Origin: Escherichia phage NiC89
Reading direction: 5' to 3' (one strand)
Length of the DNA stretch: 64,000 nucleotides
Sequence record: LC620505.1
How positions within the stretch are numbered: the stretch's first letter is position 1; the number at the start of each line of letters is the position of its first letter. Below the pieces are notes generated by a model that was not told the DNA's origin, ran no database searches, and saw nothing but the letters and a program-made list of their open reading frames with translations. Shown here one piece after another: positions 1-64,000 of the stretch. A program made the translations under genes and the position numbers.

Positions 1-1923
1 ATGAGTTATATTCAAAGACTTACAACAGGTGAAGTAGAAATGAACGTTAACGGTTCATTTGAATCATCTGGTGTTACTGCTGGAAATAGAGGAGTTCACA
101 CAACGGGCGAAATTTCATCTGGGGCTGTGAATGCGCTTCGTATTTGGAATGCAGATTATGGAGCTATTTTTAGACGTTCAGAAGGTAGTCTTCATATTAT
201 TCCAACTGCTTACGGTGAAGGTAAACACGGCGATATAGGTCCACTTCGCCCGTTTAGTATGGCTTTAGATACCGGTAAAGTTACTATTCCAGATTTACAA
301 TCAAGTTACAATACGTTTGCTGCTAACGGTTATATTAAATTTGTTGGTCATGGAGCGGGTGCTGGCGGTTATGACATTCAATATGCTCAAGCGGCTCCTA
401 TTTTCCAGGAAATTGATGATGATGCTGTAAGCAAATATTATCCTATTGTTAAACAGAAGTTTCTAAACGGTAAATCCGTTTGGTCTTTAGGTACTGAAAT
501 TAATTCAGGTACATTCGTTATTCATCATCTGAAAGAAGATGGTTCACAAGGCCATACGTCTCGTTTTAATCAAGACGGTACTGTTAACTTCCCAGATAAC
601 GTTCAGGTCGGCGGCGGTGAAGCTACTATTGCTCGCAATGGTAATATCTGGTCTGATATCTGGAAAACGTTTACTTCTGCCGGTGATACTACAAATATTC
701 GCGATGCTATTGCGACTCGTGTTTCGAAAGAAGGCGACACGATGACCGGCAAGTTGATTATTAGAAGAGATTCTGACGCTATTAACTTAGCTGCGCCTTC
801 AGCAACTGATGCAAGTTACCTTCTTTCTACTGGCGGTGGAGAAAATCAATGGTATATTGGTAAAGGCGGCGCTGATAATACCGTATCATTCTACAACTAT
901 AAAACCAATGGGGCTGTGCAAATTAACTCTATTGGTGAAATCGCGCTGATTCCACAAGGTGCTGCAACATTTAACTTTAACCGCGATCGCCTTCATATAA
1001 ACGGTACACAATGGACCGCACACCAGGCCGGCGATTGGGGAAATCAATGGCGCCAGGAAGCTCCTATATTTGTGGATTTTGGTAGTGTCGGCAATGACTG
1101 CTATTATCCTATTATTAAAGGAAAATCTGTTATTACGAATGAAGGATACACATCTGGTGTTGATTTTGGTATGCGACGCATTACTAATAACTGGGCGCAA
1201 GGTATTATTCGTGTAGGTAACCAGGAAAATGGTTCTGATCCGCAAGCTGTCTTCGAATTCCACCATAATGGAAACATGTACGTTCCTGACATGGTTAATG
1301 CTGGAGTAAGATTATCGGCTGGCGGTGGTGACCCGGTGTGGACAGGCGCATGTGTTGTTATTGGTGATAATGATACTGGATTAGTTCATGGTGGTGATGG
1401 GCGAATTAACATGGTTGCAAATGGAGTGCATATTGCTTCATGGTCGTCCGCTTACTATCTCCATGAAGGTCTTTGGGATACCACCGGTGCTTTGTGGACT
1501 GAACAAGGAAGAGCTATTATTTCTTTTGGTCATTTAGTCCAACAAAGCGATGCCTATTCCACATTTGTCCGCGATGTTTATGTCCGTTCTGATATTCGTG
1601 TTAAAAAAGACCTTGTTAAATTTGAAAATGCTTCTGAGAAGCTTTCTAAAATTAACGGTTACACTTATATGCAGAAGCGAGGCCTAGATGAAGAAGGTAA
1701 TCAGAAATGGGAACCTAACGCCGGTTTGATAGCTCAAGAAGTTCAAGCTATTTTGCCTGAATTAGTTGAAGGTGACCCTGATGGCGAAGCTTTACTTCGT
1801 TTGAACTATAACGGTGTAATTGGTTTAAATACAGCTGCAATCAATGAGCATACTGCAGAAATTGCGGAACTTAAATCAGAAATTGAAGAACTTAAAGCAT
1901 TAGTTAAATCATTGTTAAAATAA
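1..1923 (+). CDS. 37: Long tail fiber distal subunit gp37, C-terminal part; gene continues upstream of the window
   Basis: 640-aa ORF running from window edge; C-terminal ~105 aa carry an intramolecular-chaperone type motif ([10 protein letters not shown] ... [11 protein letters not shown] ... coiled-coil tail); followed directly by gene 38. The ATG at position 1 is probably not the true start. Confidence 0.75.
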
Positions 1924-1926
1924 TAA

Positions 1927-1944
1927 GAGGGGCTTCGGCCCCTT
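1927..1944 (+). terminator. GC-rich hairpin with TTCG loop (gaggggc-ttcg-gcccctt) after gene 37 stop
   Basis: Perfect stem with UUCG tetraloop on the sense strand, 4 nt after the TAA; overlaps the gene 38 ribosome-binding region. Confidence 0.45.
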
Positions 1945-1954
1945 GGAGGTTTAT

Positions 1955-2731
1955 ATGGCAGTAACAGGACCGTGGGTAGGATCATCTGCAGTAGTTAATA
2001 CAGGACAAAATTGGATGGTTGGCGCGGCCCAACGATTAAGAATGGGTGCTCCATTTTGGATGAGTAATATGATAGGTCGATCTGTTGAAGTAATTCATAC
2101 ACTTGGAGCAGATCATAACTTCAATGGTCAATGGTTCCGAGATAGATGTTTTGAGGCAGGTAGTGCACCTATAGTGTTTAATATCACTGGAGATTTAGTA
2201 TCATATTCTAAAGATGTTCCTTTATTCTTCATGTATGGAGATACACCGAATGAATATGTTCAGTTGAATATACACGGCGTAACGATGTATGGACGTGGCG
2301 GTAATGGTGGTAGCAATAGTCCTGGTTCAGCTGGGGGCCATTGTATTCAAAATGATATTGGTGGGAGACTAAGAATTAATAATGGTGGAGCTATTGCTGG
2401 AGGTGGCGGCGGTGGCGGCGGCGGATATTATTCTCCTTTTTCACAAATGAGATTGACTTTTGGAGGTGGCGGCGGGCGTCCGTTTGGCGCACCGGGCGGA
2501 TCTATTGATATGCAATCAGGAGCAACTGCTGGTACTATTTCTGCGCCAGGCGCAGGGTCTGTGAACGGTATCTATAGCGGCGGTGGCGGCGGCGAAGTTG
2601 GCTCCGCAGGAGGTAGATGTAATATTCGTGGTCAAGGATCTGAATACGATGGCGGAGCTGCTGGTTATGCCGTCATAGGGTCTACACCGACATGGCAAAA
2701 CGTTGGAGCAATATATGGTCCAAGAGTATAA
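1955..2731 (+). CDS. 38: gp38 receptor-recognising adhesin, T2-type, with glycine-rich motifs
   Basis: ORF track 1943..2731 (262 aa, TTG start); ATG at 1955 preceded by GGAGG. Four poly-Gly blocks ([38 protein letters not shown]) separating variable segments, as in T2-type gp38. Position after gene 37. Confidence 0.8.
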
Positions 2732-2761
2732 TTTGAATAAATATCCTTAAAAGGAGGGTCT

Positions 2762-3418
2762 ATGGCAGCACCTAGAATATCATTTTCGCCCTCTGATATT
2801 CTATTTGGTGTTCTAGATCGCTTGTTCAAAGATAACGCTACCGGGAAAGTTCTTGCTTCCCGGGTAGCTGTCGTAATTCTTTTGTTTATGATGGCGATTG
2901 TTTGGTATAGGGGAGATAGTTTCTTTGAGTACTATAAGCAATCAAAGTATGAAACATACAGTGAAATTATTGAAAAGGAAAGAAATGCACGCTTTGAATC
3001 TGTCGCCCTGGAACAACTCCAGATAGTTCACATATCATCTGAGGCAGACTTTAGTGCGGTGTATTCTTTCCGCCCTAAAAACTTAAACTATTTTGTCGAT
3101 ATTATAGCATATGAAGGAAAATTACCTTCAACAATAAGTGAAAAATCACTTGGAGGATATCCTGTTGATAAAACTATGGATGAATATGCAGTTCATTTAA
3201 ATGGACGTCATTATTATTCTGATTCAAAATTTGCTTTTTTACCAACTAAAAAGCCTACTCCCGAAATAAATTACATGTACAGTTGTCCATATTTTAATTT
3301 GGATAATATCTATGCTGGAACAATAACCATGTACTGGTATAGAAATGATCATATAAGTAATGACCGCCTTGAATCAATATGTGCTCAGGCGGCCAGAATA
3401 TTAGGAAGGGCTAAATAA
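2762..3418 (+). CDS. t: Holin T
   Basis: 218 aa, same length as T4 holin; N-terminal TM segment then large periplasmic domain; AAAAGGAGGG RBS; position after gene 38. Confidence 0.85.
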   Translation: MAAPRISFSPSDILFGVLDRLFKDNATGKVLASRVAVVILLFMMAIVWYRGDSFFEYYKQSKYETYSEIIEKERNARFESVALEQLQIVHISSEADFSAVYSFRPKNLNYFVDIIAYEGKLPSTISEKSLGGYPVDKTMDEYAVHLNGRHYYSDSKFAFLPTKKPTPEINYMYSCPYFNLDNIYAGTITMYWYRNDHISNDRLESICAQAARILGRAK

Positions 3419-3691
3419 TTATTTGTTTGTATACATTTCTAAATATCTATATACACCCTCAAAACCCTCGTTGAATTCGTCGATGAGGGTTTTCTTATCT
3501 TCTTGAGTTAATTCAGAAACAATTTTACGGAATGAATTCTGATTTAATTTTCTACCTTCATGCATTACTCCAATCTCATTCAGAAATGCAATAAAATTAG
3601 CACGATTCTCAACAATATCTTCTCTGGAAAATTTAATCAAAATAGACGCAACAGTAATAATTTCACGAACTGTATCAATATTTTTATTCAT
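3419..3691 (-). CDS. asiA: Anti-sigma70 factor AsiA
   Basis: 90 aa; sequence MNKNIDTVREIITVASILIKFSRED... matches remembered T4 AsiA; position between t and motA. Confidence 0.85.
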   Translation of the reverse strand: MNKNIDTVREIITVASILIKFSREDIVENRANFIAFLNEIGVMHEGRKLNQNSFRKIVSELTQEDKKTLIDEFNEGFEGVYRYLEMYTNK

Positions 3692-3703
3692 TAACTATAC
3701 CAC

Positions 3704-3856
3704 TCAATTAGTTGACTTTGTTATAATATCATCAGACACTTGATTTGTAAACTGGTCTGTGTTATTTTCTTCAAAAATTTTTTCTACGAATTCCTTGAAC
3801 GACTTACGTTCCTGAGCTACATTATGCTCGATTACTTTTTCAAGATTATGACTCAT
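3704..3856 (-). CDS. Hypothetical 50-aa protein (not in supplied ORF track)
   Basis: Hand-translated ORF MSHNLEKVIEHNVAQERKSF...; its ATG overlaps the stop of the upstream gene (ATGA). Confidence 0.35.
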   Translation of the reverse strand: MSHNLEKVIEHNVAQERKSFKEFVEKIFEENNTDQFTNQVSDDIITKSTN

Positions 3857-4131
3857 TCGAAATAATCTTCAATTTCATAATCATGGACATAAATCATTAT
3901 AGTTTTTAATACATCATCAATACTTTTTCCTGGAGCTGGAATTACGTAAAAATATCCTGCTTTTGAGAGGTCTTTATAAGTTCCAATCAAGAAATCATTA
4001 TTCTCAAGATGTAGTTCTTCAACTAATTCATTAACAATTGAGTGGTATAAATTTGGTAGAAACTTATATAGCTTTTCTAGAATATCAATTTTGATTGTGT
4101 ATTGAACCACAGACTGAGAATCAATAATCAT
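3853..4131 (-). CDS. arn: Putative Arn (anti-restriction, McrBC inhibitor) homologue
   Basis: 92 aa, same length as T4 Arn; acidic; position between asiA and motA. Identity rests on size and synteny only. Confidence 0.45.
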   Translation of the reverse strand: MIIDSQSVVQYTIKIDILEKLYKFLPNLYHSIVNELVEELHLENNDFLIGTYKDLSKAGYFYVIPAPGKSIDDVLKTIMIYVHDYEIEDYFE

Positions 4132-4214
4132 AGACCTTCCCCTTATGTTTCTGTTTGCGATTAGATTCTTTAAACGCTTTCTTCTTATCCTTATGAACAG
4201 AAGCTTTATTAAAA

Positions 4215-4433
4215 TTATGTTTTGCGACTAAATTGTTCATAGTGCTGAATTACCTCTCTTAAACATTTGCATGTGAATGAAAACTTTTTAGCTACACCGC
4301 ATTCAAATATATGTTCTCTTAAATCACGTGTATCAGTATATCCCATCTCAACAATAAAATGCCTTATTAGATTTTTATCTTTATCATTGAGAGAATTAAA
4401 ATAATCAGATTTTGAATTAATTTCCCTGGCCAA
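4215..4433 (-). CDS. Hypothetical protein (arn-motA block)
   Basis: 72-aa ORF in operon-like array, overlapping neighbour ends. Confidence 0.5.
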   Translation of the reverse strand: MAREINSKSDYFNSLNDKDKNLIRHFIVEMGYTDTRDLREHIFECGVAKKFSFTCKCLREVIQHYEQFSRKT

Positions 4434-4713
4434 ATTGAATCACCTTCAGTTGACGTTTTAATTCTTTTATCATTTCTTCGTTCATCGCAATATAAAGATC
4501 GCGTAAAGCAGGTTTTAGCATTCCATTTACCGGAGAACTAAATGGGCATACATAATCTTTTCCTACAAGCTTTTTGGTAAATTCCATATCACAAAATTTA
4601 AATGCTGGCTCATTCGCATAAATTCCCCAATTAGTTGACATCATTTTATTGGCATATTCCAGTGCCTGAATTTGATTCATAATTCCATCGATTTGAAACT
4701 TTTTAATATTCAT
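4417..4713 (-). CDS. Hypothetical protein (arn-motA block)
   Basis: 98-aa ORF, tightly packed with neighbours. Confidence 0.5.
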   Translation of the reverse strand: MNIKKFQIDGIMNQIQALEYANKMMSTNWGIYANEPAFKFCDMEFTKKLVGKDYVCPFSSPVNGMLKPALRDLYIAMNEEMIKELKRQLKVIQFGQGN

Positions 4714-5174
4714 TAGTAAAGGTCCTCAGAGTAAAGTTCTTTTTCACTGCCACCACGTTCAATACGTACTTGTCCAGCGTAAGTTGCAATAATCATTGCT
4801 TCTTCACGTGTCCAATAATTACTGTATTGGTCAATAAACCCTTGGTCATCATCACAAACTTGTTGAGTAACTAATTGAGGTTTAACTACATCTAAAACTT
4901 CTGCCATATCTTTAGAATAATGACGAGCACCAGGAATAACAAGAGTTCGTCCATCTTTTAATTTAAAACGGTTGGCTGCACAGACAATTCGTCGTTGATA
5001 CTTTTGGTTTTCATCCCAATACGCAGTCTGCCAACATATTTCAGGAACTTCATCTAAAACATTTTGTTCTGTATATTCACCGCCGTAAGAAGCTAATTTA
5101 GCAGCCAGACTTTCCGGAGTCTCACGCAACAAAGCTTTATCTAACAGAGCTAAACGTTCTTTAAAAGTTTTCAT
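4713..5174 (-). CDS. Hypothetical protein (arn-motA block)
   Basis: 153-aa ORF; start/stop overlap with neighbours. Confidence 0.55.
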
Positions 5175-5500
5175 TTAAACCATCCTTTAATACGTTGCCA
5201 CAAAGTTTTCTGTTGAGCTTTGTTAACACCAATTGAGCGAATAACTGGTTGAGATTCCTGGAATTCTTTATAATCGGCAAGGTAAATTTCGTAAGCTGCA
5301 TCTGTAAAGGAACTTATCGCTGCCATGAAATTATTGCGAATACCTATTGGAGCATCTTTACTTTCACGAATAATCATGTATTTACCAGTCTTAATCTTTA
5401 CAATAGTTCCAAGATAAGCTCCATGGTACCAAATATCCCAACCCTCTTGAGTAGGTTCTGCACAACGACGAAGTTCATTGACAATTTCTAACTTGTTCAT
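5171..5500 (-). CDS. Hypothetical protein (arn-motA block)
   Basis: 109-aa ORF immediately downstream of motA. Confidence 0.55.
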
Positions 5501-5510
5501 TATTTATTCC

Positions 5511-6146
5511 TCACAGTTCAGATGCTACAGTGATTACAGCTTCAATGTTTTCTGCCGAGCGTTTAATGTCAAGATACACATTACCGTTTTTAGCGATTTT
5601 ACATGACATTCCGATATCAGTAAATTTCTGAATATGATGTTCCATCATTTTGTATCCAAAAATTCGCATATTTCCATTGTTGTTAATTTCAAAATTACGA
5701 ATTCCGTGAGTACGTTTTTCTAAAATAGCGAGATAGTTACTACGATAAGTTTCAACCTTTTTAAGAACAAATCCATTTTCATCTAAAAGTTTTAACATGA
5801 AGTCTTTATCTTCTTCCATATCAGAAGTAATCTCACGAGCTTTACGAGTTGCTCGTTTTTTCAGTAGTTCCGGAGCATTTTCCTGTGCGTATAAAGTTGC
5901 TGCGTTTGAAATAATATCCTGAGCTTCACCAGTAATGATTAATCCATCACCAGATTTCTCCACCAGGCCTTTTTTAATCAATACCCCAATATTACTATTA
6001 ACTACTGCGTTACCTAAATCTGGATGCACCTCACGAACTTCTGCAGCTGTAATGAAATCTTTCTTAGCAATAGTAATTAAAATCGCAGCAGTTTTTTCAT
6101 TCAGAACATCGTTAGAAGCTTTGATGATGTAAGTTACTTTAGACAT
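5511..6146 (-). CDS. motA: Middle-transcription activator MotA
   Basis: 211 aa, same length as T4 MotA; sequence MSKVTYIIKASNDVLNEKTAAIL... recognised; early promoter just upstream. Confidence 0.85.
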   Translation of the reverse strand: MSKVTYIIKASNDVLNEKTAAILITIAKKDFITAAEVREVHPDLGNAVVNSNIGVLIKKGLVEKSGDGLIITGEAQDIISNAATLYAQENAPELLKKRATRKAREITSDMEEDKDFMLKLLDENGFVLKKVETYRSNYLAILEKRTHGIRNFEINNNGNMRIFGYKMMEHHIQKFTDIGMSCKIAKNGNVYLDIKRSAENIEAVITVASEL

Positions 6147-6187
6147 TTTCTAATCTCCGTAATTCTGTATCAGTAGTTGATAGTTGT

Positions 6188-6217
6188 ATAGTACCACAGT
6201 ATGCTTTGGTTGTAAAC
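6188..6217 (-). promoter_or_regulatory. T4-type early promoter upstream of motA
   Basis: On - strand: GTTTAC (6212-6217), 18-bp spacer, TGGTACTAT -10 (6188-6196); conserved leader ending in GGAG before motA ATG. Confidence 0.6.
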
Positions 6218-6251
6218 CGTTTTGTGAAAAAAAAAAAATTAAAATAAAAAA

Positions 6252-6271
6252 GGGAGAGCCGAGGCTCTCCC
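6252..6271 (-). terminator. Hairpin (gggagagc-cgag-gctctccc) followed by U-run on - strand transcript
   Basis: 8-bp GC-rich stem, then rc of aaaataaaaaa gives a U-tract; lies 3' of gene 52 and a small ORF. Confidence 0.5.
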
Positions 6272-6276
6272 TAAAA

Positions 6277-6426
6277 TTACTGCATGACTGTGATAACTGT
6301 CATGATAACACGTTGAATTCCGAACGCAAGAAGACCTCCTGCTACGGCTGGAACAACACCTAAACCCGTCAGTAAAATGCTACCGGATACTAATGCAGCG
6401 CTTGTAATACCTATGAATGGACTCAT
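6277..6426 (-). CDS. Small hydrophobic protein, 49 aa (not in ORF track)
   Basis: MSPFIGITSALVSGSILLTGLGVVPAVAGGLLAFGIQRVIMTVITVMQ; ATG overlaps gene 52 stop (ATGA). Confidence 0.35.
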   Translation of the reverse strand: MSPFIGITSAALVSGSILLTGLGVVPAVAGGLLAFGIQRVIMTVITVMQ

Positions 6427-7751
6427 TTGATTTCCTCTAAATCTTTGGTGTATTCTGTAACTACATTAGTAGTTTTCCAATATTCGTTTTCTTCTTTTTT
6501 AGCTTTAGCTTCTTCAGCAAGTTTCTTTGCTTCGTCGGAAGTCATATGAAAAATATTCATTCCAACTAATTTATCAACATAAGAAGAATACATCTCAATT
6601 TTAGAAAGTTCTTCGGTCAGTTCTTTGCGAGTTTTACCCTGTACAACGATTTCACCTGAAATTACTTTCTTAATGAAATGTGCCTTGGCAAAGGCTAAAC
6701 GAAATGCTGATTCAGTTTCTTTGATTTTGTTATCAATTCGTTTTTGGACATAAGTTTTACGAACTTCAACAAAGTCTTTAATTAAATCAACTACGTTATC
6801 GTAAACTTGCAGCTTTCCTTTCTCATTAATGACTGTAATATTTTGGGAACGACGCTCAATCAACCCGAAGTCTTTCATGATTTTTGCATGGCGTTCTTCT
6901 TCGTTATCACTCAAAGCGTATTCTTTGCGGAATTTAACTTTAAAGCCAAAGCCATGCTCACCACAAGCATCATCCCACGTAATGAAGCCTTTATCTTCAA
7001 GTGGGTCTAAGATTTTACTCACATAAGTTTCACGATCATACTTATACGGAATCTCAGTGATATGCATTTGAGTTCGTGAAGTAAACTTATATGTTCCACG
7101 AATTTCATATTGTCCATCAATTTCAACGACTTCACCGCGAAATTCTGGGAATTCTACCTTCGGTTTAGTTACTTTCTTTCCTTGAAGAACTTGTAATACA
7201 GCTTTCTTGACAGAAGAAACACTATGAGGAAGAATGTAAGTTGCATAACCAGTTGCAATACCGGAAACACCATTAAGAAGAACAGTAGGAATAATAGGCA
7301 AATAGAAAGTAGGCGGAATGTGTTCTTTATCTTGATGTACCGGAGCATATTCAGTATCTTTATATACGTTATAGAAATTTTTACTTACACGAGCAAAAAT
7401 ATAACGACTTGCTGCTGCTTTTTGGACGGTACGAGAACCAAAGTTTCCTTGACCATCTAACAGAGGAAAGTTATTATTCCAAGTGTTAGCCATCAAAGCA
7501 CCTGCGTCTTGTGCAGAGTTTTCGCCATGGTGATATCCAAGGTCCGCTACACCACCTGCAATAGAAGCGAGTTTGTGAAACTTATCTTTATTTCCTCGTG
7601 CCAAATCAAGAGCTCGAGCAATAACAAATCGTTGAACTGGCTTAAATCCATCAATCATATTTGGAATAGCACGATTTTCAACCGTGTACATAGCATAAGC
7701 CAATGCTTCATTATCAATGATACTTTTTAAATCGCGATTATTCAGTTGCAT
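6423..7751 (-). CDS. 52: DNA topoisomerase II medium subunit gp52 (GyrA-like)
   Basis: 442 aa, same length as T4 gp52; GyrA-type N-terminal motifs (AIPNMIDGFKPVQRFVI...). Confidence 0.9.
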   Translation of the reverse strand: MQLNNRDLKSIIDNEALAYAMYTVENRAIPNMIDGFKPVQRFVIARALDLARGNKDKFHKLASIAGGVADLGYHHGENSAQDAGALMANTWNNNFPLLDGQGNFGSRTVQKAAASRYIFARVSKNFYNVYKDTEYAPVHQDKEHIPPTFYLPIIPTVLLNGVSGIATGYATYILPHSVSSVKKAVLQVLQGKKVTKPKVEFPEFRGEVVEIDGQYEIRGTYKFTSRTQMHITEIPYKYDRETYVSKILDPLEDKGFITWDDACGEHGFGFKVKFRKEYALSDNEEERHAKIMKDFGLIERRSQNITVINEKGKLQVYDNVVDLIKDFVEVRKTYVQKRIDNKIKETESAFRLAFAKAHFIKKVISGEIVVQGKTRKELTEELSKIEMYSSYVDKLVGMNIFHMTSDEAKKLAEEAKAKKEENEYWKTTNVVTEYTKDLEEIK

Positions 7752-7755
7752 AAAT

Positions 7756-7896
7756 TTACCATACTAGTGAATGTAGTGCCATAATAACATCAGAAATGAA
7801 AAGCACGACTTGAATTAATCCGAACATTACTCCATAATATAGTGCTACTAATAAAGCAGCAAGGGCTAATGAATAGCCCAAGATTTTCTTAATCAT
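7756..7896 (-). CDS. Small membrane protein, 46 aa (52.1-like by position)
   Basis: Hand-translated MIKKILGYSLALAALLVALYYGVMFGLIQVVLF...; overlaps next ORF by ATGATTAA. Confidence 0.35.
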   Translation of the reverse strand: MIKKILGYSLALAALLVALYYGVMFGLIQVVLFISDVIMALHSLVW

Positions 7897-8041
7897 TTTT
7901 ATTTAATAGCCAAAACAATAATAAAATTGCTAATACGCCTTGAGCTGTTGCTTGTAAAAATACTGAAGTTTCTCCAGTTATTACTGTTCCGGCGAATAAA
8001 AAGGACCAGCAGAAAAAGGCTATACCATAAACAAATTTCAT
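7889..8041 (-). CDS. Small membrane protein, 50 aa (possible ac homologue by size and position)
   Basis: Hand-translated MKFVYGIAFFCWSFLFAGTVITGETSVFLQATAQGVLAILLLFWLLNKND. Confidence 0.35.
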   Translation of the reverse strand: MKFVYGIAFFCWSFLFAGTVITGETSVFLQATAQGVLAILLLFWLLNKND

Positions 8042-8051
8042 ATTTTCCTCA

Positions 8052-8129
8052 TTAGCGTCCGAAGACGCCTTTAGTTTTAAAATTATTACGATAGAACTGC
8101 ATCACATGTTCGTTATGGAAATTACTCAT
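8052..8129 (-). CDS. stp: Stp peptide (suppressor of three-prime phosphatase; PrrC anticodon-nuclease trigger)
   Basis: 25-aa [28 protein letters not shown] closely matches remembered T4 Stp; TAATG overlap with upstream gene; GCGTC-CGAA-GACGC hairpin in its 3' end. Confidence 0.6.
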
Positions 8130-8572
8130 TAATATGCCTGCAAAACGAATTTAAAGTTATCAGCCAACATACGGTTCATTTCTTCAAGTGTTTGATACTC
8201 AGAATGATGATTACGAGTAAACGCTAAAGCTAACTGACCTTTACCAAATCCCGTCGTCAGAGGTTTCATCTTAGAAGCAGGCAGATAAAATACTGTGTAT
8301 GCCATATTGTTATTTGCAATAGTACGCGCAAGCTGAGACCGGCGTTGACGAATATGACTTAGAACTGCGCTGAATCCTTGCTTAGAACGCTGATTACCAA
8401 CATAAAATCGTGCAGACACACATGAACCATCGAATTCACTTACTAAAAAGTAAAATCCAGGTTTAGACAAAATGTCTTTATGCGGAGTTCCCAAAAACCA
8501 CTCACCGCCCTTGATTGTACCAATAACAGTAGCGCCTGCATTATTCAGATCAGTAACAGTCATATATTTCAT
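8129..8572 (-). CDS. ndd: Ndd-like protein (nucleoid disruption), size and position only
   Basis: ORF track 163 aa; GAGGAA RBS favours internal Met giving 147 aa (T4 Ndd 151 aa); lies directly upstream of stp as in T4. Confidence 0.4.
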
Positions 8573-8632
8573 ATTAATTTCCTCTAAATTATTTTCTACT
8601 CCAAGGCCGCATGAATACACACGGCCATTAAA

Positions 8633-8848
8633 TTACTCGTCGCAGTCGACGCTCAATTCCCAGAATTCTTCTACGGTATAAGTTTCAGTATCATTTTCAA
8701 TACAGAAACGTTCATTACTATTATTTGCTAAAGTAGCATTAACTGTCGGTTTCTCGCTAGTGCTCTTAAGAGGTGAAATACGAATTAACTGATCACCGTT
8801 ATCTAAACAAAAAATTTCACCAACTTTTACATCTTTAAAACTTTTCAT
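8633..8848 (-). CDS. Hypothetical protein (ndd-denB block)
   Basis: 71-aa ORF. Confidence 0.45.
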   Translation of the reverse strand: MKSFKDVKVGEIFCLDNGDQLIRISPLKSTSEKPTVNATLANNSNERFCIENDTETYTVEEFWELSVDCDE

Positions 8849-8963
8849 AATTCACCTCAAGGAGTATAAAATCCGAATGCAGTTGTTGACCATCCCATCC
8901 AATATGGAAAATTTGCACCAATGTAAAACATAAGAATATAAAACCAAATGTTTAGTAAATTCA

Positions 8964-9182
8964 TTATTTTACACCATTCCAAATTGTTTCAACTACAGAT
9001 TTTAAACCGTTTTGATGAATATCCATTCCGACTACCGCCATCAAATAGATTCCAACTACAACTGAACCTAAGGCAAAAATCAGCATAAAAATGAATAAAG
9101 CCGGAAAAATATTATCGAAAAACCATTCAATAAATGTAAAAGCACTGCGTTTACGCTTCATATTTTCCTCACATAAATCCAA
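8964..9182 (-). CDS. Hypothetical membrane protein (ndd-denB block)
   Basis: 72-aa ORF with a long hydrophobic segment. Confidence 0.45.
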   Translation of the reverse strand: MDLCEENMKRKRSAFTFIEWFFDNIFPALFIFMLIFALGSVVVGIYLMAVVGMDIHQNGLKSVVETIWNGVK

Positions 9183-9282
9183 AGTAAACGTTTAATACAT
9201 CAATCATTAAAACGATTGGGAATATACTCAAAACTACTAGTATTATAACTACATTCCATATAGCTTTAACAATCTTTTTCAT
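9169..9282 (-). CDS. Small membrane peptide, 37 aa
   Basis: MKKIVKAIWNVVIILVVLSIFPIVLMIDVLNVYFGFM preceded by GGAGGAACAGAAA; the longer track ORF 9169..9417 runs through the promoter and is rejected. Confidence 0.4.
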   Translation of the reverse strand: MKKIVKAIWNVVIILVVLSIFPIVLMIDVLNVYFGFM

Positions 9283-9310
9283 TTTCTGTTCCTCCGTAGT
9301 TGATAGGGTA

Positions 9311-9340
9311 ATAGTACCACGGAAGAACAGTCTTGTAAAC
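9311..9340 (-). promoter_or_regulatory. T4-type early promoter
   Basis: GTTTAC (9335-9340), 18-bp spacer, TGGTACTAT (9311-9319); leader ACGGAGGAACAGAAAATG. Confidence 0.55.
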
Positions 9341-9525
9341 AACTTTTTTAAAAATATTCGTAATAAATGTGAATACCAACTACTACCGCTGAAACCTGCG
9401 CAACCCACCACGCGCAAGCAATAAGTACAGAATTCAAAATTTTCATAATAACCTCATTACAAAAGTAAATGTTAAACAAATTAATGGAATACTAATTAAC
9501 CAAACGAAACACCACCATAATGAAC

Positions 9526-9789
9526 TCATAGCTCAATCTCAGCGATTTTCATTTCATTACTATTAATAGCCGCTTTAAGACTATCTGAAAGAATTACATT
9601 CCAGTGGTCATTCATATGACCATTAACTAAGCGTGTAATTTCTTCAGGAGTTGAAAAATAAGGCTGATCAGACTCCCAATGCGATAATCCTAAGCGAGTA
9701 TAAATCATGCCTTCATCATCACTAGAATATTCAACTGACACAAACTCATCAGTTATTTTATGCTTAGCATAATAAAATTTAAATTTCAT
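9526..9789 (-). CDS. Hypothetical protein, 87 aa
   Basis: Track ORF MESKMKFKF...; true start taken at MKFKFYY after the conserved GGAGAGTAAAATG leader. Confidence 0.5.
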   Translation of the reverse strand: MKFKFYYAKHKITDEFVSVEYSSDDEGMIYTRLGLSHWESDQPYFSTPEEITRLVNGHMNDHWNVILSDSLKAAINSNEMKIAEIEL

Positions 9790-9823
9790 TTTACTCTCCA
9801 AATCCGTATCAGTTGATAGTTGT

Positions 9824-9853
9824 ATAGTACCACGGTCCTTGTGGTATGTAAAC
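9824..9853 (-). promoter_or_regulatory. T4-type early promoter
   Basis: GTTTAC (9848-9853), 18-bp spacer, TGGTACTAT; conserved downstream ACAACTATCAACTGATACGGATTTGGAG. Confidence 0.6.
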
Positions 9854-9870
9854 CGTTTTGTGAAAAATTT

Positions 9871-10428
9871 TTAAATGGAAAGATACCATCCGTTGTAGTT
9901 GCTTTTTCTTACAACCTTACGAAGGTCTTCTCTGCCACCGATGAACTTCGGAGTGTACTGGATGACACCTGGATGAATTTCTTTAGTGTTGAATATAATT
10001 ATACAGTCAGCGACTTGATGATTTAGAATGGGCCCTAAATTTATTCCAGAACCATATGGATACTCTCCGCTGCATCCCGTTGTTACCGAAATCCAACGCG
10101 AGTCAGTTTGATGTGTTTTGACTTCTACACGAAGCCCGCAATATTTTGGATGCGCTAAAACATCCCATGCATACGTGTACGGATCATCGACATTTTCTTG
10201 GCCTTTATTGACATATCCGCTTAGCCAATCTGCCACAAAAAACTCTGCGTACACAGCGATACGGCATCTTTCGATAACTTCTGCTTTATCCTGGTTCGGG
10301 TTTTGTTTTAAAGAGTATCTTGCTGTATCAGCAATTTTGACCTTCATTTCACTAGTCAAGTCACTGTTCGATAGGGTAAATGTCGGAATCTGAAATAGTC
10401 TCTGTAAACCCGGATTCGTTTTCTGCAT
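9871..10428 (-). CDS. denB: Endonuclease IV DenB (putative)
   Basis: 185 aa, same length as T4 DenB; position between ndd block and rIIB. Confidence 0.6.
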   Translation of the reverse strand: MQKTNPGLQRLFQIPTFTLSNSDLTSEMKVKIADTARYSLKQNPNQDKAEVIERCRIAVYAEFFVADWLSGYVNKGQENVDDPYTYAWDVLAHPKYCGLRVEVKTHQTDSRWISVTTGCSGEYPYGSGINLGPILNHQVADCIIIFNTKEIHPGVIQYTPKFIGGREDLRKVVRKSNYNGWYLSI

Positions 10429-10472
10429 TAAACTTTCCTTTTACGTCGGAATCATAATTTCTCTTAAAACAA

Positions 10473-10488
10473 AAGGGCCGAAGCCCTT
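10473..10488 (-). terminator. UUCG-loop hairpin (aagggc-cgaa-gccctt on + strand)
   Basis: GC stem with UUCG tetraloop on the - strand RNA, U-rich tail; immediately 3' of ORF 10492..10686. Confidence 0.5.
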
Positions 10489-10491
10489 ATT

Positions 10492-10686
10492 TTATTTGAA
10501 TTGTGCGATTCTTTTCTCTAGACACTCAGCATAAGATTTCATTGAGATGAACTGTGAAAGCAGCAGTTCTTGCTCAACTGCACTAACCGTTAGAAACTTT
10601 GTGCTTTCTAAAAATTTGCTCAGTGCATTAATTTTGAGCATTAATTGATCGTATTCTTCTTTTACTCGTGCTTGATAACCTAACAT
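10492..10686 (-). CDS. Hypothetical protein, 64 aa, predicted coiled coil
   Basis: ORF between rIIB and denB, flanked by hairpins. Confidence 0.5.
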   Translation of the reverse strand: MLGYQARVKEEYDQLMLKINALSKFLESTKFLTVSAVEQELLLSQFISMKSYAECLEKRIAQFK

Positions 10687-10701
10687 AAATTTCCTTTAGT
10701 C

Positions 10702-10717
10702 AAGGGCCGAAGCCCTT
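10702..10717 (-). terminator. UUCG-loop hairpin overlapping rIIB stop
   Basis: Same agggccgaagccctt core as at 10473. Confidence 0.45.
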
Positions 10718-11654
10718 ATTTAAATTGTTCAGTAACGTCTTCAACTACTTCGTATTGGCAGGTACGCATTTTAGCATCGTTGTAATCAATCGGAATTGAT
10801 ACTACATCACGTGGATGTACTTTAACTTTTACAACTCGGCTGGTTGAACTGCCAAAGTGACGAATATAAGATTTAGAACACACATGCAGACCACGAGAAC
10901 AAGTTTGTGTATCATCGTCATTCACACGAGTACGTGGCATTTTAACTACTTTACCAGGACTGTTATCAAAGGTGTTTGAGTGACAGTCAAAGTAGTTGTC
11001 ACGAACTACTTTCCAAGCATAGAAGTAACCATCTTCTGTAATTTCAATATCGTTTGCTACCAAGAAATCAAAGAGTCGAGATACCGCTTTCTGGCTTGGG
11101 TTTTCCAGCAGATTTTCCAAGAACGGAAAATAAAATTCAAAGTTTTCACCTTTTTCCATTGAATCGAGAATACGATCAACTAAACCAGACCGTAATTCGA
11201 TATTTTGATAGAACAAGCTTCCGCCTTCAATTCGAACATCGCCGGAAATATATTTTTCAACAGCGCGACGAACATTAATTTTTTGTGCCGCTTCTTCCAA
11301 CTTATCTGCTACAAGCAGATTAAGAATTTCCTGGAAGTTTGAATGAGTATTAGGAGTTGCGTTATAAGTTACACCGTCAACAGTAATTGAAATGAATTTT
11401 TTAGATGCATTCCAAATAATGTCAGATTTAGCAACTGGAGCAATAACTGCATCGCTATTAACTTTAATTGTAATATCACCGCTAATAGTAACTTTAGAGC
11501 GTTTAGCTTCTTCAGCATTTTTCAAAACACGACGAATTGTGTCAACCGATACACCTTGCCAATCAGCCAATTCCTGTTGGGTGTAATTACCGCTTGAATA
11601 CAATTTAACAATTTCAGCTTGTTCGTTTTTGGTCAGGCATTTAATATTGTACAT
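10716..11654 (-). CDS. rIIB: rIIB membrane-associated protein
   Basis: 312 aa, same length as T4 rIIB; adjacent to rIIA. Confidence 0.85.
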   Translation of the reverse strand: MYNIKCLTKNEQAEIVKLYSSGNYTQQELADWQGVSVDTIRRVLKNAEEAKRSKVTISGDITIKVNSDAVIAPVAKSDIIWNASKKFISITVDGVTYNATPNTHSNFQEILNLLVADKLEEAAQKINVRRAVEKYISGDVRIEGGSLFYQNIELRSGLVDRILDSMEKGENFEFYFPFLENLLENPSQKAVSRLFDFLVANDIEITEDGYFYAWKVVRDNYFDCHSNTFDNSPGKVVKMPRTRVNDDDTQTCSRGLHVCSKSYIRHFGSSTSRVVKVKVHPRDVVSIPIDYNDAKMRTCQYEVVEDVTEQFK

Positions 11655-11665
11655 AATTTTCCTTA

Positions 11666-13843
11666 TTAGGCCGCAAGGGCCTTCATAGTTTTAGCGATTT
11701 GGGAAACTTCATCATCACTCAAAGAGTTACGATAACCGATGAAGTCGGAAACAATACGGAATTTCTTGGTAAACTCGGCAACCATTTTATCACTATTTTT
11801 TGAAGCATTACGTGATAATTCATCAAAGAGATTAGTTACTGTCCAGATATCATGACCGATGGTATCTTTTCCACCATTGAAATACACACCGCGTAATGAA
11901 CTAACCATATTACCAAGTCGTGTATATTCTTCAGAAACTTCATCTGTACTGAAGTACTTCATCATAAAATCTAGTTCAGGATACTTGATAATTTTATCAA
12001 TATATCGTTGAGCTGAACTTGAATAACCTACATACTTATCATAATCTACATCATCAAAAGCATCTACATATAAATCACGCAAAGCTTCAAAAATACATTG
12101 GCACTGACCGAGTTCTTTTACCTTTTTCTGTAAAAGCGGACGAATAACATAAAATTCATTAATGCCAATAAGATTAGCCATACGAATCAAAATATTCATA
12201 GATGGATGACAAAGTGATGTAGTACCATCCATAGAGAAAATATCAGAACGATGCATATACGCTACATAACCAGTAATTTCATCTGCTTCTGACGTAAGTG
12301 TAAATAGTTCCTCTTTTTCCCATCGTCCATCTTTAATTTCAAATTTAAATGCTGTAGCAGCTTTAGGACGAGGAGCTTTACTTTTAACTACCTTTGGAAT
12401 ATAGCTTTTAACTAAAGCTTCAATTTCTGACAAATAATGAATGTTAACTTCATCACTTTCAAACATTGCCATAATATCAGGTAGTAAATCAATCTGCGAT
12501 TCTACTTCCGGATTAATAAACAGAAGACGCTCATTGTGATGAATATTTAAAGTGTTATTAAATTCACTATCATCTAACGCATGCGCTAATCCACGGACAA
12601 TATTAACACGATTTTTAATATTATCAATAACGATATTAATTTTTGTTGTATTAATACCAAACAGACGATAACTTGATGCAACGGCTGAAGTTTCATGGCT
12701 TTGCTTAATGCGTTTCAGTCGAGGGTCAAGATTTACTTCATACACAACTCCTGCATTGCATAACTTACTGTCAGGTTCAAACATGCTCTGCATCTTCTTA
12801 TATGACAGATTTTTAGTCGTGAATTTGACTGAATTACTAATCATATAATCTCGAGCAGAATACCCCATCTTCATCAATTCACGATATGTATGACGAGGAG
12901 ATGTAGATTCTTTAAATCGTTTTACATCTTCATTAAATGCTTTCTCACTGAGTTCTTTAACTCGTTCAATAATATTTTTACGAGTGCGATCATCTAATGA
13001 AAGAGCTTCGCGTGATGGAGCAATATCAAGTGAACCCATTGGAAACTTAATGTAATTCACTTCATTGCGAATGCTTAGCCAGTTACGCTCTCTAATAACG
13101 CCATCGATAGGATAAACAATACCGCCATAGATAGCATATAATCCACCACGATCAGGCCAGTATCTTTCTGGATTTACACCGTAATAGTCATCAAAATCCG
13201 GAAAATAATCAATTTCACGGTCAAGACCATTAATAATAGCTAAATCTTTGAACGGTCGCATGATATAAGAAACTTCATAAGCAAAGTTGCTAAAATCTTT
13301 TTCTTCAACTGGAACTACAATTTCAATACCAGTTTTATCATCTGGACCCATTTCTTTCACGAATGTAGGTTTAATTTGTGGACCATCGCCATCCATGTAA
13401 GCTACATAACCACGAATTTCACCTTTATGATACGAAGTAATACTAAATGTATCAGTATAACTAAACGGAGATTTAGAACCTAAACCAAATCCGCCAATGA
13501 AATCGTTAGATTCAGCCTTAGATGAACTGAAGTATGAATTATACAAACCAGGAGAATTATCATCACCCTGAATATCAAAATCACTCATACCCGGACCAAA
13601 ATCTCGGCAAACAAATCGTGGATCTAAACGTCCAGGAACTTGAATGATAAATTTTTCAGGATTTCCATTGAGAGCATGGGCATCAATCATGTTGGTAATC
13701 AATTCACGAACAACTGCGCGAATTTTGTTTGTATACAAATCAGATGACAGAATTTTAAATACTTTAGGAGATGCTGTGATGCTAAATGCTTTTGATTTAG
13801 AACCATTACCAAGAATTGTTTCTTTTTCAGTGGTGATAATCAT
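11666..13843 (-). CDS. rIIA: rIIA protein
   Basis: 725 aa, same length as T4 rIIA; N-terminal GHKL-ATPase-like motifs ([15 protein letters not shown]). Confidence 0.9.
11668..11682 (-). terminator. Short hairpin (aggcc-gcaag-ggcct) at rIIA stop
   Basis: 5-bp GC stem between rIIA and rIIB. Confidence 0.3.
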
Positions 13844-13907
13844 AATTTCCTCATTAATTCATATTACGCTTAATAACTTCAGCAACTTCTAGTAGTTCAT
13901 CTTTAGT

Positions 13908-14057
13908 TGCAGTGTCGGATTGAATTTTATCTCTAATATCCTTAAAGCGGTTTTAAACTCTTCGGCTTCTCCCATATCGAAAAAGCGTTGGATGATTCTA
14001 TATTCTCGATGAACTGCTTTATCAAAAAGTTCTAAATTTACTTTATATGATTTCATT
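13908..14057 (-). CDS. Small protein, 49 aa (rIIA.1-like by position; not in ORF track)
   Basis: Hand-translated MKSYKVNLELFDKAVHREYRIIQRFFDMGEAEEFKTALRILEIKFNPTLQLKMNY; between promoter at 14082 and rIIA. Confidence 0.35.
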
Positions 14058-14081
14058 TCAATATCCTCATTTGCCCAATTA

Positions 14082-14111
14082 ATTATACCACATCCTTGTG
14101 GTAAAGTAAAC
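14082..14111 (-). promoter_or_regulatory. T4-type early promoter
   Basis: GTTTAC (14106-14111), 18-bp spacer, TGGTATAAT. Confidence 0.6.
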
Positions 14112-15931
14112 TACTGGCTCATCCATTCTTTACGAAGGTCAGCGTTATCTCCCATGAGCATTTCAAAAAGCTCTTTCCAGTTCTCAGGAAGTTTAACAAC
14201 ATCATATACTGGGTTTTGAATCATCTCACGATATTCAGATTTTTCCAAAGAGCCAAGTCCCTTAATATAACGGATGCTATGTTTAGGTAGAGCATCTTTG
14301 GCACTCTCATATTCAGCGACTGTATAAAACCATTCTTGTTTTTTACCGACCTGAGCGATGATTACAGGAGTTTTGACGAAACGAATTCTTCCTTGTTCAA
14401 ACAGTTCTGGCCAATTACTAAAAAATCCGAGCAGAGAAGGATAAATGCTTCCTAAACCATCATGGTCAGCATCGGTCATAATAGCAATATTATGATAATT
14501 CAAGTTTTCAGCTTTTTCACCAAGAACTAATCCAGTGATTGCGCAAATATCAAATAGTTCTTTGTTTTTAAGCATATCTGCATATGACATACCCCAACTG
14601 TTGAGAACTTTACCACGCAATGGATAACCACCGTGAAGTTCTTTATCACGAACATCAATAAGATATCCGATAGCCGAATCACCCTCAGTCAAGAAAAGAG
14701 TAGTGTCAGCATCTTTACCGCAAAGATTCGCTTTGATATGTTTATGAACCTTAGCTTTAGAAGCCTTTTTAGCTGCTTTAGTTTCTGCTGCTTTTTCTGC
14801 TGCTAATTTACGTGCTAAAGCAGCTTCAATAATCGGCATTAAAATTGCTTCATTATTTAGAATAGCGCGTGAAATCTTTTTAGCATCAAGTTGAATATGA
14901 CTACGAATTTCACCAAAAGGAGAAGTAAGTCGTTCTTTAGTTTGAGAATCAAATCGCATGTTTTTCATATCACGGACAAACATAACGATAGTCAAACATT
15001 CTTTGACACGCGCTTTAGTTACATCAATTTTGAACTTACGTTTGATTTGTGGAATAAGGTCTTCACAAATATCATCCATAACACAGTCAATGTGATGGCC
15101 ACCATTCTTAGTGTGAATGTTATTCACATAAGTTAATTGACGAAAACCATCAGGTGAACGACCAACCGCAATAGAACAATTTTCTTGTTCTTGAACAATA
15201 GCATGTTCATCATACTGCCGTGCATATTTCTTAAAATTGCCCTGAACCTTTTTACCATTAAAAGTAAATTGAATATCAGGATAAACAACAGCAAGTGTCT
15301 GAAGACGATCTAGTGTAATGTCAAGATAAACTTGGGACAGCTCATTAGTTTCAAATGACATAAAATCAGGAATGAAAGTAACACGAGTTCCTTTCCATTT
15401 TCCTGGAATAGTTTCCCATGATTTATTTTCCATGCCATTTGAACAACGAACTACAATATTATTTTGACCATCGCCAGTTTCACCGACAAACATCACAGAA
15501 AAAATGTTAGTTAAACTAGAACCAACACCATTCATACCACCGGTGACACGTTCTTTATCATCACCAAAGTTACCACCTGCTTTTGGAATAGTCCACGCAG
15601 CAACAGGACCAGGAATTTCTTCACCAGTAGGTGTTTTAACCATCGCTTGTGGAATACCGCGACCGTTATCTTCAACTGTCACCTGATTATTTTTAATGGT
15701 AACATTAATTTTATTTGCGAACTTAAATTTAGTACGAATACCTTCATCGACTGAGTTATCGATAATTTCATCAATAAGCTTAACAAGACCAGGTACATAC
15801 TGAACACTTTCCCATTTACCAAACAGAAAGCGCTCATGCATTTCATTAGCAGAAGAGCCAATGTACATGCCACTACGCTTTTTGATATGTTCAATATCGC
15901 TCAGAATTTTAATTTCATTCTTAATCATCAC
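14111..15931 (-). CDS. 39: DNA topoisomerase II large subunit gp39 (GyrB-like), unsplit
   Basis: 606 aa; N-terminal GyrB ATPase motifs; C-terminal ~160 aa correspond to what is a separate gene 60 in T4, read here in one frame with no bypass. Confidence 0.9.
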   Translation of the reverse strand: MMIKNEIKILSDIEHIKKRSGMYIGSSANEMHERFLFGKWESVQYVPGLVKLIDEIIDNSVDEGIRTKFKFANKINVTIKNNQVTVEDNGRGIPQAMVKTPTGEEIPGPVAAWTIPKAGGNFGDDKERVTGGMNGVGSSLTNIFSVMFVGETGDGQNNIVVRCSNGMENKSWETIPGKWKGTRVTFIPDFMSFETNELSQVYLDITLDRLQTLAVVYPDIQFTFNGKKVQGNFKKYARQYDEHAIVQEQENCSIAVGRSPDGFRQLTYVNNIHTKNGGHHIDCVMDDICEDLIPQIKRKFKIDVTKARVKECLTIVMFVRDMKNMRFDSQTKERLTSPFGEIRSHIQLDAKKISRAILNNEAILMPIIEAALARKLAAEKAAETKAAKKASKAKVHKHIKANLCGKDADTTLFLTEGDSAIGYLIDVRDKELHGGYPLRGKVLNSWGMSYADMLKNKELFDICAITGLVLGEKAENLNYHNIAIMTDADHDGLGSIYPSLLGFFSNWPELFEQGRIRFVKTPVIIAQVGKKQEWFYTVAEYESAKDALPKHSIRYIKGLGSLEKSEYREMIQNPVYDVVKLPENWKELFEMLMGDNADLRKEWMSQ

Positions 15932-15956
15932 TTATCCTCGTTTGGTTTCGGGAATA

Positions 15957-15980
15957 TTATACTCCGGTAATCATAAAGCT
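15957..15980 (-). promoter_or_regulatory. Candidate middle promoter upstream of gene 39
   Basis: On - strand AGCTTTA (MotA-box-like, 6/7), 12-bp spacer, TATAAT. Confidence 0.35.
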
Positions 15981-15998
15981 AAAGGCCCGAAGGCCTTT
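15981..15998 (-). terminator. UUCG-loop hairpin (aaggcc-cgaa-ggcctt)
   Basis: Located at the stop of ORF 15998..16267. Confidence 0.45.
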
Positions 15999-16267
15999 TA
16001 TTTAAAACGAATAGTTGAATCCTTAAAGAACAGCCCAGAACATACTGTTCCTTCTACTTTCTGCCCGGTAGGTCCAATAGCACGAAATCCAGTATGTTGG
16101 AAATCATTTTCAGAGCAACCGAACCAGTTATATCCAGTGATTTCAATATTCGTAAAACCACTTGATGATAAAATTTTAGTTGCATTATCAGCATCAGTAC
16201 ATCCTACTAAAGATACTGCTAATACTAATGCTGCGATAGAACGATTAACATATTTCATAATTTTCAC
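15998..16267 (-). CDS. Putative lipoprotein, 89 aa
   Basis: Signal peptide with lipobox LVGC|T. Confidence 0.55.
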   Translation of the reverse strand: MKIMKYVNRSIAALVLAVSLVGCTDADNATKILSSSGFTNIEITGYNWFGCSENDFQHTGFRAIGPTGQKVEGTVCSGLFFKDSTIRFK

Positions 16268-16635
16268 TTAAATTTAATGGCTTGAAGGAGACTAATAATT
16301 CTCAAACGGCTTCTTTCATCTTTAACTGTAAAAGAAAGAGGGTCACCAGATTTCATAGTAATAGTGCATTCAAAATCAAAATCTTCTGTGACTTCTTCGA
16401 AGAAGTCAAATTCTTCATCATAAATTAGAACACTACTTTGCATACTATGAAGAGTTTTTCCATCATTTCCAGTTGCTGTACCAATCATCGTAACATTACG
16501 ACCTTTCATATCTTCAACGATAAATTCGCTTGTCGATATTACAACATTAATAGAACTATTTCTATGAATAGCAGAAAATAGAAATTTCTTTTCTTCGCCT
16601 TCGCGAATACGATACTTCTTACCAATTTTAAACAT
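16264..16635 (-). CDS. Hypothetical protein, 123 aa
   Basis: ORF with overlapping start/stop to neighbours. Confidence 0.55.
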   Translation of the reverse strand: MFKIGKKYRIREGEEKKFLFSAIHRNSSINVVISTSEFIVEDMKGRNVTMIGTATGNDGKTLHSMQSSVLIYDEEFDFFEEVTEDFDFECTITMKSGDPLSFTVKDERSRLRIISLLQAIKFK

Positions 16636-16637
16636 AA

Positions 16638-16814
16638 TTACCCTTTAAGTAAGTCGTAAAATCCACCATTCACATGCTTAGGAGCAGAAGGCCGACGAGT
16701 AGACAAACGATGACATTTAGGACAAACATCATTTTCTCGTTCAGAAATCTTTTTAATTTTTTCATATTCATGCCCGCAATCTTCGGATTGGCATTTATAA
16801 TCATACATTGGCAT
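16638..16814 (-). CDS. Zinc-ribbon small protein (FmdB-like CxxC...CxxC), 58 aa, not in ORF track
   Basis: Hand-translated MPMYDYKCQSEDCGHEYEKIKKISERENDVCPKCHRLSTRRP... Confidence 0.5.
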   Translation of the reverse strand: MPMYDYKCQSEDCGHEYEKIKKISERENDVCPKCHRLSTRRPSAPKHVNGGFYDLLKG

Positions 16815-16816
16815 AA

Positions 16817-17242
16817 TTATTCCTTAAAATGTGCTTTCAGCATCTGATACAAAGACCATGCCTGTTCATTATTTTCAATAGTAACTTTCATGACCGGGAA
16901 TTCTGTGAAATCTTCTATTTGTTCTTGCTCTTTCTCTTCCTGCTCTTGCTCTTCGGCTGCCTGGTATGGATTTTCCACTTCATCAAAGAACGCAGCTTCG
17001 CTCGTTGAAAGCCAGATAAAATCTTCATCCAAAATATCTTTACCAGAAGATAACGCCAATTTTCCACTAGATGTCACAATTTTAGTAGGACGACCAAGAT
17101 AGTCAATATCTGTAACTCTAAAAGGTTCCATACCAAGACGACGTGCATAAATTCCATTTTCAGTATGGTCCTTGATAAAATTTTCTTGAGCTTGTTTATT
17201 TTTAAATTGATACCATTTATTAACTTCAAATTTAGTAGCCAT
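16817..17242 (-). CDS. Hypothetical acidic protein, 141 aa
   Basis: ORF with [12 protein letters not shown] acidic linker. Confidence 0.55.
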
Positions 17243-17457
17243 TAATAAGTTTCCTTCCAGTAAGTTGTGCCATCTTCAGTAATTTCACGGAATACACCAT
17301 AAATCGGTTGTTTATCACCGACTTTCTCATACACATAAACCGAAGTCAAGTGAGTAAACTTAACGGTATGTTCCTTTTGAACCACTACCAAATCTGGATC
17401 AAATAATACATCTTCAAATTCGTCATTAGTGCAATTCTGAACAATTTTACGTTTCAT
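17242..17457 (-). CDS. Hypothetical protein, 71 aa
   Basis: ORF, ATGA-type overlap with neighbour. Confidence 0.5.
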
Positions 17458-17470
17458 TACAATTTCCTCA

Positions 17471-17740
17471 TTAATTGAACAGTGGAGCGATGCGTTTCAG
17501 AAGAATAGCAGCACCTTTAGCGAATTTTACATCATGAAAAACAGTTTCTTCTTCCGTTACAACACGAGCTTTAATGTTTTCACAATCCCAATTTTTGCGA
17601 ACAATCTTCAAAAGCTGCAGTAAATCTTTACATTCAGCAATATCGATAACACATCCACGAGAATCTTCCATTATCGCACGATAACCGTAAGCCATACCAT
17701 AATCGTTGAAAGATTGCTCGATGATAATTAAGTTTTCCAT
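17471..17740 (-). CDS. Hypothetical protein, 89 aa
   Basis: Track ORF begins MENKMENL; start taken at second Met after conserved leader. Confidence 0.5.
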   Translation of the reverse strand: MENLIIIEQSFNDYGMAYGYRAIMEDSRGCVIDIAECKDLLQLLKIVRKNWDCENIKARVVTEEETVFHDVKFAKGAAILLKRIAPLFN

Positions 17741-17764
17741 TTTATTCTCCAAGTTATTTTCTGT

Positions 17765-17807
17765 ATCAGTAGTTGATATTGATATAGTACCATAATCAAC
17801 TACTGAT
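17765..17807 (-). repeat. 13-bp perfect inverted repeat (ATCAGTAGTTGAT / ATCAACTACTGAT) flanking a TGGTACTAT -10-like core
   Basis: Seen directly; variant of the conserved early-promoter cassette but without a GTTTAC -35. Confidence 0.6.
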
Positions 17808-17837
17808 GTATATAGTTTTATGAAAAAATTTTAAACT

Positions 17838-18335
17838 TTATGCATAGCGAGCTTTGCTATAGTGTTTAATCCAACTTTCAGGAATGACTTTGTATGTTCC
17901 TAAAAATACCGCGTTGTACAGCTTAACACCGTCTTCTACCCACTGATCGGTAATGTATGCGCACATAGCACGAGTACGGTGTTTTTGAACAACCCCTTCC
18001 TCATCTTCAGTAAATTCGAATTCATAAGGAGCAACGAACTTAATAGCTTGACCGAGTTTCCACTTAAAGTCTACGCCTACATGCGAAGTATCAATCGTTT
18101 CAATTCCTTTAGCAGGAACAGCTTTCAAAAACGCAGATTCAAGAAATTTCGCACGAACATAGCCAAACTGAGGTTTAGACTTTCCATCTTTAGGAATGAT
18201 ACGCACTTTTACTTCAGAATCTTCATCTTTAACACCGTGTTTAAGCTGAATGCTTACAATTTCAACCAATTTTCCTGCTGCTTTAGAACGGGATTTATCA
18301 GATACACGAGCAATTTCACCAATATTAATAATCAT
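17838..18335 (-). CDS. Hypothetical protein, 165 aa; paralogue of 18412..18954
   Basis: Shares C-terminal motif CAYITDQWVEDGVKLYNAVFLG with neighbour (CGWVTDQWIEDGVELLNVVHAG). Confidence 0.55.
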   Translation of the reverse strand: MIINIGEIARVSDKSRSKAAGKLVEIVSIQLKHGVKDEDSEVKVRIIPKDGKSKPQFGYVRAKFLESAFLKAVPAKGIETIDTSHVGVDFKWKLGQAIKFVAPYEFEFTEDEEGVVQKHRTRAMCAYITDQWVEDGVKLYNAVFLGTYKVIPESWIKHYSKARYA

Positions 18336-18381
18336 AGTTATCTCTCACTTGTTAAAAAGATTTTATACTCCACGGGACCAG

Positions 18382-18409
18382 AGTATAACGGTCCCAAGAG
18401 TTTGTAAAC
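18382..18409 (-). promoter_or_regulatory. T4-type early promoter with embedded hairpin (gggacc...ggtccc)
   Basis: GTTTAC (18404-18409), ~16-bp spacer, TATACT; inverted repeat 18374-18395. Confidence 0.5.
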
Positions 18410-18411
18410 TA

Positions 18412-18954
18412 TTAATTTAAAATAGCTACCACCGCACTACGAGGTACTACACTAAAATCACCTGCATGAACAACGTTCAGAAGTTCAACACCATCTTCAA
18501 TCCACTGGTCTGTTACCCAACCACAAACCGAAATAAATGGGGTCTTGATAGCTACCGCACGAGTTAAAAGGTCAGTAGGATCGCATTCTTGAAAAAGGAT
18601 GAGCTCTGCTTCAAAAACTATAGTTTTAATTACTTCATCATTATCTAAACGTTGTACTCGAATCACGTAAGCTTTATTCTTATCATACCAGTTACTTTTT
18701 GAAAAGCTTTTAACCACAAACTCGCCTTCACCAAAAACATCAGTCAATGCTTTATAACCCAAATTTAGTTCAGTAGTTTTAATTTCAGTTTCAACTAGTT
18801 TGTAGATTTTGCCAATTTCGATGGTCCGAGCAGTCATAAATGTTTCCTTAATTTCTAATGGTTTAACGAGGGTGCCGTACATGCTTGCTATATCCATATC
18901 GAACGGTTTATCTACAGGATTCGGTGTGTATTCAGGATTATAATTAAATTTCAT
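18412..18954 (-). CDS. Hypothetical protein, 180 aa; paralogue of 17838..18335
   Basis: See paralogue motif. Confidence 0.55.
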   Translation of the reverse strand: MKFNYNPEYTPNPVDKPFDMDIASMYGTLVKPLEIKETFMTARTIEIGKIYKLVETEIKTTELNLGYKALTDVFGEGEFVVKSFSKSNWYDKNKAYVIRVQRLDNDEVIKTIVFEAELILFQECDPTDLLTRAVAIKTPFISVCGWVTDQWIEDGVELLNVVHAGDFSVVPRSAVVAILN

Positions 18955-18956
18955 AA

Positions 18957-19469
18957 TTATCTCATTTCAATAAAATCTACAAGTTCAGCATGGGATTTAC
19001 GGAACATTACTTGGTGCCCGCCAATGATAACTTCATCTTCAGGAACTTCATAAATCGCAATGTACATTCCACGATCTTTTAAGTCTTCACGCTCTTCTCG
19101 GGTGAACCATCTCATCATATCATATTCACTAGCGAAAGCAAAATGATATAATGCAATAAGCCACAATGGAATATAATTTTCAAATTGTGAATAATCTTTA
19201 TTCCATTTAGTTTTAATAGCATCATTAGCATTTTCAACTAATAACTTATCATCATGTGGAATAGGAATACTTTCATGGCTTTCATAATTATCGCTATGAT
19301 GGTGAAATGACGATGAATTAATACCGCAAAATTTTAGCCAAGTTCGAGTTTTCATAGAATCAAATCCACGATAAGGAGTTGATTGAACGCATAACTCTTG
19401 CCTAATTTTCACTATACCACTATCATCATTTAATGCGCTAAACGATGATTCAACACGATAAATTTTCAT
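18957..19469 (-). CDS. Hypothetical protein, 170 aa
   Basis: ORF downstream of early promoter at 19497. Confidence 0.55.
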   Translation of the reverse strand: MKIYRVESSFSALNDDSGIVKIRQELCVQSTPYRGFDSMKTRTWLKFCGINSSSFHHHSDNYESHESIPIPHDDKLLVENANDAIKTKWNKDYSQFENYIPLWLIALYHFAFASEYDMMRWFTREEREDLKDRGMYIAIYEVPEDEVIIGGHQVMFRKSHAELVDFIEMR

Positions 19470-19496
19470 TTTATTATCCTCAGTAGCTATGGTGTT

Positions 19497-19526
19497 ATAA
19501 TACCATAACTAACCGAGGAAGTAAAC
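19497..19526 (-). promoter_or_regulatory. T4-type early promoter
   Basis: GTTTAC (19521-19526), 18-bp spacer, TGGTATTAT. Confidence 0.55.
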
Positions 19527-19532
19527 AACTTT

Positions 19533-20216
19533 TTATCGTTTTGTTGGAAGAGATAGAGGATCACACTCTTCCTCTGACGGAGCATCTTCAAGACCCATAG
19601 CATATCGCAAAGCATACTTCATCATCAGGATGTCTTTCGCACAGTCATGAATAGAATCATGTGCAACGAATCCATCTAAAGTTCCCTTTGGAAGAGGACA
19701 AGTGGTCATATCACGAACGAGCAGAAGTGCTTCAATTCTGGTACGAATATCACGCTGATTCCAGAATTTACATGGTTCTAACTTAAATGTGTCAAGTTCA
19801 TTCTCGGAAACGCCGTTAAGACGCTGAATATCGCGAATGAGATCGACTAAAATTGGAAAATCAAACGACATTCCACGGCACCAGCCTTGAGATTTCCAAG
19901 GATCGATATTATGTGCATTGATGTAATCATTGAATTTTGCAATACCATCAATGGTGCTTACATCTTCATCGGATGGTGCAATATTTTTTCTAGCTTCAGG
20001 CGATTGATTTTTCCACCATTCAATAGTGCTTTTAGTAAAAAGACGGTGTCCTTTTTGGCTTTTTAAGTCAAATTTAATTTTAATGCCACGTGAAACTAGT
20101 TCATCGAATGTTTCAACAACTTCTGGGTTAGGGTCAAAAGCAATTACAGCCAAATCAATAACAGCTGCTTTTTCACCACTTCCCATCGTTTCAAAATCTA
20201 TAATAAAATCAAACAT
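19533..20216 (-). CDS. dexA: Exonuclease A (DexA), DEDD-type 3'-5' exonuclease
   Basis: 227 aa, same length as T4 DexA; N-terminal IIDFETMG (Exo I motif). Confidence 0.7.
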   Translation of the reverse strand: MFDFIIDFETMGSGEKAAVIDLAVIAFDPNPEVVETFDELVSRGIKIKFDLKSQKGHRLFTKSTIEWWKNQSPEARKNIAPSDEDVSTIDGIAKFNDYINAHNIDPWKSQGWCRGMSFDFPILVDLIRDIQRLNGVSENELDTFKLEPCKFWNQRDIRTRIEALLLVRDMTTCPLPKGTLDGFVAHDSIHDCAKDILMMKYALRYAMGLEDAPSEEECDPLSLPTKR

Positions 20217-20491
20217 TAAACTTTCCTCGCTAAATCGCGAATTTGACCTACAGTATAATCTTGGATATAAACTTTATTAATAGGCTCATCAATAAATTTT
20301 GCCATAGATTCAATATCTTTTTGTATCTCTTCAAGACTGTATACTATCTTTAAAGCTTTTTCGCGAATAGTAATATTTTCAGGACTAGAATTTTTCTCAA
20401 TGACAGCTTTAACATTTGTCATAAGAGATTTAAACTGATGCAAACTTAATTCAATCATTAATAACCGCCTTATAAAGATGGCTAATTTCAC
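20216..20491 (-). CDS. Hypothetical protein, 91 aa; paralogue of 20451..20711
   Basis: Shared pattern LEEIQKDIESMAKF...YIQDYTVGQIRDL vs LEEIERDLIALEFF...TISDYVLGEISHL. Confidence 0.45.
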   Translation of the reverse strand: MKLAIFIRRLLMIELSLHQFKSLMTNVKAVIEKNSSPENITIREKALKIVYSLEEIQKDIESMAKFIDEPINKVYIQDYTVGQIRDLARKV

Positions 20492-20711
20492 CTAAAACAT
20501 AATCACTGATTGTGACAGTTTTCACTTCACCACAAAAGAATTCTAACGCAATCAAATCTCGTTCAATTTCTTCCAATTGAAGCATTAACTTGCCTGATTC
20601 AATTTTCACGTTTTTGCGATTTTTACTATAAGCTATTTCATAAATTTCGCTTACTTTATCTTGAAGCAGATAAAACTGGTCTTTAGTTATTTCCACGAAT
20701 AGCTTCCTCAA
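20451..20711 (-). CDS. Hypothetical protein, 86 aa; paralogue of 20216..20491
   Basis: See above; the two ORFs overlap by 41 nt. Confidence 0.45.
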   Translation of the reverse strand: MRKLFVEITKDQFYLLQDKVSEIYEIAYSKNRKNVKIESGKLMLQLEEIERDLIALEFFCGEVKTVTISDYVLGEISHLYKAVIND

Positions 20712-20943
20712 ATTTAATTAGTAATTTACAGACACTTTCATCTAGTGTAATTACCGTATCTGTATTACTATGATATGATTGTTTTTCAATTCGTTTAATT
20801 GCTAATATAGTATCACTTATAAGATAAAGCTTATGAAGGAGCTCAGCTCCTGTTACCATAACATCGAGATTATCTTGCTTATTAGTATGCTTCCTTATAC
20901 CATCTATTAGACGATTTAAATATTTTGAATTGATGTTAATCAT
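20683..20943 (-). CDS. Hypothetical protein, 86 aa
   Basis: ORF immediately downstream of dda. Confidence 0.45.
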   Translation of the reverse strand: MININSKYLNRLIDGIRKHTNKQDNLDVMVTGAELLHKLYLISDTILAIKRIEKQSYHSNTDTVITLDESVCKLLIKFEEAIRGNN

Positions 20944-20949
20944 ATAGCC

Positions 20950-22269
20950 TCACACATAAAACACATCATAACGACCACGTGTTACACCAACATAAAGAAG
21001 TTGTTGAGCTAATTCAGCATCTGCATAATGAATACAAGGCGTATAAATGAAAGCACGGTCTACAGACATACCCTGAGCTTTATGGAATGTTGATGCAGGA
21101 AGTGCTTTCACTTTACTGAACTGTGATTTAGCATCCCAAAAATCACTCCACGGAGCTTTTCCGCCTTTGTTCCAATTTTTATAAGTTTCTGCCGTTTTAC
21201 CTAAAAATAGGTTAAACTTATATAGCTCTTCATCAGATGAAATTATTTTAATCTTTTCACGATAATATTCATCATCGCCGTAAGTTTCTACTGTTAAATC
21301 CCAATGACGAATTAGATATTCTCCAGGAACACCACGAGCTTTAACAAATGTTGATGTATACTCTGCTTCTATAATACGAACTAATTGTCCGTTATTAAAA
21401 ATAATTTCTGACACAGGCTTTCCATCAATTTTATATGTTTTAATTAATGGTTCCTGCATTACAATAATTTCACCGACAATAAAATCTTTATCAGTTTCAA
21501 AAATCTTTTTACGAATAATATTGTTTAACTTATCAACAGATTTATTCGTAAATGCCATTACGCGATTTTCAAACAAATCATCTAGCGATTTGACGATTGA
21601 AAAATAATTTACCATAAAATCGCGTAAAGCGGTATCACCAGTAAATCCACGTACTCCATGCCCGTCAACAACTTTATCATAAATCCACTTACCGTTACGA
21701 ACATCAGTAGCTACATCAATAATAGGAGCATTACTGCGTTTAACTTCAGTAAGTTCACACTGATAAAAATCTTTGTGTGTAAAGAATGGACTGATATAAG
21801 CAGTATTTTCTCCTGGGTCAACAGGTCTAATTTGCTTATTATCGCCTATTCCAATTATAGTACACCAAGGTGGAATAGTTGAAAGCAGAATTTTAAATAG
21901 CTTTCTATCATACATTGACACTTCGTCGCAGATTAATACCCTGCATTTAGCTAAATCTGGTACTTCCTTCTGTTCAAAAAGAACGTTTTCTTCATACGTA
22001 ACTGGGTTAATTTTAAGAATACTGTGAATAGTACTCGCTTCTTTCCCCGACAGTTTTGAAAGAATCTTTTTAGCTGCATGTGTAGGAGCTGCCAAAATGA
22101 TACCAGTTTCGCCCGTAGATATTAAAGCTTCAATGATGAACTTAGTAAGAGTAGTCTTACCAGTACCAGCAGGTCCATTAATAGTTACATGATGTTTCTT
22201 TTCTTTAATAGCCCTCATAACGATGTTAAAGGCATTTTTCTGGCCTTCTGTCAAATCATCAAATGTCAT
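20950..22269 (-). CDS. dda: Dda DNA helicase (SF1)
   Basis: 439 aa, same length as T4 Dda; Walker A GPAGTGKT; sequence MTFDDLTEGQKNAFNIV... recognised. Confidence 0.9.
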   Translation of the reverse strand: MTFDDLTEGQKNAFNIVMRAIKEKKHHVTINGPAGTGKTTLTKFIIEALISTGETGIILAAPTHAAKKILSKLSGKEASTIHSILKINPVTYEENVLFEQKEVPDLAKCRVLICDEVSMYDRKLFKILLSTIPPWCTIIGIGDNKQIRPVDPGENTAYISPFFTHKDFYQCELTEVKRSNAPIIDVATDVRNGKWIYDKVVDGHGVRGFTGDTALRDFMVNYFSIVKSLDDLFENRVMAFTNKSVDKLNNIIRKKIFETDKDFIVGEIIVMQEPLIKTYKIDGKPVSEIIFNNGQLVRIIEAEYTSTFVKARGVPGEYLIRHWDLTVETYGDDEYYREKIKIISSDEELYKFNLFLGKTAETYKNWNKGGKAPWSDFWDAKSQFSKVKALPASTFHKAQGMSVDRAFIYTPCIHYADAELAQQLLYVGVTRGRYDVFYV

Positions 22270-22577
22270 CGTAAATTCCCTGCAATTGGTATACTAACAA
22301 TACGCCCAGTATCTAAAATTCGCCGATATAATCTTTGTGTGTCTACATCAGGCTTAACGTGTTTAACTTCTATTTTATTAAACCAAAACTTGCGTGGAGT
22401 TTCAACTAATCTTGGAATTCCCATACCTAAAGCTAGTCGATACTGCTCTTTAAGAGTGGTAAATACTTTGTCAGCAATATTCCATTCAAAAAATACAGCA
22501 GGACGATGTTCATCAAGCGGAACTGGCGCCGTAAATCCGTCTTTGTCTCGGTAAACTATCGCATATACATAAACCAT
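22266..22577 (-). CDS. Hypothetical protein, 103 aa (dda.1-like by position)
   Basis: ORF with stop/start overlap to dda. Confidence 0.5.
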   Translation of the reverse strand: MVYVYAIVYRDKDGFTAPVPLDEHRPAVFFEWNIADKVFTTLKEQYRLALGMGIPRLVETPRKFWFNKIEVKHVKPDVDTQRLYRRILDTGRIVSIPIAGNLR

Positions 22578-22578
22578 A

Positions 22579-23334
22579 TTATCCTCGGATAAGTTTAAAA
22601 ATTGAACAATTTAGCGGGTATCCTCTTTTCAGTTTAAGTTTATCAATAAAAGACAAGTTTTGATACCGCTCTACACCTTGAATAATTTTATCACACATAT
22701 CATATTGCATTTCTGCTTCTGATAACTTTTTCACAATTTTCCAATCCGAACCTTTAAGAAGAACGTTCAGTTTAACAACTTCAGCGCCTTCTGCTATGCG
22801 AGAACCATCAATACGAGCTTTAAGTGCTATAATCGTTAGCTTAATGTCAGAGGTCTGTTTTGATTTAGAAAGCTGAGAAATGTGTTCAATTCGATTTTCA
22901 CGTTTTTTCTGTATAGCTTTAATTTGATTATAAGTCTTTTTGATTTTAGCCCATTTCTTTTCATCTAAATTTAGTTTATGAACTTTTTTCGCAGATGAAC
23001 GGCCAATTCGCAAAGCAAATAAATCACGCTTTTCAATCAACTCTTCTAAAGTATAATCAGAACGAAATGTATTATACTTTTTCTTTACTGCAATAACGTT
23101 CCCTTTAATGTATCCAATGTTATTATCAAAACGTTCTAATGATAATTTCTCTCCTTCAATACGATTATCAAAAGGTTCTCCTGAATAGGCACAAACTTTT
23201 TGATCTAAAATGTTCTTAATGTAATTGAAGTCTAAGTTAAAATCTTTAGAACGTCTTTTTGCAGATGCCTGAGTGTGCTCTAAACGACGTTTAATTTTAC
23301 GAATTTGATTATTAGACATATTATGCAGTTTCAT
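22579..23334 (-). CDS. Hypothetical basic protein, 251 aa, with degenerate HNH-like segment; possibly Srd by position
   Basis: CAYSGEPF...LSLERFDNNIGYIKGNVIAVKKKYN resembles a His-Me finger lacking the catalytic His; lies between dda.1 and modA, where T4 has srd. Confidence 0.35.
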   Translation of the reverse strand: MKLHNMSNNQIRKIKRRLEHTQASAKRRSKDFNLDFNYIKNILDQKVCAYSGEPFDNRIEGEKLSLERFDNNIGYIKGNVIAVKKKYNTFRSDYTLEELIEKRDLFALRIGRSSAKKVHKLNLDEKKWAKIKKTYNQIKAIQKKRENRIEHISQLSKSKQTSDIKLTIIALKARIDGSRIAEGAEVVKLNVLLKGSDWKIVKKLSEAEMQYDMCDKIIQGVERYQNLSFIDKLKLKRGYPLNCSIFKLIRG

Positions 23335-23369
23335 ATTTTTCTCACATCTTACGGACGGTTGACTACTAT

Positions 23370-23399
23370 ACTATAACATTTTTACCTTAGCTTGTAAAC
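23370..23399 (-). promoter_or_regulatory. T4-type early promoter
   Basis: GTTTAC (23394-23399), 18-bp spacer, TATAGT. Confidence 0.5.
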
Positions 23400-23414
23400 A
23401 ACTTTATGTAAAAA

Positions 23415-23439
23415 TGCTTTAAAACTTTCGTGGTATAAT
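23415..23439 (+). promoter_or_regulatory. Middle-promoter-like motif on + strand (MotA box TGCTTTA, 12 bp, TGGTATAAT)
   Basis: Direct read: aaTGCTTTAaaactttcgtggTATAAT, oriented antisense to modA/modB. Confidence 0.3.
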
Positions 23440-23456
23440 GAATCTAAGTCCTTCCA

Positions 23457-24059
23457 TTATAGATTAAATCCTTCAAAATCAAGAGTATAGATAGTGTATG
23501 TTGAATACTTTTTATACTCATATCTATCTGCAATTCTAAATACACTTCCAGCTGGTATCATTACTTCTTGTTCATCTGAAACTAATTCCATATTACGATA
23601 ACGATGACTATCCGGAAACTTAAAGTTTGGATTGTATTCTTTACAGCGTAGAGCTTTTATGGCATACTCCTGGAAATTGAATACCATAGGAGCTTTGAAT
23701 TCAAAAATAACCTGTGTGTTATACTCTAAACCGGAAGCAAAATGTAGAGCTATATTTTTATCATATGAAGCTGATACTACTTTATCAAATGTAATAATAT
23801 CAATTCCTTGATTTAACACCTGCTTAGTCTCAACTGGAACACCTCTCCAAAGAGGTTTATCGTTTGGAACCAAACGAGATTTGATTATTTCATTTAACCA
23901 AGTATGGTCATCTGGCTTATTAGTAATACAATGAATTAAAAGTTCAATTTCAGATAAATTAAACCCTTCAGAAAGTAATTCTTCACGAATAGAAGCACGC
24001 ACCGATGCATCCATTGATTTTATTTTAAAATCTTTTAGTTGCATTACTGAGTATTTCAT
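23457..24059 (-). CDS. modA: ADP-ribosyltransferase ModA
   Basis: 200 aa, same length as T4 ModA; R (LWRG), S-x-S (SAS) and E-x-E (EQEV) ART motifs. Confidence 0.7.
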   Translation of the reverse strand: MKYSVMQLKDFKIKSMDASVRASIREELLSEGFNLSEIELLIHCITNKPDDHTWLNEIIKSRLVPNDKPLWRGVPVETKQVLNQGIDIITFDKVVSASYDKNIALHFASGLEYNTQVIFEFKAPMVFNFQEYAIKALRCKEYNPNFKFPDSHRYRNMELVSDEQEVMIPAGSVFRIADRYEYKKYSTYTIYTLDFEGFNL

Positions 24060-24550
24060 TCAACTACCTCAATATCATAAACTTTAAATGTTCCAAATGA
24101 ATCGTGTAATTTTTCTTTTGAAATAGAAGTTATTTTGTACTTTCCAATTGGAATCATCCATTCTTGTTCATGCACAATCATCATTAAGTTATCAGTACGC
24201 TCTGAATCTAATCCATCAGTATCTTCATATGTATACTTAAACTCAGTATTAGGAGAAGAAAGTATAATATCGCTGATATGGTCAGAGTAATTAAAAGCTT
24301 TATCAGTTTTTAAACGAAGTATTGTTTCAGTGAAATATTCAGCATAAGAAAAAGAACACGCTGTATGCAAACTAGTAGTAAATGAATCTACCCTGTTCGT
24401 TGAAAACACTTCTCCAACTTGTAAATCTTTAATGAGTTCTTTTGTTGATTTTGATATACCACGATATAATTGATAAGGCGATTTAGTTAAATGCTTTTTA
24501 ATGATTTTATTCAACTGTCTGTGAAGAGCTTCATTCTTTTTAGCTTCCAT
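24056..24550 (-). CDS. modB: ADP-ribosyltransferase ModB, catalytic part; full gene needs a -1 shift from upstream frame starting at 24681
   Basis: 164-aa ORF with LYRG, TTS, HEQEW ART motifs; a 56-codon ORF from ATG 24681 is one frame off and joins at an A8 run, giving ~208 aa. Confidence 0.6.
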   Translation of the reverse strand: MEAKKNEALHRQLNKIIKKHLTKSPYQLYRGISKSTKELIKDLQVGEVFSTNRVDSFTTSLHTACSFSYAEYFTETILRLKTDKAFNYSDHISDIILSSPNTEFKYTYEDTDGLDSERTDNLMMIVHEQEWMIPIGKYKITSISKEKLHDSFGTFKVYDIEVVE

Positions 24551-24597
24551 ACATTGCCAAAGAACAGACTGCTCAAAGTCAGTAAATTTTTCACAAA

Positions 24598-24606
24598 CTT
24601 TTTTTT
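24598..24606 (-). other. A AAA AAG slippery heptamer within A8 run at the modB frame junction
   Basis: mRNA reads TAT AAA AAA AAG TTT in the upstream frame; a -1 shift continues into the ART domain frame. Confidence 0.5.
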
Positions 24607-24707
24607 ATACATATCATATTGAAAATCAACGCTTTCAGCTTTTATAGATAACTGTTCAACATCTGCAAGATTAATAATCATGATAGCCTCCGTATACTTC
24701 AGAAGCT

Positions 24708-24737
24708 ATCATATCATCGTTAGAAAGGAAAGTAAAC
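24708..24737 (-). promoter_or_regulatory. T4-type early promoter upstream of modB
   Basis: GTTTAC (24732-24737), 18-bp spacer, TATGAT. Confidence 0.45.
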
Positions 24738-24748
24738 AACTTTTTGAA

Positions 24749-24931
24749 TTATTTTGCCCAGGGAGCCCAAGGCGGAGGGTCAAGATGGTATGAAGCTAGT
24801 TCTTCTAGAAGAGCATCTGGGGCTTCAATTCCATAATTCTGTAATACTATACGGTACTCTTTCTTATAATCACTAGAATCATTCTGGATATTCGTAGAAT
24901 GATTATCTTCTAACATCTCAAATAAATCCAT
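24749..24931 (-). CDS. Hypothetical protein, 60 aa
   Basis: ORF. Confidence 0.45.
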   Translation of the reverse strand: MDLFEMLEDNHSTNIQNDSSDYKKEYRIVLQNYGIEAPDALLEELASYHLDPPPWAPWAK

Positions 24932-24932
24932 A

Positions 24933-25409
24933 CTAATTCCTAGCGATAAAAACCAAATTGACGATTAGCTTCAATAATCTTTCTTTCTTCTTCGGACATT
25001 CTCCAACGTAGTCCAACATCAAAAGAGCCCAGACCATCTTAACAAATGCATTTATATCTTTAATATCTTCAATAATGAATGTTTTACTTTTAGAAGATTG
25101 ACTCGCTAATTTAACTTTATCGTCTTCAAACATGTCAAAAAGACCATATTCATGAGCTCTTTTATAGCCTTTAATAGTTAAAGCTTCGGAAGAAGAAAAC
25201 GGTGAATCAGTATTCTGCAAAATATCTTCAGTATGCTTTATAATTAGAATAACATTTTCTGGATATTTTCTTTCTTTTATATCTTTAATTAAAAAATCCG
25301 GATTTTCTGCTAAAGGAATAATTAATGAGCATTTTTTATCAAGTGTATTTACTGATTTACCTTCTTTAGACATAAATTCTATTGAATAATGTTTTGCTAC
25401 TTCAATCAT
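24933..25409 (-). CDS. Hypothetical protein, 158 aa (mrh-like by size and position)
   Basis: ORF; T4 has mrh in this interval. Confidence 0.45.
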
Positions 25410-25566
25410 GTGATTTCCTCTTGCCTACTAATGGACCGTCAGGAATTTTGTTTTCCTGGATATACTTCTCATTTTCTTCCATCATTTTACTGCCAATTTT
25501 AAGAAGCAAATCCAAGGCTTCATTTGCTTTAGCCTTTGCCTCTTCTAACGTCATATCTTTGGTCAT
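25402..25566 (-). CDS. Hypothetical protein, 54 aa (not in ORF track)
   Basis: Hand-translated [42 protein letters not shown]...; ATGA overlaps on both sides. Confidence 0.35.
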
Positions 25567-25766
25567 GATTTATCACCATAGATGTCTCTCATCAATTTAA
25601 GCGCTGAACGTTCTAATTTCTTTTCTTTCTCAGCACTAATCATTGATTTCATCCATTCTTCTGATTCGTTCTGCATTTCTTTATTTGCCTGTTCAATCCA
25701 ACCATCGTCAATATACATTGAGTTTGGTCTATTGAACCATTCAAGAATCTTCTTGAGAGCTTTCAT
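25563..25766 (-). CDS. Hypothetical protein, 67 aa
   Basis: ORF. Confidence 0.45.
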
Positions 25767-26238
25767 TTATTTTACCTAAAACGATAGTATGGACACCGTC
25801 AAATTCATGAATTTTTAGCAAATTAGGATTTAAATTATTCCATAAAGAGGTAATAAAATATGATAGCGCACTTTCGTCCGTAATTATAAATTTATTTCCC
25901 TTATCAATTTTCCAGTCATATATTGAATCATATGAATAGAAGGATAACGGTTTATTATTATAGTATGCTTCAGCAACATCAATATAGTTAGATTTAGTAA
26001 ATGCTTGAATTGCCATAAATGGAGAATTTTGTACAGTTTCAATAATTCCGATCTTTTTAAGTTTTATTTCAACATCTTCTGGAACTGGCATTGAAATAAA
26101 ATCTTCTACTAGATACATGTCATTGTCATATCTTTTATCAATCATTACTGCTACGGTAATTGGAACATCCTTGACAAACGCCATACTAATACTATTGATA
26201 GACATTTCAAACAAAATTGCTTCCATAATTTTCCTCAA
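25741..26238 (-). CDS. Hypothetical protein, 165 aa
   Basis: ORF. Confidence 0.5.
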
Positions 26239-26576
26239 TCACAAGATGTAGATGAACAACTAGAATCACAAGAACTTCCACATGAATCACCTGCCCATAC
26301 GTGAACAGGAACATTTGTATCATATGAATCAGAACTAGACTGTGTATTCTGTGTGTTAGATGATGCAGTAGGTGTTGACCAGCGCCAAGGATTTTTATAA
26401 TATTCTTGGGCTTCTTCATAAGTCATAGTAACTGCTTCTACTGTTCCATCTCCCATATAAACATATTCAACTACAGTTAAAGGAAGATAGTCATTTGAAA
26501 TAGGAACTACACCTTCTCCCGGAGTTGTAGAGAAAAAATCTGTAAAGAAATTTTTAAACCAATTAAAGATAAACAT
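26235..26576 (-). CDS. Hypothetical protein, 113 aa, Cys/Ser-rich C-terminus
   Basis: ORF ending ...[18 protein letters not shown]. Confidence 0.5.
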
Positions 26577-26782
26577 TACAAAAAGCCTCTTTTGAATTCG
26601 ACCTGCTTCTCACCATAATCATATCGAATCTCTGCATTAAACTCAACAGAACCATCTGCGTACATCATAAATGAATGCACAACAACTTCTGTAGACCATG
26701 GTTGTAGTTCATATTTCTTCATTACATGCCGTGAAATGATAATATCTAAATCTTCATTTGGTTTAATCCAACGATTTAACAT
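26576..26782 (-). CDS. Hypothetical protein, 68 aa
   Basis: ORF downstream of early promoter 26809. Confidence 0.5.
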   Translation of the reverse strand: MLNRWIKPNEDLDIIISRHVMKKYELQPWSTEVVVHSFMMYADGSVEFNAEIRYDYGEKQVEFKRGFL

Positions 26783-26808
26783 AGTGCTCTCCTCTATAAG
26801 ATAATTTT

Positions 26809-26837
26809 ATTATACCATACTCATTTTGGAAAGTAAA
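26809..26837 (-). promoter_or_regulatory. T4-type early promoter
   Basis: GTTTAC (26832-26837), 17-bp spacer, TGGTATAAT. Confidence 0.55.
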
Positions 26838-26852
26838 CTGTAAAAACGAAAA

Positions 26853-26874
26853 AAGGAATCCCGAAGGATTCCTT
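26853..26874 (-). terminator. UUCG-loop hairpin (aaggaatcc-cgaa-ggattcctt) after soc
   Basis: 9-bp stem, 6 nt after soc stop. Confidence 0.5.
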
Positions 26875-26879
26875 AAATT

Positions 26880-27137
26880 TTAACCACCAATACCTGGAGT
26901 TGGCGTAACAGTCCAAAGACCTTCATTTGCAGTAATCCAATCAGCACGCTGATTTTCTTCATATACTGTTGAATATGCTGCTTTTTCTGAAGGAAATGTC
27001 TGATAATGAGCCCCAGAAATTTTGTGAACATCAGAATAAAGAGGGAAAGCTACAGAAATTTCTTTACCCTGAATTGTACCACCGTCAACTGCTTGGTCAA
27101 ATGTTTTAATATTAACATAACCGCGAGTACTAGCCAT
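26880..27137 (-). CDS. soc: Small outer capsid protein Soc
   Basis: 85 aa; sequence MASTRGYVNIKTF...ISVAFPLYSDVHKISGAHYQTFPSEKAAYSTVYEENQ matches remembered T4 Soc; late promoter upstream. Confidence 0.85.
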   Translation of the reverse strand: MASTRGYVNIKTFDQAVDGGTIQGKEISVAFPLYSDVHKISGAHYQTFPSEKAAYSTVYEENQRADWITANEGLWTVTPTPGIGG

Positions 27138-27153
27138 GTAATTCTCCTTTTAT

Positions 27154-27363
27154 TTAAATTACATGATTATTTATAATAAATTCTCGCGGAACGTTAAAAT
27201 ATCCGATTTTAGTTAATATAACAACATCACCGTTAATAATTACCGGAGAATAATCTTCTGGAGCATTAAATTTCCAATGGGCTCTAATATTATATCCATC
27301 AGAACCAAATGCTCGAGTAGCCGGTCTCCCGGCTTTTTGCCACGCATAGAAATCAAATTTCAT
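27154..27363 (-). CDS. Hypothetical protein, 69 aa (soc.1-like by position)
   Basis: ORF. Confidence 0.45.
   Translation of the reverse strand: MKFDFYAWQKAGRPATRAFGSDGYNIRAHWKFNAPEDYSPVIINGDVVILTKIGYFNVPREFIINNHVI
27168..27175 (-). promoter_or_regulatory. Late promoter TATAAATA upstream of soc
   Basis: Exact TATAAATA on - strand ~31 nt before soc ATG. Confidence 0.5.
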
Positions 27364-27554
27364 TTTGAATGCTCTATAATTAATTTTAAAGCTTCTTCAC
27401 TGACAAAAATTTCGTCAGGACCTTCTATAACTTCAACCATACGAAGTTGATTAGTTAAGAGCTCACATACGAGCTCCTTGTTATAATCTTTAAATAGCTG
27501 GTCAATACGTTTCTTATGGGCTTTCTTAAGCTGACGCTTATTTAAACGAGCCAT
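27360..27554 (-). CDS. Hypothetical protein, 64 aa (soc.2-like by position)
   Basis: ORF. Confidence 0.45.
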   Translation of the reverse strand: MARLNKRQLKKAHKKRIDQLFKDYNKELVCELLTNQLRMVEVIEGPDEIFVSEEALKLIIEHSK

Positions 27555-28072
27555 TAATAACCTCGGTCTTGACGAGCGAAGTTTTCAGCATTTTTCAGGT
27601 AATAAAGTTTAAAGATTTCTTCAGCTGACATTCCAAGAGCAATAAATTTATTCATGAAAAAATGAAATTGGTCAATAAGTTCAAATTTAATTTCAAGCTG
27701 ATCTTCGGGAGATAAATCTTGAATTTTCTTGGATTGCATTTCAGAATAACGTTTCTTCCAAGGTTTCCATACAGCAGAAGCTTCTTTTTCGCCATTACTC
27801 ATACCACCAAGAGAAGTATATAACTCGCGGGTTTCATCTGCGATATAATCGTCTTGGTTTCGCAACCAAGCAAGAACTTCTCCTGCAGTTTCAAGTGAAT
27901 CAGGATGACGATTTGTTTCTGGTTTATCATTAGCCAAACGAATCTGTAAATGCCGCTGCATATTAAGCATAACCTGCAGTGGGTCAATATTGTGCATAAT
28001 ATTCTCAGCATATGCACGATTTGCTTTATCAACACCTTCGATCAAATGAGCACATTCATTAAAGTAAGCCAT
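27554..28072 (-). CDS. 56: dCTP pyrophosphatase gp56 (MazG-like)
   Basis: Track ORF 203 aa; start taken at MAYFNE (172 aa; T4 gp56 171 aa) with AGGA RBS. Confidence 0.7.
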   Translation of the reverse strand: MAYFNECAHLIEGVDKANRAYAENIMHNIDPLQVMLNMQRHLQIRLANDKPETNRHPDSLETAGEVLAWLRNQDDYIADETRELYTSLGGMSNGEKEASAVWKPWKKRYSEMQSKKIQDLSPEDQLEIKFELIDQFHFFMNKFIALGMSAEEIFKLYYLKNAENFARQDRGY

Positions 28073-28096
28073 TATTTTTCCTTTCAATTCATGGGT

Positions 28097-28121
28097 TAGT
28101 AGATTAATTATACAATAAATA
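28097..28121 (-). promoter_or_regulatory. Middle promoter upstream of gene 56
   Basis: On - strand TTGCTTTA (MotA box), 11-bp spacer, TATAAT. Confidence 0.45.
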
Positions 28122-28143
28122 TATAAAGCAATAAGGAGGACAT

Positions 28144-28344
28144 ATGGTACAAAAATTAATGGCACTTGTTAATGCCATAAAAGGTAATAAAAAACGTATA
28201 GCTTTTACTATTTCTGCTATGGTAGGAATTTTACTCTGGAACTTTATTCTATCACCTATTGCAATTGCACATGGTATTAATATTCCAGTAGTTACTCTTG
28301 ATACATTTGTAGATTTAGCATTTGCTTTAGTTGGGTTAATTTAA
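28144..28344 (+). CDS. Candidate small membrane protein, 66 aa, convergent with gene 61
   Basis: TAAGGAGG then ATG; two hydrophobic segments; occupies the 56-61 interval where T4 carries 69/dam. Could be a chance ORF in AT-rich DNA. Confidence 0.3.
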   Translation: MVQKLMALVNAIKGNKKRIAFTISAMVGILLWNFILSPIAIAHGINIPVVTLDTFVDLAFALVGLI

Positions 28345-29369
28345 ATCTTAGCATATTTAGATAACCGCATTTTAGCCATCAACCCCTGGGCAATATTATT
28401 TTTCATATATTCCATAATTTGTTCAGGGGTTGCACCTTCCTTTCTAATCATATCATTAACATCTTTTGATTTCCAGGGAGATTTATCCCAAAACATAACC
28501 CTTTCTCCTGCATCAACTAATTTAGTCATTCGCTTGATAGTGTCAGGGTGACGAGGTTCATTATCTAAGACCCACACTCGTCTATCTTTAAATGGAACAA
28601 CTTCTAGGTCTAATTGACCACCCGTAATAGCTATACCATTTTCAATAAAAAGTGAATCTATAGGTCCTTCTAGAACATATACATCGCCATCTTTAACTCG
28701 TTCAACACCGTAAATTTTTGTTGCCTCAGGATAAGCTTTAATGGTGATATATTTTTGAGGAGCATCTTTCTTTAATGCACGTCCTTGAAAAGACTCAGCC
28801 TTTCCGTTAGCATTATAAATTGGAATAACAAGACGAGGCTCAGGTATTTCCTTTTTATATGTTCCCGGTACTATGCTATTAACCAATTTAGGCCATTCGG
28901 TTGTAAACCAAAGATATTTCCATTTATCCTTTGGAATACAACGAGCTTTTACATATTTTATAATTGGATGGTCTTCCGCCAGTTTATCTAATCTAACACA
29001 TGACGGAAGAGATTTAATTATTTTCTTCTCAGGTTGTTTAGGAAGTTCTTTAGGTTTTTCTACTGGACGACTTTTACCTTTTTCTTTTCTTATTTCAAAG
29101 ATATACTCACGATATAAATCAGGTTCAAACTCCTTTAAATATATTCCTATTGGTGCATGATAGTTACAGTTATAACAGTGAATATTTCCTTCATTATTAT
29201 CACCATAATACCATCCACGAGCTTTATTCTGGTCGGTTTTTGAATCTCCACAAACAGGGCATCTAAACCGCAATTTAAAAGTTGAACTATTATTTACTTG
29301 TGTGAATTTAGGTAAATGAGCTAATGCACGGTATGCAAACTCATTATCAATCCAAGGTATTGATGACAT
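28341..29369 (-). CDS. 61: DNA primase gp61
   Basis: 342 aa, same length as T4 gp61; N-terminal zinc ribbon CPVCGDS...CYNC. Confidence 0.9.
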   Translation of the reverse strand: MSSIPWIDNEFAYRALAHLPKFTQVNNSSTFKLRFRCPVCGDSKTDQNKARGWYYGDNNEGNIHCYNCNYHAPIGIYLKEFEPDLYREYIFEIRKEKGKSRPVEKPKELPKQPEKKIIKSLPSCVRLDKLAEDHPIIKYVKARCIPKDKWKYLWFTTEWPKLVNSIVPGTYKKEIPEPRLVIPIYNANGKAESFQGRALKKDAPQKYITIKAYPEATKIYGVERVKDGDVYVLEGPIDSLFIENGIAITGGQLDLEVVPFKDRRVWVLDNEPRHPDTIKRMTKLVDAGERVMFWDKSPWKSKDVNDMIRKEGATPEQIMEYMKNNIAQGLMAKMRLSKYAKI

Positions 29370-29371
29370 TT

Positions 29372-29536
29372 TTACTCTTCTTTTTCTTTAGATTCCTCTT
29401 TTTTCTTTTTAGGAATCTGTTCAGGACCTTTATTTACTACAGCGCCTGATGTTGTTCCAGTAGAGATATTTTCAGGACTACCACCTGAATCTCCAGCAAC
29501 CATATCTTCTTTGATAAATTCTTTATATGTTTTCAT
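29372..29536 (-). CDS. Hypothetical protein, 54 aa, Lys/Glu-rich tail (not in ORF track)
   Basis: Hand-translated MKTYKEFIKEDMVAGDSGGSPENISTGTTSGAVVNKGPEQIPKKKKEESKEKEE. Confidence 0.4.
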   Translation of the reverse strand: MKTYKEFIKEDMVAGDSGGSPENISTGTTSGAVVNKGPEQIPKKKKEESKEKEE

Positions 29537-29580
29537 ATTAACCTCTATTCATAAAAGCATTAAAAATTTGGTCATCAATC
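29535..29580 (-). repeat. Direct repeat copy A (~46 bp) spanning the 3' end of the 118-aa gene
   Basis: 43/46 identical to 29891-29936. Confidence 0.7.
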
Positions 29581-29894
29581 GATGGAATAGCAACTTTTTC
29601 TGCATCATTTAGCAAATCATTAATTTCATCAGATAGCATAACACATGTATCTTTATTTCCTGTAATTGTTACTGCGCAATTACGAACATTTTCTTTATTA
29701 AATTTTAGGTTAATATTTTCGTAATGAAAATCCTTTAATGCTGAATATATTTTTAAAATAAAATTGTCTTTTACTACAATAAACCCAACCTCACTATTAA
29801 AACGTGGCTCATGGAAACTGTAATAAACCTTTTCATCTATAAAATCGTATGAAATTTTTTCCATTTTTAAATATGAAAATTCAGAACTATACAT
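29538..29894 (-). CDS. Hypothetical protein, 118 aa; single-domain paralogue of the 213-aa neighbour
   Basis: Shares FIVVKDN core and identical C-terminal SIDDQIFNAFMN(R/K)G with 29896..30537. Confidence 0.6.
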   Translation of the reverse strand: MYSSEFSYLKMEKISYDFIDEKVYYSFHEPRFNSEVGFIVVKDNFILKIYSALKDFHYENINLKFNKENVRNCAVTITGNKDTCVMLSDEINDLLNDAEKVAIPSIDDQIFNAFMNRG

Positions 29895-29936
29895 ATTAAC
29901 CTTTATTCATAAAAGCATTAAAAATTTGATCGTCAA
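29891..29936 (-). repeat. Direct repeat copy B (~46 bp) spanning the 3' end of the 213-aa gene
   Basis: 43/46 identical to 29535-29580. Confidence 0.7.
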
Positions 29937-30537
29937 TAGAAACTTTTACTTTAGGCTGTTCTTCAAACGGTAATTCATATCCACATATTACAATTTTGTG
30001 ATCGATACCAAAATACACAGAAGCAATATGATTAATATTATTTTCAGTGAAATCTAAATCAACATCAATATCTTTTTGACCACAGCCCAAAGGATAAATA
30101 ATGCGAGTAATTCGATTATCTTTAACAAATATTCCACCGACATACTCTGTGCTGCGTTTAAAGTCTACACGCCGACGAAATGAAAAATATTCAGGCTCTC
30201 TATGAGCTCGGCTCATAGGACACAACGAGTAACTAGAATAAGAGATGTCAAATCCTACGCCTTCAATATGAGCCAACGTGTCATGATTAAACCAATTATA
30301 ATCGTACGCCAAGTCCATTAGATTATAATATGTAAAAGGCACCGGATTAACATCATATGTTGTACCTTTAAAATCTGCCCAGGCAACGATTTCATTATCT
30401 TTAACAATTACAAAAATTGTGCCAATAAGATATCCACGGTTATTTTCATCAGGCGTTATATTATAACATTGTGCATCAGGAAATTTACCGTATTTAAACG
30501 GTGGATTTTTGTGCATATAATAAATCATATTATTCAC
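29896..30537 (-). CDS. Hypothetical protein, 213 aa, two tandem KDN-motif domains (61.2-like by position)
   Basis: Internal duplication: IFVIVKDNEIV and GGIFVKDNRITRIIY. Confidence 0.6.
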   Translation of the reverse strand: MNNMIYYMHKNPPFKYGKFPDAQCYNITPDENNRGYLIGTIFVIVKDNEIVAWADFKGTTYDVNPVPFTYYNLMDLAYDYNWFNHDTLAHIEGVGFDISYSSYSLCPMSRAHREPEYFSFRRRVDFKRSTEYVGGIFVKDNRITRIIYPLGCGQKDIDVDLDFTENNINHIASVYFGIDHKIVICGYELPFEEQPKVKVSIDDQIFNAFMNKG

Positions 30538-30823
30538 CTGTGATTTCGGTTACGATATTTTTGTTATTAAAGTTTTTATCGCAATACAGAACATAATTAT
30601 ACTGCATTACACCACCAGACTTAAGCTGTTTTTGTACTTCAGCTTTCATTTCAGGACGATCGCGCTCAACGATATTCATAATATCCGCTTCAATTTGAGT
30701 TTCAACTTCAGTCTGATCCGCAGTCATAGACCATTCACACAAATCTTTATCATAACCTGCCATAGCAGGCTGAGCAGCACAAGAAGCTAAAGCAAAAATT
30801 GTAGCAAAAATAAATTTTTTCAT
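30530..30823 (-). CDS. sp: Spackle (Sp) periplasmic protein, superinfection exclusion
   Basis: 97 aa, same length as T4 Sp; cleavable signal peptide; position between 61.x genes and dmd. Confidence 0.7.
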   Translation of the reverse strand: MKKFIFATIFALASCAAQPAMAGYDKDLCEWSMTADQTEVETQIEADIMNIVERDRPEMKAEVQKQLKSGGVMQYNYVLYCDKNFNNKNIVTEITGE

Positions 30824-30883
30824 GATAATCTCCTCAGTAGTTTATGTTTATATAGTATCTCAATTTCCAACAAAAGTAAATAG

Positions 30884-31141
30884 TTATTTTAAAACTTCTG
30901 CATAATCACATGTTACAAACTGTTTCTCTAACTTAACGATCTTACGAAAATATCTTTTGCATTGACGAATCTGCCTCTTCGTAGGACGTACAGCAAACTT
31001 AATAAATTCCACTCGACCAAATGGAGGACTTTCTTCTGCTGGAATATCTAGCACCAATTCCCATGTATCTGCAATAAGTGCTTTGAATTGCGTATTTTTC
31101 CTGACGTTATATGGAGTAGGTTTAAATAAAACAATATGCAT
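30884..31141 (-). CDS. Basic 85-aa protein (61.4 position; possibly the ToxN-inhibitor TifA)
   Basis: Highly basic; immediately downstream of dmd. The TifA assignment is from my recollection that tifA lies beside dmd, not from sequence recognition. Confidence 0.4.
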   Translation of the reverse strand: MHIVLFKPTPYNVRKNTQFKALIADTWELVLDIPAEESPPFGRVEFIKFAVRPTKRQIRQCKRYFRKIVKLEKQFVTCDYAEVLK

Positions 31142-31142
31142 A

Positions 31143-31325
31143 TTATCCTCGGCAATCTACTTCACATACTTTCTTGTCATCAATGAAAGCTTTAACTAAT
31201 GCTTTATTAACTTCAGCATATTGAGTAGTAGCCCATTGAACGTCATCTTTCATCATTGTGGTTTCTTTAGTAAACATGCTTTCATTCTTAAACCACCCCA
31301 TAAAAACTACCTTTACCAATTCCAT
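31143..31325 (-). CDS. dmd: Dmd, antitoxin against RnlA/LsoA
   Basis: 60 aa; sequence MELVKVVFMGWFKNESMFTKETT... consistent with T4 Dmd; adjacent to gene 41. Confidence 0.8.
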   Translation of the reverse strand: MELVKVVFMGWFKNESMFTKETTMMKDDVQWATTQYAEVNKALVKAFIDDKKVCEVDCRG

Positions 31326-31354
31326 AACAATCTCCTCATTTAACCAACAAGACT

Positions 31355-31384
31355 ACTATACCATAGTCTTGTCAGCTTGTAAAC
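31355..31384 (-). promoter_or_regulatory. T4-type early promoter upstream of dmd
   Basis: GTTTAC (31379-31384), 18-bp spacer, TGGTATAGT. Confidence 0.55.
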
Positions 31385-32811
31385 TAAAATTTTAATTCAT
31401 TTGCCAAAGCATCTAACTGAGCTCGAGCTGATTCGTTTCTTTGATAGCGATTCTGTTCAGCCTGAATCTGTTGTGAACCTGCTACTTCACTCACTTCGGT
31501 TGGAGTAGAATCTTGTTCAATTTCTACCCATTTTTGATTTCCTTTTTGAACACCCATCAAAAACTTATTCCACTTATTCTTATCACCATATCGTGATTTG
31601 ATTTGCTTAATGAGTTGTTGTTCAGCAGCTGCTAGCTCCTCGGTTTCAATGACCGCAAGCATAAAATCAGCTGTTGCTGGAAGACCGGCAGATTCTGCAA
31701 TATCGCTCATGTTAACATCGGAAGAGTCCCAAGCTTGTTTACCGACCTGTGCTGCAGTCCAAAGAACAGTTTCGGTTTCAACAGCAAGAGCACGTAATTC
31801 CTCTGCAATAGCTTTAACAGTTGTGTAACTATTTTCTGAATAAACTCTGATGCGGCAAGATTTACAAATACCTAGATAGTCGACAATAATGATTGTTGGA
31901 ACAAAATTCTTTTTGAGCTTCAATTCATTCAAGAGAGACCTGAATGTATTAGCGTCTGCTCCACCAGTAGGGTACTGTTTAACGATTAAACGACCGAGAG
32001 TAGATTTCTCACGCCATTTTTCCATTTTTCCTTTATACTCGGCATAAGAAATATGTCCATCATCAATGTCATCAAGAGAAACATCGAGCATGTTAGCATC
32101 AATACGTTTAGCACAGACTTCTTCTGCCATTTCCATGGAGATATAAAGAACGTTATGACCAAGCTGCAAATAATCTGCTGCTAATGAACAAAGTCCTAAT
32201 GATTTACCAACGTTAACGCCAGCCATTAAAACGTTCAGTGTTCCAGTCTCAGCTCCGCCTTTAGTAATTTTATTTAGAATTTTGAGTCTAAATGGAACTT
32301 TACGAGCTTTATTCATATAAGATAGCCAACGTGCTTCATAGTCATCCATCCAATCATGGCCAACGTAGCTATCAAATGAAATTGATAATGCCTGGCGCAT
32401 GATGTCAGGAATAGCACCAACATCCGGCATTTTCTTATTTCGTTTTTCCGGAGGAAGCTCAGCATTAGTTTGAATTTCGATTATTTTAGACGTAGCATTA
32501 AACATCGCCCTTTGCTGAACATATTTTTCTGTTTCTTTTACTAACCAGCTGTGGTCTTCTGGAGAATCAGTCAGTTTTGAAATAAGTGTTTTTACACCAG
32601 AATATTCTGTTTCAGTAAATGAACTATTTTCTAATGCAACATTTAACGCATTAATAGATGGAACGCTATGATACTCGTTGACATGAGATTTAATTAATTT
32701 GAATGTATTTTTAGCTGGACCACTTTCAAAATATTCTGAATCCATATATGGCCAAACTTTTGAAAAATAAGCTTGATCAAATATGAGATGAGAAAGAATA
32801 ATTTCTACCAC
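31384..32811 (-). CDS. 41: Replicative DNA helicase gp41 (DnaB-like)
   Basis: 475 aa, same length as T4 gp41; Walker A GVNVGKS. Confidence 0.9.
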   Translation of the reverse strand: MVEIILSHLIFDQAYFSKVWPYMDSEYFESGPAKNTFKLIKSHVNEYHSVPSINALNVALENSSFTETEYSGVKTLISKLTDSPEDHSWLVKETEKYVQQRAMFNATSKIIEIQTNAELPPEKRNKKMPDVGAIPDIMRQALSISFDSYVGHDWMDDYEARWLSYMNKARKVPFRLKILNKITKGGAETGTLNVLMAGVNVGKSLGLCSLAADYLQLGHNVLYISMEMAEEVCAKRIDANMLDVSLDDIDDGHISYAEYKGKMEKWREKSTLGRLIVKQYPTGGADANTFRSLLNELKLKKNFVPTIIIVDYLGICKSCRIRVYSENSYTTVKAIAEELRALAVETETVLWTAAQVGKQAWDSSDVNMSDIAESAGLPATADFMLAVIETEELAAAEQQLIKQIKSRYGDKNKWNKFLMGVQKGNQKWVEIEQDSTPTEVSEVAGSQQIQAEQNRYQRNESARAQLDALANELKF

Positions 32812-32820
32812 ACTTACTCC

Positions 32821-33183
32821 TTAAAAGAATTTAAATTTTTTCTTTGACCTTTTATTAAATGCATCTTGTAGTTGCATTGTAATACATTTTTCTACATGAG
32901 GAGCTAACTCAGCTTTTCTTTCTTGGTCAAGAACAGCAAAGTCCATTACAACCTTTCCATCAACCCAATCCAGTTTAGTTACATACACTATATGTGTAGA
33001 ACCATCTTCTAGTTTAATGACAATCTCCTGGATAACATTTTCCATGGCAGATTTAATTATCTTAAGAGATTCATTAAAAAGACGTTCTTTTCTTTCTTCT
33101 TCCCCCTCCGAAGAGGGGGATTCATCGATAATTTCTAGATCTAAATCTAAATCATCTTTATTCATTAAATTCTTCCATATCAC
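32821..33183 (-). CDS. 40: gp40 (head vertex assembly protein), by size and position
   Basis: 120-aa ORF between 41 and uvsX. Confidence 0.5.
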   Translation of the reverse strand: MIWKNLMNKDDLDLDLEIIDESPSSEGEEERKERLFNESLKIIKSAMENVIQEIVIKLEDGSTHIVYVTKLDWVDGKVVMDFAVLDQERKAELAPHVEKCITMQLQDAFNKRSKKKFKFF

Positions 33184-34339
33184 TTAACTGCTCGAGGTCA
33201 GTTTCTAAATCAGCAGCTGATTTACTTTTACTTTCTGGGGATTTAAATTTTTCAACCTTTGAGTTAATCAATTCATCAACTTCAGCTTCAACAATTTCAT
33301 TACTATCAATAGCACCTAACTGATAAGCACGCTTAATAGCATCTCGGAATGGTTGATGCTTAAATAAAGGACCCCAGAATGTAGTGCAGTTGGTATCTTT
33401 TGCACGCCAAGATTTTTCTTCGCGAATCATCTCGCCGGTTTCTTCGTCAAGAAATTCACGAGCATACCAGCCATTTTTAGGTTTTACTACAAATCCTAAT
33501 TCTAGAGCCATATCTAACAATCCAGAATAAGGATCGATACCACCGTCAAATTTAACATCAATAAAGAATTTACTTTTTTCTTTAACGGTACGAGATTTTT
33601 CTACATTTAGAACAAATTGATACCCCTGAAGATCAGAACCATCTTTAATCTGACGTTTACCGATAATGAATACAGTATCAGCCGAATACATTACGCCTGT
33701 ACCACCTGTCATCACGGTTTTACTAAACATTTCAATTGTTTCAATTGTATGGTTAACCGCAACACATGGAATGTTTTTAATACTAAAATAAGGAGTAACA
33801 ATACGGAATAATGACTTCAGTGATTTAGCACGAGTCATATCTGCCACAGATTTTTCATTCAAGGCATCTTCAGTTTCTTTCTTAGAAGCCATATTACCGA
33901 TTGAGTCGATGAATACAATAACTTTTTCACCGCGTTCAATAGCTTCAAGCTGGTTCACCATATCAATTTTCAGCTGTTCAACTGACTGAATCGGCGTATG
34001 AATTACTCGTTCCGGGTCAACTCCCATGGATCGCAAATAAGCTGGAGTAATACCAAATTCGCTATCATAGAATAGACAAACCGCGTCAGGATATTTGTTC
34101 AAATATGCCGCAACCATAGTCAAAGACATATTTGATTTAAAGTGTTTAGAAGGCCCTGCGAAAATAGTTAAACCAGACTGCATACCGCCATCAATCGCAC
34201 CAGAAATAGCAATATTAAGCATTGGGATTTTTGTACGGATTACATCCTTTTCATTAAAGAATTTAGATGTAGTCAGTTCAGCAGTCATTTTAGAAGTGGA
34301 AGCTTTAATCAAACGGGATTTTAAATCTGCAATAGACAT
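33158..34339 (-). CDS. uvsX: UvsX recombinase (RecA-like)
   Basis: 393 aa; RecA-fold P-loop region; acidic C-terminus. Confidence 0.9.
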   Translation of the reverse strand: MSIADLKSRLIKASTSKMTAELTTSKFFNEKDVIRTKIPMLNIAISGAIDGGMQSGLTIFAGPSKHFKSNMSLTMVAAYLNKYPDAVCLFYDSEFGITPAYLRSMGVDPERVIHTPIQSVEQLKIDMVNQLEAIERGEKVIVFIDSIGNMASKKETEDALNEKSVADMTRAKSLKSLFRIVTPYFSIKNIPCVAVNHTIETIEMFSKTVMTGGTGVMYSADTVFIIGKRQIKDGSDLQGYQFVLNVEKSRTVKEKSKFFIDVKFDGGIDPYSGLLDMALELGFVVKPKNGWYAREFLDEETGEMIREEKSWRAKDTNCTTFWGPLFKHQPFRDAIKRAYQLGAIDSNEIVEAEVDELINSKVEKFKSPESKSKSAADLETDLEQLSDMEEFNE

Positions 34340-34352
34340 TCATTTTTTCCAT

Positions 34353-34377
34353 AGGCATCATTATATTTTCCTCACTG
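34353..34377 (-). promoter_or_regulatory. Candidate middle promoter upstream of uvsX
   Basis: On - strand TGCCTAA (MotA-box-like, 5/7), 11-bp spacer, TATAAT. Weak match. Confidence 0.3.
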
Positions 34378-34416
34378 GTTAAAGATAGAGTAATTATAAC
34401 ACAATAAATTTAGGCA

Positions 34417-35265
34417 TTAATCAACTGCTATTGGATGAATAGCATTAAACTTATGAAATGCTTCTGATTTTTCTTTACGTGAAACACACATGCGAAGAAC
34501 CTTTAATGGCTCGTCTTCTTCACCCAACGATTTTCGTTTTTCAATATTAGAAGTTTTCCAACGAGCTTGCTCTGGAAACTCTCTATTGATTTGCTCAAGC
34601 GCTCTATTATGTTTAGAATTACTACGAATTGAACTGCACCCGCCAGGAGCTTGTGCTTTTCCAGATACAACCAGATATTTGAACAAGGCCAAATGCGGAT
34701 AACCTTGATTAATTAAATTGAGAAATGCATACATATCTTCGCACAAATCAATTTTTCCATACCCAATTTGTTCTGTCGTAAGTTTTCCAAGGTCATACCA
34801 TGTATTCGTGAATCCGTATGAATTTTCACGATAATTACCCCAAGATGAAGTAATTTTAAAAATTGGTAGACGAGCATGACCATGATAATACCCACAATCC
34901 ATGGCATCCTCAACATATTGAATCAATTCATAGAACTGTTCACGAGTCAATTGATTGACTTTATCTACGCAACGACGATCATCTCTTTTTCGCATTGAAC
35001 TCATACGAATAGTAGTATCATCGTCAATCATCCAGATTCGTTGACCTGCATACATATCAGTAATTGCTTTACGAGTACCGGCAATTCCGTTTACATCATC
35101 AGGAATAGTTATAATTTTAGCTCTAGACCCATAGGCATCATAATAAGCTTTTTCTTCATGTTCACGCACTACAATATGAGGTTCATAATCAGTCGGAAAC
35201 ATATCAAGGGCAGAAACTGCCCCGACACGCTGATAACTTGGAATTACGAATTGAATCATTTCCAC
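34417..35265 (-). CDS. GT-A (DxD) glycosyltransferase in the beta-gt slot; candidate beta-glucosyl-HMC-alpha-glucosyltransferase
   Basis: 282 aa with IWMIDDDTTI motif; lies between uvsX and gene 42 where T4 has the 351-aa beta-gt. Confidence 0.5.
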   Translation of the reverse strand: MEMIQFVIPSYQRVGAVSALDMFPTDYEPHIVVREHEEKAYYDAYGSRAKIITIPDDVNGIAGTRKAITDMYAGQRIWMIDDDTTIRMSSMRKRDDRRCVDKVNQLTREQFYELIQYVEDAMDCGYYHGHARLPIFKITSSWGNYRENSYGFTNTWYDLGKLTTEQIGYGKIDLCEDMYAFLNLINQGYPHLALFKYLVVSGKAQAPGGCSSIRSNSKHNRALEQINREFPEQARWKTSNIEKRKSLGEEDEPLKVLRMCVSRKEKSEAFHKFNAIHPIAVD

Positions 35266-35996
35266 TCACCTTTATAGTCTTTTTTCACAATATGAGTTTC
35301 GCCAGTATTCCACCAATGATCAACCAAGTAAAAATGACGAGAATATACATGAAGACTTCCGACATTCCATATAATAGAACCTGCTTTATACTGACGAGTT
35401 GAATCGCCGGCATTCAAATCAGATACTAATTTATCTAATACGTATTTTTGCCATGCATAATCATTACGGAATCCGAAGACCACGTCATTTGAGCGCATGC
35501 TTACTACTGCATTAACTTTCTTATCACGAATCAGGTACTGTACTGTATTAGTACACATGAAATCTGACATACCATCTTTATTGTAGTCAAATTGCATGGA
35601 TGGACGAGTATAAATCATGATACCGCGTCGAGAATCAGGATTTTGACCAAGTTCAGCTAAACACATATCATACTGGGCATAGTTATCTTCTGACCAAATA
35701 GCCCAACCATAATTCGAGTTAATTTCACCTTTAGAAGATGCTACCTGCTGCCAAATCTTTGGTGTTTCGCCTGGAATATCTTTAACAAACAAGCTCTTAG
35801 ATTTATACCATTCAAGTTCACGCTGAATGTATTCATCATTAAGAGCGCCAAAAATAAACGGTTCATCTGCTACAAATGATGCGCCAATAATTTCAATAGT
35901 TTTAACACCAGTTTTATCGACTACGAAATCTTTTTCTTTTAATGCAAGCCCCAAATGAAGACGGATTTCTTCAACTGTCATAGAGTCACTAATCAT
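35256..35996 (-). CDS. 42: dCMP hydroxymethylase gp42
   Basis: 246 aa, same length as T4 gp42; thymidylate-synthase-like fold motifs. Confidence 0.9.
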   Translation of the reverse strand: MISDSMTVEEIRLHLGLALKEKDFVVDKTGVKTIEIIGASFVADEPFIFGALNDEYIQRELEWYKSKSLFVKDIPGETPKIWQQVASSKGEINSNYGWAIWSEDNYAQYDMCLAELGQNPDSRRGIMIYTRPSMQFDYNKDGMSDFMCTNTVQYLIRDKKVNAVVSMRSNDVVFGFRNDYAWQKYVLDKLVSDLNAGDSTRQYKAGSIIWNVGSLHVYSRHFYLVDHWWNTGETHIVKKDYKGEWK

Positions 35997-36003
35997 TTAA
36001 ACC

Positions 36004-36153
36004 TCAATTGATACATTCATATTTAACTTGTAACAGTAATAAACTCCAACCTATAATAAGTGGCGGAATCATAAGAGGAACTGTTACGCTATAGTATATA
36101 CTTATTATAATCATCAAGATTAAAAGCAATACTGCTAAAATTTTGCTTTTCAT
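36004..36153 (-). CDS. Small membrane protein, 49 aa (not in ORF track)
   Basis: Hand-translated MKSKILAVLLLILMIIISIYYSVTVPLMIPPLIIGWSLLLLQVKYECIN. Confidence 0.3.
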   Translation of the reverse strand: MKSKILAVLLLILMIIISIYYSVTVPLMIPPLIIGWSLLLLQVKYECIN

Positions 36154-36401
36154 TCCTTCTCTCTGATGATAATTACTTGATTTTGCTGTACAGATTTTTT
36201 AGTTTCACCTGCAATTGACCAAATAAAAGTAATAAACCAACCAATGATTGACCAGTTAAACAGTAAAGATGTGAAAAAGATTCCTACTGTCGATTTTGAC
36301 CCACGCATCAAGGCGATGAACCATGGAAGCATGTATATAATAATAGCCAACACGCCTGAAACTAAAACCATAAAAATTGAACCTGCTACTAAAGTTTCCA
36401 T
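36150..36401 (-). CDS. imm: Immunity protein Imm
   Basis: 83 aa, same length as T4 Imm; two TM segments; position between 42 and 43. Confidence 0.7.
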   Translation of the reverse strand: METLVAGSIFMVLVSGVLAIIIYMLPWFIALMRGSKSTVGIFFTSLLFNWSIIGWFITFIWSIAGETKKSVQQNQVIIIREKE

Positions 36402-36408
36402 GTTTTCC

Positions 36409-36789
36409 TCACTTAGTCAAATTTTTTACACATGAATTATAAGAATTCACTACATACTCCATCGGAGCATTTTTACCGGTACGCCATTGGTAATTATTAG
36501 CCCAATTAGCCCAAATTTCGGCGCAGTAGTTTTCAACTTTTTCTTCGCGTGTAATTACATCAGAATTACGATATGCTTGAGCAGATTCATCTGGGCGAAT
36601 AGCTTCGTCAAAATTTGCCTGCATTTGTTCTACTGTTTGCTTTGGAGCTTCTTTATAACACTTGACATTAGGATTATAAAATTTGCTTGAACAGTTTACA
36701 ATTTTTCCTACATCAGACTGATTTACTACCGGTCCTTGAGCTACACAACCAGTAAGACCTAATGCAATAACCAAAATAACGATTTTCAT
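36409..36789 (-). CDS. Putative lipoprotein, 126 aa
   Basis: Signal peptide with lipobox LTGC|V. Confidence 0.55.
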   Translation of the reverse strand: MKIVILVIALGLTGCVAQGPVVNQSDVGKIVNCSSKFYNPNVKCYKEAPKQTVEQMQANFDEAIRPDESAQAYRNSDVITREEKVENYCAEIWANWANNYQWRTGKNAPMEYVVNSYNSCVKNLTK

Positions 36790-36799
36790 AATAATTTCC

Positions 36800-37036
36800 T
36801 CAAATGCAAGTAGTAATTACTCCAGTAGTGCTTATGCAGATATTACCCATTTGCACACCTAAAGACCCATTTGTATTCACATGAAGATTATCATCAATTT
36901 TAACTGATATTTTACCATTAGTGTGAATAACGGTGCTAGATTCAATCACAGGTTGAGTATCATTTTCAACACTAACAAACGGAACTGCTGCTAATGCAAC
37001 TAAACAAACTGCTAAGCATCCCATAACAATTTTCAT
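36800..37036 (-). CDS. Secreted/membrane small protein, 78 aa
   Basis: Track ORF begins MENKMK; start taken at MKIVMG after conserved leader; N-terminal signal-like segment. Confidence 0.5.
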   Translation of the reverse strand: MKIVMGCLAVCLVALAAVPFVSVENDTQPVIESSTVIHTNGKISVKIDDNLHVNTNGSLGVQMGNICISTTGVITTCI

Positions 37037-37070
37037 TTTATTCTCCAAATCCGTATTAGTTGATAGTTGT

Positions 37071-37100
37071 ATAGTACCATGGAAGAACAGAGATGTAAAC
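37071..37100 (-). promoter_or_regulatory. T4-type early promoter
   Basis: GTTTAC (37095-37100), 18-bp spacer, TGGTACTAT; conserved leader. Confidence 0.6.
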
Positions 37101-37186
37101 AGTTTTGTGAAATTTTTTTAGGGAATTCTAAAGGTCCAGAATCATCTGTTTTTCATAAGTATAGATTTATATTACTTGTATGAAAA

Positions 37187-37204
37187 AGGGACCCGGAGGT
37201 CCCT
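37187..37204 (-). terminator. Hairpin (agggacc-cgga-ggtccct) after gene 43
   Basis: 7-bp stem with UCCG loop 13 nt after the gene 43 stop. Confidence 0.5.
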
Positions 37205-37216
37205 AAATTTATTCTA

Positions 37217-39913
37217 TCAGCCAAACAGGAAGTCTAACGAAGCTTTTTCTTCATAATCCATACCAGCCGATTCACACATACCCGCAAGCGGTTTAACAAA
37301 CGATTTTTGGAACAAAGTTGAGTAGTCAATCCAAGACAGTACGTCAGAACGAATTTCTTTTGGAAGTTCTGTGCCCGACGGCCAAGCAATGCACTTATCA
37401 CCAAATGGATTTCCTTCACGCAATGGAAGAACCATTACTTTATTTCCATCCAAAATTGGAGCTACACCTAAACCGCTAACAGCTCGACGATAAGTTAGCA
37501 CACCACGAATATGGAACGGACATTTAAATCCTGGCCAACCTTTATCATCATATTTCGCTATATCGTTCGCAGTTTTTACTTCAGCAATAACTTTATAGTC
37601 AAGTTGACGATATTCTTTCTCAAAGTTCTTATAATATTCTTGAACAGACTCTTCGCCTTCTTGAAGAATACGACGGATACTTTCTTCAAGAGCTTCTTGG
37701 ACCGCTTTAGGCGTTGAACTTTGCTGAGTTTCCATACCCATGATTTTTAGATGTGGTTCAGCAAAACGCTTATCTTCCATATCATATACGTTCAGAGCAT
37801 AACGCTTTTTCGCTTTCCAAAATCCACCAACGCCCTTTGAACCAAGCGGAGGGCAAGAAATAGCTTCACGGTCCATATGCATCAGATGCTCGCGGTTATT
37901 CATATAATCACATAACTCACGATATGCAACATCAATCATAGGTTCCATCTTTTTCTTACCGAACTGATTCATGAATTCAACTAAATCGTTCTGCTCTTTG
38001 AATCGGTCAAGACCAACTTTTTCAATAACTTTATCTACACAAACATATACCGAATCAGTATCACCTGCTGCAATGAAATCTTCGCCATTAGTTCCACATA
38101 CTTTATTCAGATACTCATTAATTTTACGAGCAATCCACTGAATACCAACTTGGCCGAAAATTGTGATAGCAGTAGCATTTCGCAAATCATAGTAACGGAA
38201 ATGAATATTACCAAGAGCACCATAAAGACTGTTAATAAGAATTTTACGGTTCAGCTGATTTGTGTTAGCAAGTGTAGCTGCTTTTTCACATTCTTCGATC
38301 AGACTATTAAGAACAGATTCAGTGTAATTCGATAATTCATTTAAGAAATCATCGCTGAACTTAACATATCGTTCAACTTCAGGTTTAGTTGAACAAGACC
38401 CTGCGCCTTTCATAATAATCTTTTTAATAGCTTCGGCATTCATTTCTTCAGCGAACATTTTCTTTTTCCAATCTTTACGCTGGAAAAATACTTTAGCAAT
38501 TTCCTTTGGAATGATACCTTCTTGGTGCTTATCATACATCCATCCATTCGGAGAACAAGAATATTCATCACTCGGTTTAGGAGCTGTTCCTGCGATATAT
38601 TCATGAATTGGATGAACTTTAAACTGGCCACGAATAGTTTCAGGACTAATGTTAACCTGACGAATAATGCTAGGATACAGAGACGTCAAGTCAAAACTCA
38701 TAATATATTGACGAGCAATTGGTTTAGGTTCAAACACAAATGCACCCGGAAAACTCTGTTTAACGTGTGAACCTTGTTGAGGAATAACCTTATGTTCACC
38801 TTTCAATGAGTTAAAAATAATAGCATCCCAGGTTTTAATAGGACTCATTACACCAGAAAAAGGCATTTTAGCGTAATAAGACATACTTAAAACTAGATCG
38901 ATAAACCCGCGAATTTTATCAATTGCTTGAACTGATTCTACGTCAATGATGTTATAACTAATGTATCGTTGATGATTAGTCTCACGAAGTTTATTAATAG
39001 GACCGTCGTATGGTAATTTACCTTTTTTGGTTTCATGCTGAGCAACTGATTCCAAAGAGAATGACGGCAAATTAGTAAATGCGAATTTCTTATACAAATC
39101 TAAATAATCAAGAATAGATACGCCATCAATAGAATAAATTTCTTTGCTACCGTACATATTTTGAATTAGTTTAGATTTTACTCGACCGATTGGAGAGAAG
39201 CGTTTCATACTGCGTTCACCAAGAACCATTTTAACGCGATTCATGATATACGGAACGTCAAATCCCTCAATATTCCAACCAGTAAAAATAGCAGGTCGTT
39301 TCTGTTCCCAGAGATTGATATATTCCATGAGCATATCACGCTCATTATCGAATGGCATATAAATTACTCGGTCAAGAATTTCTTGAGGAACTTCATCACC
39401 ACCTTCACAGTCAAGCTTAGCAGCTAACTTTACATCCCATTTTGATACTGAACCGTACATTGAATTCAAAAGGTCGAAAACATAAAAACGATCATCAATT
39501 GAATCGTAATGAGTGATAGCATCAATTTCATATTCAGCTTTCATTGGGTCAGGAAATTTATCACCAGTAACCTCAATGTCACAGTTAGCTACACGAACAA
39601 ATTTTCGGTCATAAACAATTTCTGAACCGTATGTATCACTGATATAAGCGAGTTTAAAATCGTTCATACCGAGAGCTTCGAGACCGATGTCTTCCATTCG
39701 TTTCATCCAATCTCGAGCATCTTTCATTGATGGAAATTTTTGAGGAGCGCAGTTTTTACCATAGATGTCTTTGTACTTTGACTCTTCCTTACAATGCCTA
39801 AACATAGTTGGAAGATATTCTACTTCACGAGTACGTTCCTTTCCGTTTTCATCAATATAACGTTCAACAATGTTATTTCCGACTGTTTCAATAGAGATAT
39901 AAAATTCTTTCAT
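37217..39913 (-). CDS. 43: DNA polymerase gp43 (family B)
   Basis: 898 aa, same length as T4 gp43; exonuclease and polymerase motifs (YGDTDS). Confidence 0.95.
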   Translation of the reverse strand: MKEFYISIETVGNNIVERYIDENGKERTREVEYLPTMFRHCKEESKYKDIYGKNCAPQKFPSMKDARDWMKRMEDIGLEALGMNDFKLAYISDTYGSEIVYDRKFVRVANCDIEVTGDKFPDPMKAEYEIDAITHYDSIDDRFYVFDLLNSMYGSVSKWDVKLAAKLDCEGGDEVPQEILDRVIYMPFDNERDMLMEYINLWEQKRPAIFTGWNIEGFDVPYIMNRVKMVLGERSMKRFSPIGRVKSKLIQNMYGSKEIYSIDGVSILDYLDLYKKFAFTNLPSFSLESVAQHETKKGKLPYDGPINKLRETNHQRYISYNIIDVESVQAIDKIRGFIDLVLSMSYYAKMPFSGVMSPIKTWDAIIFNSLKGEHKVIPQQGSHVKQSFPGAFVFEPKPIARQYIMSFDLTSLYPSIIRQVNISPETIRGQFKVHPIHEYIAGTAPKPSDEYSCSPNGWMYDKHQEGIIPKEIAKVFFQRKDWKKKMFAEEMNAEAIKKIIMKGAGSCSTKPEVERYVKFSDDFLNELSNYTESVLNSLIEECEKAATLANTNQLNRKILINSLYGALGNIHFRYYDLRNATAITIFGQVGIQWIARKINEYLNKVCGTNGEDFIAAGDTDSVYVCVDKVIEKVGLDRFKEQNDLVEFMNQFGKKKMEPMIDVAYRELCDYMNNREHLMHMDREAISCPPLGSKGVGGFWKAKKRYALNVYDMEDKRFAEPHLKIMGMETQQSSTPKAVQEALEESIRRILQEGEESVQEYYKNFEKEYRQLDYKVIAEVKTANDIAKYDDKGWPGFKCPFHIRGVLTYRRAVSGLGVAPILDGNKVMVLPLREGNPFGDKCIAWPSGTELPKEIRSDVLSWIDYSTLFQKSFVKPLAGMCESAGMDYEEKASLDFLFG

Positions 39914-39971
39914 AGATATTCCTTAGTTTATAGCCCGAGTTATTAGGCTCTTGATATATTATACTCCAAAT

Positions 39972-39989
39972 AAGGGGCCGAAGCCCCTT
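39972..39989 (-). terminator. UUCG-loop hairpin (aaggggc-cgaa-gcccctt)
   Basis: 7-bp stem between gene 43 upstream region and ORF 39992. Confidence 0.45.
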
Positions 39990-39991
39990 GC

Positions 39992-40213
39992 TTAAATTAG
40001 CGCTATTTGTCGAGTGAAAATTGTCAATCCATCTACATTAATTGACTTAACGACTGCAGTAAAATGTTTTTGTTCTGGGTGAACTAGTTTTTGAAATTCT
40101 ACTTGAAATTTTAGTTGGAGGTTTTCTGGTAAATCAAAAAGTGTTTCTGTCGCAGAAAGATTATATTTTTCTTTAAGAGACGCCATGTATTCTTGCGGAG
40201 TTATAGCAGTCAT
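39992..40213 (-). CDS. Hypothetical protein, ~73 aa
   Basis: Track ORF 87 aa overlaps regA; internal Met start assumed. Confidence 0.4.
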   Translation of the reverse strand: MTAITPQEYMASLKEKYNLSATETLFDLPENLQLKFQVEFQKLVHPEQKHFTAVVKSINVDGLTIFTRQIALI

Positions 40214-40214
40214 A

Positions 40215-40583
40215 TTAATTACCAATCGTATATTTAGGAACGAGTTTCCATTCATGTTTTTGTTTAAAAGAAATAACTCGGAAGTTATTAGTTAAATCTT
40301 TCATAAAAGTTCTTTGACCAGGAACGATTTCAATCAGTCCCCAATCTTCTAATAGCCATGCAATCGAATCACGACGAACTTCATCTTCTTCTGTCATTTC
40401 AACTTGGCGACCATCCATACGAAGCATTTCTTTAAAATGAACGATATAGTATAGTCCTTTTTTCTGAAGAATATGACAGGACTGATACAGAACTTTATCT
40501 TTATTATTAGCAATTCCCATACGAGTCAAAGTTTCTTTTACTTTCAGAAAATCTTCAGGTTTTTTAAGAGTAATTTCAATCAT
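40215..40583 (-). CDS. regA: Translational repressor RegA
   Basis: 122 aa, same length as T4 RegA; position between 43 and 62. Confidence 0.75.
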   Translation of the reverse strand: MIEITLKKPEDFLKVKETLTRMGIANNKDKVLYQSCHILQKKGLYYIVHFKEMLRMDGRQVEMTEEDEVRRDSIAWLLEDWGLIEIVPGQRTFMKDLTNNFRVISFKQKHEWKLVPKYTIGN

Positions 40584-40584
40584 T

Positions 40585-41148
40585 TTACCATTCCAATGCT
40601 AGTTTTTTGAGTTGTTTCTGTTCTTTTACGTTCTTAGTCACTTCTTTCAAAAAATCATCCGTGACTAAACCTTTTAGTTCTTTTAGTACTAAAGGTAGTT
40701 TTCCATTTTTAGTAAGAATTGATTTATAGTTAATTGCATCATTTGTATTAACTTGATACCGCTTAGCAAGTAACTTAATAATCAATACTTCGGTGGAATC
40801 TTCAACTAGTTTTGCCCATTTACCATATCTTTTACCACGAGGAACTGCAGCCATTAGATAATTAAAATGGGCTTCATCACTTAAGCCTGATCCAATTAAA
40901 TTCATAGCATATACAGCTGGCATGCACTCTGGAAATTGTGATAATGCATTTTCAACCATGAATTTTGAATAATCTTTTTGAGCAATAGAGCATTTAGTTT
41001 TATTATTAATAGCTCCAATTATTTCAAAAAATTCATTTTCAGCTTTTTCTTTAAAAGAATCAGCAGCGGATTGGACAGCTGTCCAATCTTTTGAATACCA
41101 AGCAACTTGATGCTCGTTTAATTGAATATCATCTTCAAATAAGCTCAT
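40585..41148 (-). CDS. 62: Clamp loader small subunit gp62
   Basis: Track ORF 194 aa; Met-8 start gives 187 aa as in T4. Confidence 0.8.
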
Positions 41149-41149
41149 A

Positions 41150-42109
41150 TCACTTCCACTGCATTTCACATGCTAATTGAATGAAAAGATAAGCTAGATG
41201 CAATTCAGTATTAGCTGCAATACCATGATACTGATTATTTTCGCCGACAATTTCGTACATACGAATAATACTCTGTGGAGTTACACGTGAATAGATTTCT
41301 TCGGCAAGTTTACCCACGAACCACGAATAATCGGCTGCATATTTTGGTGCTAAAGCTCTGAGTTGTTTAACATCTTTATTTTTGAGAGACTCAAGAACAT
41401 CATCAATAGCACCACGATCGTTAGTAACCAGTGATAAAATACCAGCATCCAAAACACCTTTAGATGAATAACTATCGAGCTCGCCAATAGTTTTACGAAA
41501 ATCAGGAAAATTCTTTTTAACCAAAGCTGCTACAACTTTCATATCAGCTATAGCAATTCCTTCATGTTTACAGATTTCAGTCAATCGACGAATCATCTGC
41601 TTCATCATTTCAATTTTATCTTCATCGGTCGGTTGACCGAATGTGATAACTCGACAGCGTGACTGAAGTGGTTTAATAATACCATCAATATTGTTAGCAG
41701 TAATAATAATACTACAGTTTGAACTATAAGCTTCCATAAAGGAACGAAGATGTCGCTGAGACTCTGCTAATCCTGAACGGTCAAATTCATCAATAACGAT
41801 TACTTTTTGACGACCGTCAAATGAAGCTGCGCTAGCAAAATTAGTCAAAGGACCGCGAACGAAATCAATTTTACAATCTGATCCATTCACAAACATCATA
41901 TCAGCATTTACATCATGGCACAATGCTTTTGCTACAGTTGTTTTACCTGTTCCCGGAGAAGGAGAATGAAGAATAATATGTGGAATCTTACCTTTACTTG
42001 TAATAGATTTAAAGGTTTCTTTATCAAAGGCGGGAAGAATACATTCATCGATAGTAGATGGACGATATTTCTGTTCAAGAATGTGTTCTTTTTCATTTAC
42101 GGTAATCAT
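41150..42109 (-). CDS. 44: Clamp loader ATPase gp44 (AAA+)
   Basis: Track ORF 324 aa; Met-6 start gives 319 aa; Walker [13 protein letters not shown] motif. Confidence 0.9.
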
Positions 42110-42143
42110 AATTTCCTCATTCAAGTTTTAGTGTAAATTATAA

Positions 42144-42157
42144 AGGGCCGAAGCCCT
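42144..42157 (-). terminator. UUCG-loop hairpin (agggc-cgaa-gccct) after gene 45
   Basis: Directly 3' of gene 45 stop. Confidence 0.45.
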
Positions 42158-42160
42158 CTA

Positions 42161-42847
42161 TTAAAAATCGTGGGTAGAATCAGCTTCAAGAGCTACTACA
42201 TAATTCGCGTGTTCACCTTCAAATTTAGCAGCACCTTGTTTACCTTTTGCCCAGAGCAGAAGTTTATAATTTCCTGGTTGCATTTTCATATTTGCCATAT
42301 TGATAATGAAATTAAATGTATTTTCACCATCATAATCACCAAGAGTCAAAGAATATTTAACACGGGTCAGAGCAGAATCTTCTACTTTATTAAAACCGTT
42401 AATTACGATTTTACCTTCTTTTACCGTGATAGCAATTGTATCAATCTGCAGACCACGAGATACACGCAACAGCTGTTGAAGGTCTTCAGCTTTAATTTCA
42501 GTAACAACAGATGCTACTGGGAATGGAATTGGTTTATTAGGAGCAACTACTGTACTCGGATCGGCTGCTGGCCAAAAAATTGTTGAACGGGCATCAGCAA
42601 TTTTAATATTTCCATCTTCTGACTGGGAAATTTCTGCATCATCATTAACTAAAGACAGAATACCGAGAAAACCATTCAAATCGTAAATTGCTACATCAAA
42701 ATCAATAACATCAGAAATATTTGCTTCCGCATAAGTTGTACCATTAACTGCGCGAGTCATAATAAATTGACCGGATTTAAGCATAATGCCAGAGTTAATA
42801 GTAGCGAAATTTTTAAGCAGAGCAGTAGTATCTTTAGACAGTTTCAT
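42161..42847 (-). CDS. 45: Sliding clamp gp45
   Basis: 228 aa, same length as T4 gp45. Confidence 0.9.
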   Translation of the reverse strand: MKLSKDTTALLKNFATINSGIMLKSGQFIMTRAVNGTTYAEANISDVIDFDVAIYDLNGFLGILSLVNDDAEISQSEDGNIKIADARSTIFWPAADPSTVVAPNKPIPFPVASVVTEIKAEDLQQLLRVSRGLQIDTIAITVKEGKIVINGFNKVEDSALTRVKYSLTLGDYDGENTFNFIINMANMKMQPGNYKLLLWAKGKQGAAKFEGEHANYVVALEADSTHDF

Positions 42848-42902
42848 ATAATTTCCTTCAATTCAAATGAGATTTAATTTTATAACTAATTTAATAAAGC
42901 AA

Positions 42903-43292
42903 TTAACGATTAAAATCAGCCGCAATTGTTTCCGCAACAATTTGAGCAGCAACAATTAGACGTTCATCTGCATTACCACAATAATCATCTTCAAGGCGTT
43001 CACCGCATGAAGTCATAATAAACTTAGCACCAGCATTTAGAGATTCTGTCGTATGTTTGCGCATTAGTTCAATCCATTTATCACTCACTTCACGATCGAT
43101 AGCTTCATAATACGCATGACGGGCAGGTGCAGATTTAATTTTGTTCTGAATAACTTCCATTGCGTTATCAGAAAGAGACAAAACCCATGCGCGACGAATT
43201 TTATTTTGGTTTTGTGGATTTGATTCAGAACGCACGTGTTTTGGCTGAATATCTTTTACATCAACAGTATAATTCACAGTAATTTTAGTCAT
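42903..43292 (-). CDS. rpbA: RNA polymerase-binding protein RpbA (by size and position)
   Basis: 129 aa, same as T4 RpbA; upstream of gene 45. Confidence 0.6.
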
Positions 43293-43301
43293 AATACACC
43301 T

Positions 43302-43490
43302 TTAGTCATAATAATCAGTAACAGTCCAAGCTTCATTTCTATTGGACATTATTTTTGTATATTCTGCTTTAAATGCATTCCTAAGCATAGATTCAGTAAC
43401 TATATGCTCTTCATTAGAAAAATTATTTCTCAGAATATATCGTTTTATTTCAGGAATAGTTAATAGATGCTGTCCAGTTGAATATTCCAT
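43302..43490 (-). CDS. Hypothetical protein, 62 aa
   Basis: ORF downstream of middle promoter. Confidence 0.45.
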   Translation of the reverse strand: MEYSTGQHLLTIPEIKRYILRNNFSNEEHIVTESMLRNAFKAEYTKIMSNRNEAWTVTDYYD

Positions 43491-43507
43491 GTTTTTCCTC
43501 CATAGAG

Positions 43508-43532
43508 ATTATACTCTAATAAATTAAAGCAT
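43508..43532 (-). promoter_or_regulatory. Middle promoter upstream of the 45.2-rpbA-45 unit
   Basis: On - strand ATGCTTTA (MotA box), 11-bp spacer, TATAAT. Confidence 0.45.
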
Positions 43533-43545
43533 AATCTCTTATAAA

Positions 43546-45228
43546 TTAAACCATTATAGTAAATCGACCAACTTTCTTCATTTGAAGATGCTGACCGTAT
43601 GCTTGCGGGTCATGGTCTCTATGTGAAATAACAAAAACATTAGTATTTTTTAAACTATCTAAAATAGTTGAAATAGCTTTTACACCTTCAACGTCGGTCG
43701 CTGAATCAAAAACTTCATCAAGAATTAGTGTGTTTATTTTAACACCTGAAACTTTTTCAGCAATATCACGCCAAGTAAATAAAAGAGCAATATCAATTCG
43801 TGCTTTTTCACCTTGACTGAATGAAGCATAACTAAAATCTTCACGACCACGTGATTTAATTGTCTCATTAAATTCTTCATCTAATGTAAACACATAATCC
43901 GCTTCCATTATTTTAAGATAATGGTTAATCCGCTTATTAAATAATGGAATGTACTTTTTAATAATAGCACCTTTAATACCAGAATCTTTGAGCATATCAG
44001 TCAAAATTCCTCGGTGGTATTTTTCCATTACTAAATTAGTTTTTGTCTTAACAATTTTATCAAGTTCTTCTTGAAGCAGTGCTATTTCATCAGCATGGTC
44101 AATAAACTCAGAAGATGCTTTTTCTATAGCCGCTTTAACCTTTTTAGCTTTATCTACCGTCGTGATTAGAGATTGCTTTTTATTGCGAATATCATTTGCC
44201 AACGACTGCTGGGTTTTAATATTATCTCGGTATTCATCAACAAGAACTTTTAAATTATCACGATGTGTTGAAAGCTGTTCAAACGAATGCGTGCATTCAG
44301 AAACTTTATCTTTAATTTTAGAAACAACTTTATCACCGGAACTTAATTGTGACAAACAGGTTGGACATAATCCACCTTCGTGATACATATTAATGACTTT
44401 ATTATACGAGTCAATTTTTGATTTAATTAAAACTGCTTCTTGACCGATTTTATTAAATGCATCAGTCGGGTCTTCATCTAAAACAATATTAACTAATCTT
44501 TCATTAGCTTCTTCTATTTCCGATTTTAGCGTTCTAGCTTCTTTTGCCAAATCATCATACATATTTTGAAGACGGGTAAGGTTGTCACCTGTTAATTTTT
44601 TCTGGCGTTCAACGTTATCATTATATATTTTAATTTGTTGGATAATACTATCTTTTTTAACATCAAGCACTTGGTTTTGTGAATTTAATTCACGTATTAG
44701 TGCTTTATTAAGCTTATCCATTTCAGCTAATGTTCCTACCTCAAGCAGGTCTTCCACAAGCTTTCTTCGCGCAGGGGTCGACAAACCCATGAAAGGGGTA
44801 TACCCTGCTGTACCAAGGACAACAATCTGCTTAAAACTGGCATATGACATTCCGATAAGCTGTTCAAATTCTGCTTGGAAATCTTTACTGCTGGCAGATT
44901 CATTAAGACGTGTACCGTTAACGGTGATTTCGAAAACGTTTGGTTTTTGTCCTCTTTTGATATAGTACTTTTTCTCATCATATTCCATCCACAGTTCAAC
45001 TAAAAGTTCTTTCTTATTTGTGCTGTTTATTAATTGACCTTTCTTTACATCACGAAATGGCTTGCCAAAAAGCCCAAATGTGATGGCTTCTAACATAGTA
45101 GACTTACCACCGCCATTTCGTCCAGTAATAAGAGTTTTTTGAACCTTATCTAATTGAATGTCAATAGGATTTCCACCTACTGACATTATATTTTGATACC
45201 TAACTCGGTTTAGTTTAAAATTTTTCAC
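43546..45228 (-). CDS. 46: Recombination nuclease subunit gp46 (Rad50/SbcC-like)
   Basis: 560 aa, same length as T4 gp46; Walker A GRNGGGKST, coiled-coil with CPTC hook, signature/D-loop at C-terminus. Confidence 0.9.
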   Translation of the reverse strand: MKNFKLNRVRYQNIMSVGGNPIDIQLDKVQKTLITGRNGGGKSTMLEAITFGLFGKPFRDVKKGQLINSTNKKELLVELWMEYDEKKYYIKRGQKPNVFEITVNGTRLNESASSKDFQAEFEQLIGMSYASFKQIVVLGTAGYTPFMGLSTPARRKLVEDLLEVGTLAEMDKLNKALIRELNSQNQVLDVKKDSIIQQIKIYNDNVERQKKLTGDNLTRLQNMYDDLAKEARTLKSEIEEANERLVNIVLDEDPTDAFNKIGQEAVLIKSKIDSYNKVINMYHEGGLCPTCLSQLSSGDKVVSKIKDKVSECTHSFEQLSTHRDNLKVLVDEYRDNIKTQQSLANDIRNKKQSLITTVDKAKKVKAAIEKASSEFIDHADEIALLQEELDKIVKTKTNLVMEKYHRGILTDMLKDSGIKGAIIKKYIPLFNKRINHYLKIMEADYVFTLDEEFNETIKSRGREDFSYASFSQGEKARIDIALLFTWRDIAEKVSGVKINTLILDEVFDSATDVEGVKAISTILDSLKNTNVFVISHRDHDPQAYGQHLQMKKVGRFTIMV

Positions 45229-45488
45229 AAAAGATTCCTTTTAATGTATCTTTTAGACCATTCTATCATATCATCATAATCTAAAAAGTATTCATCAAAT
45301 TCAACCATGCAAACAACACCTTGTGCTGTTTTTGATGTAATATAAATTATTCCAACATATCTGGAATCTTCTTCAGTATAATCAATATTTGCTATGAATT
45401 CATCATTAATGTCAAATGTCGAAAACTTCACAGTATGCATCCTTAATACAAGATACAGCCATATCTCGTAATGATTTAGGTGTGTCAT
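45225..45488 (-). CDS. Hypothetical protein (46.1-like)
   Basis: 87-aa ORF. Confidence 0.4.
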   Translation of the reverse strand: MTHLNHYEIWLYLVLRMHTVKFSTFDINDEFIANIDYTEEDSRYVGIIYITSKTAQGVVCMVEFDEYFLDYDDMIEWSKRYIKRNLL

Positions 45489-45675
45489 TATCTAAAATGT
45501 TGAAGTTAAAAGATACAGCCCAGTCAGTGCAGACCGTGACCTTTTTAATACAATTATCTTCAACCTCTAGCGGTTCAAACCAATATTCAATAATTTCTTT
45601 ATGCCCAATATCATCTTTTACTTCGCATTCAAAATGCTGACTCATCATAACATTTTTAAATTCATCAAAAGTCAT
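45412..45675 (-). CDS. Hypothetical protein (46.2-like)
   Basis: 87-aa ORF overlapping neighbour. Confidence 0.4.
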   Translation of the reverse strand: MTFDEFKNVMMSQHFECEVKDDIGHKEIIEYWFEPLEVEDNCIKKVTVCTDWAVSFNFNILDNDTPKSLRDMAVSCIKDAYCEVFDI

Positions 45676-46691
45676 TGTGTTGCCTCTACATATAACTGAT
45701 TTGCATATTGAATAAGTGCTTCACGGTCAGAATCAGTGATGTCTGGAATTGCATTAATGTATTCTTCCATCAACGTCTGAAGCGATTGAACTTCAACTTC
45801 TTCACTATCATCTGACCCGACAGAGTTATCAATCTTTGACACAACTCGTAATGAATGCACAACTTTTTCTAGTTCAGATTCGAACTTCGTCAGATTTTTG
45901 TCTACTTCAGTTACTATAACACGTACTGATAGATTTGTAAAATCTTTATAGTCAATTTTTCCTTTAAATGGATAATGAATTCTACGATGCCAGGTAGTGT
46001 TGTTTGGAATAAATTCCATTCGTTCTGTTTCTGTATCAAACATCCAGAACCCACGAGGGTCATTCTCGTCACCTGCAGTTAGTGTCCATGGTGTCCCAAT
46101 ATACTTGACGTTTGCAGCCTCAGAAATAGTATGGAAGTGACCAGACCACACTTCTTTATAAGTCTTAAGGAAATCAGGTTCAAGACCATGAGATTTCATT
46201 CCTTTATAAAAATAAAATCCGTTCAGTTCCCAGTGACCAACACAAAAAGAAGCAGATGAAGTTTTGATATGCTCAAGAATTTCACCAGTATTTTCTTCAC
46301 ACATCCAAGGAATTAAATCAATCAAACATCCATCAAAATCTACTGTAGTAGGCTTATCATACACTTTAACATTAGGATATTTAGCCAAAAGCTCAGTAGA
46401 GGCATTTGGAGTTAAAGTATTTTTAAAGTGCATATCATGGTTTCCTACAACAGTATGTAGGGTAATACCAGCATCATCAAGCATTTGAACTATTTCACGA
46501 GCAAACTCCATAGTTTTATGCGTGATTGCTTTTCGCACATCAAAAATATCGCCGTATTGAATCCAGGTAGTAATTCCATTTTTCTTAGAATATTCTATTG
46601 CTTGTTTAATTCCATCCAACTGAATGGATTGAACCCACTCATCATCGGCTTTAACGCCTAAATGCCAATCACCTAAATTTAAAATTTTCAT
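45672..46691 (-). CDS. 47: Recombination nuclease subunit gp47 (Mre11/SbcD-like)
   Basis: 339 aa, same length as T4 gp47; phosphoesterase motifs (LGDWH, GNHD). Confidence 0.9.
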   Translation of the reverse strand: MKILNLGDWHLGVKADDEWVQSIQLDGIKQAIEYSKKNGITTWIQYGDIFDVRKAITHKTMEFAREIVQMLDDAGITLHTVVGNHDMHFKNTLTPNASTELLAKYPNVKVYDKPTTVDFDGCLIDLIPWMCEENTGEILEHIKTSSASFCVGHWELNGFYFYKGMKSHGLEPDFLKTYKEVWSGHFHTISEAANVKYIGTPWTLTAGDENDPRGFWMFDTETERMEFIPNNTTWHRRIHYPFKGKIDYKDFTNLSVRVIVTEVDKNLTKFESELEKVVHSLRVVSKIDNSVGSDDSEEVEVQSLQTLMEEYINAIPDITDSDREALIQYANQLYVEATQ

Positions 46692-46812
46692 ATATCAAGA
46701 ACCGTCATTGAAATGCAAAACAAAATTATTGAAATAAACCCATCTGGTGTGCTAAAGAACCCAATCCAACATGCTCTAGTGAATAGATAAAATGCAAGAA
46801 AAAGTATCACAT

Positions 46813-46849
46813 ATCCAAGAAATATCATTATATCAAACTCCGTATAAAG
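46813..46849 (-). promoter_or_regulatory. Candidate middle promoter upstream of gene 47
   Basis: On - strand AGCTTTA, 12-bp spacer, TATAAT. Coordinates approximate. Confidence 0.35.
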
Positions 46850-46851
46850 CT

Positions 46852-46869
46852 AAAGGGCCGAAGCCCTTT
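46852..46869 (-). terminator. UUCG-loop hairpin (aaagggc-cgaa-gcccttt) at alpha-gt stop
   Basis: 7-bp stem. Confidence 0.45.
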
Positions 46870-48070
46870 ATTTTGTAATAATGTCAAACTGTTCTTTAAA
46901 GCAGAAGCTTGAATCTTGGTGCTGATACAAAAATTCATAAGCTTTTTCGCGTTCACGGTCATAAAGAGCTCGGTCAGATGACAGTTCTTTAATACGTTCA
47001 AATGTTGATTCCATGTCATTTTCATCAAACCAAACGATACCGCTATCATGAGAAATTAATGGAGTGTTATCAACACGGAATTTTAAATTTTCGCCAGTAG
47101 ATTTCCAAAATACCGGAATTGTTCCACATGCACCAAGCTCGAGATGAGTATATTCTAAAGAACGTTGTAGATATTTTTTATCCAACTTACTCAACTGATA
47201 ACCAAAACCGGATTTACTCATACGTTCAAGCATTTCGCTATTTACATAACGGTCAAGAATTTGCGTTGGCAAATTAGGAGCAATTTTAATTTGGTCTACT
47301 TGATGAAGACGATAATACTCGTATGGAATTCCTTTTTCTTTAATAGGAATGAACGCTGGAGAACGTTCCAGACCTTCCATAATAGTACTTAGTCCTGCAG
47401 GTTTAAGATGTTTTTCATGAAAATCAAACATCTGATAAAAACCTTTCCATGTAGTCGTGCGACCAATCCAACGGTTGATATTCATGTTAATTTCAGAAAC
47501 ATCTTTCCAGTAGGTTGACCGAACCTTCGCAATATCCATAGGAGGCTGAAAGTTATATACTGTCGGTGCTTCTTCAATATCATCAAACAGAGAAACAGTT
47601 TCTGGATACCATTCTTTCATCAGAACTTTATTAAAATCACCATTATCAGAATGGCTAAAAATAACATCAGCTCGACGAACAGTTTCTTCTAATCCCAAAT
47701 TTCGACGCAAAGAAAGAGAAGAATGGTCATGTTGATAAACTACAACACGAACAGAAGGTTTAATGTTATCAATAATTTTTTTATAGTTATTAATAGAGTC
47801 TTCTTCAACCGAAGTAGCAGGAACTGAATTGATAATTAGAATATCACAATCATTTACCAGCTTAAGTGTTTTATCGTATTCTTTTGCCAATAAAACCGGA
47901 ATTGAAAATGATTTATAATCATGCGCACAATTACGAGTAAATGATTTATCTTTAGCATAAACCAAAGTTACTTCATGACCATTTTTAATAAACCAATCAC
48001 GTTGCTCAAGAGAAAATTTAGTTACACCACAACCTTCAAGACCTCGAGCCATAAAAATACATACTTTCAT
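46868..48070 (-). CDS. a-gt: DNA alpha-glucosyltransferase
   Basis: 400 aa, same length as T4 alpha-gt; position after gene 47. Confidence 0.8.
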   Translation of the reverse strand: MKVCIFMARGLEGCGVTKFSLEQRDWFIKNGHEVTLVYAKDKSFTRNCAHDYKSFSIPVLLAKEYDKTLKLVNDCDILIINSVPATSVEEDSINNYKKIIDNIKPSVRVVVYQHDHSSLSLRRNLGLEETVRRADVIFSHSDNGDFNKVLMKEWYPETVSLFDDIEEAPTVYNFQPPMDIAKVRSTYWKDVSEINMNINRWIGRTTTWKGFYQMFDFHEKHLKPAGLSTIMEGLERSPAFIPIKEKGIPYEYYRLHQVDQIKIAPNLPTQILDRYVNSEMLERMSKSGFGYQLSKLDKKYLQRSLEYTHLELGACGTIPVFWKSTGENLKFRVDNTPLISHDSGIVWFDENDMESTFERIKELSSDRALYDREREKAYEFLYQHQDSSFCFKEQFDIITK

Positions 48071-48094
48071 TTAATATCCTCTTTGTTTTGGTTT

Positions 48095-48119
48095 ATTTTA
48101 CCAAAAATTTATAAAGCAA
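48095..48119 (-). promoter_or_regulatory. Middle promoter upstream of alpha-gt
   Basis: On - strand TTGCTTTA, 11-bp spacer, TAAAAT. Confidence 0.4.
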
Positions 48120-48121
48120 TA

Positions 48122-48139
48122 TAGGAGCCGAAGCTCCTA
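48122..48139 (-). terminator. UUCG-loop hairpin (taggagc-cgaa-gctccta)
   Basis: 7-bp stem. Confidence 0.45.
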
Positions 48140-48313
48140 TCCGCATAATACGCCATACAGAGGCTCGTTAGAACTTTTAAATTTTATGCGCTTATATGTT
48201 ATAGTTCCTTCTGCTTTAGCTTTATCATGAGACGCTTTAAAGAGTCTCATCATTTCCTCTTTAGAGGAACGAATTTTATTATAATCTATTTCAGAAGTCT
48301 GGGTGTTCATCTT

Positions 48314-48520
48314 TCATAGTTGCCACCATTTTTTGACTTGATAAGAATCAACCCACACTTTCATATTAGGGTCTGCTCTTACAATAGGAGGATTAACTTC
48401 TTTAATTGAACTATCATGGTATTCTTTTTCAGAAATTTTCACACAAAGATGACCATTCAAAGATTCAGTAAATCCTGCATTAATTTTAAGACGCTTGAAT
48501 TTTACGTGTGTAAGCATCAA
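48314..48520 (-). CDS. Hypothetical protein, 68 aa
   Basis: ORF. Confidence 0.4.
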   Translation of the reverse strand: MMLTHVKFKRLKINAGFTESLNGHLCVKISEKEYHDSSIKEVNPPIVRADPNMKVWVDSYQVKKWWQL

Positions 48521-48803
48521 TCATATCCTCAATCTGCGATCTAGTAGTCTTCCAAAGAATACTAATGAGTTCATCGTTATATGGCTGTTTTAGAATATCC
48601 CGACTTTTCTTGATAGCATATTCGTATTGAGCAAAATTATTATTTTCAGCTGCAATCTGAGCGTGCTTATAAAGACGATTCAGTTCGCGTTTGTTTTTAG
48701 ACAATAACTTATTTGCTTTTCTTTCTGCTTCAAGACGGTTCTTTTCTTCAATAGAAGAAATAAGCTTTTCCACTTCATCATTAATTTCGGGTTTATCAGT
48801 CAT
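48486..48803 (-). CDS. Hypothetical protein, 105 aa
   Basis: ORF. Confidence 0.45.
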   Translation of the reverse strand: MTDKPEINDEVEKLISSIEEKNRLEAERKANKLLSKNKRELNRLYKHAQIAAENNNFAQYEYAIKKSRDILKQPYNDELISILWKTTRSQIEDMIDAYTRKIQAS

Positions 48804-48804
48804 A

Positions 48805-49023
48805 TTATTTCTCTAATATAAAATAAAAATCATCATCTGTTAAATGATACCGATAGTTTAATTCTACACCATTAGATTTAAAAGCGGTATCATACGGATT
48901 TTCTGGATCAATATCAATGTCAAGAGCTAAAACTTCCCTGAGATACATTTTAAGTAAATAGGGAATAGCTTCAACTTCAGGTATTTCTTCCAAGAATCCG
49001 GAGAGGTTAATCGTTAGCCTCAT
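48805..49023 (-). CDS. Hypothetical protein, 72 aa
   Basis: ORF. Confidence 0.45.
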
Positions 49024-49564
49024 ATAAAAAATCCAAACTAGGAGAATCGTCTACAACACTTTTCTTTTCAGCCCCCGGTGTTCTATAGGTTGATTCTTCG
49101 TAATGCGTCATTTTATCATAGATGTCTTGAATAAAAGTTTCATCTACTAACGCAACCATATCGTCGTCACGGCTGTCATAGACATTGTGAACGAAATAAC
49201 TATATTTCTTTGCAACTTCCTTACGTTCTTTTTTAATACGCTGGACGAATGCATTAAAACAAGCTTGAGTTATATATGCATGTGGGTTTTTATATTTCGT
49301 TTCATCAAAATTGTGAAGCCCCTTAATAGAAGCTTCTATACCATCTGCAATCATTTCTTGTTTCCAAGACTGGGTGTATCCTGAAAAGTTGAAACGTTTA
49401 GATAAGCCTTCTGCAATAAGCATAATGGCTAATCCGATAGTATCATTCTGACGAACTACTTTATTTGGGTCTTTATTATTTGCTAATTCTGTTTTCCAAT
49501 CAATAATAGCTTGTAAAAGCTCTTTATTGTTTACGTAATTATATTTAGGCTTAGTTTCTGACAT
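49007..49564 (-). CDS. 55: Late sigma factor gp55
   Basis: Track ORF 187 aa; Met-3 start gives 185 aa as in T4. Confidence 0.8.
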
Positions 49565-49642
49565 TTTCACCTCTTAGCTCAATTCATAGATCTATTATAT
49601 CATAATATTTGAAGATCTATCTTAAAGCATAGAGGATATCAG

Positions 49643-49912
49643 TTATCTAAGTAAACAGTATGCTTGGAACACTTTCTCCATCATCTTTTTAAATTCATGA
49701 ATATCTATATAATGACTAGTTAGATCAGCATGATATAAAAAGTCTAAAAACTTTTCATGTGTACTAGCATATTCGCTTTCATTTAATTCAGAAACATGGC
49801 TTTCCCAATATCCAACACCAGTCTTATTTGGGAAAAATGAAATTTTCATGTATTGATCAACATAGAAAATGCCATAATTTTCAATAGTAATAGAAATATT
49901 AATAAATTTCAT
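49643..49912 (-). CDS. Hypothetical protein, 89 aa
   Basis: ORF. Confidence 0.45.
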   Translation of the reverse strand: MKFINISITIENYGIFYVDQYMKISFFPNKTGVGYWESHVSELNESEYASTHEKFLDFLYHADLTSHYIDIHEFKKMMEKVFQAYCLLR

Positions 49913-50124
49913 ACATTCATCAGCTTAGCCGCTCCAAGAGCTGCATCTAGTGAATCAAATTGGTCAACATATTCAATCAATTCGCCATAATTGGCATATA
50001 ACCACCATTGGCTAAATTCATACTCAAGGATGAATCCGTTTCCTTCAATTTGAGTTAAACCAATGCCATTTGTATTTACTTCATATCCAGCAAGACGTAA
50101 ATCGTTAATAAGAGCTTCGTTCAT
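49909..50124 (-). CDS. Hypothetical protein, 71 aa
   Basis: ORF. Confidence 0.45.
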   Translation of the reverse strand: MNEALINDLRLAGYEVNTNGIGLTQIEGNGFILEYEFSQWWLYANYGELIEYVDQFDSLDAALGAAKLMNV

Positions 50125-50126
50125 AA

Positions 50127-50453
50127 TTATACCTTAGTAATTTTCAGGTCTGCAAATTTTTTCTTGCGTTGATTTTTCATGCGACGAATAGTTTTATCGG
50201 AAATTTCATGCTTTTGATAAGCTTTAGATTCTACACCAAAAGCTTTAACATCAAATTCTGACAAGATATATTGAACCAATAATTCACGGACAGTATTGCG
50301 TCCAATCTTCTGATCATTCTGTTTCATCGTTTGATGAAGCTCTTTTTCCCATTTATCCAAAATTTGAGGAGTTACAATATCGCCTTTTTCTAGCAAAGAA
50401 ACTACTTTATCATATGCGTAAGAATTGATGGCGTTTTTAATTTGAATAGTCAT
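50127..50453 (-). CDS. Hypothetical protein, 108 aa
   Basis: ORF. Confidence 0.5.
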   Translation of the reverse strand: MTIQIKNAINSYAYDKVVSLLEKGDIVTPQILDKWEKELHQTMKQNDQKIGRNTVRELLVQYILSEFDVKAFGVESKAYQKHEISDKTIRRMKNQRKKKFADLKITKV

Positions 50454-50491
50454 ACATTATCCTCAATTGCATTAAAATTTTATTATCCAAA

Positions 50492-50507
50492 AAGGGCCGA
50501 AGCCCTT
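50492..50507 (-). terminator. UUCG-loop hairpin (aagggc-cgaa-gccctt)
   Basis: Same core as 10473, 10702, 42144, 46852. Confidence 0.45.
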
Positions 50508-50706
50508 AGCTAAACTTTTTGGCACCCTTCCAGCCTTCGTACATCATTGCGGCTGATATTAATATTGCTCCTGAGCAACTTGAATATTTGTGATTCCAAA
50601 ACCAGTTTAGAAAAACTTCGTCATCAATACCTTGTGCTATCATATTTTCAAAGAACTGACGACGAGCTTCGGCAATTCGCTGCGATAATTTAGATTCAGG
50701 ATTCAT
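50506..50706 (-). CDS. Hypothetical protein, 66 aa
   Basis: ORF. Confidence 0.45.
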   Translation of the reverse strand: MNPESKLSQRIAEARRQFFENMIAQGIDDEVFLNWFWNHKYSSCSGAILISAAMMYEGWKGAKKFS

Positions 50707-50845
50707 TTAAATTTCCCAATTACCATTTTCATCAATAAATTTAATCCAGTCATTTACTGACCACTTAGTTGTATCGCCTTTTGGAGTAACATTTAAAGTG
50801 TATAACCCCTGCTTAAAAAGCATTCGTTTGATATTCATATTTTCC

Positions 50846-51184
50846 TCAGCTATAACGATAACACTCGTTTGATTTACGTTTAGCAACTCGTTGAGAAGTA
50901 TTATAATCAAAATCATCGTCAATGTAAACTGATTTTTTCAACTTTCTTACTTCACCACGTAATTGGCGATTTAGCTCATCTTTAACTTCTGAATCAATAC
51001 CTTTCATTCTACGCCATTTATCTGAGCGAAAAATGTTTTCAACCATATCTTTATGACTTACACCATCAGGAGCTTTACGCTTTCCGAAATAGTCATAATC
51101 ACGCACTTTTAAGTCTTTACGACGATACGTTTTACCCATGGAGTTTAATTTCCTTAGCAACTGAACTAAATACAGCACGATCAC
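50846..51184 (-). CDS. Hypothetical basic protein, 112 aa
   Basis: ORF. Confidence 0.45.
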   Translation of the reverse strand: MIVLYLVQLLRKLNSMGKTYRRKDLKVRDYDYFGKRKAPDGVSHKDMVENIFRSDKWRRMKGIDSEVKDELNRQLRGEVRKLKKSVYIDDDFDYNTSQRVAKRKSNECYRYS

Positions 51185-51311
51185 AAATCAAACGTTTGTT
51201 CCATTTAAGCAAAGTATAATGAACATCTAAATCATCGACTGCTGTAACAATAACGATATGTCCGTTAACACGATAGTACTGGTCAATTTTAATCTCTTTA
51301 TCAATCATATC
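51141..51311 (-). CDS. Hypothetical protein, 56 aa (not in ORF track)
   Basis: Hand-translated MIDKEIKIDQYYRVNGHIVIVTAVDDLDVHYTLLKWNKRLI... Confidence 0.35.
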
Positions 51312-51338
51312 AATTCCTCAAAGGTAATTCATATGTTA

Positions 51339-51369
51339 ATAATACCACGGTTTGAACTTGTTGTAAACA
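51339..51369 (-). promoter_or_regulatory. T4-type early promoter
   Basis: GTTTAC (51364-51369), ~19-bp spacer, TGGTATTAT. Confidence 0.5.
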
Positions 51370-51449
51370 ACTTTGTGAAAAATATTTTAGGGAATGATAA
51401 GAAAGGAACGATAGCTTAGAATGGTAATATACAGAATGTAAGAAAGAAA

Positions 51450-51462
51450 GGCCCAGAGGGCC
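51450..51462 (-). terminator. Hairpin (ggccc-aga-gggcc)
   Basis: 5-bp GC stem just 3' of the nrdH-like stop. Confidence 0.35.
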
Positions 51463-51466
51463 CGTC

Positions 51467-51790
51467 TTAGTCTTCTATGATATCTCTATCATATCCAAGT
51501 GAAATGAGAGTTTCTTTGAATTGTTTAATGTTCTTTTGTCTAGAATCATTAATGAAAATGACAGGATACCGAATATTAAGAGATGTGAATCCGGCGCGTT
51601 TGGCAAGAGATACAATCAATGGGCGATCGTACTCAATCTTACCATTATTAGTAAGAACTTTATAGAAAGTAAAAGGAGCATTGAGCTCCTTTAGAAGTTT
51701 TGTAACTGATTGACATCCAGGACAACGACCTACTTCATCTGGAATTCCATAGACTTCAATCTTATTCTTTAAGTTCAAGTTTTGTTCCAC
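51467..51790 (-). CDS. nrdH: Glutaredoxin-like protein (NrdH-like), start uncertain
   Basis: Domain KIEVYGIPDEVGRCPGCQ...; no in-frame ATG near the domain start; in-frame GTG at 51788-51790 and TTG at 51776-51778; the only ATG (51919) adds a 50-aa hydrophobic extension overlapping the upstream ORF. Confidence 0.5.
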   Translation of the reverse strand: MEQNLNLKNKIEVYGIPDEVGRCPGCQSVTKLLKELNAPFTFYKVLTNNGKIEYDRPLIVSLAKRAGFTSLNIRYPVIFINDSRQKNIKQFKETLISLGYDRDIIED

Positions 51791-52073
51791 GAGAAATAAT
51801 TCCTTGGTAAGCCCAATAAGGAGGATTAACAGAATCCTCACCAGAGTTTTCTTCAGGAAAATAAACCTGGATAACGAAGCCGGATTCATCAAAGGTGAAA
51901 TAAGTAGTAGGCAGTTCACCTAACAAATCGGCACGAGCGTTGATTTCTTCGAGGTCTTGTTCACGTCCAGCCCAGAAGCTTGGGTTCAGACTACATTCAT
52001 AGAAATAATAGTCATTACCGAACATATCAAAACCATTCCAACTCTCTACTACATACCGCTCAAAACTAATCAT
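51762..52073 (-). CDS. Hypothetical protein, 103 aa
   Basis: ORF whose stop overlaps the glutaredoxin-like frame. Confidence 0.45.
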   Translation of the reverse strand: MISFERYVVESWNGFDMFGNDYYFYECSLNPSFWAGREQDLEEINARADLLGELPTTYFTFDESGFVIQVYFPEENSGEDSVNPPYWAYQGIISRGTKLELKE

Positions 52074-52075
52074 AA

Positions 52076-52291
52076 TTAAGCCTTTTTATCAAGAACAGCA
52101 TTCAGCTTGTTAGTAATTTTATCCAGACGCTCATTGAACTCACTAGAAGATAAGCCCTTTTCTGGAGAAATTAAACTAATAACGAAAAATACAACAATAA
52201 AAGGAATAAGGAAAATAGCTCCAACTGCCATAAACAAAAAGAACGTTACAGTTGTAAGAAAATCAGCTAAACCTTTACGAAATTTATACAT
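52076..52291 (-). CDS. Small membrane protein, 71 aa
   Basis: One TM segment; ORF. Confidence 0.45.
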   Translation of the reverse strand: MYKFRKGLADFLTTVTFFLFMAVGAIFLIPFIVVFFVISLISPEKGLSSSEFNERLDKITNKLNAVLDKKA

Positions 52292-52405
52292 ATTTACCCT
52301 TAATTAATTAACCAAGCATTGATAAGCACTAAACTATATTGCGAATAAAATTCTGGACCAAAATGAAAAATCATATCATTTATAGTATCCATAATGTAAT
52401 TCAAT

Positions 52406-52876
52406 TTAATCATGTGTCCACACCCCATCGGTATTTGACCAAAGTCGCTGATTATCTGATCCTCGCCACAGCTTTTTGGTCGGAAGATTTTTCTCATACT
52501 TCCCATCAATAATAACATCAACATATTTAAGCATTTCTAGTTGTTTAATATCTTCAAACTTATATCCTGTCCACAACCAAATGCTTTTATTGGGATAAAG
52601 ATTTTTAATAGTTTGAACCACAGAGTGAATCACGTCTCTGTTATCAGGATAAAGAGGGTCACCCCCGGTTATAGTTAATCCTTCTATATAATCATTATTC
52701 AAACATTCAATCAATTGTTCTAGTGTTTCACCAGTGAATGGAATACCATTTCTAGCATTCCATGTTGATTTATTATAACACCCTTCGCATTTATGCAAAC
52801 AACCTGTAACGAAAAGAACGACCCTGCATCCAGGGCCATTCACAAAATCGCAAGGATAAAATCTATCATAATTCAT
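52406..52876 (-). CDS. nrdG: Anaerobic ribonucleotide reductase activating protein NrdG (radical SAM)
   Basis: 156 aa; CxxxCxxC cluster (CLHKCEGC). Confidence 0.85.
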   Translation of the reverse strand: MNYDRFYPCDFVNGPGCRVVLFVTGCLHKCEGCYNKSTWNARNGIPFTGETLEQLIECLNNDYIEGLTITGGDPLYPDNRDVIHSVVQTIKNLYPNKSIWLWTGYKFEDIKQLEMLKYVDVIIDGKYEKNLPTKKLWRGSDNQRLWSNTDGVWTHD

Positions 52877-54690
52877 TGATGCTTAACCCTATGCATGATT
52901 TCTTTATTTTTACCGAGATTAAATCCGCGTTCGTTCGGATTTCCCAAATAACCGCATGTTCTTCTTATGGTATTCATCTTTTTGGGATCAGTTTCTCCAC
53001 AAATAGAACAAACAAATCCGTTTTCAGTAGGAGTCATTTCATGGGTACTTCCACATGTAAAACATTTATCTACTGGCATGTTAACACCAAAATAATCTAA
53101 ATGTTGTGCAGCATAATCCCATACAGCCTCAAGACCTTTTAAGTTATTTTTCATATCAGGAAGTTCAACATAAGAAATATGACCACCTGTCGCAATGAAA
53201 TGATATGGCGCTTCACGAGAAATCTTTTCAAACGGAGTAATATTTTCTTCTACTGAAACATGGAAACTATTAGTGTACCAACCTTTATCGGTAACATCCT
53301 TTACACTTCCATATTTTTCGGTATCAAGTTTACAGAAGCGATAACAAAGGTTTTCAGCAGGAGTAGAATACAAACTAAAAGCAAACCCAGTTCTTTCAGT
53401 CCACTGTTTAAGACGAGCATTCATTTTAGTTAAAATTTCCTGTCCAATATCACGACCGACAAGAATATTCAATTCGTGAATACCAATGTATCCTAGAGAC
53501 ACTGAACTTCTGCCATTTTTAAATAACTCAATTATATCGTCATCAGGTTTAAGACGAACCCCGAATGCACCTTCTTGGTAAAGAATAGGAGCAACAGTCG
53601 CTTTAACTCCTTTTAAGGAACTAATTCTACACATCAAAGCTTCAAAACATAAATCCATTCGTTCATTGAACAATTCGATAAATTTCTGTTCATTGAACTG
53701 TGTTCCAATATAAGAATCTAATGCGATACGAGGAAGATTCAGTGTTACAACACCAAGATTATTACGACCGTCAAGAATTTCATTACCGGTTGAATCTTTC
53801 CACACGCTCAAGAAACTACGACAACCCATTGGAGAAACAGGAATAGATGAGCCAGTGATAGCTTTATTGTTCTTAGCTGAAATAATATCAGGATACATTC
53901 TTTTGCTTGCGCACTCTAGAGCAAGCTGTTTAATATCATAGTTCGGGTCGTCTTTATAAAGATTAACACCTTCTTCAACGAACATAACAAGCTTAGGGAA
54001 AATAGGAGTTATCCCATCACGACCAAGACCTTTAATACGATTTTTCAGAATTGCTTTCTGAATCATTCGTTCAGTCCAGTCAGTTCCTGTACCAAATGTA
54101 ATTGTTACAAAAGGTGTTTGTCCGTTTGAACTAAAGAGAGTATTTACTTCATATTCATAAGCTTGGAATGCATCGTATACATCTTTTTCTGTTTTAGATT
54201 GAGCATAATTTAACGCATCAGCGATTTGCCATTTTTCTGCATCCTCAATATGTTTTGCATAGGTGCGTTTAACATAAGGAGAAAGTACTTTATCTACATT
54301 AGCAAAAGTCGTTCCGCCATATTGGTGAGAAGCAACCTGTGCAGTAATTTGTGCCATAATTGCAGTAGCAACACCGATTGATTTAGGAGTTTCAATCTGT
54401 GCATTACCTAGCTTAAATCCGTTCTCAAGCATTCCTTTTAAATCTACTAAACAACAATTAGTAAATGGAAGAGCAGGGGAATAATCAATATCGTGGAAAT
54501 GAATAATTCCGCTTTCATGCGCTTTCATAATAAAAGACGGGACCATATTTTTGGCAATGTGCTTAGACACAATACCAGCCATAAGGTCCCGTTGAGTTGG
54601 AAAAACACGAGAATCTTTATTAGCATTCTCGTTTAAAAGGTCTTTATTAGTTTTATGAATCAATCCTTCAATTTCTTTTTCAATTGTCAT
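52873..54690 (-). CDS. nrdD: Anaerobic ribonucleoside-triphosphate reductase NrdD, uninterrupted
   Basis: 605 aa; C-terminal glycyl-radical motif RRTCGYLG and Zn-ribbon cysteines; a single continuous ORF. Confidence 0.95.
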   Translation of the reverse strand: MTIEKEIEGLIHKTNKDLLNENANKDSRVFPTQRDLMAGIVSKHIAKNMVPSFIMKAHESGIIHFHDIDYSPALPFTNCCLVDLKGMLENGFKLGNAQIETPKSIGVATAIMAQITAQVASHQYGGTTFANVDKVLSPYVKRTYAKHIEDAEKWQIADALNYAQSKTEKDVYDAFQAYEYEVNTLFSSNGQTPFVTITFGTGTDWTERMIQKAILKNRIKGLGRDGITPIFPKLVMFVEEGVNLYKDDPNYDIKQLALECASKRMYPDIISAKNNKAITGSSIPVSPMGCRSFLSVWKDSTGNEILDGRNNLGVVTLNLPRIALDSYIGTQFNEQKFIELFNERMDLCFEALMCRISSLKGVKATVAPILYQEGAFGVRLKPDDDIIELFKNGRSSVSLGYIGIHELNILVGRDIGQEILTKMNARLKQWTERTGFAFSLYSTPAENLCYRFCKLDTEKYGSVKDVTDKGWYTNSFHVSVEENITPFEKISREAPYHFIATGGHISYVELPDMKNNLKGLEAVWDYAAQHLDYFGVNMPVDKCFTCGSTHEMTPTENGFVCSICGETDPKKMNTIRRTCGYLGNPNERGFNLGKNKEIMHRVKHQ

Positions 54691-55160
54691 TTTAAACTCT
54701 TTCTAAGCTGCTTCTTAAATGAAGCTATTAATTGTGTTTTGGTGTCAGATTCATTATATTCAAATCCTCTTTGAAGCATCTCGGCCATCATTTCCTCTTT
54801 TCCTAAACGAGAAAATTCCTTTGATTTATCTCCAACAAAGTTAGGGTGAATATTATTTTGAGTGTAATCAGATTTTAAATAAGTAAGTAAATTTTCTAAC
54901 CATTCAAGATAATCAACACCTTGCCCCTTTAAACCAGAACGATTAAATTTATGTTTCATTTGACCTTCTGCGGCATTGCAGAGATTACAAAGCAATCCAC
55001 GCACCTTTCCTGCTTTTGGTCCATTTAATTCATGGTCATGGTCAAGGTGATTAGCTTGAACATCAGGATTTAGTTCTCGTTGGCAAATTAAGCATTTACC
55101 ATTTTGTGCATCATAAAATTTCTGTTTTTCTTCTTTATATAATTTGCCAGTCAATAACAT
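54687..55160 (-). CDS. 49: Endonuclease VII (gp49), Holliday junction resolvase
   Basis: 157 aa, same length as T4 EndoVII; N-terminal sequence and Cys/His zinc site recognised. Confidence 0.8.
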   Translation of the reverse strand: MLLTGKLYKEEKQKFYDAQNGKCLICQRELNPDVQANHLDHDHELNGPKAGKVRGLLCNLCNAAEGQMKHKFNRSGLKGQGVDYLEWLENLLTYLKSDYTQNNIHPNFVGDKSKEFSRLGKEEMMAEMLQRGFEYNESDTKTQLIASFKKQLRKSLK

Positions 55161-55201
55161 AATAAACCCTTACCTTAAATAGATAAGGGTATTTATTATT
55201 T

Positions 55202-55378
55202 TCAAGTATTGTAAAAGGCTCGATGCAATCGCTTATACTGCCGAATCATCTTTTTAGTAGGACGAGAATAAGTTCCTACACAAGTGGTCATATTAGGGTC
55301 GGTAGGACTTCCTTTAATAAAAAGTTTCCAAACCTTACCGCCATTTAACTTTTCAGTATAAATCAATTCAGTTTTCAT
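55202..55378 (-). CDS. Hypothetical protein, 58 aa (not in ORF track)
   Basis: Hand-translated MKTELIYTEKLNGGKVWKLFIKGSPTDPNMTTCVGTYSRP... Confidence 0.35.
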   Translation of the reverse strand: MKTELIYTEKLNGGKVWKLFIKGSPTDPNMTTCVGTYSRPTKKMIRQYKRLHRAFYNT

Positions 55379-55842
55379 TAAAACGCTCGGTCAGAAAAAG
55401 ATTTTTGAGTTTCAAGCCATTCAATATATTCTGCGGCAGCTTGCATCAGGTTACCTTCATAGCCATCGTTATTTTCTTGTGCAGCTAATTTAGCTAATGC
55501 GTATGAAATACGTTCACCTTGAAAATCAGCTTTAGGCTTCTGAACAACTTGATTAGTTCGCTCTACAACTTCTTCAATTTCGCCATTTTCAACGGATTCA
55601 GTATTCCATAAGCACCAATACGTAATTGGCTTATCATAGATATTAATAATCTTTCCGTCGGAAAGTTCAATTTCAATAATTCCAGTATCAGGCTCTATAT
55701 CATCTTCACATTCTTTTGCAAGTTCACGAACTTTAAAGACAGTACCTGCGCTAAGTTCCGGCCAGTAATTACACAGCCCTGTATCAGCACGATTAATTCT
55801 AAACCACTTATCTACTGTAATCATGTCCCATCTCCATATCAA
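55378..55842 (-). CDS. Hypothetical protein, 154 aa (Pin-like by position only)
   Basis: ORF between gene 49 and nrdC. Confidence 0.45.
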   Translation of the reverse strand: MIWRWDMITVDKWFRINRADTGLCNYWPELSAGTVFKVRELAKECEDDIEPDTGIIEIELSDGKIINIYDKPITYWCLWNTESVENGEIEEVVERTNQVVQKPKADFQGERISYALAKLAAQENNDGYEGNLMQAAAEYIEWLETQKSFSDRAF

Positions 55843-55947
55843 TTAAGTCATTTATCGTTGGTTCATTATATACTGTTTCTTCATCAGTGTAAACCGGTTC
55901 TTCCGGCTCTGGCTCTACAGTTTCCCATCTAGCCGCCCACCAAGGTT

Positions 55948-56268
55948 TTATAGCGTAATCCATTCTCGTACTGTCTGAGTTACTACACGTTCATGGGGCT
56001 CTACTAGTTCAACAGTCGGAACTGCATAATACCAGTCAGAATGATAAGAACCTGACCGAGATTCATTTACAGCCACATGTACATTATGTTTTGGACTAAA
56101 GTAAACACACTGACGATATTGACATTTACCATCTTGCACCCAGTCTTCTATTTCGACAGGTTTAAGATAATCGGAAAAATCGAAATCATAGTTTTCCGAA
56201 AATGCATCATGGTCTTCAATGATTTCGCTCAGAACTGCATCAACATCTAATTTATTTTCAATAGTCAT
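55948..56268 (-). CDS. Hypothetical protein, 106 aa
   Basis: ORF. Confidence 0.45.
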   Translation of the reverse strand: MTIENKLDVDAVLSEIIEDHDAFSENYDFDFSDYLKPVEIEDWVQDGKCQYRQCVYFSPKHNVHVAVNESRSGSYHSDWYYAVPTVELVEPHERVVTQTVREWITL

Positions 56269-56451
56269 TTTTCACCAATTAATTTCGCAATTTATTAAGT
56301 TCTTCATCATCAATCCAGGATTCTAGTCCTGATGGCAGGTCACATTCAATTTCCCAAAGAAGTTCTTCAATTTTCTGAAGACGATCTAGTTCTTCGGCTG
56401 GAATAGTAACCATTGACGGAGCTCGTGATACATTAATATCGTAAATCATAT

Positions 56452-56667
56452 TTACCCCAATTTAGCCATGCAATCGCCGTATTTCCACTTAGAAATAGAC
56501 TTTTCGCCATTAGAATAATAAACTTCGAGTTTAGCACGATTATTTTTAATTTGAATAACCTTTGCTGTCATCAAAGTTCCATACCCATAATAAACTGCAA
56601 CCTCATCACCTACATATACCGCGCTTCCGCGGTAGTCATGGATATAATCAGTCCCTTCGAGCATCAT
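56452..56667 (-). CDS. Hypothetical protein, 71 aa
   Basis: ORF immediately downstream of nrdC. Confidence 0.45.
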   Translation of the reverse strand: MMLEGTDYIHDYRGSAVYVGDEVAVYYGYGTLMTAKVIQIKNNRAKLEVYYSNGEKSISKWKYGDCMAKLG

Positions 56668-56927
56668 TTAAAGTATTCCCGCAATTGGTCAAATCCACCA
56701 ATATGACTTCCATCAGGAGCAAATACCTGAGGCATTGTCAAGCCGATTTGAGTATCACGACCTAGTTTAGTCAGAAGCTCAGCAATTTTCTCATCATCAA
56801 AAACACCTTTTTCCGGCATAATGTTGATAAATTCAAACGGCTGTTTCTTCACGGTCAAAAGACGTTTTGCATTATCGCAATACACACATTTATGAATGTT
56901 GCTATCATAACCATATACTTTAAACAT
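56664..56927 (-). CDS. nrdC: Thioredoxin/glutaredoxin NrdC
   Basis: 87 aa, same length as T4 NrdC; CVYC active site. Confidence 0.75.
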   Translation of the reverse strand: MFKVYGYDSNIHKCVYCDNAKRLLTVKKQPFEFINIMPEKGVFDDEKIAELLTKLGRDTQIGLTMPQVFAPDGSHIGGFDQLREYFK

Positions 56928-56971
56928 ATTATTCCTTAATTCCTAGTACTTGTTTAAAAGTCTCGTCGTAA

Positions 56972-57172
56972 TCAAGACTTTGGCCCCGTTTGTTCTTTAT
57001 GTTTGTATATAATATCACTTACTTCTGATAGCATATTTTTGTATGAACGAGTTACAGCAGATTTAAGCACGCTGTATCTATCAGGAAATTTACCATGTTC
57101 ATTATAATAAGCTATTGCTAATTCACGGACTGCCTTTTCAGCAGCCTCCATATATTCTTTACGCTTGGTCAT
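56972..57172 (-). CDS. Hypothetical protein, 66 aa
   Basis: ORF. Confidence 0.45.
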
Positions 57173-57174
57173 TT

Positions 57175-57564
57175 TTAATCCAAAATATTATTAGGCATTG
57201 GTTGAACACTCACAAGTTCTTTAAAGAACTCAGTAGAGTCAGGCAATTTAACCATTTCCGGAGCATGCTTACTGAATTTATGTTTACATTGACGGCATTT
57301 ATATTCAAGCTCTGGTTTACGCCAGTTAATCAACTGAACTTGTTCAGTACCGCATTCAGGGCAATTAGGAACGTTTTTAGAAGCTCTTTCACGTCGTTCA
57401 ACCATAGCCATAATAGCATCCCATGCTGGAGGTTTAAAATCTAAATCGTCGCAGCCGTGAATCTTTCCACGCATTTCCATATCATCTTCCTCACCAGCCA
57501 TAATAATTTTAATTAAACTGGAATTACTTGAAGCTGCAATGTCTTCTAATAAACGCTTTTTCAT
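57175..57564 (-). CDS. Hypothetical zinc-finger protein, 129 aa
   Basis: CPECG...CRQCKHKF pair. Confidence 0.5.
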
Positions 57565-58490
57565 TTCAATACCTCAATAGCATTACGTAAACCATTTGCT
57601 TTGGCGGTTAAAGCCTTAAGAACTTTAGTATGCTCTTCAATTTGTTTTTCAACTTCAGTCAAACGGGCATTGAGATATTCACGTTCTTCACCCAGATTAT
57701 CAACCTTTTCTACTTTAGGCTCTTTTACAACTGTCTTATATGTATTAGGGTTCTTCAGTTTAATTAGAATGCGTGAACTGTATAACATTGAACCATTATC
57801 TTCGGTTTCGTCATACATTTCCACTACGTCCATAATTTTTAACATCATGCGGAGTTTATAAGACAACGAACGAATAGTTTTGTTGTGCTTATTAATTTCT
57901 TTAGCTGTCATGGTGCCGAGATTACGTGAGTAATAATAAGGAACCTGGATATTAATTAATACTGATGAACCACCTGGCTTGTGTGTTACTTCATCAGCAA
58001 TAACCCAGTCCTTAACATGAACTGTATTTGTACGATCATCGCCCGCGGTAAACAGTTTGCGAGCATGCTTAAAAAGCATATTCACTTGGGTATTGAATTG
58101 ACAAGCAAATTTATCAGCAAATTTAGTTTCAGGAATGGTAGATAACCAATCAGCCAAATGGGTCTTTTTAACATCGTTAACAATAGTAAATTGAACCAAA
58201 TCGGTTATAGATGTCTCAGATTTAATGAAGCTCGGCTTCATAAAGTTTTTAATGTTATCACGAGCTATAGTAGAAGATAACATACGAGAACGTTTAAACC
58301 ATTCAAGCAAATTGCCTAACGAATGAGAATAAGCGTTTTGAGTATCTTTACAGATATGATTTTCCTGGCCAACATATTGAAGGAAATCACGAAGAATATT
58401 ATTGATTACTGCTCTGTGTCCGATCTGATAATTACGGTGTTTAGTAATAAGACTGTCAAAATAATCAATATAATGTTTACGAGTTTTCAT
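57561..58490 (-). CDS. Coiled-coil protein, 309 aa; member 1 of tandem paralogue family
   Basis: N-terminus MKTRKHYIDYF; C-terminal ~45-aa coiled coil. Confidence 0.6.
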   Translation of the reverse strand: MKTRKHYIDYFDSLITKHRNYQIGHRAVINNILRDFLQYVGQENHICKDTQNAYSHSLGNLLEWFKRSRMLSSTIARDNIKNFMKPSFIKSETSITDLVQFTIVNDVKKTHLADWLSTIPETKFADKFACQFNTQVNMLFKHARKLFTAGDDRTNTVHVKDWVIADEVTHKPGGSSVLINIQVPYYYSRNLGTMTAKEINKHNKTIRSLSYKLRMMLKIMDVVEMYDETEDNGSMLYSSRILIKLKNPNTYKTVVKEPKVEKVDNLGEEREYLNARLTEVEKQIEEHTKVLKALTAKANGLRNAIEVLK

Positions 58491-58541
58491 GTTCTTCTCA
58501 CTTGTTAATGATTTATACTCCGAGCCATCCTTGGCTTTAAA

Positions 58542-59543
58542 TTACTTAATTAACTGTAAAGCTTGTTCAAGACGATCCAAGCGATTAACAGATTCTTCCC
58601 AAATCTTTTTAGCCTTCTCATATTCTTTCTGCGCTTTATTAGAAATTTCTAGAACTTCTTTATAAGCTTTTTCTAGTGCAACAACTTCTGGACGAATTTC
58701 TACCGGTTCAAGTGAATCGTCAAGATTATCCATTAGTTCCTCAAGGGTAGTTTCTTCTTTAGGAGTATTCGCAATTTCTTCGCATTTTTGTTGGTAAATT
58801 TCTTTATCAGTTAGTGAATAAGCACATTTCACTTCACGAAGACTAATTACAATTTTATATCCTTCCCAACCACCAATATTTTTGAAAGGATATGTATGAA
58901 TACTTTTTACAGTTTCCATACAATCCAAAGCCGTCTCTAATTGATGAGTTATAGTGCTAGCAATTGAGAAAAATTTATTAATATTCTTTTGGTTAGCTTC
59001 TGGTGTAAAAAATTCATAATTCACAAAAATAGCTACTTTATTTTTATCAAGCTCATATTCTTTTACGATAATCATATCAGAAGCCAAAGGATGAATTTGA
59101 CGATAATCGCCATAACATAATTTAGAAGCTGATTTTAGAATTTGTCCTTTAAAAAGTCTGAAATTACTAATCCAACGACGAGTAAAAATATTCTTAGGGT
59201 CTTCTTTGATATTAAGATGATAAGAATTAACATCACCGAACCAATTGTATCCTATTACACCTTTAGTTCGTTTAATTTCTTTCCCAAAATTACCAAGAAT
59301 ATCCCGATTAACTAAATATGAAAGAAGACGAGACCCTTTAAAGATTATCTTAATATCATCTTTATCTACACGGCTAGAAATTTCACGAACTTCATGAATA
59401 AATTTACTGGAAGAAACAATACTTGCATCAATACCGCTGAGCCATTGATTGATAATAGAAAGAACAGCGTTCTGACTAGACATGGGTTTAACTTTATCAT
59501 CAATAACCCTATTGAATGATTTGATATATTCGTTACGAGTCAT
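58542..59543 (-). CDS. Coiled-coil protein, ~333 aa; member 2 of tandem paralogue family
   Basis: Track ORF runs through promoter; start taken at MTRNEYIKSF after GAGGAG; C-terminal coiled coil. Confidence 0.6.
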   Translation of the reverse strand: MTRNEYIKSFNRVIDDKVKPMSSQNAVLSIINQWLSGIDASIVSSSKFIHEVREISSRVDKDDIKIIFKGSRLLSYLVNRDILGNFGKEIKRTKGVIGYNWFGDVNSYHLNIKEDPKNIFTRRWISNFRLFKGQILKSASKLCYGDYRQIHPLASDMIIVKEYELDKNKVAIFVNYEFFTPEANQKNINKFFSIASTITHQLETALDCMETVKSIHTYPFKNIGGWEGYKIVISLREVKCAYSLTDKEIYQQKCEEIANTPKEETTLEELMDNLDDSLEPVEIRPEVVALEKAYKEVLEISNKAQKEYEKAKKIWEESVNRLDRLEQALQLIK

Positions 59544-59571
59544 ATTAATCTCCTCAGTAGAAAGTAAGAAC

Positions 59572-59601
59572 ATTATACCACATCCTTGTGGCAAAGTAAA
59601 C
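59572..59601 (-). promoter_or_regulatory. T4-type early promoter
   Basis: GTTTAC (59596-59601), 18-bp spacer, TGGTATAAT; near-identical to the cassette at 14082. Confidence 0.6.
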
Positions 59602-60620
59602 TAGTTCAGTGCATTTAATGCATTGTTCAGTTTAGAACGTTGCTTTGTCAGATTTTGAACCCTTGACTGAGCTTGTTCTAACGCCTTTTCAGCTTCTAGC
59701 ACTTCATTGGTCGCTTTAACGAGTTCATCATCTACTGTCTTAAGAGACTTCTCAATCGCATCCGCGTGCCATTTTTCAACAGGTTTAAGACTCGGATTTT
59801 CAGTAGGAAGAAAATTCACTTTATTAAATTTCCATGCATCTTTATTACCTGAGCTATACATCCAAAATTTAGGATCGTTTGATGAGCAATTAGATAAATT
59901 TAAGTTATCTTGCACTTCCTGCTTTTTCTCTTGCGGGACTTCATCCTTTCTCAAAAAATCGTATTTAAATGAAACGATCATATCAAGTTCATACGTTGTT
60001 GTATGTTCCCAATTTCGCTCAAAATGAGGTAAAATCTTAGATTGAACAGCGGCAACAACATCCATATACTTAAATGCTTCTGTCAACTGTGATTTAAGGC
60101 ATTCACAAATTGAAAGAGAATTTTTTGTATTAGGTTTAAAGCTAATTCGTGCAGTTCTATTATTTTCTTTTAATGGTCTTACTTCCATCTGAAGAGTATA
60201 ACCATCAAATTTCAGGTTCTTTAAGTTAATGTCAGAACCTTTTAATCGACTAGCTGTCGACAAAATTTGCTTTAATTGTTTACGGAATAGAGCAATAAAT
60301 CTCCATTCAAGACGGTAATGATTTGGATTAAAAAATCCTGTTGATAAATCAACCTTACTCTGACCAACGCCTTGAACAAATAGAGGATTTTTATAATCAA
60401 TAGTTTTACAGAAATCGGTGAGCTGTTCACGAGCAGTCATTTGCGTAATATATCCAGCTTTATCAAAATGTCGCAACCATTCACTGCTATTCATATACTT
60501 AAAGTGAATGGAACTATTAACTCTATCAGGGTCTAAATTATTTTGGCACAAAAATGTCATAACATTACGGGTATAGCTGGCATTACGAACCATATCTTCA
60601 ATTTGAGAACGAGTTTTCAT
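59601..60620 (-). CDS. Coiled-coil protein, 339 aa; member 3 of tandem paralogue family
   Basis: N-terminus MKTRSQIEDMV; C-terminal coiled coil. Confidence 0.6.
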   Translation of the reverse strand: MKTRSQIEDMVRNASYTRNVMTFLCQNNLDPDRVNSSIHFKYMNSSEWLRHFDKAGYITQMTAREQLTDFCKTIDYKNPLFVQGVGQSKVDLSTGFFNPNHYRLEWRFIALFRKQLKQILSTASRLKGSDINLKNLKFDGYTLQMEVRPLKENNRTARISFKPNTKNSLSICECLKSQLTEAFKYMDVVAAVQSKILPHFERNWEHTTTYELDMIVSFKYDFLRKDEVPQEKKQEVQDNLNLSNCSSNDPKFWMYSSGNKDAWKFNKVNFLPTENPSLKPVEKWHADAIEKSLKTVDDELVKATNEVLEAEKALEQAQSRVQNLTKQRSKLNNALNALN

Positions 60621-60628
60621 GGTATTCC

Positions 60629-61516
60629 TTAAGATTTAAGTAAATCAACAATTTTAATTAACTTTTCACGCTCAGATTTAGCTTTACTACTCAATCCAGA
60701 TAGTCTAAAGATTTCATCGTCATATTGTTGAATAGAAATATTCAGCTCTTCAATTTGCTTATTAAAATAATCAATTTGCTCAGAATGTTTTTCGTTACTA
60801 CGAACTGGTACAGGTTTTGTAGGCAATTTAGTTGAACTGGATTCATCCGGGCGATAAATTAAAATACAACTTGAACCAATTGGACATTTTGCACCAGATG
60901 AATATTCTAATGTTCCAGATTCTTTTAAAACTTCAAAAGCTAAACAGAGATGATGACCCATATTGACATAATCAGTAGAGCGAGCTCTGATGTAATAATC
61001 ATCTCCACGAGTACTAAATTTAAAGCATTTAAGGTCTTCTGTATTATTGGTCTTAAAAATCATTTGTTTATCTAGACCTTTAGCTAATCGAGCGCCTAAT
61101 GCTAATAATCGTCGTTGATTTTCCCACAAATCTGCAATCATTTGGTCAAATGATAATTTTGGCATTAGTCGACCATAAAGGTCATATCCTTTATTATAAT
61201 TACGAAGAATTTCACTCGCATTAATACGAGACAATGCTCCAATTTTATTAAGGGCTTTCATGATGCGATTAGATAAACTCATTCCAGATCCGTTTGTTCG
61301 CTGTAAATGTTTTTCTAATCCAAATCCAATATCAACTTTAAATTTATCTAAAATTTCAGCATGAACATCTCTGTCAATAACATTCAAATCCAAAGTTGGG
61401 TTAAATCTATGAAAAAATTTATCTGGCTCTCCACGACGAAGTACAGTCCATTCATTCAATTTTTTATTAACTAAAGATTTAATTACTGTATTGACATTAT
61501 TAATTACTACTGACAT
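60629..61516 (-). CDS. Coiled-coil protein, ~295 aa; member 4 of tandem paralogue family
   Basis: Start at MSVVINN after GAGGAAAAT; C-terminal coiled coil. Confidence 0.55.
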   Translation of the reverse strand: MSVVINNVNTVIKSLVNKKLNEWTVLRRGEPDKFFHRFNPTLDLNVIDRDVHAEILDKFKVDIGFGLEKHLQRTNGSGMSLSNRIMKALNKIGALSRINASEILRNYNKGYDLYGRLMPKLSFDQMIADLWENQRRLLALGARLAKGLDKQMIFKTNNTEDLKCFKFSTRGDDYYIRARSTDYVNMGHHLCLAFEVLKESGTLEYSSGAKCPIGSSCILIYRPDESSSTKLPTKPVPVRSNEKHSEQIDYFNKQIEELNISIQQYDDEIFRLSGLSSKAKSEREKLIKIVDLLKS

Positions 61517-61523
61517 ATTTTCC

Positions 61524-61931
61524 TCACTCAATTTCAATTTTACTAAATACACAGAATATGATGGAAAAGACTATATAAGCACCGCATACAGATTGAACTA
61601 ATACCATTCCAAAGAACCAAACGATATTATCAAACAATGTCTGTTTTACGTCGAAAGGACGTAAACTTACAGTAATATTATCACCTTTTTCTATTGAAGA
61701 ATACATCTCTGGGGAAATATATTCACTAAATCTATAACCGTCTTTGAGTTCATATACGGCAATAAACGATAAACTAGACCCCTTTCCTTGAGTTCCTGTA
61801 AGGGTATTAACTACAGTAACATCATAATCTTTATAATGCATATAATCATTAATAGCATAATAACCATATGCAACTACTATACATAAACAACATATCAATA
61901 AATTCAATCTTTTAATTATCAACTGTTTCAT
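61524..61931 (-). CDS. Membrane protein, 135 aa (N- and C-terminal TM segments)
   Basis: Hydrophobic segments at both ends. Confidence 0.55.
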   Translation of the reverse strand: MKQLIIKRLNLLICCLCIVVAYGYYAINDYMHYKDYDVTVVNTLTGTQGKGSSLSFIAVYELKDGYRFSEYISPEMYSSIEKGDNITVSLRPFDVKQTLFDNIVWFFGMVLVQSVCGAYIVFSIIFCVFSKIEIE

Positions 61932-61986
61932 AATAATCTCAATTAAAAGGGCTTAGAACCATTATACCATCCTTGGTATAAAGCGG

Positions 61987-62514
61987 TTATGCGAGTACCG
62001 TCTTTAACCGTTCTTCAAACTTCCGAAGAGTATTTTGGCGTTCAGCTCTTTGCTTTTTGTAAGTTTCAATACGCTCTGAAATGAGAGTGTATCGTTCATT
62101 TACTGATTCTTTCATAAAATCAGGAATTTCACGAGAAGCTTTAATCTCATCAAATTTATCAATAACAGCTTGCTCTTCAGCAATTAAGTTATCATACATT
62201 AAAATATCTTTCTTGATGAACTCAATATCTTCTTGAGTTACACGAGATAATTTAGATGCTTTATCCTTTTTGTACTGTTCGTTAGTATCACGAGACCAGT
62301 GTAATGTACGATTTTTATTCGTATTTTTGTAAATTTCTACAATACCAATTTCATCAATAATAACGATCCAATTCCAACGGGATTTGTAAATTTGTCCTCC
62401 ATCAACAGTGATTTCACCTCCGATTGAGATGTCATTAAAGAACTTGCTTTGTGCTTCAGATTTAAATTTACCATCGTTGTAATTTACCAGGTTGAAAATA
62501 TCTTTAGCATTCAT
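61987..62514 (-). CDS. Hypothetical coiled-coil protein, ~175 aa
   Basis: Track ORF runs through promoter; start at MNAKDIF after conserved ACGGAGGAACACAAA leader. Confidence 0.55.
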   Translation of the reverse strand: MNAKDIFNLVNYNDGKFKSEAQSKFFNDISIGGEITVDGGQIYKSRWNWIVIIDEIGIVEIYKNTNKNRTLHWSRDTNEQYKKDKASKLSRVTQEDIEFIKKDILMYDNLIAEEQAVIDKFDEIKASREIPDFMKESVNERYTLISERIETYKKQRAERQNTLRKFEERLKTVLA

Positions 62515-62542
62515 TTTGTGTTCCTCCGTAGTTGATAGTTGT

Positions 62543-62572
62543 ATAGTACCACAGAGGAACAGTCTTGTAAAC
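62543..62572 (-). promoter_or_regulatory. T4-type early promoter
   Basis: GTTTAC (62567-62572), 18-bp spacer, TGGTACTAT; nearly identical to the cassette at 9311. Confidence 0.6.
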
Positions 62573-62574
62573 AA

Positions 62575-62889
62575 CTAAAAGAAACTTCTTTCACAATTTT
62601 TTCCACTAAACCATGCGCTGACCGCTTTCTTAGTCTCAGGAGCAGTGTTATCCATAAACCATTCAAAGGCAGCCTTTTTATGATTCTGGAGGGCTTCTCG
62701 GGCTTTAATCTGCTCACGGTCTATTAACACTAACATATGAGCCTTTCTTGTCACCAAGGGCTTCTTATGATTCTTGGAGTATTCCCAGTCATTTGTCCAA
62801 CGCATTGTCGTTGCGAACTGATGAACCGCGTCTTTAATTTTAGTTTCATAAATTTCACGAGCCTTTGAGTATAACATCACTACCTCCAT
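62575..62889 (-). CDS. Hypothetical protein, 104 aa
   Basis: ORF. Confidence 0.5.
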   Translation of the reverse strand: MEVVMLYSKAREIYETKIKDAVHQFATTMRWTNDWEYSKNHKKPLVTRKAHMLVLIDREQIKAREALQNHKKAAFEWFMDNTAPETKKAVSAWFSGKNCERSFF

Positions 62890-62978
62890 TCACCAGTTTA
62901 ATTCTAGTCATCTTTTTGATGGCAGTCCATATAATCTATTTCTGAACTGCCTTTTTGTCATAGAAGTCCTCTTATGAA

Positions 62979-63947
62979 TTATTTCAGAAGAGTAACCTCA
63001 GCGATTTCTTCCCAACCGTTTTTGTCGGTCATAATAAAGTCAGCAAGATAAAGAGCAGTACGCAGTGAAACATTGCGTAAACGATTAACATTGACTTTCA
63101 TCCATGATAATGCTTTATAAGTTTCTTCATCAGAAAGACCGCGCTTTTGCATCATGTCAGTTGAAAGAATAACATCTTCAACCCTGACCATAATTTCTTC
63201 ATTAGTGTGAACACCCAAATCTAAATAAACTGAGCGGGACACTAATGCTTGTAAATGTGGAGCAAGTTTAGTACCACGGTCTAATTCGCGGTCAATGTCA
63301 ACGTTTGTGATAAAAACAATCGTTCCTTTAAATTCAAACTCACGCTCAATGCCTTTTTCTTCTAAGTAAGAAGATGCAGTGCTCCAGCAGACTTTACGGG
63401 TCTCTCCAGTGTCCAGAGCGGCTTTTAGAAGATTAAGAATATCCATATCAGAGAAAACATCCACATCATCAATCAAAAGGACAGAATTCTCTTCACGATT
63501 ATTCCAAAGCTGCTCATAAAGACCGATACCGGAGATTTTACCGTTAATGCTTTTATATTCAATGTATCCAATATCATTTGCTTTATTTAAAGCTTTATCT
63601 AAAGAATACGTTTTACCAATACCTGCTGCACCAGAGATAATTAATGAACGAATGTTTCCGTTAATAATACCATTCGTCATCATTCCCATAACATTAAATC
63701 TTTTATTAATGCGGGTTTTCATATCTTCATACGATTCTTTAACTTCTTCAACTTTTACACCATCATATGAAATGTCTGATTTGTAAACCCAAACACCGCG
63801 ACGTTTACCGTCAATTTCAACAAAAACTTTACCATCTCCTTGTGCATCTACCGGAGCATTATCTGGGAACCATTCGCCTAAGAGCTCAAAAGTTCCAGAG
63901 ATTTCTTTACCGAAGTAGATACCCTTATTGATAGTTACAGTTTTCAT
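62979..63947 (-). CDS. P-loop NTPase, ~322 aa
   Basis: Walker A SGAAGIGKT, Walker B VLLIDDVD; start at MKTVTI after conserved GGAGAATAAA leader. Confidence 0.6.
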   Translation of the reverse strand: MKTVTINKGIYFGKEISGTFELLGEWFPDNAPVDAQGDGKVFVEIDGKRRGVWVYKSDISYDGVKVEEVKESYEDMKTRINKRFNVMGMMTNGIINGNIRSLIISGAAGIGKTYSLDKALNKANDIGYIEYKSINGKISGIGLYEQLWNNREENSVLLIDDVDVFSDMDILNLLKAALDTGETRKVCWSTASSYLEEKGIEREFEFKGTIVFITNVDIDRELDRGTKLAPHLQALVSRSVYLDLGVHTNEEIMVRVEDVILSTDMMQKRGLSDEETYKALSWMKVNVNRLRNVSLRTALYLADFIMTDKNGWEEIAEVTLLK

Positions 63948-63984
63948 TTTATTCTCCAAATCTGTATCAGTAGTTGATAGTTGT

Positions 63985-64000
63985 ATAGTACCATAAAGCT
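63985..64000 (-). promoter_or_regulatory. Early promoter cassette, -10 half only (truncated by window end)
   Basis: TGGTACTATACAACTATCAACTACTGATACAGATTTGGAG present; -35 lies beyond the window. Confidence 0.45.

Follow-up and report, generated by a model that had tools for sequence, protein, structure and literature searches.

The first kilobases of the analysed window (64,000 nucleotides of Escherichia phage NiC89, LC620505.1) raise the question of whether gene 38, lying between gene 37 and gene t, encodes an assembly chaperone of the T4 type or a receptor-recognising adhesin of the T2 type, and which host receptor the fibre tip would bind. The analysis showed that the locus is, with high confidence, the distal-tip module of a T2/T6-type Tequatrovirus long tail fibre, with a gp37 chaperone predicted to be autocleaving, a gp38 adhesin, Tsx as the likely receptor and a mosaic origin. 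What the first-pass annotation had described was all present at the positions given and well beyond chance, with some details to correct. The features assigned were as follows.

1-1923, plus strand: gene 37 (distal subunit of the long tail fibre), 3' part with the last 640 codons and the stop, 5' end beyond the window edge
1573-1587, plus strand: DVYVR (residues 525-529 of the fragment), the strand predicted to end mature gp37, from V-Y-x-R conservation
1588-1920, plus strand: C-terminal intramolecular chaperone domain (Peptidase_S74/ICA), S530-K640, 111 aa, predicted to be self-cleaving, from PF13884, 6F45_A, profile matches and motif conservation
1840-1920, plus strand: C-terminal amphipathic heptad helix I614-K640, aligned with its counterparts in S16 gp37 and MYRF
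1927-1944, plus strand: GC-rich hairpin with a UUCG tetraloop in the intergenic space, after the stop of gene 37 and ahead of the ribosome-binding site of gene 38
1955-2731, plus strand: gene 38, 258-aa T2/T6-type receptor-recognising adhesin, ATG 1955, TAA 2729-2731, Shine-Dalgarno GGAGG 1945-1949
1955-2074, plus strand: gp38 N-terminal attachment domain, residues 1-40, with Trp prongs W7/W20/W35, from the Gp38_N match
2075-2290, plus strand: N-terminal part of the gp38 beta-helix body, residues 41-112, 71/72 identical to PP01 and aligned to the 9V85 receptor-binding-domain construct
2291-2674, plus strand: gp38 specificity (polyglycine-sandwich) domain, from the segment map
2675-2728, plus strand: conserved gp38 C-terminal segment, back to beta-helix, with P-x-W-Q-N-V-G-x-I-Y-G-x-R-V invariant in 5/5 aligned adhesins
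2762-3418, plus strand: gene t (holin), Phage_holin_T Pfam E=5.4e-117, outside the host-range module

The window begins within gene 37. The start of the RB27 homologue lies 1,392 nt upstream of the match and its product has 1,104 aa; the ATG at nt 1 codes for a Met inside the protein, and the full-length gp37 numbering was taken from RB27, with approximately 464 N-terminal residues outside the window. An exact-protein contig look-up for the 5' part of the gene returned one 6-kb Logan contig, likewise starting within gene 37. Window positions 1-3420 showed 96.4% nucleotide identity to RB27, with patches of 83-92% in the gp37 shaft at nt 961-1440 by sliding identity. The Pfam matches of gp37 to Gp34_trimer and gp37_trimer were weak and slightly under their cutoffs. 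Comparison with T4 gp37 showed 39% identity to residues 570-743, restricted to the shaft, and no match of the C-terminus to the T4 receptor-binding tip. Antisense ORFs within gene 37 (e.g. 886-1266, minus strand, 126 aa) had no support and were set aside as by-products of the coding strand.

For gene 38, the first-pass annotation had proposed a 262-aa adhesin. The adhesin was retained but the length was corrected to 258 aa, counted from the ATG at 1955, 5 nt past the GGAGG. The longer figure is a mechanical ORF opened at a TTG at 1943, inside the intergenic hairpin, and that start is wrong. A length of 258 aa is also the annotated length of gp38 in RB27, G28 and ESH35 and in BCT70082.1, the exact GenBank entry for this protein from Escherichia phage NiC89, where it is labelled 'hypothetical protein'. 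A full-text literature search on phage NiC89 produced nothing relevant. Folding of 1915-1965 showed a 7-bp stem (1927-1933/1938-1944) with -14.1 kcal/mol including flanks; its stability was not significant against shuffles (z = -1.6), and the hairpin was not called as a terminator since the plus (coding) strand has no T-run. Sigma-70-like promoters in 1500-3800 were fewer than in shuffles (4 matches against 8.0), the exact T4 late-promoter octamer TATAAATA was absent in 1-3500, and the whole window gave no hit in Rfam and tRNA scans. Read by eye, AATAAATA at 2736-2743 is a 7/8 match to the octamer, 18 nt upstream of t. Gene t anchored the synteny 37-38-t-asiA, an order common to RB27, T6, T2, PP01 and T4.

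The gp38 sequence covered two Pfam families from end to end: GP38 (PF05268) with 238.1 bits against a cutoff of 25 (E=1.3e-70, profile 1-218/218), and Gp38_N (PF21721) with 75.6 bits against a cutoff of 25 (E=3e-21, profile 1-40/40) on residues 1-40. The structure of PP01 gp38 (9V85) matched residues 37-258 (E=7e-81) and that of S16 gp38 (6F45_D) matched residues 1-255 (E=4e-52). The predicted fold, a polyglycine-II sandwich adhesin, can be taken as settled by these matches to solved structures. W7, W20 and W35 of the attachment domain were invariant in RB27, T6, T2 and PP01 and aligned with W7/W20/W36 of S16; the insertion of the three Trp prongs into the gp37 tip is described in PMC6851490.

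The C-terminus of gp37 had been read as a domain of the self-cleaving intramolecular chaperone type, and this family membership was upheld. Residues 530-589 matched Peptidase_S74 (PF13884) with E=5.5e-13 and 49.4 bits against a cutoff of 22 (profile 1-57/58), and the tip-plus-IMC construct of S16 gp37 (PDB 6F45_A) matched the tip and chaperone domain with E=9e-44. A profile search with the 111-aa tail produced hits to the MYRF ICA domain 7DC3 (2.7e-9) and the phage tail fibre 8JOV (2e-8), while the GA-1 neck-appendage chaperone domain 3GUD scored 0.022, below significance. The SDIRVKKDL motif was located at fragment residues 530-538 (nt 1588-1614), 111 residues ahead of the stop, and the coiled-coil tail reads as a four-heptad C-terminal helix; by-eye reading of the last 27 residues gave I, I, I, V at heptad position a and H, L, L, L at d. 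In S-D-x-R-x-K, the S, D, R and K were invariant in five T-even gp37s, with RB27, PP01, T6 and T2 among the aligned sequences, and in S16, and S530 and K535 of SDIRVK occupy the Ser/Lys positions of the Peptidase_S74 family at the domain start. From what is known of the endosialidase domain, we take these two to be the catalytic residues. Directly 5' of the SD motif, V-Y-x-R was invariant in RB27, PP01, T6 and T2, and the context VY(V/I)R^SDxRxK was kept across divergent T-even gp37s that elsewhere in the aligned C-terminal stretch are 28-36% identical. The chaperone tail is 99-113 aa long in T2, T6, PP01 and RB27. Peptidase S74 domains of the endosialidase type, GA-1 3GUD and MYRF 7DC3 share the S-D-x-R-x-K start, a length of approximately 100-115 aa and a C-terminal helix, but are carried there on a tailspike, a neck appendage or a eukaryotic transcription factor, and here on a T-even long tail fibre.

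The structural prototype is the (gp37)3-gp38 complex of S16 (PDB 6F45, Dunne et al. 2018), in which a gp37 trimer forms the tip, the C-terminal chaperone cleaves itself off and a single gp38 copy bears the three Trp prongs and the polyglycine-II sandwich; it differs in its chaperone tail (approximately 57% identical), its HVS loops, its receptor (Salmonella OmpC) and its host. S16 gp37 loses 113 aa by autocleavage at DLNVS^SDRRIKK, and the fPS phages have DVYIR^SD, both at the position equivalent to DVYVR here (PMC7917993). A statement in PMC3157838, citing Drexler 1986, reports that T2 and T6 gp37 are proteolytically processed and then capped by gp38. By analogy with these homologues, gp37 would trimerise into the distal half-fibre, with the 111-residue chaperone (approximately S994-K1104 in RB27 numbering) nucleating the folding of the trimer. 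The domain is then predicted to cut itself off between R529 and S530 by Ser/Lys-mediated autoproteolysis, and the cleavage would expose a flat tip built of three DVYVR strands, the putative docking face for gp38. One gp38 copy per three gp37 chains would plug into this tip through W7, W20 and W35, leaving the distal loops HVS1-4 of the polyglycine-II sandwich to bind the receptor.

Two other readings of the gene pair were weighed against this scheme, which no feature of the sequence contradicts. In T4, gp38 is not in the virion and gp37 itself bears the receptor-binding tip (PMC6851490; PMC12892980); applied here, gp38 would be a gp37-folding assembly chaperone outside the virion and the gp37 C-terminus would bind the receptor directly. 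Name and position speak for it, as gene 38 lies between 37 and t in T4 as well, and the database records of some relatives, e.g. T6 MH550421 and HY03, still read 'distal long tail fiber assembly catalyst'. However, T4 gp38 (NP_049864.1) shares only its gene number and map position with the present protein and is unrelated in sequence: BLASTP detected no similarity, with a best E=1.9 over 12 residues, no tail-fibre-assembly Pfam family matched gp38, and the strong matches were to adhesin families and solved adhesin structures. The gp37 C-terminus carries a removable S74 domain in place of the T4 tip. The T4-type interpretation was rejected as having next to no chance of being right, and the initial view of gene 38 as a T2-type adhesin stood. 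Only slightly less remote is the reading in which the S74-like tail is a degenerate, non-cleaving remnant retained on the mature fibre. It is very improbable given that the Ser/Lys positions and the context around the predicted site are invariant across gp37s that otherwise diverge, that the Pfam match scores over double its gathering cutoff and that docking of S16 gp38 requires the chaperone domain to be removed (PMC7917993).

Within the adhesin, the earlier description of four polyglycine blocks framing variable segments was correct as to the framing but not as to the count. Following the definition of PMC3157838, five glycine-rich motifs (GRM) and four hypervariable segments (HVS) were mapped. 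Three long G runs (G9 at residues 149-157, G5 at 170-174 and G5 at 209-213) make up the five motifs together with GRGGNGG (113-119) and GGAAG (233-237). Residues 113-237 are 38% glycine, and the DNA G+C content is 0.56 across the glycine-rich region against approximately 0.30-0.40 nearby. The gp38 segment map was as follows.

2291-2311, plus strand: GRM1
2312-2341, plus strand: HVS1
2342-2380, plus strand: conserved rung
2381-2425, plus strand: GRM2
2426-2461, plus strand: HVS2
2462-2500, plus strand: GRM3
2501-2578, plus strand: HVS3
2579-2614, plus strand: GRM4
2615-2650, plus strand: HVS4
2651-2674, plus strand: GRM5

Alignment with T2, T6, PP01 and RB27 placed the variation among adhesins between the glycine motifs, as expected of segments that determine specificity, and the genetics in PMC3157838 and bioRxiv 10.64898/2026.04.02.716166 agrees. 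Compared with T2 and PP01, the GRMs were largely conserved and the HVSs largely non-identical. Over all four HVSs the identity was 60/60 to RB27 and 54/60 to T6, against 15/64 to T2 and 14/63 to PP01.

The closest relatives of the module were RB27 gp37/gp38 (YP_009102449.1 / YP_009102450.1) and vB_EcoM-G28, with the same gene order and lengths. The gp38 of RB27/G28 was 98.8% identical (255/258 to RB27), and RB27 matched at 100% of the residues in both the gp38 specificity domain and the 111-aa gp37 chaperone tail. The three differences to RB27 gp38 (V22S, G23S and A32T) are all in the attachment domain, and V22, G23 and A32 are private to the present phage. RB27 is not the nearest relative elsewhere, as the remaining genome is nearer other phages (MLF4, 96.6%). 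The other comparisons split the module in two. T6 gp38 (AXN58309.1), the prototype Tsx-binding adhesin, has the same GRM/HVS set, with all GRMs near-identical and HVS identities of 10/10, 11/12, 21/26 and 12/12 for HVS1 to HVS4, whereas T6 gp37 is only approximately 28-30% identical in the tip and chaperone tail and, by sliding identity, did not match at the DNA level in that part of the gene (1321-1920). Conversely, the aligned C-terminal stretch of PP01 gp37 (tip and chaperone tail) was 97% identical, with an identical 111-aa tail, whereas the HVSs of PP01 gp38 were unrelated; PP01 binds OmpC of O157 (PMC12892980). Sliding nucleotide identity was 82-98% to PP01 over nt 1441-2280, and over nt 2281-2730 it was 81-92% to T6 and 62-78% to PP01; the per-segment protein identities were consistent with this pattern. 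The module is a recombinational mosaic: it is PP01-like from the gp37 tip through the chaperone domain to gp38 residue 112 and T6-like in gp38 residues 113-258, and the junction falls around GRM1.

Since the specificity domain of gp38 is that of RB27 and carries a T6-like HVS set, Tsx, the nucleoside channel, is the most likely primary receptor. Recognition of Tsx in E. coli is reported for the adhesins of RB27 and other T6-like phages (PMC3157838), and plaquing of phages FL23 and FL44 requires tsx (PMC12032242); the gp38 of these two phages is 94% identical to the present one and falls in the same 90% cluster. Among adhesins of this family, a receptor can be gained or exchanged through one to three substitutions in HVS2 or HVS3: PST gained OmpA with 3 aa changed relative to T6 gp38, and RB68 switched from OmpF to OmpW through Q206L (PMC3157838; 10.64898/2026.04.02.716166). 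Given such switches, assigning a receptor by similarity is safe here only by virtue of a specificity domain that matches RB27 at every residue. Such substitutions also speak for an adhesin built as described whose primary receptor is not Tsx, or not Tsx alone, with OmpA or an LPS component as examples from PST and other T6-like variants. The HVSs of the present gp38 carry 6 differences from T6 and 4 from FL23, for which Tsx use is verified, and T6-like phages, RB27 among them, can plate on Yersinia, which has no Tsx, at low frequency (PMC3157838). Against this, residues 113-258 are fully identical to those of RB27, which is listed as a Tsx-recognising T6-like phage in E. coli, and T6 has the same HVS1 and HVS4 and an HVS2 that differs at one position, so that a receptor other than or additional to Tsx is considered unlikely. 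It is slightly more doubtful still that the combination of an RB27/T6-type specificity domain with a PP01-type gp37 tip, the private V22/G23/A32 and a gp37 shaft diverged from RB27 in patches gives a host range measurably unlike that of RB27. If it did, the route would be an altered seating or orientation of gp38, or contacts of the shaft with O-antigen or LPS, and the phage would be a natural test case for determinants of specificity outside the HVS loops.

With Tsx as the most likely receptor of a T2/T6-type tip, the module as a whole is already known, being textbook for T2/T6-type phages with an allele that is essentially that of RB27, and it makes no open question newly testable. For annotation, BCT70082.1 can confidently be renamed from 'hypothetical protein' to receptor-recognising adhesin of the T6/RB27 type, predicted to be specific for Tsx, and the entry for the gene 37 product can gain an autocleaving chaperone tail of the S74 type, with R^S as the predicted cleavage site. 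With an attachment module and a specificity module of different ancestry, the locus illustrates cleanly, and in nature, the modular exchange already documented for tail fibre tips. Knowledge of the module, although it matters little beyond annotation, is useful for choosing or engineering phages by receptor.

In the first part of the window (1-3418), genes 37, 38 and t lie on the + strand, the classical arrangement of T-even phages, and asiA comes next, on the minus strand:

1-1923, + strand, gene 37 (long tail fibre distal subunit), incomplete
1927-1944, GC-rich hairpin (UUCG tetraloop), lying after the stop of gene 37 and before the Shine-Dalgarno of gene 38
1945-1949, GGAGG upstream of gene 38
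1955-2731, + strand, gene 38 (receptor-recognising adhesin)
2736-2743, AATAAATA, candidate late promoter (7/8 of the consensus, found by reading the sequence), located between genes 38 and t, 18 nt before the start codon of the holin
2762-3418, + strand, gene t, holin (Pfam Phage_holin_T, E=5.4e-117)

The first-pass annotation required two corrections here. Gene 37 is cut by the window edge: in RB27, the closest annotated relative, the gene (1,104 aa) begins 1,392 nt before the position equivalent to window nt 1, so only the last 640 residues are present here and the opening ATG (nt 1) encodes an internal methionine. The 262 aa given for gp38 corresponded to a mechanical ORF call from TTG 1943, a spurious start inside the hairpin; the gene starts at ATG 1955, which gives 258 aa as in the RB27, G28 and ESH35 annotations and the exact GenBank match. 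This match (BCT70082.1, labelled 'hypothetical protein') and that of the holin (BCT70083.1) are consecutive accessions of Escherichia phage NiC89. The hairpin had no T-run 3' of it on the + strand, and its stability against shuffles was not significant (z = -1.6).

Homology searches placed gp38 with the T2-type adhesins, as had been proposed, with hits to Pfam GP38 (full-length profile, E=1.3e-70), Gp38_N (E=3e-21), the solved PP01 gp38 receptor-binding domain 9V85 (E=7e-81) and S16 gp38 (6F45_D, E=4e-52). The alternative of a T4-type chaperone was rejected, with BLASTP against T4 gp38 giving E=1.9. Residues W7, W20 and W35 were invariant in the aligned adhesins; in S16 the three tryptophans are 'prongs' that insert into gp37 (PMC6851490). 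Alignment with T2, T6, PP01 and RB27 showed the canonical specificity-domain layout of five glycine-rich motifs (GRMs) and four hypervariable segments (HVSs) (PMC3157838). Glycine blocks thus frame the variable segments as first described, but number five instead of four. Residues 113-237 are 38% glycine, which accounts for a local G+C peak of 0.56.

Domain map of the gp38 specificity domain and HVS identity to three reference adhesins
Element; residues; T6; T2; PP01
GRM1; 113-119
HVS1; 120-129; 10/10; 5/11; 3/12
Conserved rung; 130-142
GRM2; 143-157
HVS2; 158-169; 11/12; 0/12; 0/12
GRM3; 170-182
HVS3; 183-208; 21/26; 7/26; 8/27
GRM4; 209-220
HVS4; 221-232; 12/12; 3/15; 3/12
GRM5; 233-240
Conserved C-terminus; 241-258
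HVS total; 54/60; 15/64; 14/63

The chaperone-like domain proposed for the gp37 C-terminus was recovered by Pfam Peptidase_S74 ('chaperone of endosialidase') at fragment residues 530-589 (E=5.5e-13, >2x gathering score), and tip and tail together matched the Salmonella phage S16 gp37 construct (PDB 6F45, E=9e-44). A profile of the 111-residue tail built from the window phage, T6, T2 and S16 gave further matches to 7DC3 (2.7e-9), the intramolecular-chaperone auto-processing domain of MYRF, and to 8JOV (2e-8), also a phage tail fibre; the chaperone domain of the GA-1 neck appendage (3GUD) came up at 0.022, short of significance. The previously noted SDIRVKKDL motif was located at residues 530-538 (nt 1588-1614), 111 residues before the end. 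The gp37 proteins of RB27, PP01, T6 and T2 share an invariant S, D, R and K in S-D-x-R-x-K and an invariant V-Y-(V/I)-R just before it, while the remainder of the aligned C-terminal stretch showed only 28-36% identity in T6 and T2. The suggested coiled-coil tail was evident as a four-heptad a/d pattern in the last 27 residues (a = I,I,I,V; d = H,L,L,L). Likeness to T4 gp37 was confined to the shaft, where T4 residues 570-743 aligned at 39% identity; there was no resemblance to the T4 receptor-binding tip. In S16, the last 113 residues of gp37 are autocleaved at DLNVS^SDRRIKK, exposing the gp38 docking face (PMC7917993), and T2/T6 gp37 is reported to be proteolytically processed and then gp38-capped (PMC3157838, citing Drexler et al. 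1986). From this homology, cleavage is predicted between R529 and S530, and mature gp37 would then end ...FVRDVYVR. Overall, the gp37/gp38 architecture and mechanism are very probably as first described.

Sliding-window DNA identity and per-segment protein identity showed that the tip region comprises two modules of different ancestry, for attachment and specificity. The attachment module (gp37 tip, chaperone tail and gp38 residues 1-112) is PP01-like, with 97% identity to PP01 in the aligned gp37 C-terminal stretch and 71/72 residues identical across gp38 41-112; over 1321-1920, which covers the gp37 tip and chaperone, T6 gave no match at the DNA level. The specificity module (gp38 residues 113-258) is T6-like, the switch falling around GRM1. 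For PP01 gp38 to function on T2 gp37, its first 113 residues have to be exchanged (PMC12892980), which independently supports this module boundary.

RB27 gp38 differed at three positions (V22S, G23S and A32T), all in the attachment domain, and was identical over residues 41-258. RB27 is among the phages with T6-like adhesins, all recognising Tsx in E. coli (Trojet et al., PMC3157838). The gp38 proteins of FL23 and FL44, which lose plaquing on tsx deletion (PMC12032242), were 94% identical, in the same 90% cluster, with four differing HVS positions. Tsx is therefore likely to be the sole primary receptor, as judged from these relatives. A caveat is that in T6/T2-type adhesins receptor gain or switch is possible after one to three HVS changes (PMC3157838; 10.64898/2026.04.02.716166).

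A total of 614 phage records, nearly all Tequatrovirus, matched the tip region (1-3420). RB27 was closest (96.4% DNA identity; none higher among 50,697 phage records), then vB_EcoM-G28 (95.6%). For the adjoining 25 kb early region (3400-28000), MLF4 (96.6%) and AV122 (96.0%) were closest; such a regional change of nearest relative is usual T-even mosaicism. Other features were as follows:

14111-15931, minus strand, topoisomerase II large subunit, one unbroken 606-aa ORF (GyrB, HATPase, TOPRIM_C)
26880-27137, soc-like ORF
27168-27175, minus strand, single copy of the T4 late-promoter octamer TATAAATA, just upstream of the soc-like ORF
27154-27363 and 27360-27554, two small ORFs
27554 to about 28072, gene 56
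34417-35265, minus strand, 282-aa ORF within 34328-35273, matching the TET-associated glycosyltransferase family (PF20691, E=1.2e-9)
46868-48070, alpha-gt-sized ORF, 400 aa, in a block aligning with T4 through a-gt
52873-54690, minus strand, nrdD, unbroken 605-aa ORF

The single octamer in 64 kb compares with 10.5 +/- 3.2 expected from shuffles (≥1 copy in 100/100), a rarity consistent with late-promoter avoidance in an early-gene region. Compared with T4, the window lacks the segment that holds mobA, 60.1 and the 5' part of gene 60, a gene with a 50-nt translational bypass (T4 2806-3911), the I-TevII-bearing group I intron of nrdD (T4 about 44814-45850; junction 54152/54155) and mobB (clean junction at 48061-48086). 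The two small ORFs stand in place of segF, the soc to gene 61 interval (27154-28340) is about 1 kb against 2.1 kb in T4, and no dam methyltransferase gene was found between 56 and 61. The 282-aa protein replaces the T4 segA and beta-glucosyltransferase segment, and hydroxymethylcytosine glucosylation looks T2/T6-type rather than T4-type. Taken together with a shortened nrdG/mobC region (51767-52856), the mobB, mobA, I-TevII, segA and segF differences indicate that this stretch lacks most of the mobile endonuclease genes of T4.

The mosaic is the already described T-even 'lock-and-key' pattern, with the gp37 C-terminus and gp38 N-terminus co-inherited and the specificity domain exchanged (PMC3157838). 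By sequence comparison, the gp38 tip module is a near-identical copy of an already known, characterised allele. The system is among the best-studied in phage host recognition and has been covered by crystallography, receptor genetics and even predictive modelling.

Follow-up and report, generated by a model that had tools for sequence, protein, structure and literature searches.

The early promoters of phage T4 have been reviewed as promoters with UP, -35, TGn and -10 elements that carry extra consensus regions (PMC2988021), and primer extension in T4 supports Pe35.3, Pe40.4 and Pe41 (PMC6024815). In T4-type phages, promoter-early stem-loop (PeSL) cassettes (Arbiol 2010; Comeau 2014) combine an A/T-rich tract, a -35, a -10, a stem-loop, a Shine-Dalgarno sequence (SD) and an ATG, with TTTACW-N17-TAYWAT as the PST/T4 consensus (PMC4122927; PMC2839356). 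In the PeSLs of RB49 and phi1, the boxes come close to a perfect TTGACA/TATAAT and the stems are G/C-rich; these were interpreted as terminators, for which the authors proposed an insulating role (PMC2839356). A different arrangement is found at the T4 genes e, soc, 49 and I-TevI, where long transcripts sequester their SD or AUG by stem formation; transcription from a promoter in the 5' part of this structure yields RNAs that are missing the 5' arm and undergo translation (PMC3014915). The strong sites of the endoribonuclease RegB have the 11-nt consensus GGAGRAYARAA (PMC3014915); at T4 RegB/S1 sites, GGAG belongs to the SD of an early gene and precedes an A-rich tract, and motA is a known RegB target.

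The DNA analysed here (the window) is a stretch of 64,000 nucleotides of Escherichia phage NiC89 (LC620505.1). It belongs to Tequatrovirus, being ~96% identical to Tequatrovirus phages, and is collinear with T4 from ~157.5 kb through the map origin to 55.4 kb. By sequence comparison, the orthologous T4 positions hold matching early promoters, including those of motA, Pe35.3, Pe40.4 and Pe41; several sites are identical in sequence, and the orientation and the downstream genes (asiA, motA, motB, srd, modB, sp, dmd and others) are common to both phages. The T4 consensus (A/T-rich upstream tract, GTTTAC, 17-bp spacer and TGGTAYAAT-like -10) is also that of NiC89. There is no essential difference from the T4 promoters, only individual polymorphisms: the loop of the motB cassette is inverted, ORFs are extra or missing after three cassettes, and the number of cassettes is specific to the phage. 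The location of the sites upstream of early genes and their orthology to T4 early promoters bear out the promoter identity proposed in the earlier note, and confirm that the family, with ~20 copies here, represents the very strong early promoters of T4-like phages, which are real and already described. Early timing and start sites in NiC89 are predicted from T4 orthology.

All 15 minus-strand sites given in the earlier note hold up. The pattern GTTTAC-N16-KR-TANNNT matches 15 times on the minus strand of the window, against 0.24 expected from dinucleotide shuffles, and not once on the plus strand. Fourteen of these matches are sites of the earlier note, whose coordinates are the low-coordinate ends of 30-nt minus-strand matches, and the fifteenth is the asiA promoter (3723-3752); a further pattern match, at 55865-55894, lies within coding sequence. 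Site 23370, where the bases preceding the -10 differ, is missed by the strict pattern and recovered by a PWM scan, and the match at 63985 is truncated by the window end. At least five copies were absent from the earlier note, at 3752 (asiA), 17813, 30881 (sp), 45942 (T4 Pe35.3) and 50929 (T4 Pe40.4), of which the asiA copy alone falls outside its range of 6188-64000. All hits of the PWM scan were on the gene strand in the window (17) and in T4 (32), and none was antisense in seven other loci either. A generic sigma-70 consensus scan gave 64 hits, fewer than the 82 in shuffles, and the signal therefore resides in the extended motif. Both pairs of copies noted as near-identical are indeed so, with 90% identity over 67 nt (9278-9344 and 62510-62576, sites 9311 and 62543) and 97% over 32 nt (14082-14113 and 59572-59603, sites 14082 and 59572).

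The cassettes consist, in order, of an A/T-rich (UP-like) tract, a GTTTAC(A/T) -35, a 17-bp spacer, a TG-extended -10 (TGGTA(C/T)(T/A)AT), a start block, a leader of 25-45 nt with a GGAG SD in most cases, and the ATG of a small early gene. The upstream tract (consensus aAaaattTTtcA.AaA) holds 8.3 bits over 30 columns, the -35 10.2 bits, and the TGn and -10 together 12.3 bits. The whole cassette reaches ~43 bits, an estimate inflated by the choice of sites by motif match, where 12.8 bits would be needed to locate the sites and generic sigma-70 sites hold 6.5 bits (PMC1807945); the statement that conservation exceeds that of sigma-70 promoters in general is thus well founded. The first A of the start block CTATCAAC is probably the start site, judging from the position of the -10. 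The block is also common to Dhakavirus and Mosigvirus-like promoters, and its retention across genera at orthologous sites indicates function; by this comparison, it is a cross-genus promoter feature and not merely a trace of recent copying. The claim that ~50 bp are conserved through the leader stands for six to seven copies, about a third, but not for all 15: full identity is limited to a subfamily (low-coordinate ends 6188, 9824, 37071, 62543, 63985, 17784 and, partly, 9311), and its long leader motif TATACAACTATCAACTAC occurs six times with up to three mismatches, against 0.09 expected. The false N-terminal ORF extensions attributed to the leader are real, with GTITLSTTEEQK preceding M at 9340 (45 false codons) and GTIQLSTTEEHK preceding M at 62572 (20 codons).

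All cassettes lie on the minus strand, and we refer to them by the first G of the -35 or its equivalent. The asiA cassette spans 3689-3777 (G 3752, ATG 3691) and precedes an ORF that begins MNKNIDTVRE. The srd cassette (23332-23424; G 23399, ATG 23334) is without a notable hairpin, and the sp cassette (30821-30906; G-equivalent 30881, ATG 30823) has ATTTAC as its -35. The orthologue of T4 Pe35.3 lies within gene 47 (45913-45967; TTTTAC, 45942), that of Pe40.4 at 50836-50954 (G 50929, ATG 50838) and that of Pe41 at 51306-51393 (G 51368, ATG 51308). The long-leader subfamily includes the motA cassette (6144-6242; G 6217, ATG 6146), cassette 9853 (9787-9878; ATG 9789), with a small spacer hairpin TACCAC/GTGGTA, and cassette 37100 (37034-37125; ATG 37036); the ORFs directly downstream of the latter two (9558-9784 and 36789-37023) are missing from T4. 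The cassette upstream of an nrdC.10-like ORF (63945-64000; ATG 63947) loses its -35 at the window end.

The embedded hairpins that the earlier note had reported in some copies are real, with z values of -3.3 to -5.7 against shuffles. The 17 cassettes folded include six to seven strong spacer/leader stems, three spacer hairpins, one leader hairpin and four upstream terminators, and six of the 17 have no notable stem. In about a third of cassettes, the spacer between the -35 and -10 pairs with the leader and places the -10 in the loop, as in every strong case. Cassette 9340 (9280-9365; ATG 9282) has a 15-bp stem of spacer 9316-9330 with leader and SD 9286-9300, the -10 being in the loop. The cassette at 17738-17838 (G-equivalent 17813, ATG 17740), with a degenerate -35 (ATATAC), forms an 18-pair stem (17788-17807 with 17765-17784), and the motB cassette (18333-18434; G 18409, ATG 18335) a 13-pair stem (18389-18401 with 18367-18380) with the -10 in the loop. 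At motB.2 (19467-19551; G 19526, ATG 19469), a 17-pair stem (19502-19519 with 19477-19493) covers the SD GAGGA. The 14-pair stem of modB (24679-24762; G 24737, ATG 24681) has a 5' arm, 24700-24713, that begins within the -10 and a 3' arm, 24679-24692, made up of the SD and ATG. The dmd cassette (31323-31409; G 31384, ATG 31325) has a 15-pair stem around the -10 (31363-31377 with 31342-31356), and the cassette of an nrdC.8-like ORF (62512-62597; G 62572, ATG 62514) a 14-bp stem (62548-62561 with 62519-62532) that covers the SD GGAGG. The cassette upstream of a rIIA.1-like ORF (14054-14136; G 14111, ATG 14056) carries a spacer hairpin, TACCACA-AGGA-TGTGGTA, which shares bases with the TG and with the beginning of the -10, and that of an nrdC.4-like ORF (59541-59626; G 59601, ATG 59543) shares a near-identical 30-bp core with it.

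When orthologues in related phages are included, which are not independent samples, the spacer/leader duplex has z < -3 at 41 of 122 sites. For 18 of 71 unique cassette types, the spacer's best partner among all 71 leaders is its own. The stems are retained in orthologues with different sequences and covary between genera: five of the eight pairs of a motB stem show compensatory changes, and orthologous and paralogous stems are built from different complementary pairs (TCTCCATTAG/CTAATGGAGA, TCTCCAGT/ACTGGAGA and TCTCCTCATG/CATGAGGAGA). In 33 of 41 cassettes, the sense strand folds more stably than the antisense strand (p = 1e-4), and there is no G+T bias. Spacer/leader pairing, stem covariation, sense-strand stability and the subset of SD-covering stems are additions to what has been described for these promoters and PeSLs.

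The geometry of T4 e, soc, 49 and I-TevI is matched at 9340, 19526, 24737 and 62572, where the 3' arm pairs with the SD and/or AUG, the start sites being placed from the -10 position. Two differences should be noted. In the T4 genes, the switch involves late promoters and delayed expression, whereas the inner promoter is early in NiC89. In addition, the SD is covered in 9 of 21 strong unique stem types, more than half of the strong stems leaving it uncovered, and hiding the SD therefore cannot be the general role. Predicted SD-to-AUG accessibility falls by 0.23 in the read-through context, compared with 0.10 at control genes (p = 4e-7); in that context, the value predicted for cassette genes (0.45) is the same as for ordinary internal genes.

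The layout of T4 RegB/S1 sites is also that of the leaders studied here. A GGAG SD is present at 12 of 19 cassette genes and at 6 of 77 other genes (p = 9e-7). The RegB 11-mer is exact in three leaders, 17813 (SD GGAGAATAAAA), 37100 and 63985, has one mismatch at 6217 (motA, SD GGAGATTAGAA) and at 9853, and two to four elsewhere; the motA leader of NiC89 is thus one mismatch off the consensus. The regB gene is located outside the window (62.3-62.7 kb on the T4 map). The remark that the GGAG SD is a RegB target is backed by the literature (PMC3014915) and by this enrichment, and, by analogy with T4, RegB may cleave these leaders in NiC89.

Likeness to PeSLs, also put forward in the earlier note, agrees with the published anatomy and the PST/T4 consensus (PMC4122927; PMC2839356): the same composite is present within ~100 bp, the stems occupy the region from the -35 to the -10 or overlap the latter, and some indels of relatives start or finish in cassettes. 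The stems differ from those of RB49 and phi1 in that they are A/T-richer, are without U tails and in many cases consist of the spacer paired to the leader or SD; in the PST figure legend, the stems are just upstream of the promoter, whereas an upstream hairpin is present here in only 4 of the 17 cassettes examined. When close relatives are compared, 4 of ~24 indel events have a junction that falls within or beside a cassette, a share above random placement (~7%) but not above a gene-junction null (~30%). Phage ES21 has an extra ORF between two flanking cassettes, with a junction within CTATCAA, and a Dhakavirus-like cassette in place of the motA cassette, and three further indels start 5-13 nt past a cassette ATG; the rest are for the most part insertions of homing endonucleases or simple ORF indels. 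These comparisons constitute modest evidence for the cassettes as recombination sites, and recombination would be the mechanism.

It is possible, though rather unlikely, that the stem-loops, embedded and upstream, are mainly terminators or attenuators that insulate the cassettes from upstream transcription. One RB49 PeSL stem-loop lowered downstream lacZ approximately as a strong terminator does (PMC2839356), the sense-strand bias of the folds fits a role in RNA, and canonical terminators are located upstream of four window cassettes without a strong embedded stem (6217, 26838, 37100 and 51368). That of motA directly adjoins its cassette (6251-6272, minus strand; AGGGAGAGC-ctcg-GCTCTCCCT and a T run), as does that of mrh.2 (cassette 26780-26874; G 26838, ATG 26782; AAGGAATCC-ttcg-GGATTCCTT and a T run). 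The lack of overlap with strong embedded stems suggests that the two devices replace each other, but this complementarity is not significant at the present sample size. Moreover, the sequence after the embedded stems is A-rich or mixed, and no U runs were found there; T4 early transcripts are reported to reach downstream genes, and their mapped 3' ends have been interpreted as those of stable RNAs and not as termination sites (PMC6024815). We consider it unlikely that the cassettes are primarily recombination linkers (PeSL shuffling, mini-circles) selected for identity, with promoter function being secondary. Subfamily identity reaches into the spacer, where RNA polymerase has few base-specific contacts, some cassettes are mosaic (9340 has a 62572-like spacer and a TTACCCTATCAAC block), crossovers in RB49 mini-circles were placed between the -10 and ATG (PMC2839356), and the ES21 changes fit such a view. 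However, the need for pairing with the leader or SD also accounts for spacer identity, the cross-genus start block points to function, and so few indels touch cassettes.

A role of the inverted repeats as DNA, in which a cruciform or hairpin with the -10 in its loop tunes promoter opening or the response to supercoiling, is very improbable. The -10 is looped in every strong case, but no positions other than spacer and leader are free, and simple geometry would loop it in any event; G-T wobbles in the stems are C-A mismatches on the opposite strand, and the sense fold is the more stable one. Loops of 8-15 nt and A/T-rich stems also extrude poorly. Practically no weight can be given to the view that an A/T-rich genome matches a loose sigma-70 consensus at these sites by chance: generic hexamer pairs are frequent here and not enriched over shuffles, but the extended motif, on the gene strand only, is kept at orthologous sites in other genera and is the top family in an unbiased repeat search, which, together with the PWM strand bias and the 15 matches against 0.24, refutes it.

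We consider it highly likely that the cassettes are immediate-early promoters of a T4-like phage with additional roles as read-through hairpins and recombination patches. This joint explanation builds on the observed motif with its strand bias and T4 orthology, on stems that covary and fold preferentially as sense RNA, on the enrichment of GGAG and on examples of indel junctions. Host sigma-70 polymerase would fire the cassettes on DNA entry with no need for a phage protein, and RegB/S1 nuclease would later cut the GGAG(A-rich) sites and silence the early messages. Repeated identity over 20-70 bp may provide homology patches for the gain, loss and swap of small early genes between relatives, as in the PeSL idea. 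Because its 5' arm is upstream of the start site, the spacer/leader hairpin would form solely in read-through RNA from an upstream promoter, which it may mark or limit, by hiding the SD where the 3' arm lies over it and, in the other cassettes, probably as an attenuator or 3'-end stabiliser. At the cassettes with a covered SD, by analogy with the T4 genes and given an early inner promoter, the effect would be that translation is confined to the immediate-early burst.

By every sequence feature tested, the cassettes in the window belong to the T4 early promoter class. The window is collinear with T4 (AF158101) from window 2737, at ~160.2 kb on the T4 map, across the map origin and as far as ~55.4 kb; by extrapolation, its position 1 would correspond to about T4 157.5 kb. 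A megablast search with positions 5000-25000 matched 984 phage records, the closest being Tequatrovirus phages (~96% identity) that carry rIIA, rIIB, topoisomerase, dda, dexA and motA. GC skew and annotation identify the - strand as the gene strand from ~3.4 kb onward, and no Rfam family was matched anywhere in the window. The comparison loci comprised seven from an IMG/VR search with MotB, plus GenBank phage records.

The pattern GTTTAC-N16-KR-TANNNT has 15 matches in the window, all of them on the - strand, compared with a mean of 0.24 and a maximum of 2 in dinucleotide shuffles; a reading of the sites as chance matches was set aside. The earlier note had located its promoter copies by the low ends of these same matches. 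A position-weight matrix derived from the sites gave 17 gene-strand matches and none on the opposite strand in the window, 32 and none in T4, and no antisense matches in seven further loci, and the top families of an unbiased repeat search (D1-D4 and D8) are the promoter cassette. A generic sigma-70 consensus scan produced fewer matches than shuffled sequences (64 versus 82), and the signal therefore resides in the extended motif and not in the bare hexamers. The near-identical pairs that had been noticed were recovered by repeat search (90% identity across 67 nt for one, 97% across 32 nt for the other), and the long leader motif TATACAACTATCAACTAC is real (0.09 expected), but has only 6 copies at <=3 mismatches. 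Five copies could be added, with cassettes named here by the window position of the first base of the -35: 3752 (asiA), 17813, 30881 (sp), 45942 and 50929. The cassettes 45942, 50929 and 51368 are the counterparts of T4 Pe35.3, Pe40.4 and Pe41, for which primer-extension support exists (PMC6024815), and the motB site is annotated as a "promoter" feature in the related record of Yersinia phage fPS-2. The core pattern also matches exactly at 55865-55894 (GTTTACACTGATGAAGAAACAGTATATAAT), inside coding sequence and without the A/T-rich upstream tract; this could be an internal promoter or have arisen by chance.

The original observation is thus confirmed and extended, and its interpretation as T4-type early cassettes is supported. 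The proposed match to the promoter-early stem-loop (PeSL) cassettes also held, since the copies fit the TTTACW-N17-TAYWAT description from the PST/T4 pair (PMC4122927) as well as the published placement of PeSL stems, which may lie in the -35/-10 interval or overlap with the -10 (PMC2839356). T4 has the same hairpin-bearing promoters upstream of regB, denV, ipI, ipII, alc, dmd, motB, motB.2 and other genes, and the phage-specific content here is limited to small polymorphisms. The cassette feature is already known. Since early cassettes are the textbook example of phage promoters that outcompete those of the host, finding them again adds little. The covarying, sense-strand-specific stems are a refinement of this known system, and it is this hairpin layer that is worth following up.

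The consensus of 16 copies, ..aAaaattTTtcA.AaA.ttGTTTACat...(spacer)...taTGGTAttATA.aa.taTcAacTa.., contains 8.3 bits in the upstream tract, 10.2 in the -35, 2.0 in the spacer, 12.3 in the TG plus -10, 7.1 in the 18 nt after the -10 and 3.2 in the further leader. The total of ~43 bits, an estimate inflated by the way the sites were picked, compares with 12.8 bits required to locate 18 sites in the window and with 6.5 bits for E. coli sigma-70 sites (PMC1807945); the latter gap is still large, which bears out the claim that conservation exceeds that of sigma70 promoters generally. T4 early promoters have been termed "uber" UP/-35/TGn/-10 promoters with additional consensus regions (review, PMC2988021). 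The block CTATCAAC is present 4 nt after the -10 in 9/13 Dhakavirus and 7/12 Mosigvirus-like promoters and, judged by this distribution in sequence, is more than a remnant of recent copying. In column counts, the seventh base downstream of the -10 is strongly biased towards A, and this A is the putative start site.

GGAG occurs <=20 nt from the ATG in 12 of the 19 cassette genes versus 6 of 77 other genes, the latter being crudely called (odds ratio 20, p = 9e-7). In T4, motA is a known RegB target. The published strong RegB/S1 site, GG*AGRAYARAA (PMC3014915), is matched exactly in the leaders at 17813, 37100 and 63985 (the low-coordinate label of the cassette upstream of an nrdC.10-like ORF), and with one mismatch in those of motA (6217) and 9853. 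Several leaders have no in-frame stop, so that mechanical ORF calls continue through them, and the false N-terminal extensions that had been predicted are indeed found: GTITLSTTEEQK before the true M (45 false codons), GTIQLSTTEEHK before M (20), and also ...LENK before M. The cassettes can therefore be used in annotation to flag true gene starts, allowing such extensions to be removed. In modB, an A run (~24598-24609) has two extra A (A8 in the window, A5 in T4), which shifts the frame after codon 27, with the remaining ModB continuing in another frame; modB could be a pseudogene or contain a slippage site, or the sequence could be in error.

When the range from the -35 to the ATG was folded, seven cassettes gave strong stems: 9340 (15 pairs, dG -22.7 kcal/mol), 62572 (14 pairs, -20.2), 19526 upstream of motB.2 (17 pairs, -23.7), 17813 (18 pairs, -20.2), 31384 upstream of dmd (15 pairs, -18.9), 18409 upstream of motB (13 pairs, -22.8) and 24737 upstream of modB (14 pairs, -18.0). 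In all of these except 24737, the promoter spacer is the 5' arm, the leader is the 3' arm and the loop holds the -10; the 3' arm covers the Shine-Dalgarno (SD) at 9340, 62572, 19526 and 24737. A short spacer hairpin, TACCAC(A)...(T)GTGGTA, is present at 14111, 59601 and 9853, and classic terminator hairpins are found only adjacent to 6217 (motA) and 26838 (mrh.2) and ~100 nt upstream of 37100 and 51368. A second repeat family, AAAGGGCCGAAGCCCTT (10473-10488, 10702-10717, 15965-15998, 39972-39998, 42142-42168, 46836-46878 and 50475-50517), has the gene-strand sequence GGGCTTCGGCCC, with UUCG in the loop, and resembles the standard T4-type intrinsic terminator. Position 43551 fitted a loose promoter pattern but was rejected as an early cassette, being the middle promoter P45.2 with its MotA box. 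P45.2 (43503-43551; MotA box TGCTTTA, TATAAT) lies within a hairpin of 15 pairs, with a 3' arm that extends to the ATG, and the promoter-in-hairpin design is thus not confined to early promoters.

Alignment of the SD-stem set with MAFFT and RNAalifold misaligned the arms, the stems being in different registers, and per-sequence duplex energies and an own-versus-cross test were used instead. The spacer/leader duplex has z < -3 in 41 of 122 promoter-like sites from the window, T4 and five other loci, and among 71 cassette types left after near-duplicate removal, the spacer's best partner of the 71 leaders is its own in 18, where ~1 is expected by chance. Orthologues have the same stem architecture with different sequences. 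The motB stem is GGGACC/GGTCCC in Tequatrovirus, GGGGTC/GACCCC in Gaprivervirus and GAGAGCC/GGCTCTC in Dhakavirus; that of motB.2 is TCCTCGGTTAG.../...CTACTGAGGA versus TCTCCTCATG/CATGAGGAGA, and that of an ndd.4-like gene CTGTTCTTCCGTGGT/ACTACGGAGGAACAG versus ATCTCCAGTGG/CTACTGGAGAT and ATCTCCATTAG/CTAATGGAGAT. Across ten motB promoters, RNAalifold found compensatory changes in 5 of 8 pairs. Of 41 structured cassettes, picked strand-symmetrically, 33 fold more stably as sense than as antisense RNA (p = 1e-4, G+T 0.49). A G-U pair on the sense strand is a C-A mismatch on the other strand; together with the sense-fold bias this argues for an RNA structure, and the cruciform reading was set aside. 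Covariation, sense-strand specificity and the use of the spacer as one arm indicate that the predicted RNA structure is selected. As the 5' arm lies upstream of the putative start site, the hairpin RNA must originate at an upstream promoter, and such read-through RNA is plausible given tandem same-strand promoters without intervening terminators (e.g., 19526, 18409 and 17813 within 1.7 kb).

The motB hairpin (18367-18401) shows a separate polymorphism, its -10-bearing loop (~18381-18388) being reverse-complemented relative to T4: GTTATACTCT in the window versus AGAGTATAAT in T4 and nine other relatives. The flip changes TATAAT (17-bp spacing) to TACTCT (17 bp) or TATACT (15 bp). KIT03, fPS-2, G4507, KMB42 and MLF4 have the flipped allele as well, and ~370 records with 90-95% identity are consistent with the T4 orientation.

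The cassettes had also been proposed as recombination substrates. Comparison with T4, ES21, BCH953P2 and five IMG/VR contigs revealed ~24 distinct indels or replacements, many of which are homing-endonuclease/intron insertions in T4 (mobA, mobB, mobC, I-TevII, segA region), and four have a boundary in a cassette. At the motA cassette (6174-6196), ES21 has an additional 322 bp with a 75-codon ORF between two cassettes; the switch occurs within CTATCAA, and there is a direct repeat of 23 bp. Of these tandem cassettes (ES21 locus, 31934-32346), the motA-proximal one is Dhakavirus (NC-G)-like, even though ES21 MotA is 97% identical to that of the window. LF82-1 has a similar tandem pair (33196 and 33517 of its locus). 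A 76-codon ORF right after the ATG of the 9853 cassette (9558-9784; ~12 bp microhomology) is not in T4. At 17532-17733, 200 bp are deleted from T4 and most relatives, beginning 7 nt past the ATG and leaving a 4-codon remnant; the window has an 89-codon ORF here after the 17813 cassette (17471-17740), and the remnant, ATGGAAATTCGCTAA (MEIR-stop), is unannotated in T4. After the 37100 cassette, an extra lipoprotein-like ORF (36789-37023) is flanked by ATGAAAATYGTTAT repeats. Its lipoprotein-like signal peptide begins MKIVMGCLAVCLVALAA..., and the next, imm.1-like gene begins with the same codons, MKIVILVIALGLTGC..., which suggests tandem duplication or recombination at shared N-terminal codons. 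The four boundaries fit the crossover zone of RB49 mini-circles, between the -10 and ATG (PMC2839356). However, 4/~24 is only mildly above random placement (~7%) and does not exceed a gene-junction null (~30%; enrichment not significant), so that recombination at cassettes is illustrated but not demonstrated.

What the spacer/leader stems do can be approached from their predicted effect on translation. That they hide the SD on read-through RNA is a tentative proposal, with a precedent in T4 e, soc, 49 and I-TevI, whose late-promoter hairpins hide the SD (PMC3014915). Predicted SD-to-AUG accessibility is 0.67 on own-promoter RNA and 0.45 on read-through RNA; the drop averages 0.23 at cassette genes versus 0.10 at the starts of 298 control genes (p = 4e-7), and exceeds 0.3 in 39% versus 9%. 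Yet the SD is part of only 9 of the 21 strong stems, and the read-through value of 0.45 is the same as that of ordinary genes; as average accessibility is not unusually low, a general SD-hiding role is weakened. Attenuating or end-stabilizing upstream transcripts, a role proposed for PeSLs (PMC2839356), is the other surviving reading, and is held to be as tentative as SD hiding. Classic intrinsic termination by the embedded stems was set aside: no U tails were found after them, and published work interprets the 3' ends of T4 early RNA as stable ends and not termination sites (PMC6024815). A mixture of SD hiding and attenuator/stabilizer roles is likely.

Across the family, the stems might, with low probability, constitute a 'promoter-of-origin' switch. 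The SD would be free, and thus translatable and open to RegB cutting, only in RNA that begins at the early promoter of the gene itself, whereas in RNA from upstream promoters the stem would fold and the SD would be hidden or protected. This would limit the translation of many small early genes to the first minutes, whatever the later read-through transcription. Such a switch would be the mirror image of the late-promoter hairpins, and no description of one at early promoters was found in the searchable literature. The cassettes delimit the early transcription units of a T4-like phage, and their stems could explain both the absence of cross-talk between tandem early promoters and the conservation of spacers, which are normally free to drift.

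Follow-up and report, generated by a model that had tools for sequence, protein, structure and literature searches.

A private expansion of an A-run splits modB of the T4-like phage NiC89 and creates a dnaX-like heptamer, probably as an unselected frameshift

Escherichia phage NiC89 is a Tequatrovirus (T4-like), and we analysed a stretch of 64,000 nucleotides of its sequence record LC620505.1, referred to here as the window. The gene order modA.3, modA.2, modB, modA and srd is common to T4 and NiC89, and modB lies on the minus strand of the window. Where T4 has a continuous modB, the frame of NiC89 is broken after codon 27 by two extra As, so that instead of a single uninterrupted ORF of ~207 codons the locus contains an ORF of 56 aa and an ORF of 164 aa. 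Both are annotated as "hypothetical proteins" in the deposited record. The features of the locus, together with the other frameshifted genes discussed below, are listed in Table 1.

Table 1. Positions in the window of the modB features and of other genes with private frameshifts in NiC89
Feature	Positions	Strand	Remarks
rIIA.1, private 1-nt deletion (A5 to A4 in mRNA, ~13951)	13889..14056	-	55 aa vs 67
modA, intact, modB paralogue	23457..24059	-	200 aa; 4-nt overlap with modB stop (ATGA)
ModB catalytic part	24056..24550	-	164 aa; T4 residues 44-207; deposited as BCT70122.1
modB upstream (zero) frame	24511..24681	-	56 codons; deposited as BCT70123.1
A_AAA_AAG heptamer, slippery phase of upstream frame	24598..24604	-	sequence reading
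A8 run (+2 insertion splitting modB)	24599..24606	-	relatives: A6 or A5G
TAA stop of catalytic frame	24605..24607	-	read directly from sequence
Hairpin in 5' leader, with modB GGAGG and start codon	24679..24713	-	14 pairs, 5 G-C
Early-promoter-like site 5' of modB	24708..24736	-	TTTACT, 17-nt spacer, TG, TATGAT; consensus scan
modA.3, private deletion of one A at ~25025, outside homopolymer	24933..25409	-	158 aa vs 156
nrdC.1, private 1-nt insertion (G3 to G4 in mRNA, ~56984)	56972..57172	-	66 aa vs 80

The upstream frame starts at ATG 24681-24679, which is preceded by a strong ribosome-binding site (GGAGG, 24691-24687). It contains 27 native ModB codons (MIINLADVEQLSIKAESVDFQYDMYKK), followed by 29 out-of-frame codons (an extra Lys and then FVKNLL...) and a TGA stop at 24513-24511, in agreement with the first-pass annotation, which had described a frame opening at ATG 24681 and ending after 56 codons. 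Peptides specific to this ORF after the A8 run are FVK/NLLTLSSLFFGNVWK. The mRNA codons at the run read ATG TAT AAA AAA AAG, and the sequence confirms the earlier view that modB is split here into two frames offset by one. The site 5' of modB that resembles an early promoter may function as such, and a predicted early promoter has been annotated at the equivalent position in phage fPS-2. The predicted hairpin, in which the 5' leader base-pairs with the ribosome-binding site and the start codon, may likewise have a regulatory role.

The catalytic frame is closed on its upstream side by TAA 24607-24605, and a productive -1 shift is therefore confined to positions 24604-24514. The A_AAA_AAG heptamer at 24604-24598 is the sole plausible place for accidental -1 slippage in modB. 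A -1 shift at AAG results in a protein of 208 aa (..DMYKKKVCEKF..) with one added lysine; the prediction that a heptamer matching that of dnaX stands in phase and that a -1 shift would yield a ModB of ~208 aa was thus correct. The peptide FTDFEQSVLWQCMEAK is encoded by no frame but the catalytic one, at a position 5' of AUG 24550, and would for that reason be diagnostic of a change of frame and not of re-initiation. Removal of two As (A6) gives a protein of 207 aa that is homologous to T4 ModB along its full length (203/207 identical). It had been proposed that either A7 or A9 would produce a continuous ORF, but A7 reads ATG TAT AAA AAA AGT TTG TGA and stops; only A6 or A9 restore the frame.

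The 164-aa ORF retains R73-G74, S111 and E171-Q172-E173 (T4 numbering). These residues are invariant in the ModB/ModA alignment and are shared with T4 ModB, an NAD-dependent ADP-ribosyltransferase and RNAylating enzyme. The ORF therefore has the R-S-EXE catalytic motif, which the first-pass annotation had given as R/STS/EQE. ModB attaches NAD-capped RNAs to ribosomal proteins (PMC10468400). The ORF is indeed truncated at its N-terminus, as had been stated, with the exact number of missing residues being 43 and not ~44. The downstream part of NiC89 ModB is 100% identical to residues 26-207 of KAW1E185 ModB. Homologues of NiC89 ModB carry the precomputed Pfam assignment PF26816 (Mod_ADP_RT), a model absent from the set used for our own Pfam scan, which gave no match; a PDB sequence search with ModB gave no match either. 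The codons of the N-terminal part show a synonymous excess (14:5) like that of the rest of modB (50:22), and the N-terminus can be aligned with ModA. Together, these results indicate that the N-terminus is a selected part of ModB. A structure of full-length ModB predicted from an alignment of 5 sequences had a mean pLDDT of 44 and was too poor to judge how the N-terminal 43 residues pack on the catalytic core. We also considered the 164-aa ORF as a normal, independent product and rejected this, since inspection of the sequence upstream of ATG 24550 revealed no recognisable Shine-Dalgarno sequence and there is no natural homologue starting at this position.

The number of As at the site was then compared with that in related phages. 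There are 501 related phage records, all matching with a 2-nt gap as judged from the 100 matches listed (the top 40, and 60 spaced evenly along the ranking), each of which spans 89 nt of the 91-nt query. Each of the 36 modB loci that were fetched has six bases at the site (AAAAAA or AAAAAG), and 34 of them encode an intact ModB of 207 aa. The exception is the L057/L058 lineage, which contains a different modB frameshift. Among ~15 billion proteins, the 56-aa product was found in NiC89 only, and those members of the ModB cluster (712 in total) that were read are all 207 aa long. The flanks of the A8 run are the same as in relatives, which require no frameshift. When IMG/VR was scanned for the pattern, no loci were found with GTTTGTG after the run and three with GTY; most relatives have GTCTGTG. 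A literature search on NiC89 revealed nothing relevant. By these sequence comparisons, the A8 run is private to NiC89.

The modB site consists of an X_XXY_YYZ heptamer that is in the correct phase and lies within the overlap of the two frames. In the window, AAAAAAG occurs 13 times on the coding strand and in slippery phase twice, the modB site being one of the two, and A8 is the sole homopolymer of at least 8 bases in coding regions. However, the insertion of two As into an ancestral AAA AAA lysine pair automatically generates both the in-phase heptamer and the arithmetic by which a -1 shift restores the frame. Since the +2 insertion accounts for both the length of the homopolymer and the slippery phase, neither adds separate evidence of a signal; the dnaX-like heptamer looks like a side effect of the insertion and not like an evolved recoding signal. 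No GGAG, AGGA or GAGG that might act as an upstream Shine-Dalgarno-like stimulator is present in the 20 nt 5' of the heptamer (TTTTCAATATGATATGTAT). The downstream sequence was folded over 58 nt (-7.4 kcal/mol, z = +0.63 against shuffled sequences) and over 107 nt (-19.6 kcal/mol, z = -0.93), and neither fold is significant; a long-range helix in the 107-nt fold begins directly after the heptamer, without a spacer. Conservation of the shift site and of the two-frame arrangement was absent among the homologues (the 501 records, judged from the 100 matches listed, and the 36 loci).

These features set modB apart from established frameshifting systems. The A_AAA_AAG of the E. coli dnaX gene is identical, stands in the same phase and is read by the same tRNA-Lys of the host. 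However, dnaX has a Shine-Dalgarno-like element 5' of the heptamer and a stem-loop 3' of it, neither of which is found in NiC89 modB, and the shifted dnaX product is the shorter gamma protein, whereas the shift in modB would be required for its sole functional product. The modB site, in contrast to that of dnaX, is not conserved in any homologue examined. In IS911 and other IS3-family elements, the upstream orfA and the overlapping -1 orfB are fused at A_AAA_AAG, as the two parts of modB would be; these elements conserve the motif together with a ribosome-binding-site-like element and a stem-loop or pseudoknot (PMC4066793), while the arrangement in NiC89 is private and lacks stimulators.

The frameshift in modB is not the only one in this phage. 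NiC89 has five private small indels in 50 kb, four of which are gene-breaking, compared with 0-3 in four comparison genomes, where they are mostly intergenic. The three other genes, rIIA.1, modA.3 and nrdC.1, are small and non-essential, and no slippery site is present at any of their frameshifts; the deletion in modA.3 alters the final ~30 residues. A variant at 49676 was considered as a fifth frameshift and rejected because it corresponds to the common 89-aa allele, to which KAW1E185 is the exception.

We consider it probable that the A8 run of modB is a genuine, unselected and lineage-private frameshift that results in a null or weakly active allele, with accidental rescue at a low level at most. 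Of the three readings offered by the first-pass annotation (a read error, a recent inactivating mutation or regulated expression), the inactivating mutation is now the best supported. In an otherwise normal T4-type modB, the A-run of the lysine codons would have grown from six to eight As. A-runs are well known as places where T4 DNA replication slips, and Streisinger slippage at such runs (the rII and lysozyme hot spots) is the textbook account of how frameshift alleles arise. NiC89 modB resembles these classical alleles in that bases were gained in the A-run of a dispensable gene, and differs from them in being +2, as opposed to the commoner +1 or -1; it could have arisen by two successive +1 steps. 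That a +2 step is less common than +1 or -1 in replication slippage counts against a real mutation. Ribosomes starting at GGAGG/ATG 24681 read the 27 native codons, leave the frame and stop at UGA 24511, giving the 56-aa peptide. E. coli has a single tRNA-Lys, whose pairing with AAG is weak, and a small fraction of the ribosomes may slip -1 on A_AAA_AAG to produce the 208-aa ModB with its extra lysine. As stimulatory elements are lacking, we expect this fraction to lie between ~0.1% and a few percent. Traces of the full-length and the 164-aa products may also come from slippage of RNA polymerase on A8 and from ribosomes re-initiating at AUG 24550.

Loss of modB is tolerated: a T4 mutant with a catalytically dead ModB is viable, with a burst that is 4- to 12-fold lower (PMC10468400), and L057/L058 constitutes a second frameshifted lineage. 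The modB frameshift has three private companions in the window, and all four affect small early genes that are dispensable. The reduced burst of T4 that accompanies the loss of ModB also implies that A8 should soon yield to A9 or A6 revertants. Persistence of A8 would require that ModB is dispensable on the host of NiC89, or that the leak is sufficient.

Four private frameshifts in one isolate are unusual for a natural phage and are also expected from error-prone data. The most serious alternative is that the phage is truly A6 with an intact 207-aa modB, and that the reads of the sequencing platform systematically miscalled this homopolymer as well as the other private indels, an error inherited by every assembly; we judge this less likely than a real mutation. 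Three of the four gene-breaking indels lie in homopolymers (A5 to A4, A6 to A8 and G3 to G4), whereas the fourth, that of modA.3, does not. The private indels are more numerous than in the four comparison genomes, and four of the five are in coding sequence, as expected for unselected errors in a genome that is ~93% coding. Nevertheless, none of the four gene-breaking indels affects an essential gene, although such genes make up ~30% of the region, for which the chance under random error is ~0.2 (an estimate derived from the known essentiality of T4 genes and the annotation). Two other observations fit an artefact: the ModB sequence downstream of the run is undecayed, as its identity with KAW1E185 indicates, and comparable errors occur in related records, with RB18 having a private +1 T in the essential gene 42.

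Against an artefact stands the Logan assembly of DRR277906, which is k-mer-based, has contigs of 4-10 kb and matches the window at 100% identity over 5.7 kb. Its contigs reproduce the private frameshifts of rIIA.1 and nrdC.1 exactly, and this independent assembly therefore argues against an assembly artefact; it implies accurate short reads, which speaks against an error of polishing or assembly. Logan is also among the listed sources for the exact 56-aa and 164-aa products, and it is on this listing that the read support for A8 itself rests. Finally, a consensus overcall of two bases in a 6-mer is atypical of short-read platforms. The reading of A8 as a homopolymer error is thus weakened, and it keeps some likelihood.

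We regard it as improbable that A8 is real and has been kept as beneficial, with an inefficient -1 slip or a reversible switch limiting the toxic, ribosome-modifying ModB to a trickle. If true, NiC89 would offer a naturally occurring case of a "savior indel plus compensatory frameshift", by which a T4-like phage adjusts how much of an RNAylating enzyme it makes. In the G-run mutants of herpes simplex thymidine kinase and in the poly(A) rescue of Buchnera and Blochmannia, an indel in a homopolymer inactivates the gene and slippage on the same run leaks small amounts of functional product (PMC5009743). Provided that A8 is real, such "savior" or problem indels with compensatory frameshifting would be the closest functional analogy to modB. 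The leak was measured in the "savior" cases and was selected for in that of thymidine kinase, whereas for modB it is predicted from the sequence.

The first-pass annotation had also raised regulated expression. Programmed -1 ribosomal frameshifting as in dnaX or IS911, with A8 maintained by selection so that the toxic ModB is made by a fixed proportion of ribosomes only, appears very unlikely, and modB is a weak candidate for it. In its favour, A_AAA_AAG is present in the correct phase and, when stimulators accompany it, few heptamers are as efficient in E. coli (PMC4066793); the catalytic frame remains intact, the shift yields ModB with a single extra lysine, and the upstream ORF is equipped with a strong ribosome-binding site as well as an early-promoter-like site. 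Over-expressed ModB kills E. coli (PMC3014915), so that a lower dose could be useful, and frameshifting amounted to 25-60% at an A-rich site that had no designed stimulators, in one over-expression vector (PMC1851650). However, heptamers without stimulators reach 2- to 10-fold above a background of 0.055% in E. coli (PMC4066793), and at most 0.5% would be expected for the modB site in a controlled reporter. The modB site has neither a Shine-Dalgarno-like element on its 5' side nor significant structure on its 3' side, and it is missing from all relatives examined, so there is no sign of maintenance. The heptamer and the frame arithmetic arise automatically from the +2 insertion, and three neighbouring genes have plain frameshifts for which no such rescue is possible. 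Regulated expression is therefore unsupported.

Least likely of all is a reversible homopolymer switch, with the run as a contingency locus and the population as a mixture of A6 to A9, or the addition of an A by RNA polymerase on A8, by which some of the mRNA would regain the frame. A-runs are hot spots of replication slippage in T4, but every relative examined has six bases at this position, so that the lineage gives no hint of phase variation, and a consensus sequence would hide any heterogeneity in the population. Slippage of E. coli RNA polymerase is undetectable on poly(A) runs shorter than 8, which makes A8 the shortest run with detectable slippage (PMC6260861), and slippage on poly(A) tracts rescues frameshifted genes in endosymbionts; however, high-efficiency slippage of bacterial RNA polymerase has been reported for 9 As or Ts (PMC5009743), so A8 falls short of the ~9 or more that are needed and is marginal, and the E. 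coli enzyme favours poly(T).

The preferred explanation, a genuine but unselected frameshift, has consequences for annotation and for the biology of the phage. BCT70122 and BCT70123 each correspond to one half of modB and are better annotated as a frameshifted modB than taken as evidence of recoding. More generally, whenever an in-phase AAA AAA lysine pair that precedes a G expands by two As, a mimic of the dnaX signal results. A broken modB in a natural isolate would demonstrate that on some hosts the phage can do without the enzyme, and would provide a ready-made weak or null allele.

By homology, catalytic motif and gene order, the split gene of NiC89 is assigned from its sequence to modB, which encodes the host-modifying ADP-ribosyltransferase ModB. 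It is not a single intact ORF. The first-pass annotation described a split at a run of eight A's (A8) with the slippery heptamer A_AAA_AAG in phase, and a -1 shift yielding 208 aa, which the reading frames bear out. The upstream frame, ORF1, reads ATG ATT ... GAT ATG TAT AAA AAA AAG TTT GTG ... on the minus strand, and if one base is read twice at AAG, the product has 208 aa. Removal of two A's gives 207 aa, of which 203 are identical to T4 ModB. The N-terminal residues absent from the catalytic part number 43, rather than about 44 as first estimated, and only A6 or A9 closes the gap; A7, also thought to give a continuous ORF, reads ATG TAT AAA AAA AGT TTG TGA. The catalytic residues (R73-G74, S111 and E171-Q-E173) all lie within the 164-aa part. 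By exact look-up, both pieces are recorded as "hypothetical proteins" of NiC89 (BCT70123.1, 56 aa; BCT70122.1, 164 aa), with a contig of 166,727 bp.

Features of the modB locus, private gene-breaking indels of NiC89, and frameshifted modB loci of another lineage
Feature	Position	Strand	Description	Source
Early-promoter-like site	24736-24708	minus	TTTACT-17-TATGAT	sequence scan
Shine-Dalgarno of modB	24691-24687	minus	GGAGG, strong	sequence
ORF1	ATG 24681; TGA 24513-24511	minus	56 codons	sequence
TAA closing the -1 frame upstream	24607-24605	minus	-1 frame then open down to 24056	sequence
A-run	24606-24599	minus	8 A's	sequence
Catalytic part	24550-24056	minus	164 aa; ATG 24550 is the earliest start codon in the -1 frame	
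rIIA.1	13889-14056; change ~13951		A5 to A4 in mRNA; 55 aa vs 67	
modB			A6 to A8 in mRNA; 56 aa + 164 aa vs 207	
modA.3	24933-25409; change ~25025		single A lost, not in a run; 158 aa vs 156, new C-terminus	
nrdC.1	56972-57172; change ~56984		G3 to G4 in mRNA; 66 aa vs 80	
modB, locus L057	3344-3968		frameshifted; 143-aa + 42-aa pieces	Logan SRR36241913
modB, locus L058	3324-3948		frameshifted; 143-aa + 42-aa pieces	Logan SRR36241937

In a 14-pair hairpin at 24679-24713 (minus strand), the Shine-Dalgarno and start codon of modB base-pair with the -10 region and the 5' leader. Read-through transcripts from upstream would sequester the ribosome-binding site in this hairpin, and a transcript from the proximal early promoter (~24701) would lack its left arm and leave the site free. 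This would be translation control in the style of T4, set by which transcript carries the gene.

NiC89 is a Tequatrovirus. Within the phage collection, which does not contain NiC89 itself, it matches vB_EcoM_KAW1E185 best (97.4% over 10 kb). A 91-nt query across the run matched 369 records by megablast and 501 by blastn; the top identity of 97.8% corresponds to exactly one 2-nt gap, and the matched span was 89 nt in all rows listed, namely the best 40 and 60 spaced evenly down the ranking of the 501. When IMG/VR, metagenome contigs and GTDB genomes were scanned by pattern, every true modB locus recovered had a six-base insert at the site. The proposed count of A's in related phages gave a six-base run in all 36 modB loci fetched, 20 of them added by protein look-ups (AAAAAG in 21, T4 included, and AAAAAA in 14), and in 34 of the 36 the 207-aa ModB frame is intact. 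Among ~15 billion proteins the 56-aa product is a singleton, and in the ModB cluster of 712 members those read all have 207 aa except the NiC89 fragment. On these sequences, the A8 run is shared with no relative examined.

Comparison of the window with KAW1E185, AV122, fPS-2 and RB18 revealed five small indels private to NiC89 in ~50 kb, four of which break genes; the four comparison genomes have 0-3 each, mostly intergenic. Besides modB, the genes broken (rIIA.1, modA.3 and nrdC.1) are small non-essential early genes, and every altered product of the four is unique to NiC89 among the ~15 billion proteins. None of the three other indel sites is slippery; the modB event therefore seems to belong to a wider class of unselected indels and not to be a designed signal. 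An apparent frameshift at 49643-49912 was rejected: NiC89 has the common 89-aa allele, found on >180 contigs, and KAW1E185 the rare 90-aa variant. The longest homopolymer of the window is an intergenic A12 run (6227-6238) adjoining the motA homologue, where AV122 has A8; the run may vary naturally in length or affect promoter spacing, or the difference may be a read error.

The A8 allele is probably a real mutation. In Logan, an independent assembly, contigs of the NiC89 read set DRR277906 match the window at 100% identity across 2,539 and 3,168 nt, and the private frameshifts of nrdC.1 and rIIA.1 are present in them. Such perfect agreement of a k-mer assembly over kilobases implies accurate short reads. 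Errors of assembly or polishing are thereby excluded, and a consensus miscall of +2 is unlikely. For the modB A8 itself, Logan support consists of its listing among the sources of the exact 56-aa and 164-aa products; it is listed likewise for the 158-aa product. Moreover, one of the four gene-breaking indels (modA.3) is outside a homopolymer, and none hits an essential gene. A platform artefact is accordingly a doubtful explanation, although four private frameshifts in a single isolate are unusual and the A8 allele should revert quickly, given that modB loss lowers the T4 burst 4- to 12-fold (PMC10468400). Of the origins first suggested, an inactivating mutation is thus favoured and a homopolymer sequencing error weakened. 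Also against an artefact is a different modB frameshift (+G near codon 137, ATCAGC[G]GATATT) in a related phage lineage, Logan SRR36241913/SRR36241937, whose quality is uncertain because mrh.1 and goF are also frameshifted; this is either a second natural modB loss or a low-quality assembly. That lineage and NiC89 have a rare 67-aa Srh protein in common. In RB18 (MH553563.1), a private +1 T (T4 to T5) at ~24208 lies inside essential gene 42 (dCMP hydroxymethylase), which is therefore annotated as truncated (23527-24063); the RB18 record is probably wrong at this base, and single-genome homopolymer frameshifts do arise as artefacts in this phage group.

Programmed or regulated frameshifting, as the first-pass annotation had also suggested, is highly improbable and draws support from none of the evidence: a heptamer is present, but the 20 nt upstream of it contain no Shine-Dalgarno-like element, folding of the RNA downstream is no stronger than in shuffled controls (z = +0.63 over 58 nt, -0.93 over 107 nt), the flanks are the same as in relatives needing no shift, and the site is not conserved. 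In dnaX, by contrast, efficiency comes from two stimulatory elements, and NiC89 modB has neither. No other coding homopolymer in the window reaches 8 bases, and the modB run does so, in slippery phase, because two A's were inserted in an AAA AAA G starting at a codon boundary; a -1 shift restores the frame because the insertion is +2 modulo 3. Of the 13 AAAAAAG on the coding (minus) strand of the window, among them those at 49234, 44658, 39028 and 9349, two are in slippery phase, modB and 9349, the latter in a 94-codon ORF (9453-9172). Apart from two, the AAAAAAG within long ORFs are read as AAA AAA G.., the non-slippery phase, a pattern consistent with intact genes avoiding the slippery phase.

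Most ribosomes would make the 56-aa peptide. Because the single tRNA-Lys of E. coli forms only a weak pair with AAG, a degree of -1 slippage would be expected on A_AAA_AAG, perhaps ~0.1% to a few percent at modB. In a controlled reporter, heptamers without stimulators gave 2- to 10-fold above a 0.055% background (PMC4066793), and frameshifting of 25-60% was seen at the A-rich site of one over-expression vector (PMC1851650); at A8, slippage by E. coli RNA polymerase barely occurs (PMC6260861; PMC5009743). Going by the literature on bacterial re-initiation, AUG 24550, which precedes the ORF1 stop by 37 nt and has no Shine-Dalgarno ahead of it, could yield a little 164-aa protein. The segment missing from that product has 14 synonymous and 5 non-synonymous variants (50 and 22 in the rest of the gene), which indicates the same purifying selection, and it aligns with the paralogue ModA; the 164-aa product is therefore probably inactive. 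The ModB structure prediction (pLDDT 44) is too poor for judging the effect of truncation.

Overall, we lean towards an ordinary lineage-private frameshift allele, with the slippery heptamer a by-product of the insertion. In origin it most resembles the frameshift mutations classically known from A-runs of T4. In function, its closest counterparts are a savior/problem indel with low-level compensatory frameshifting and the rescue by poly(A) slippage in endosymbionts (PMC5009743). In practice, the BCT70122.1/BCT70123.1 region should be re-annotated as a frameshifted modB, and NiC89 may carry a natural weak or null modB allele.
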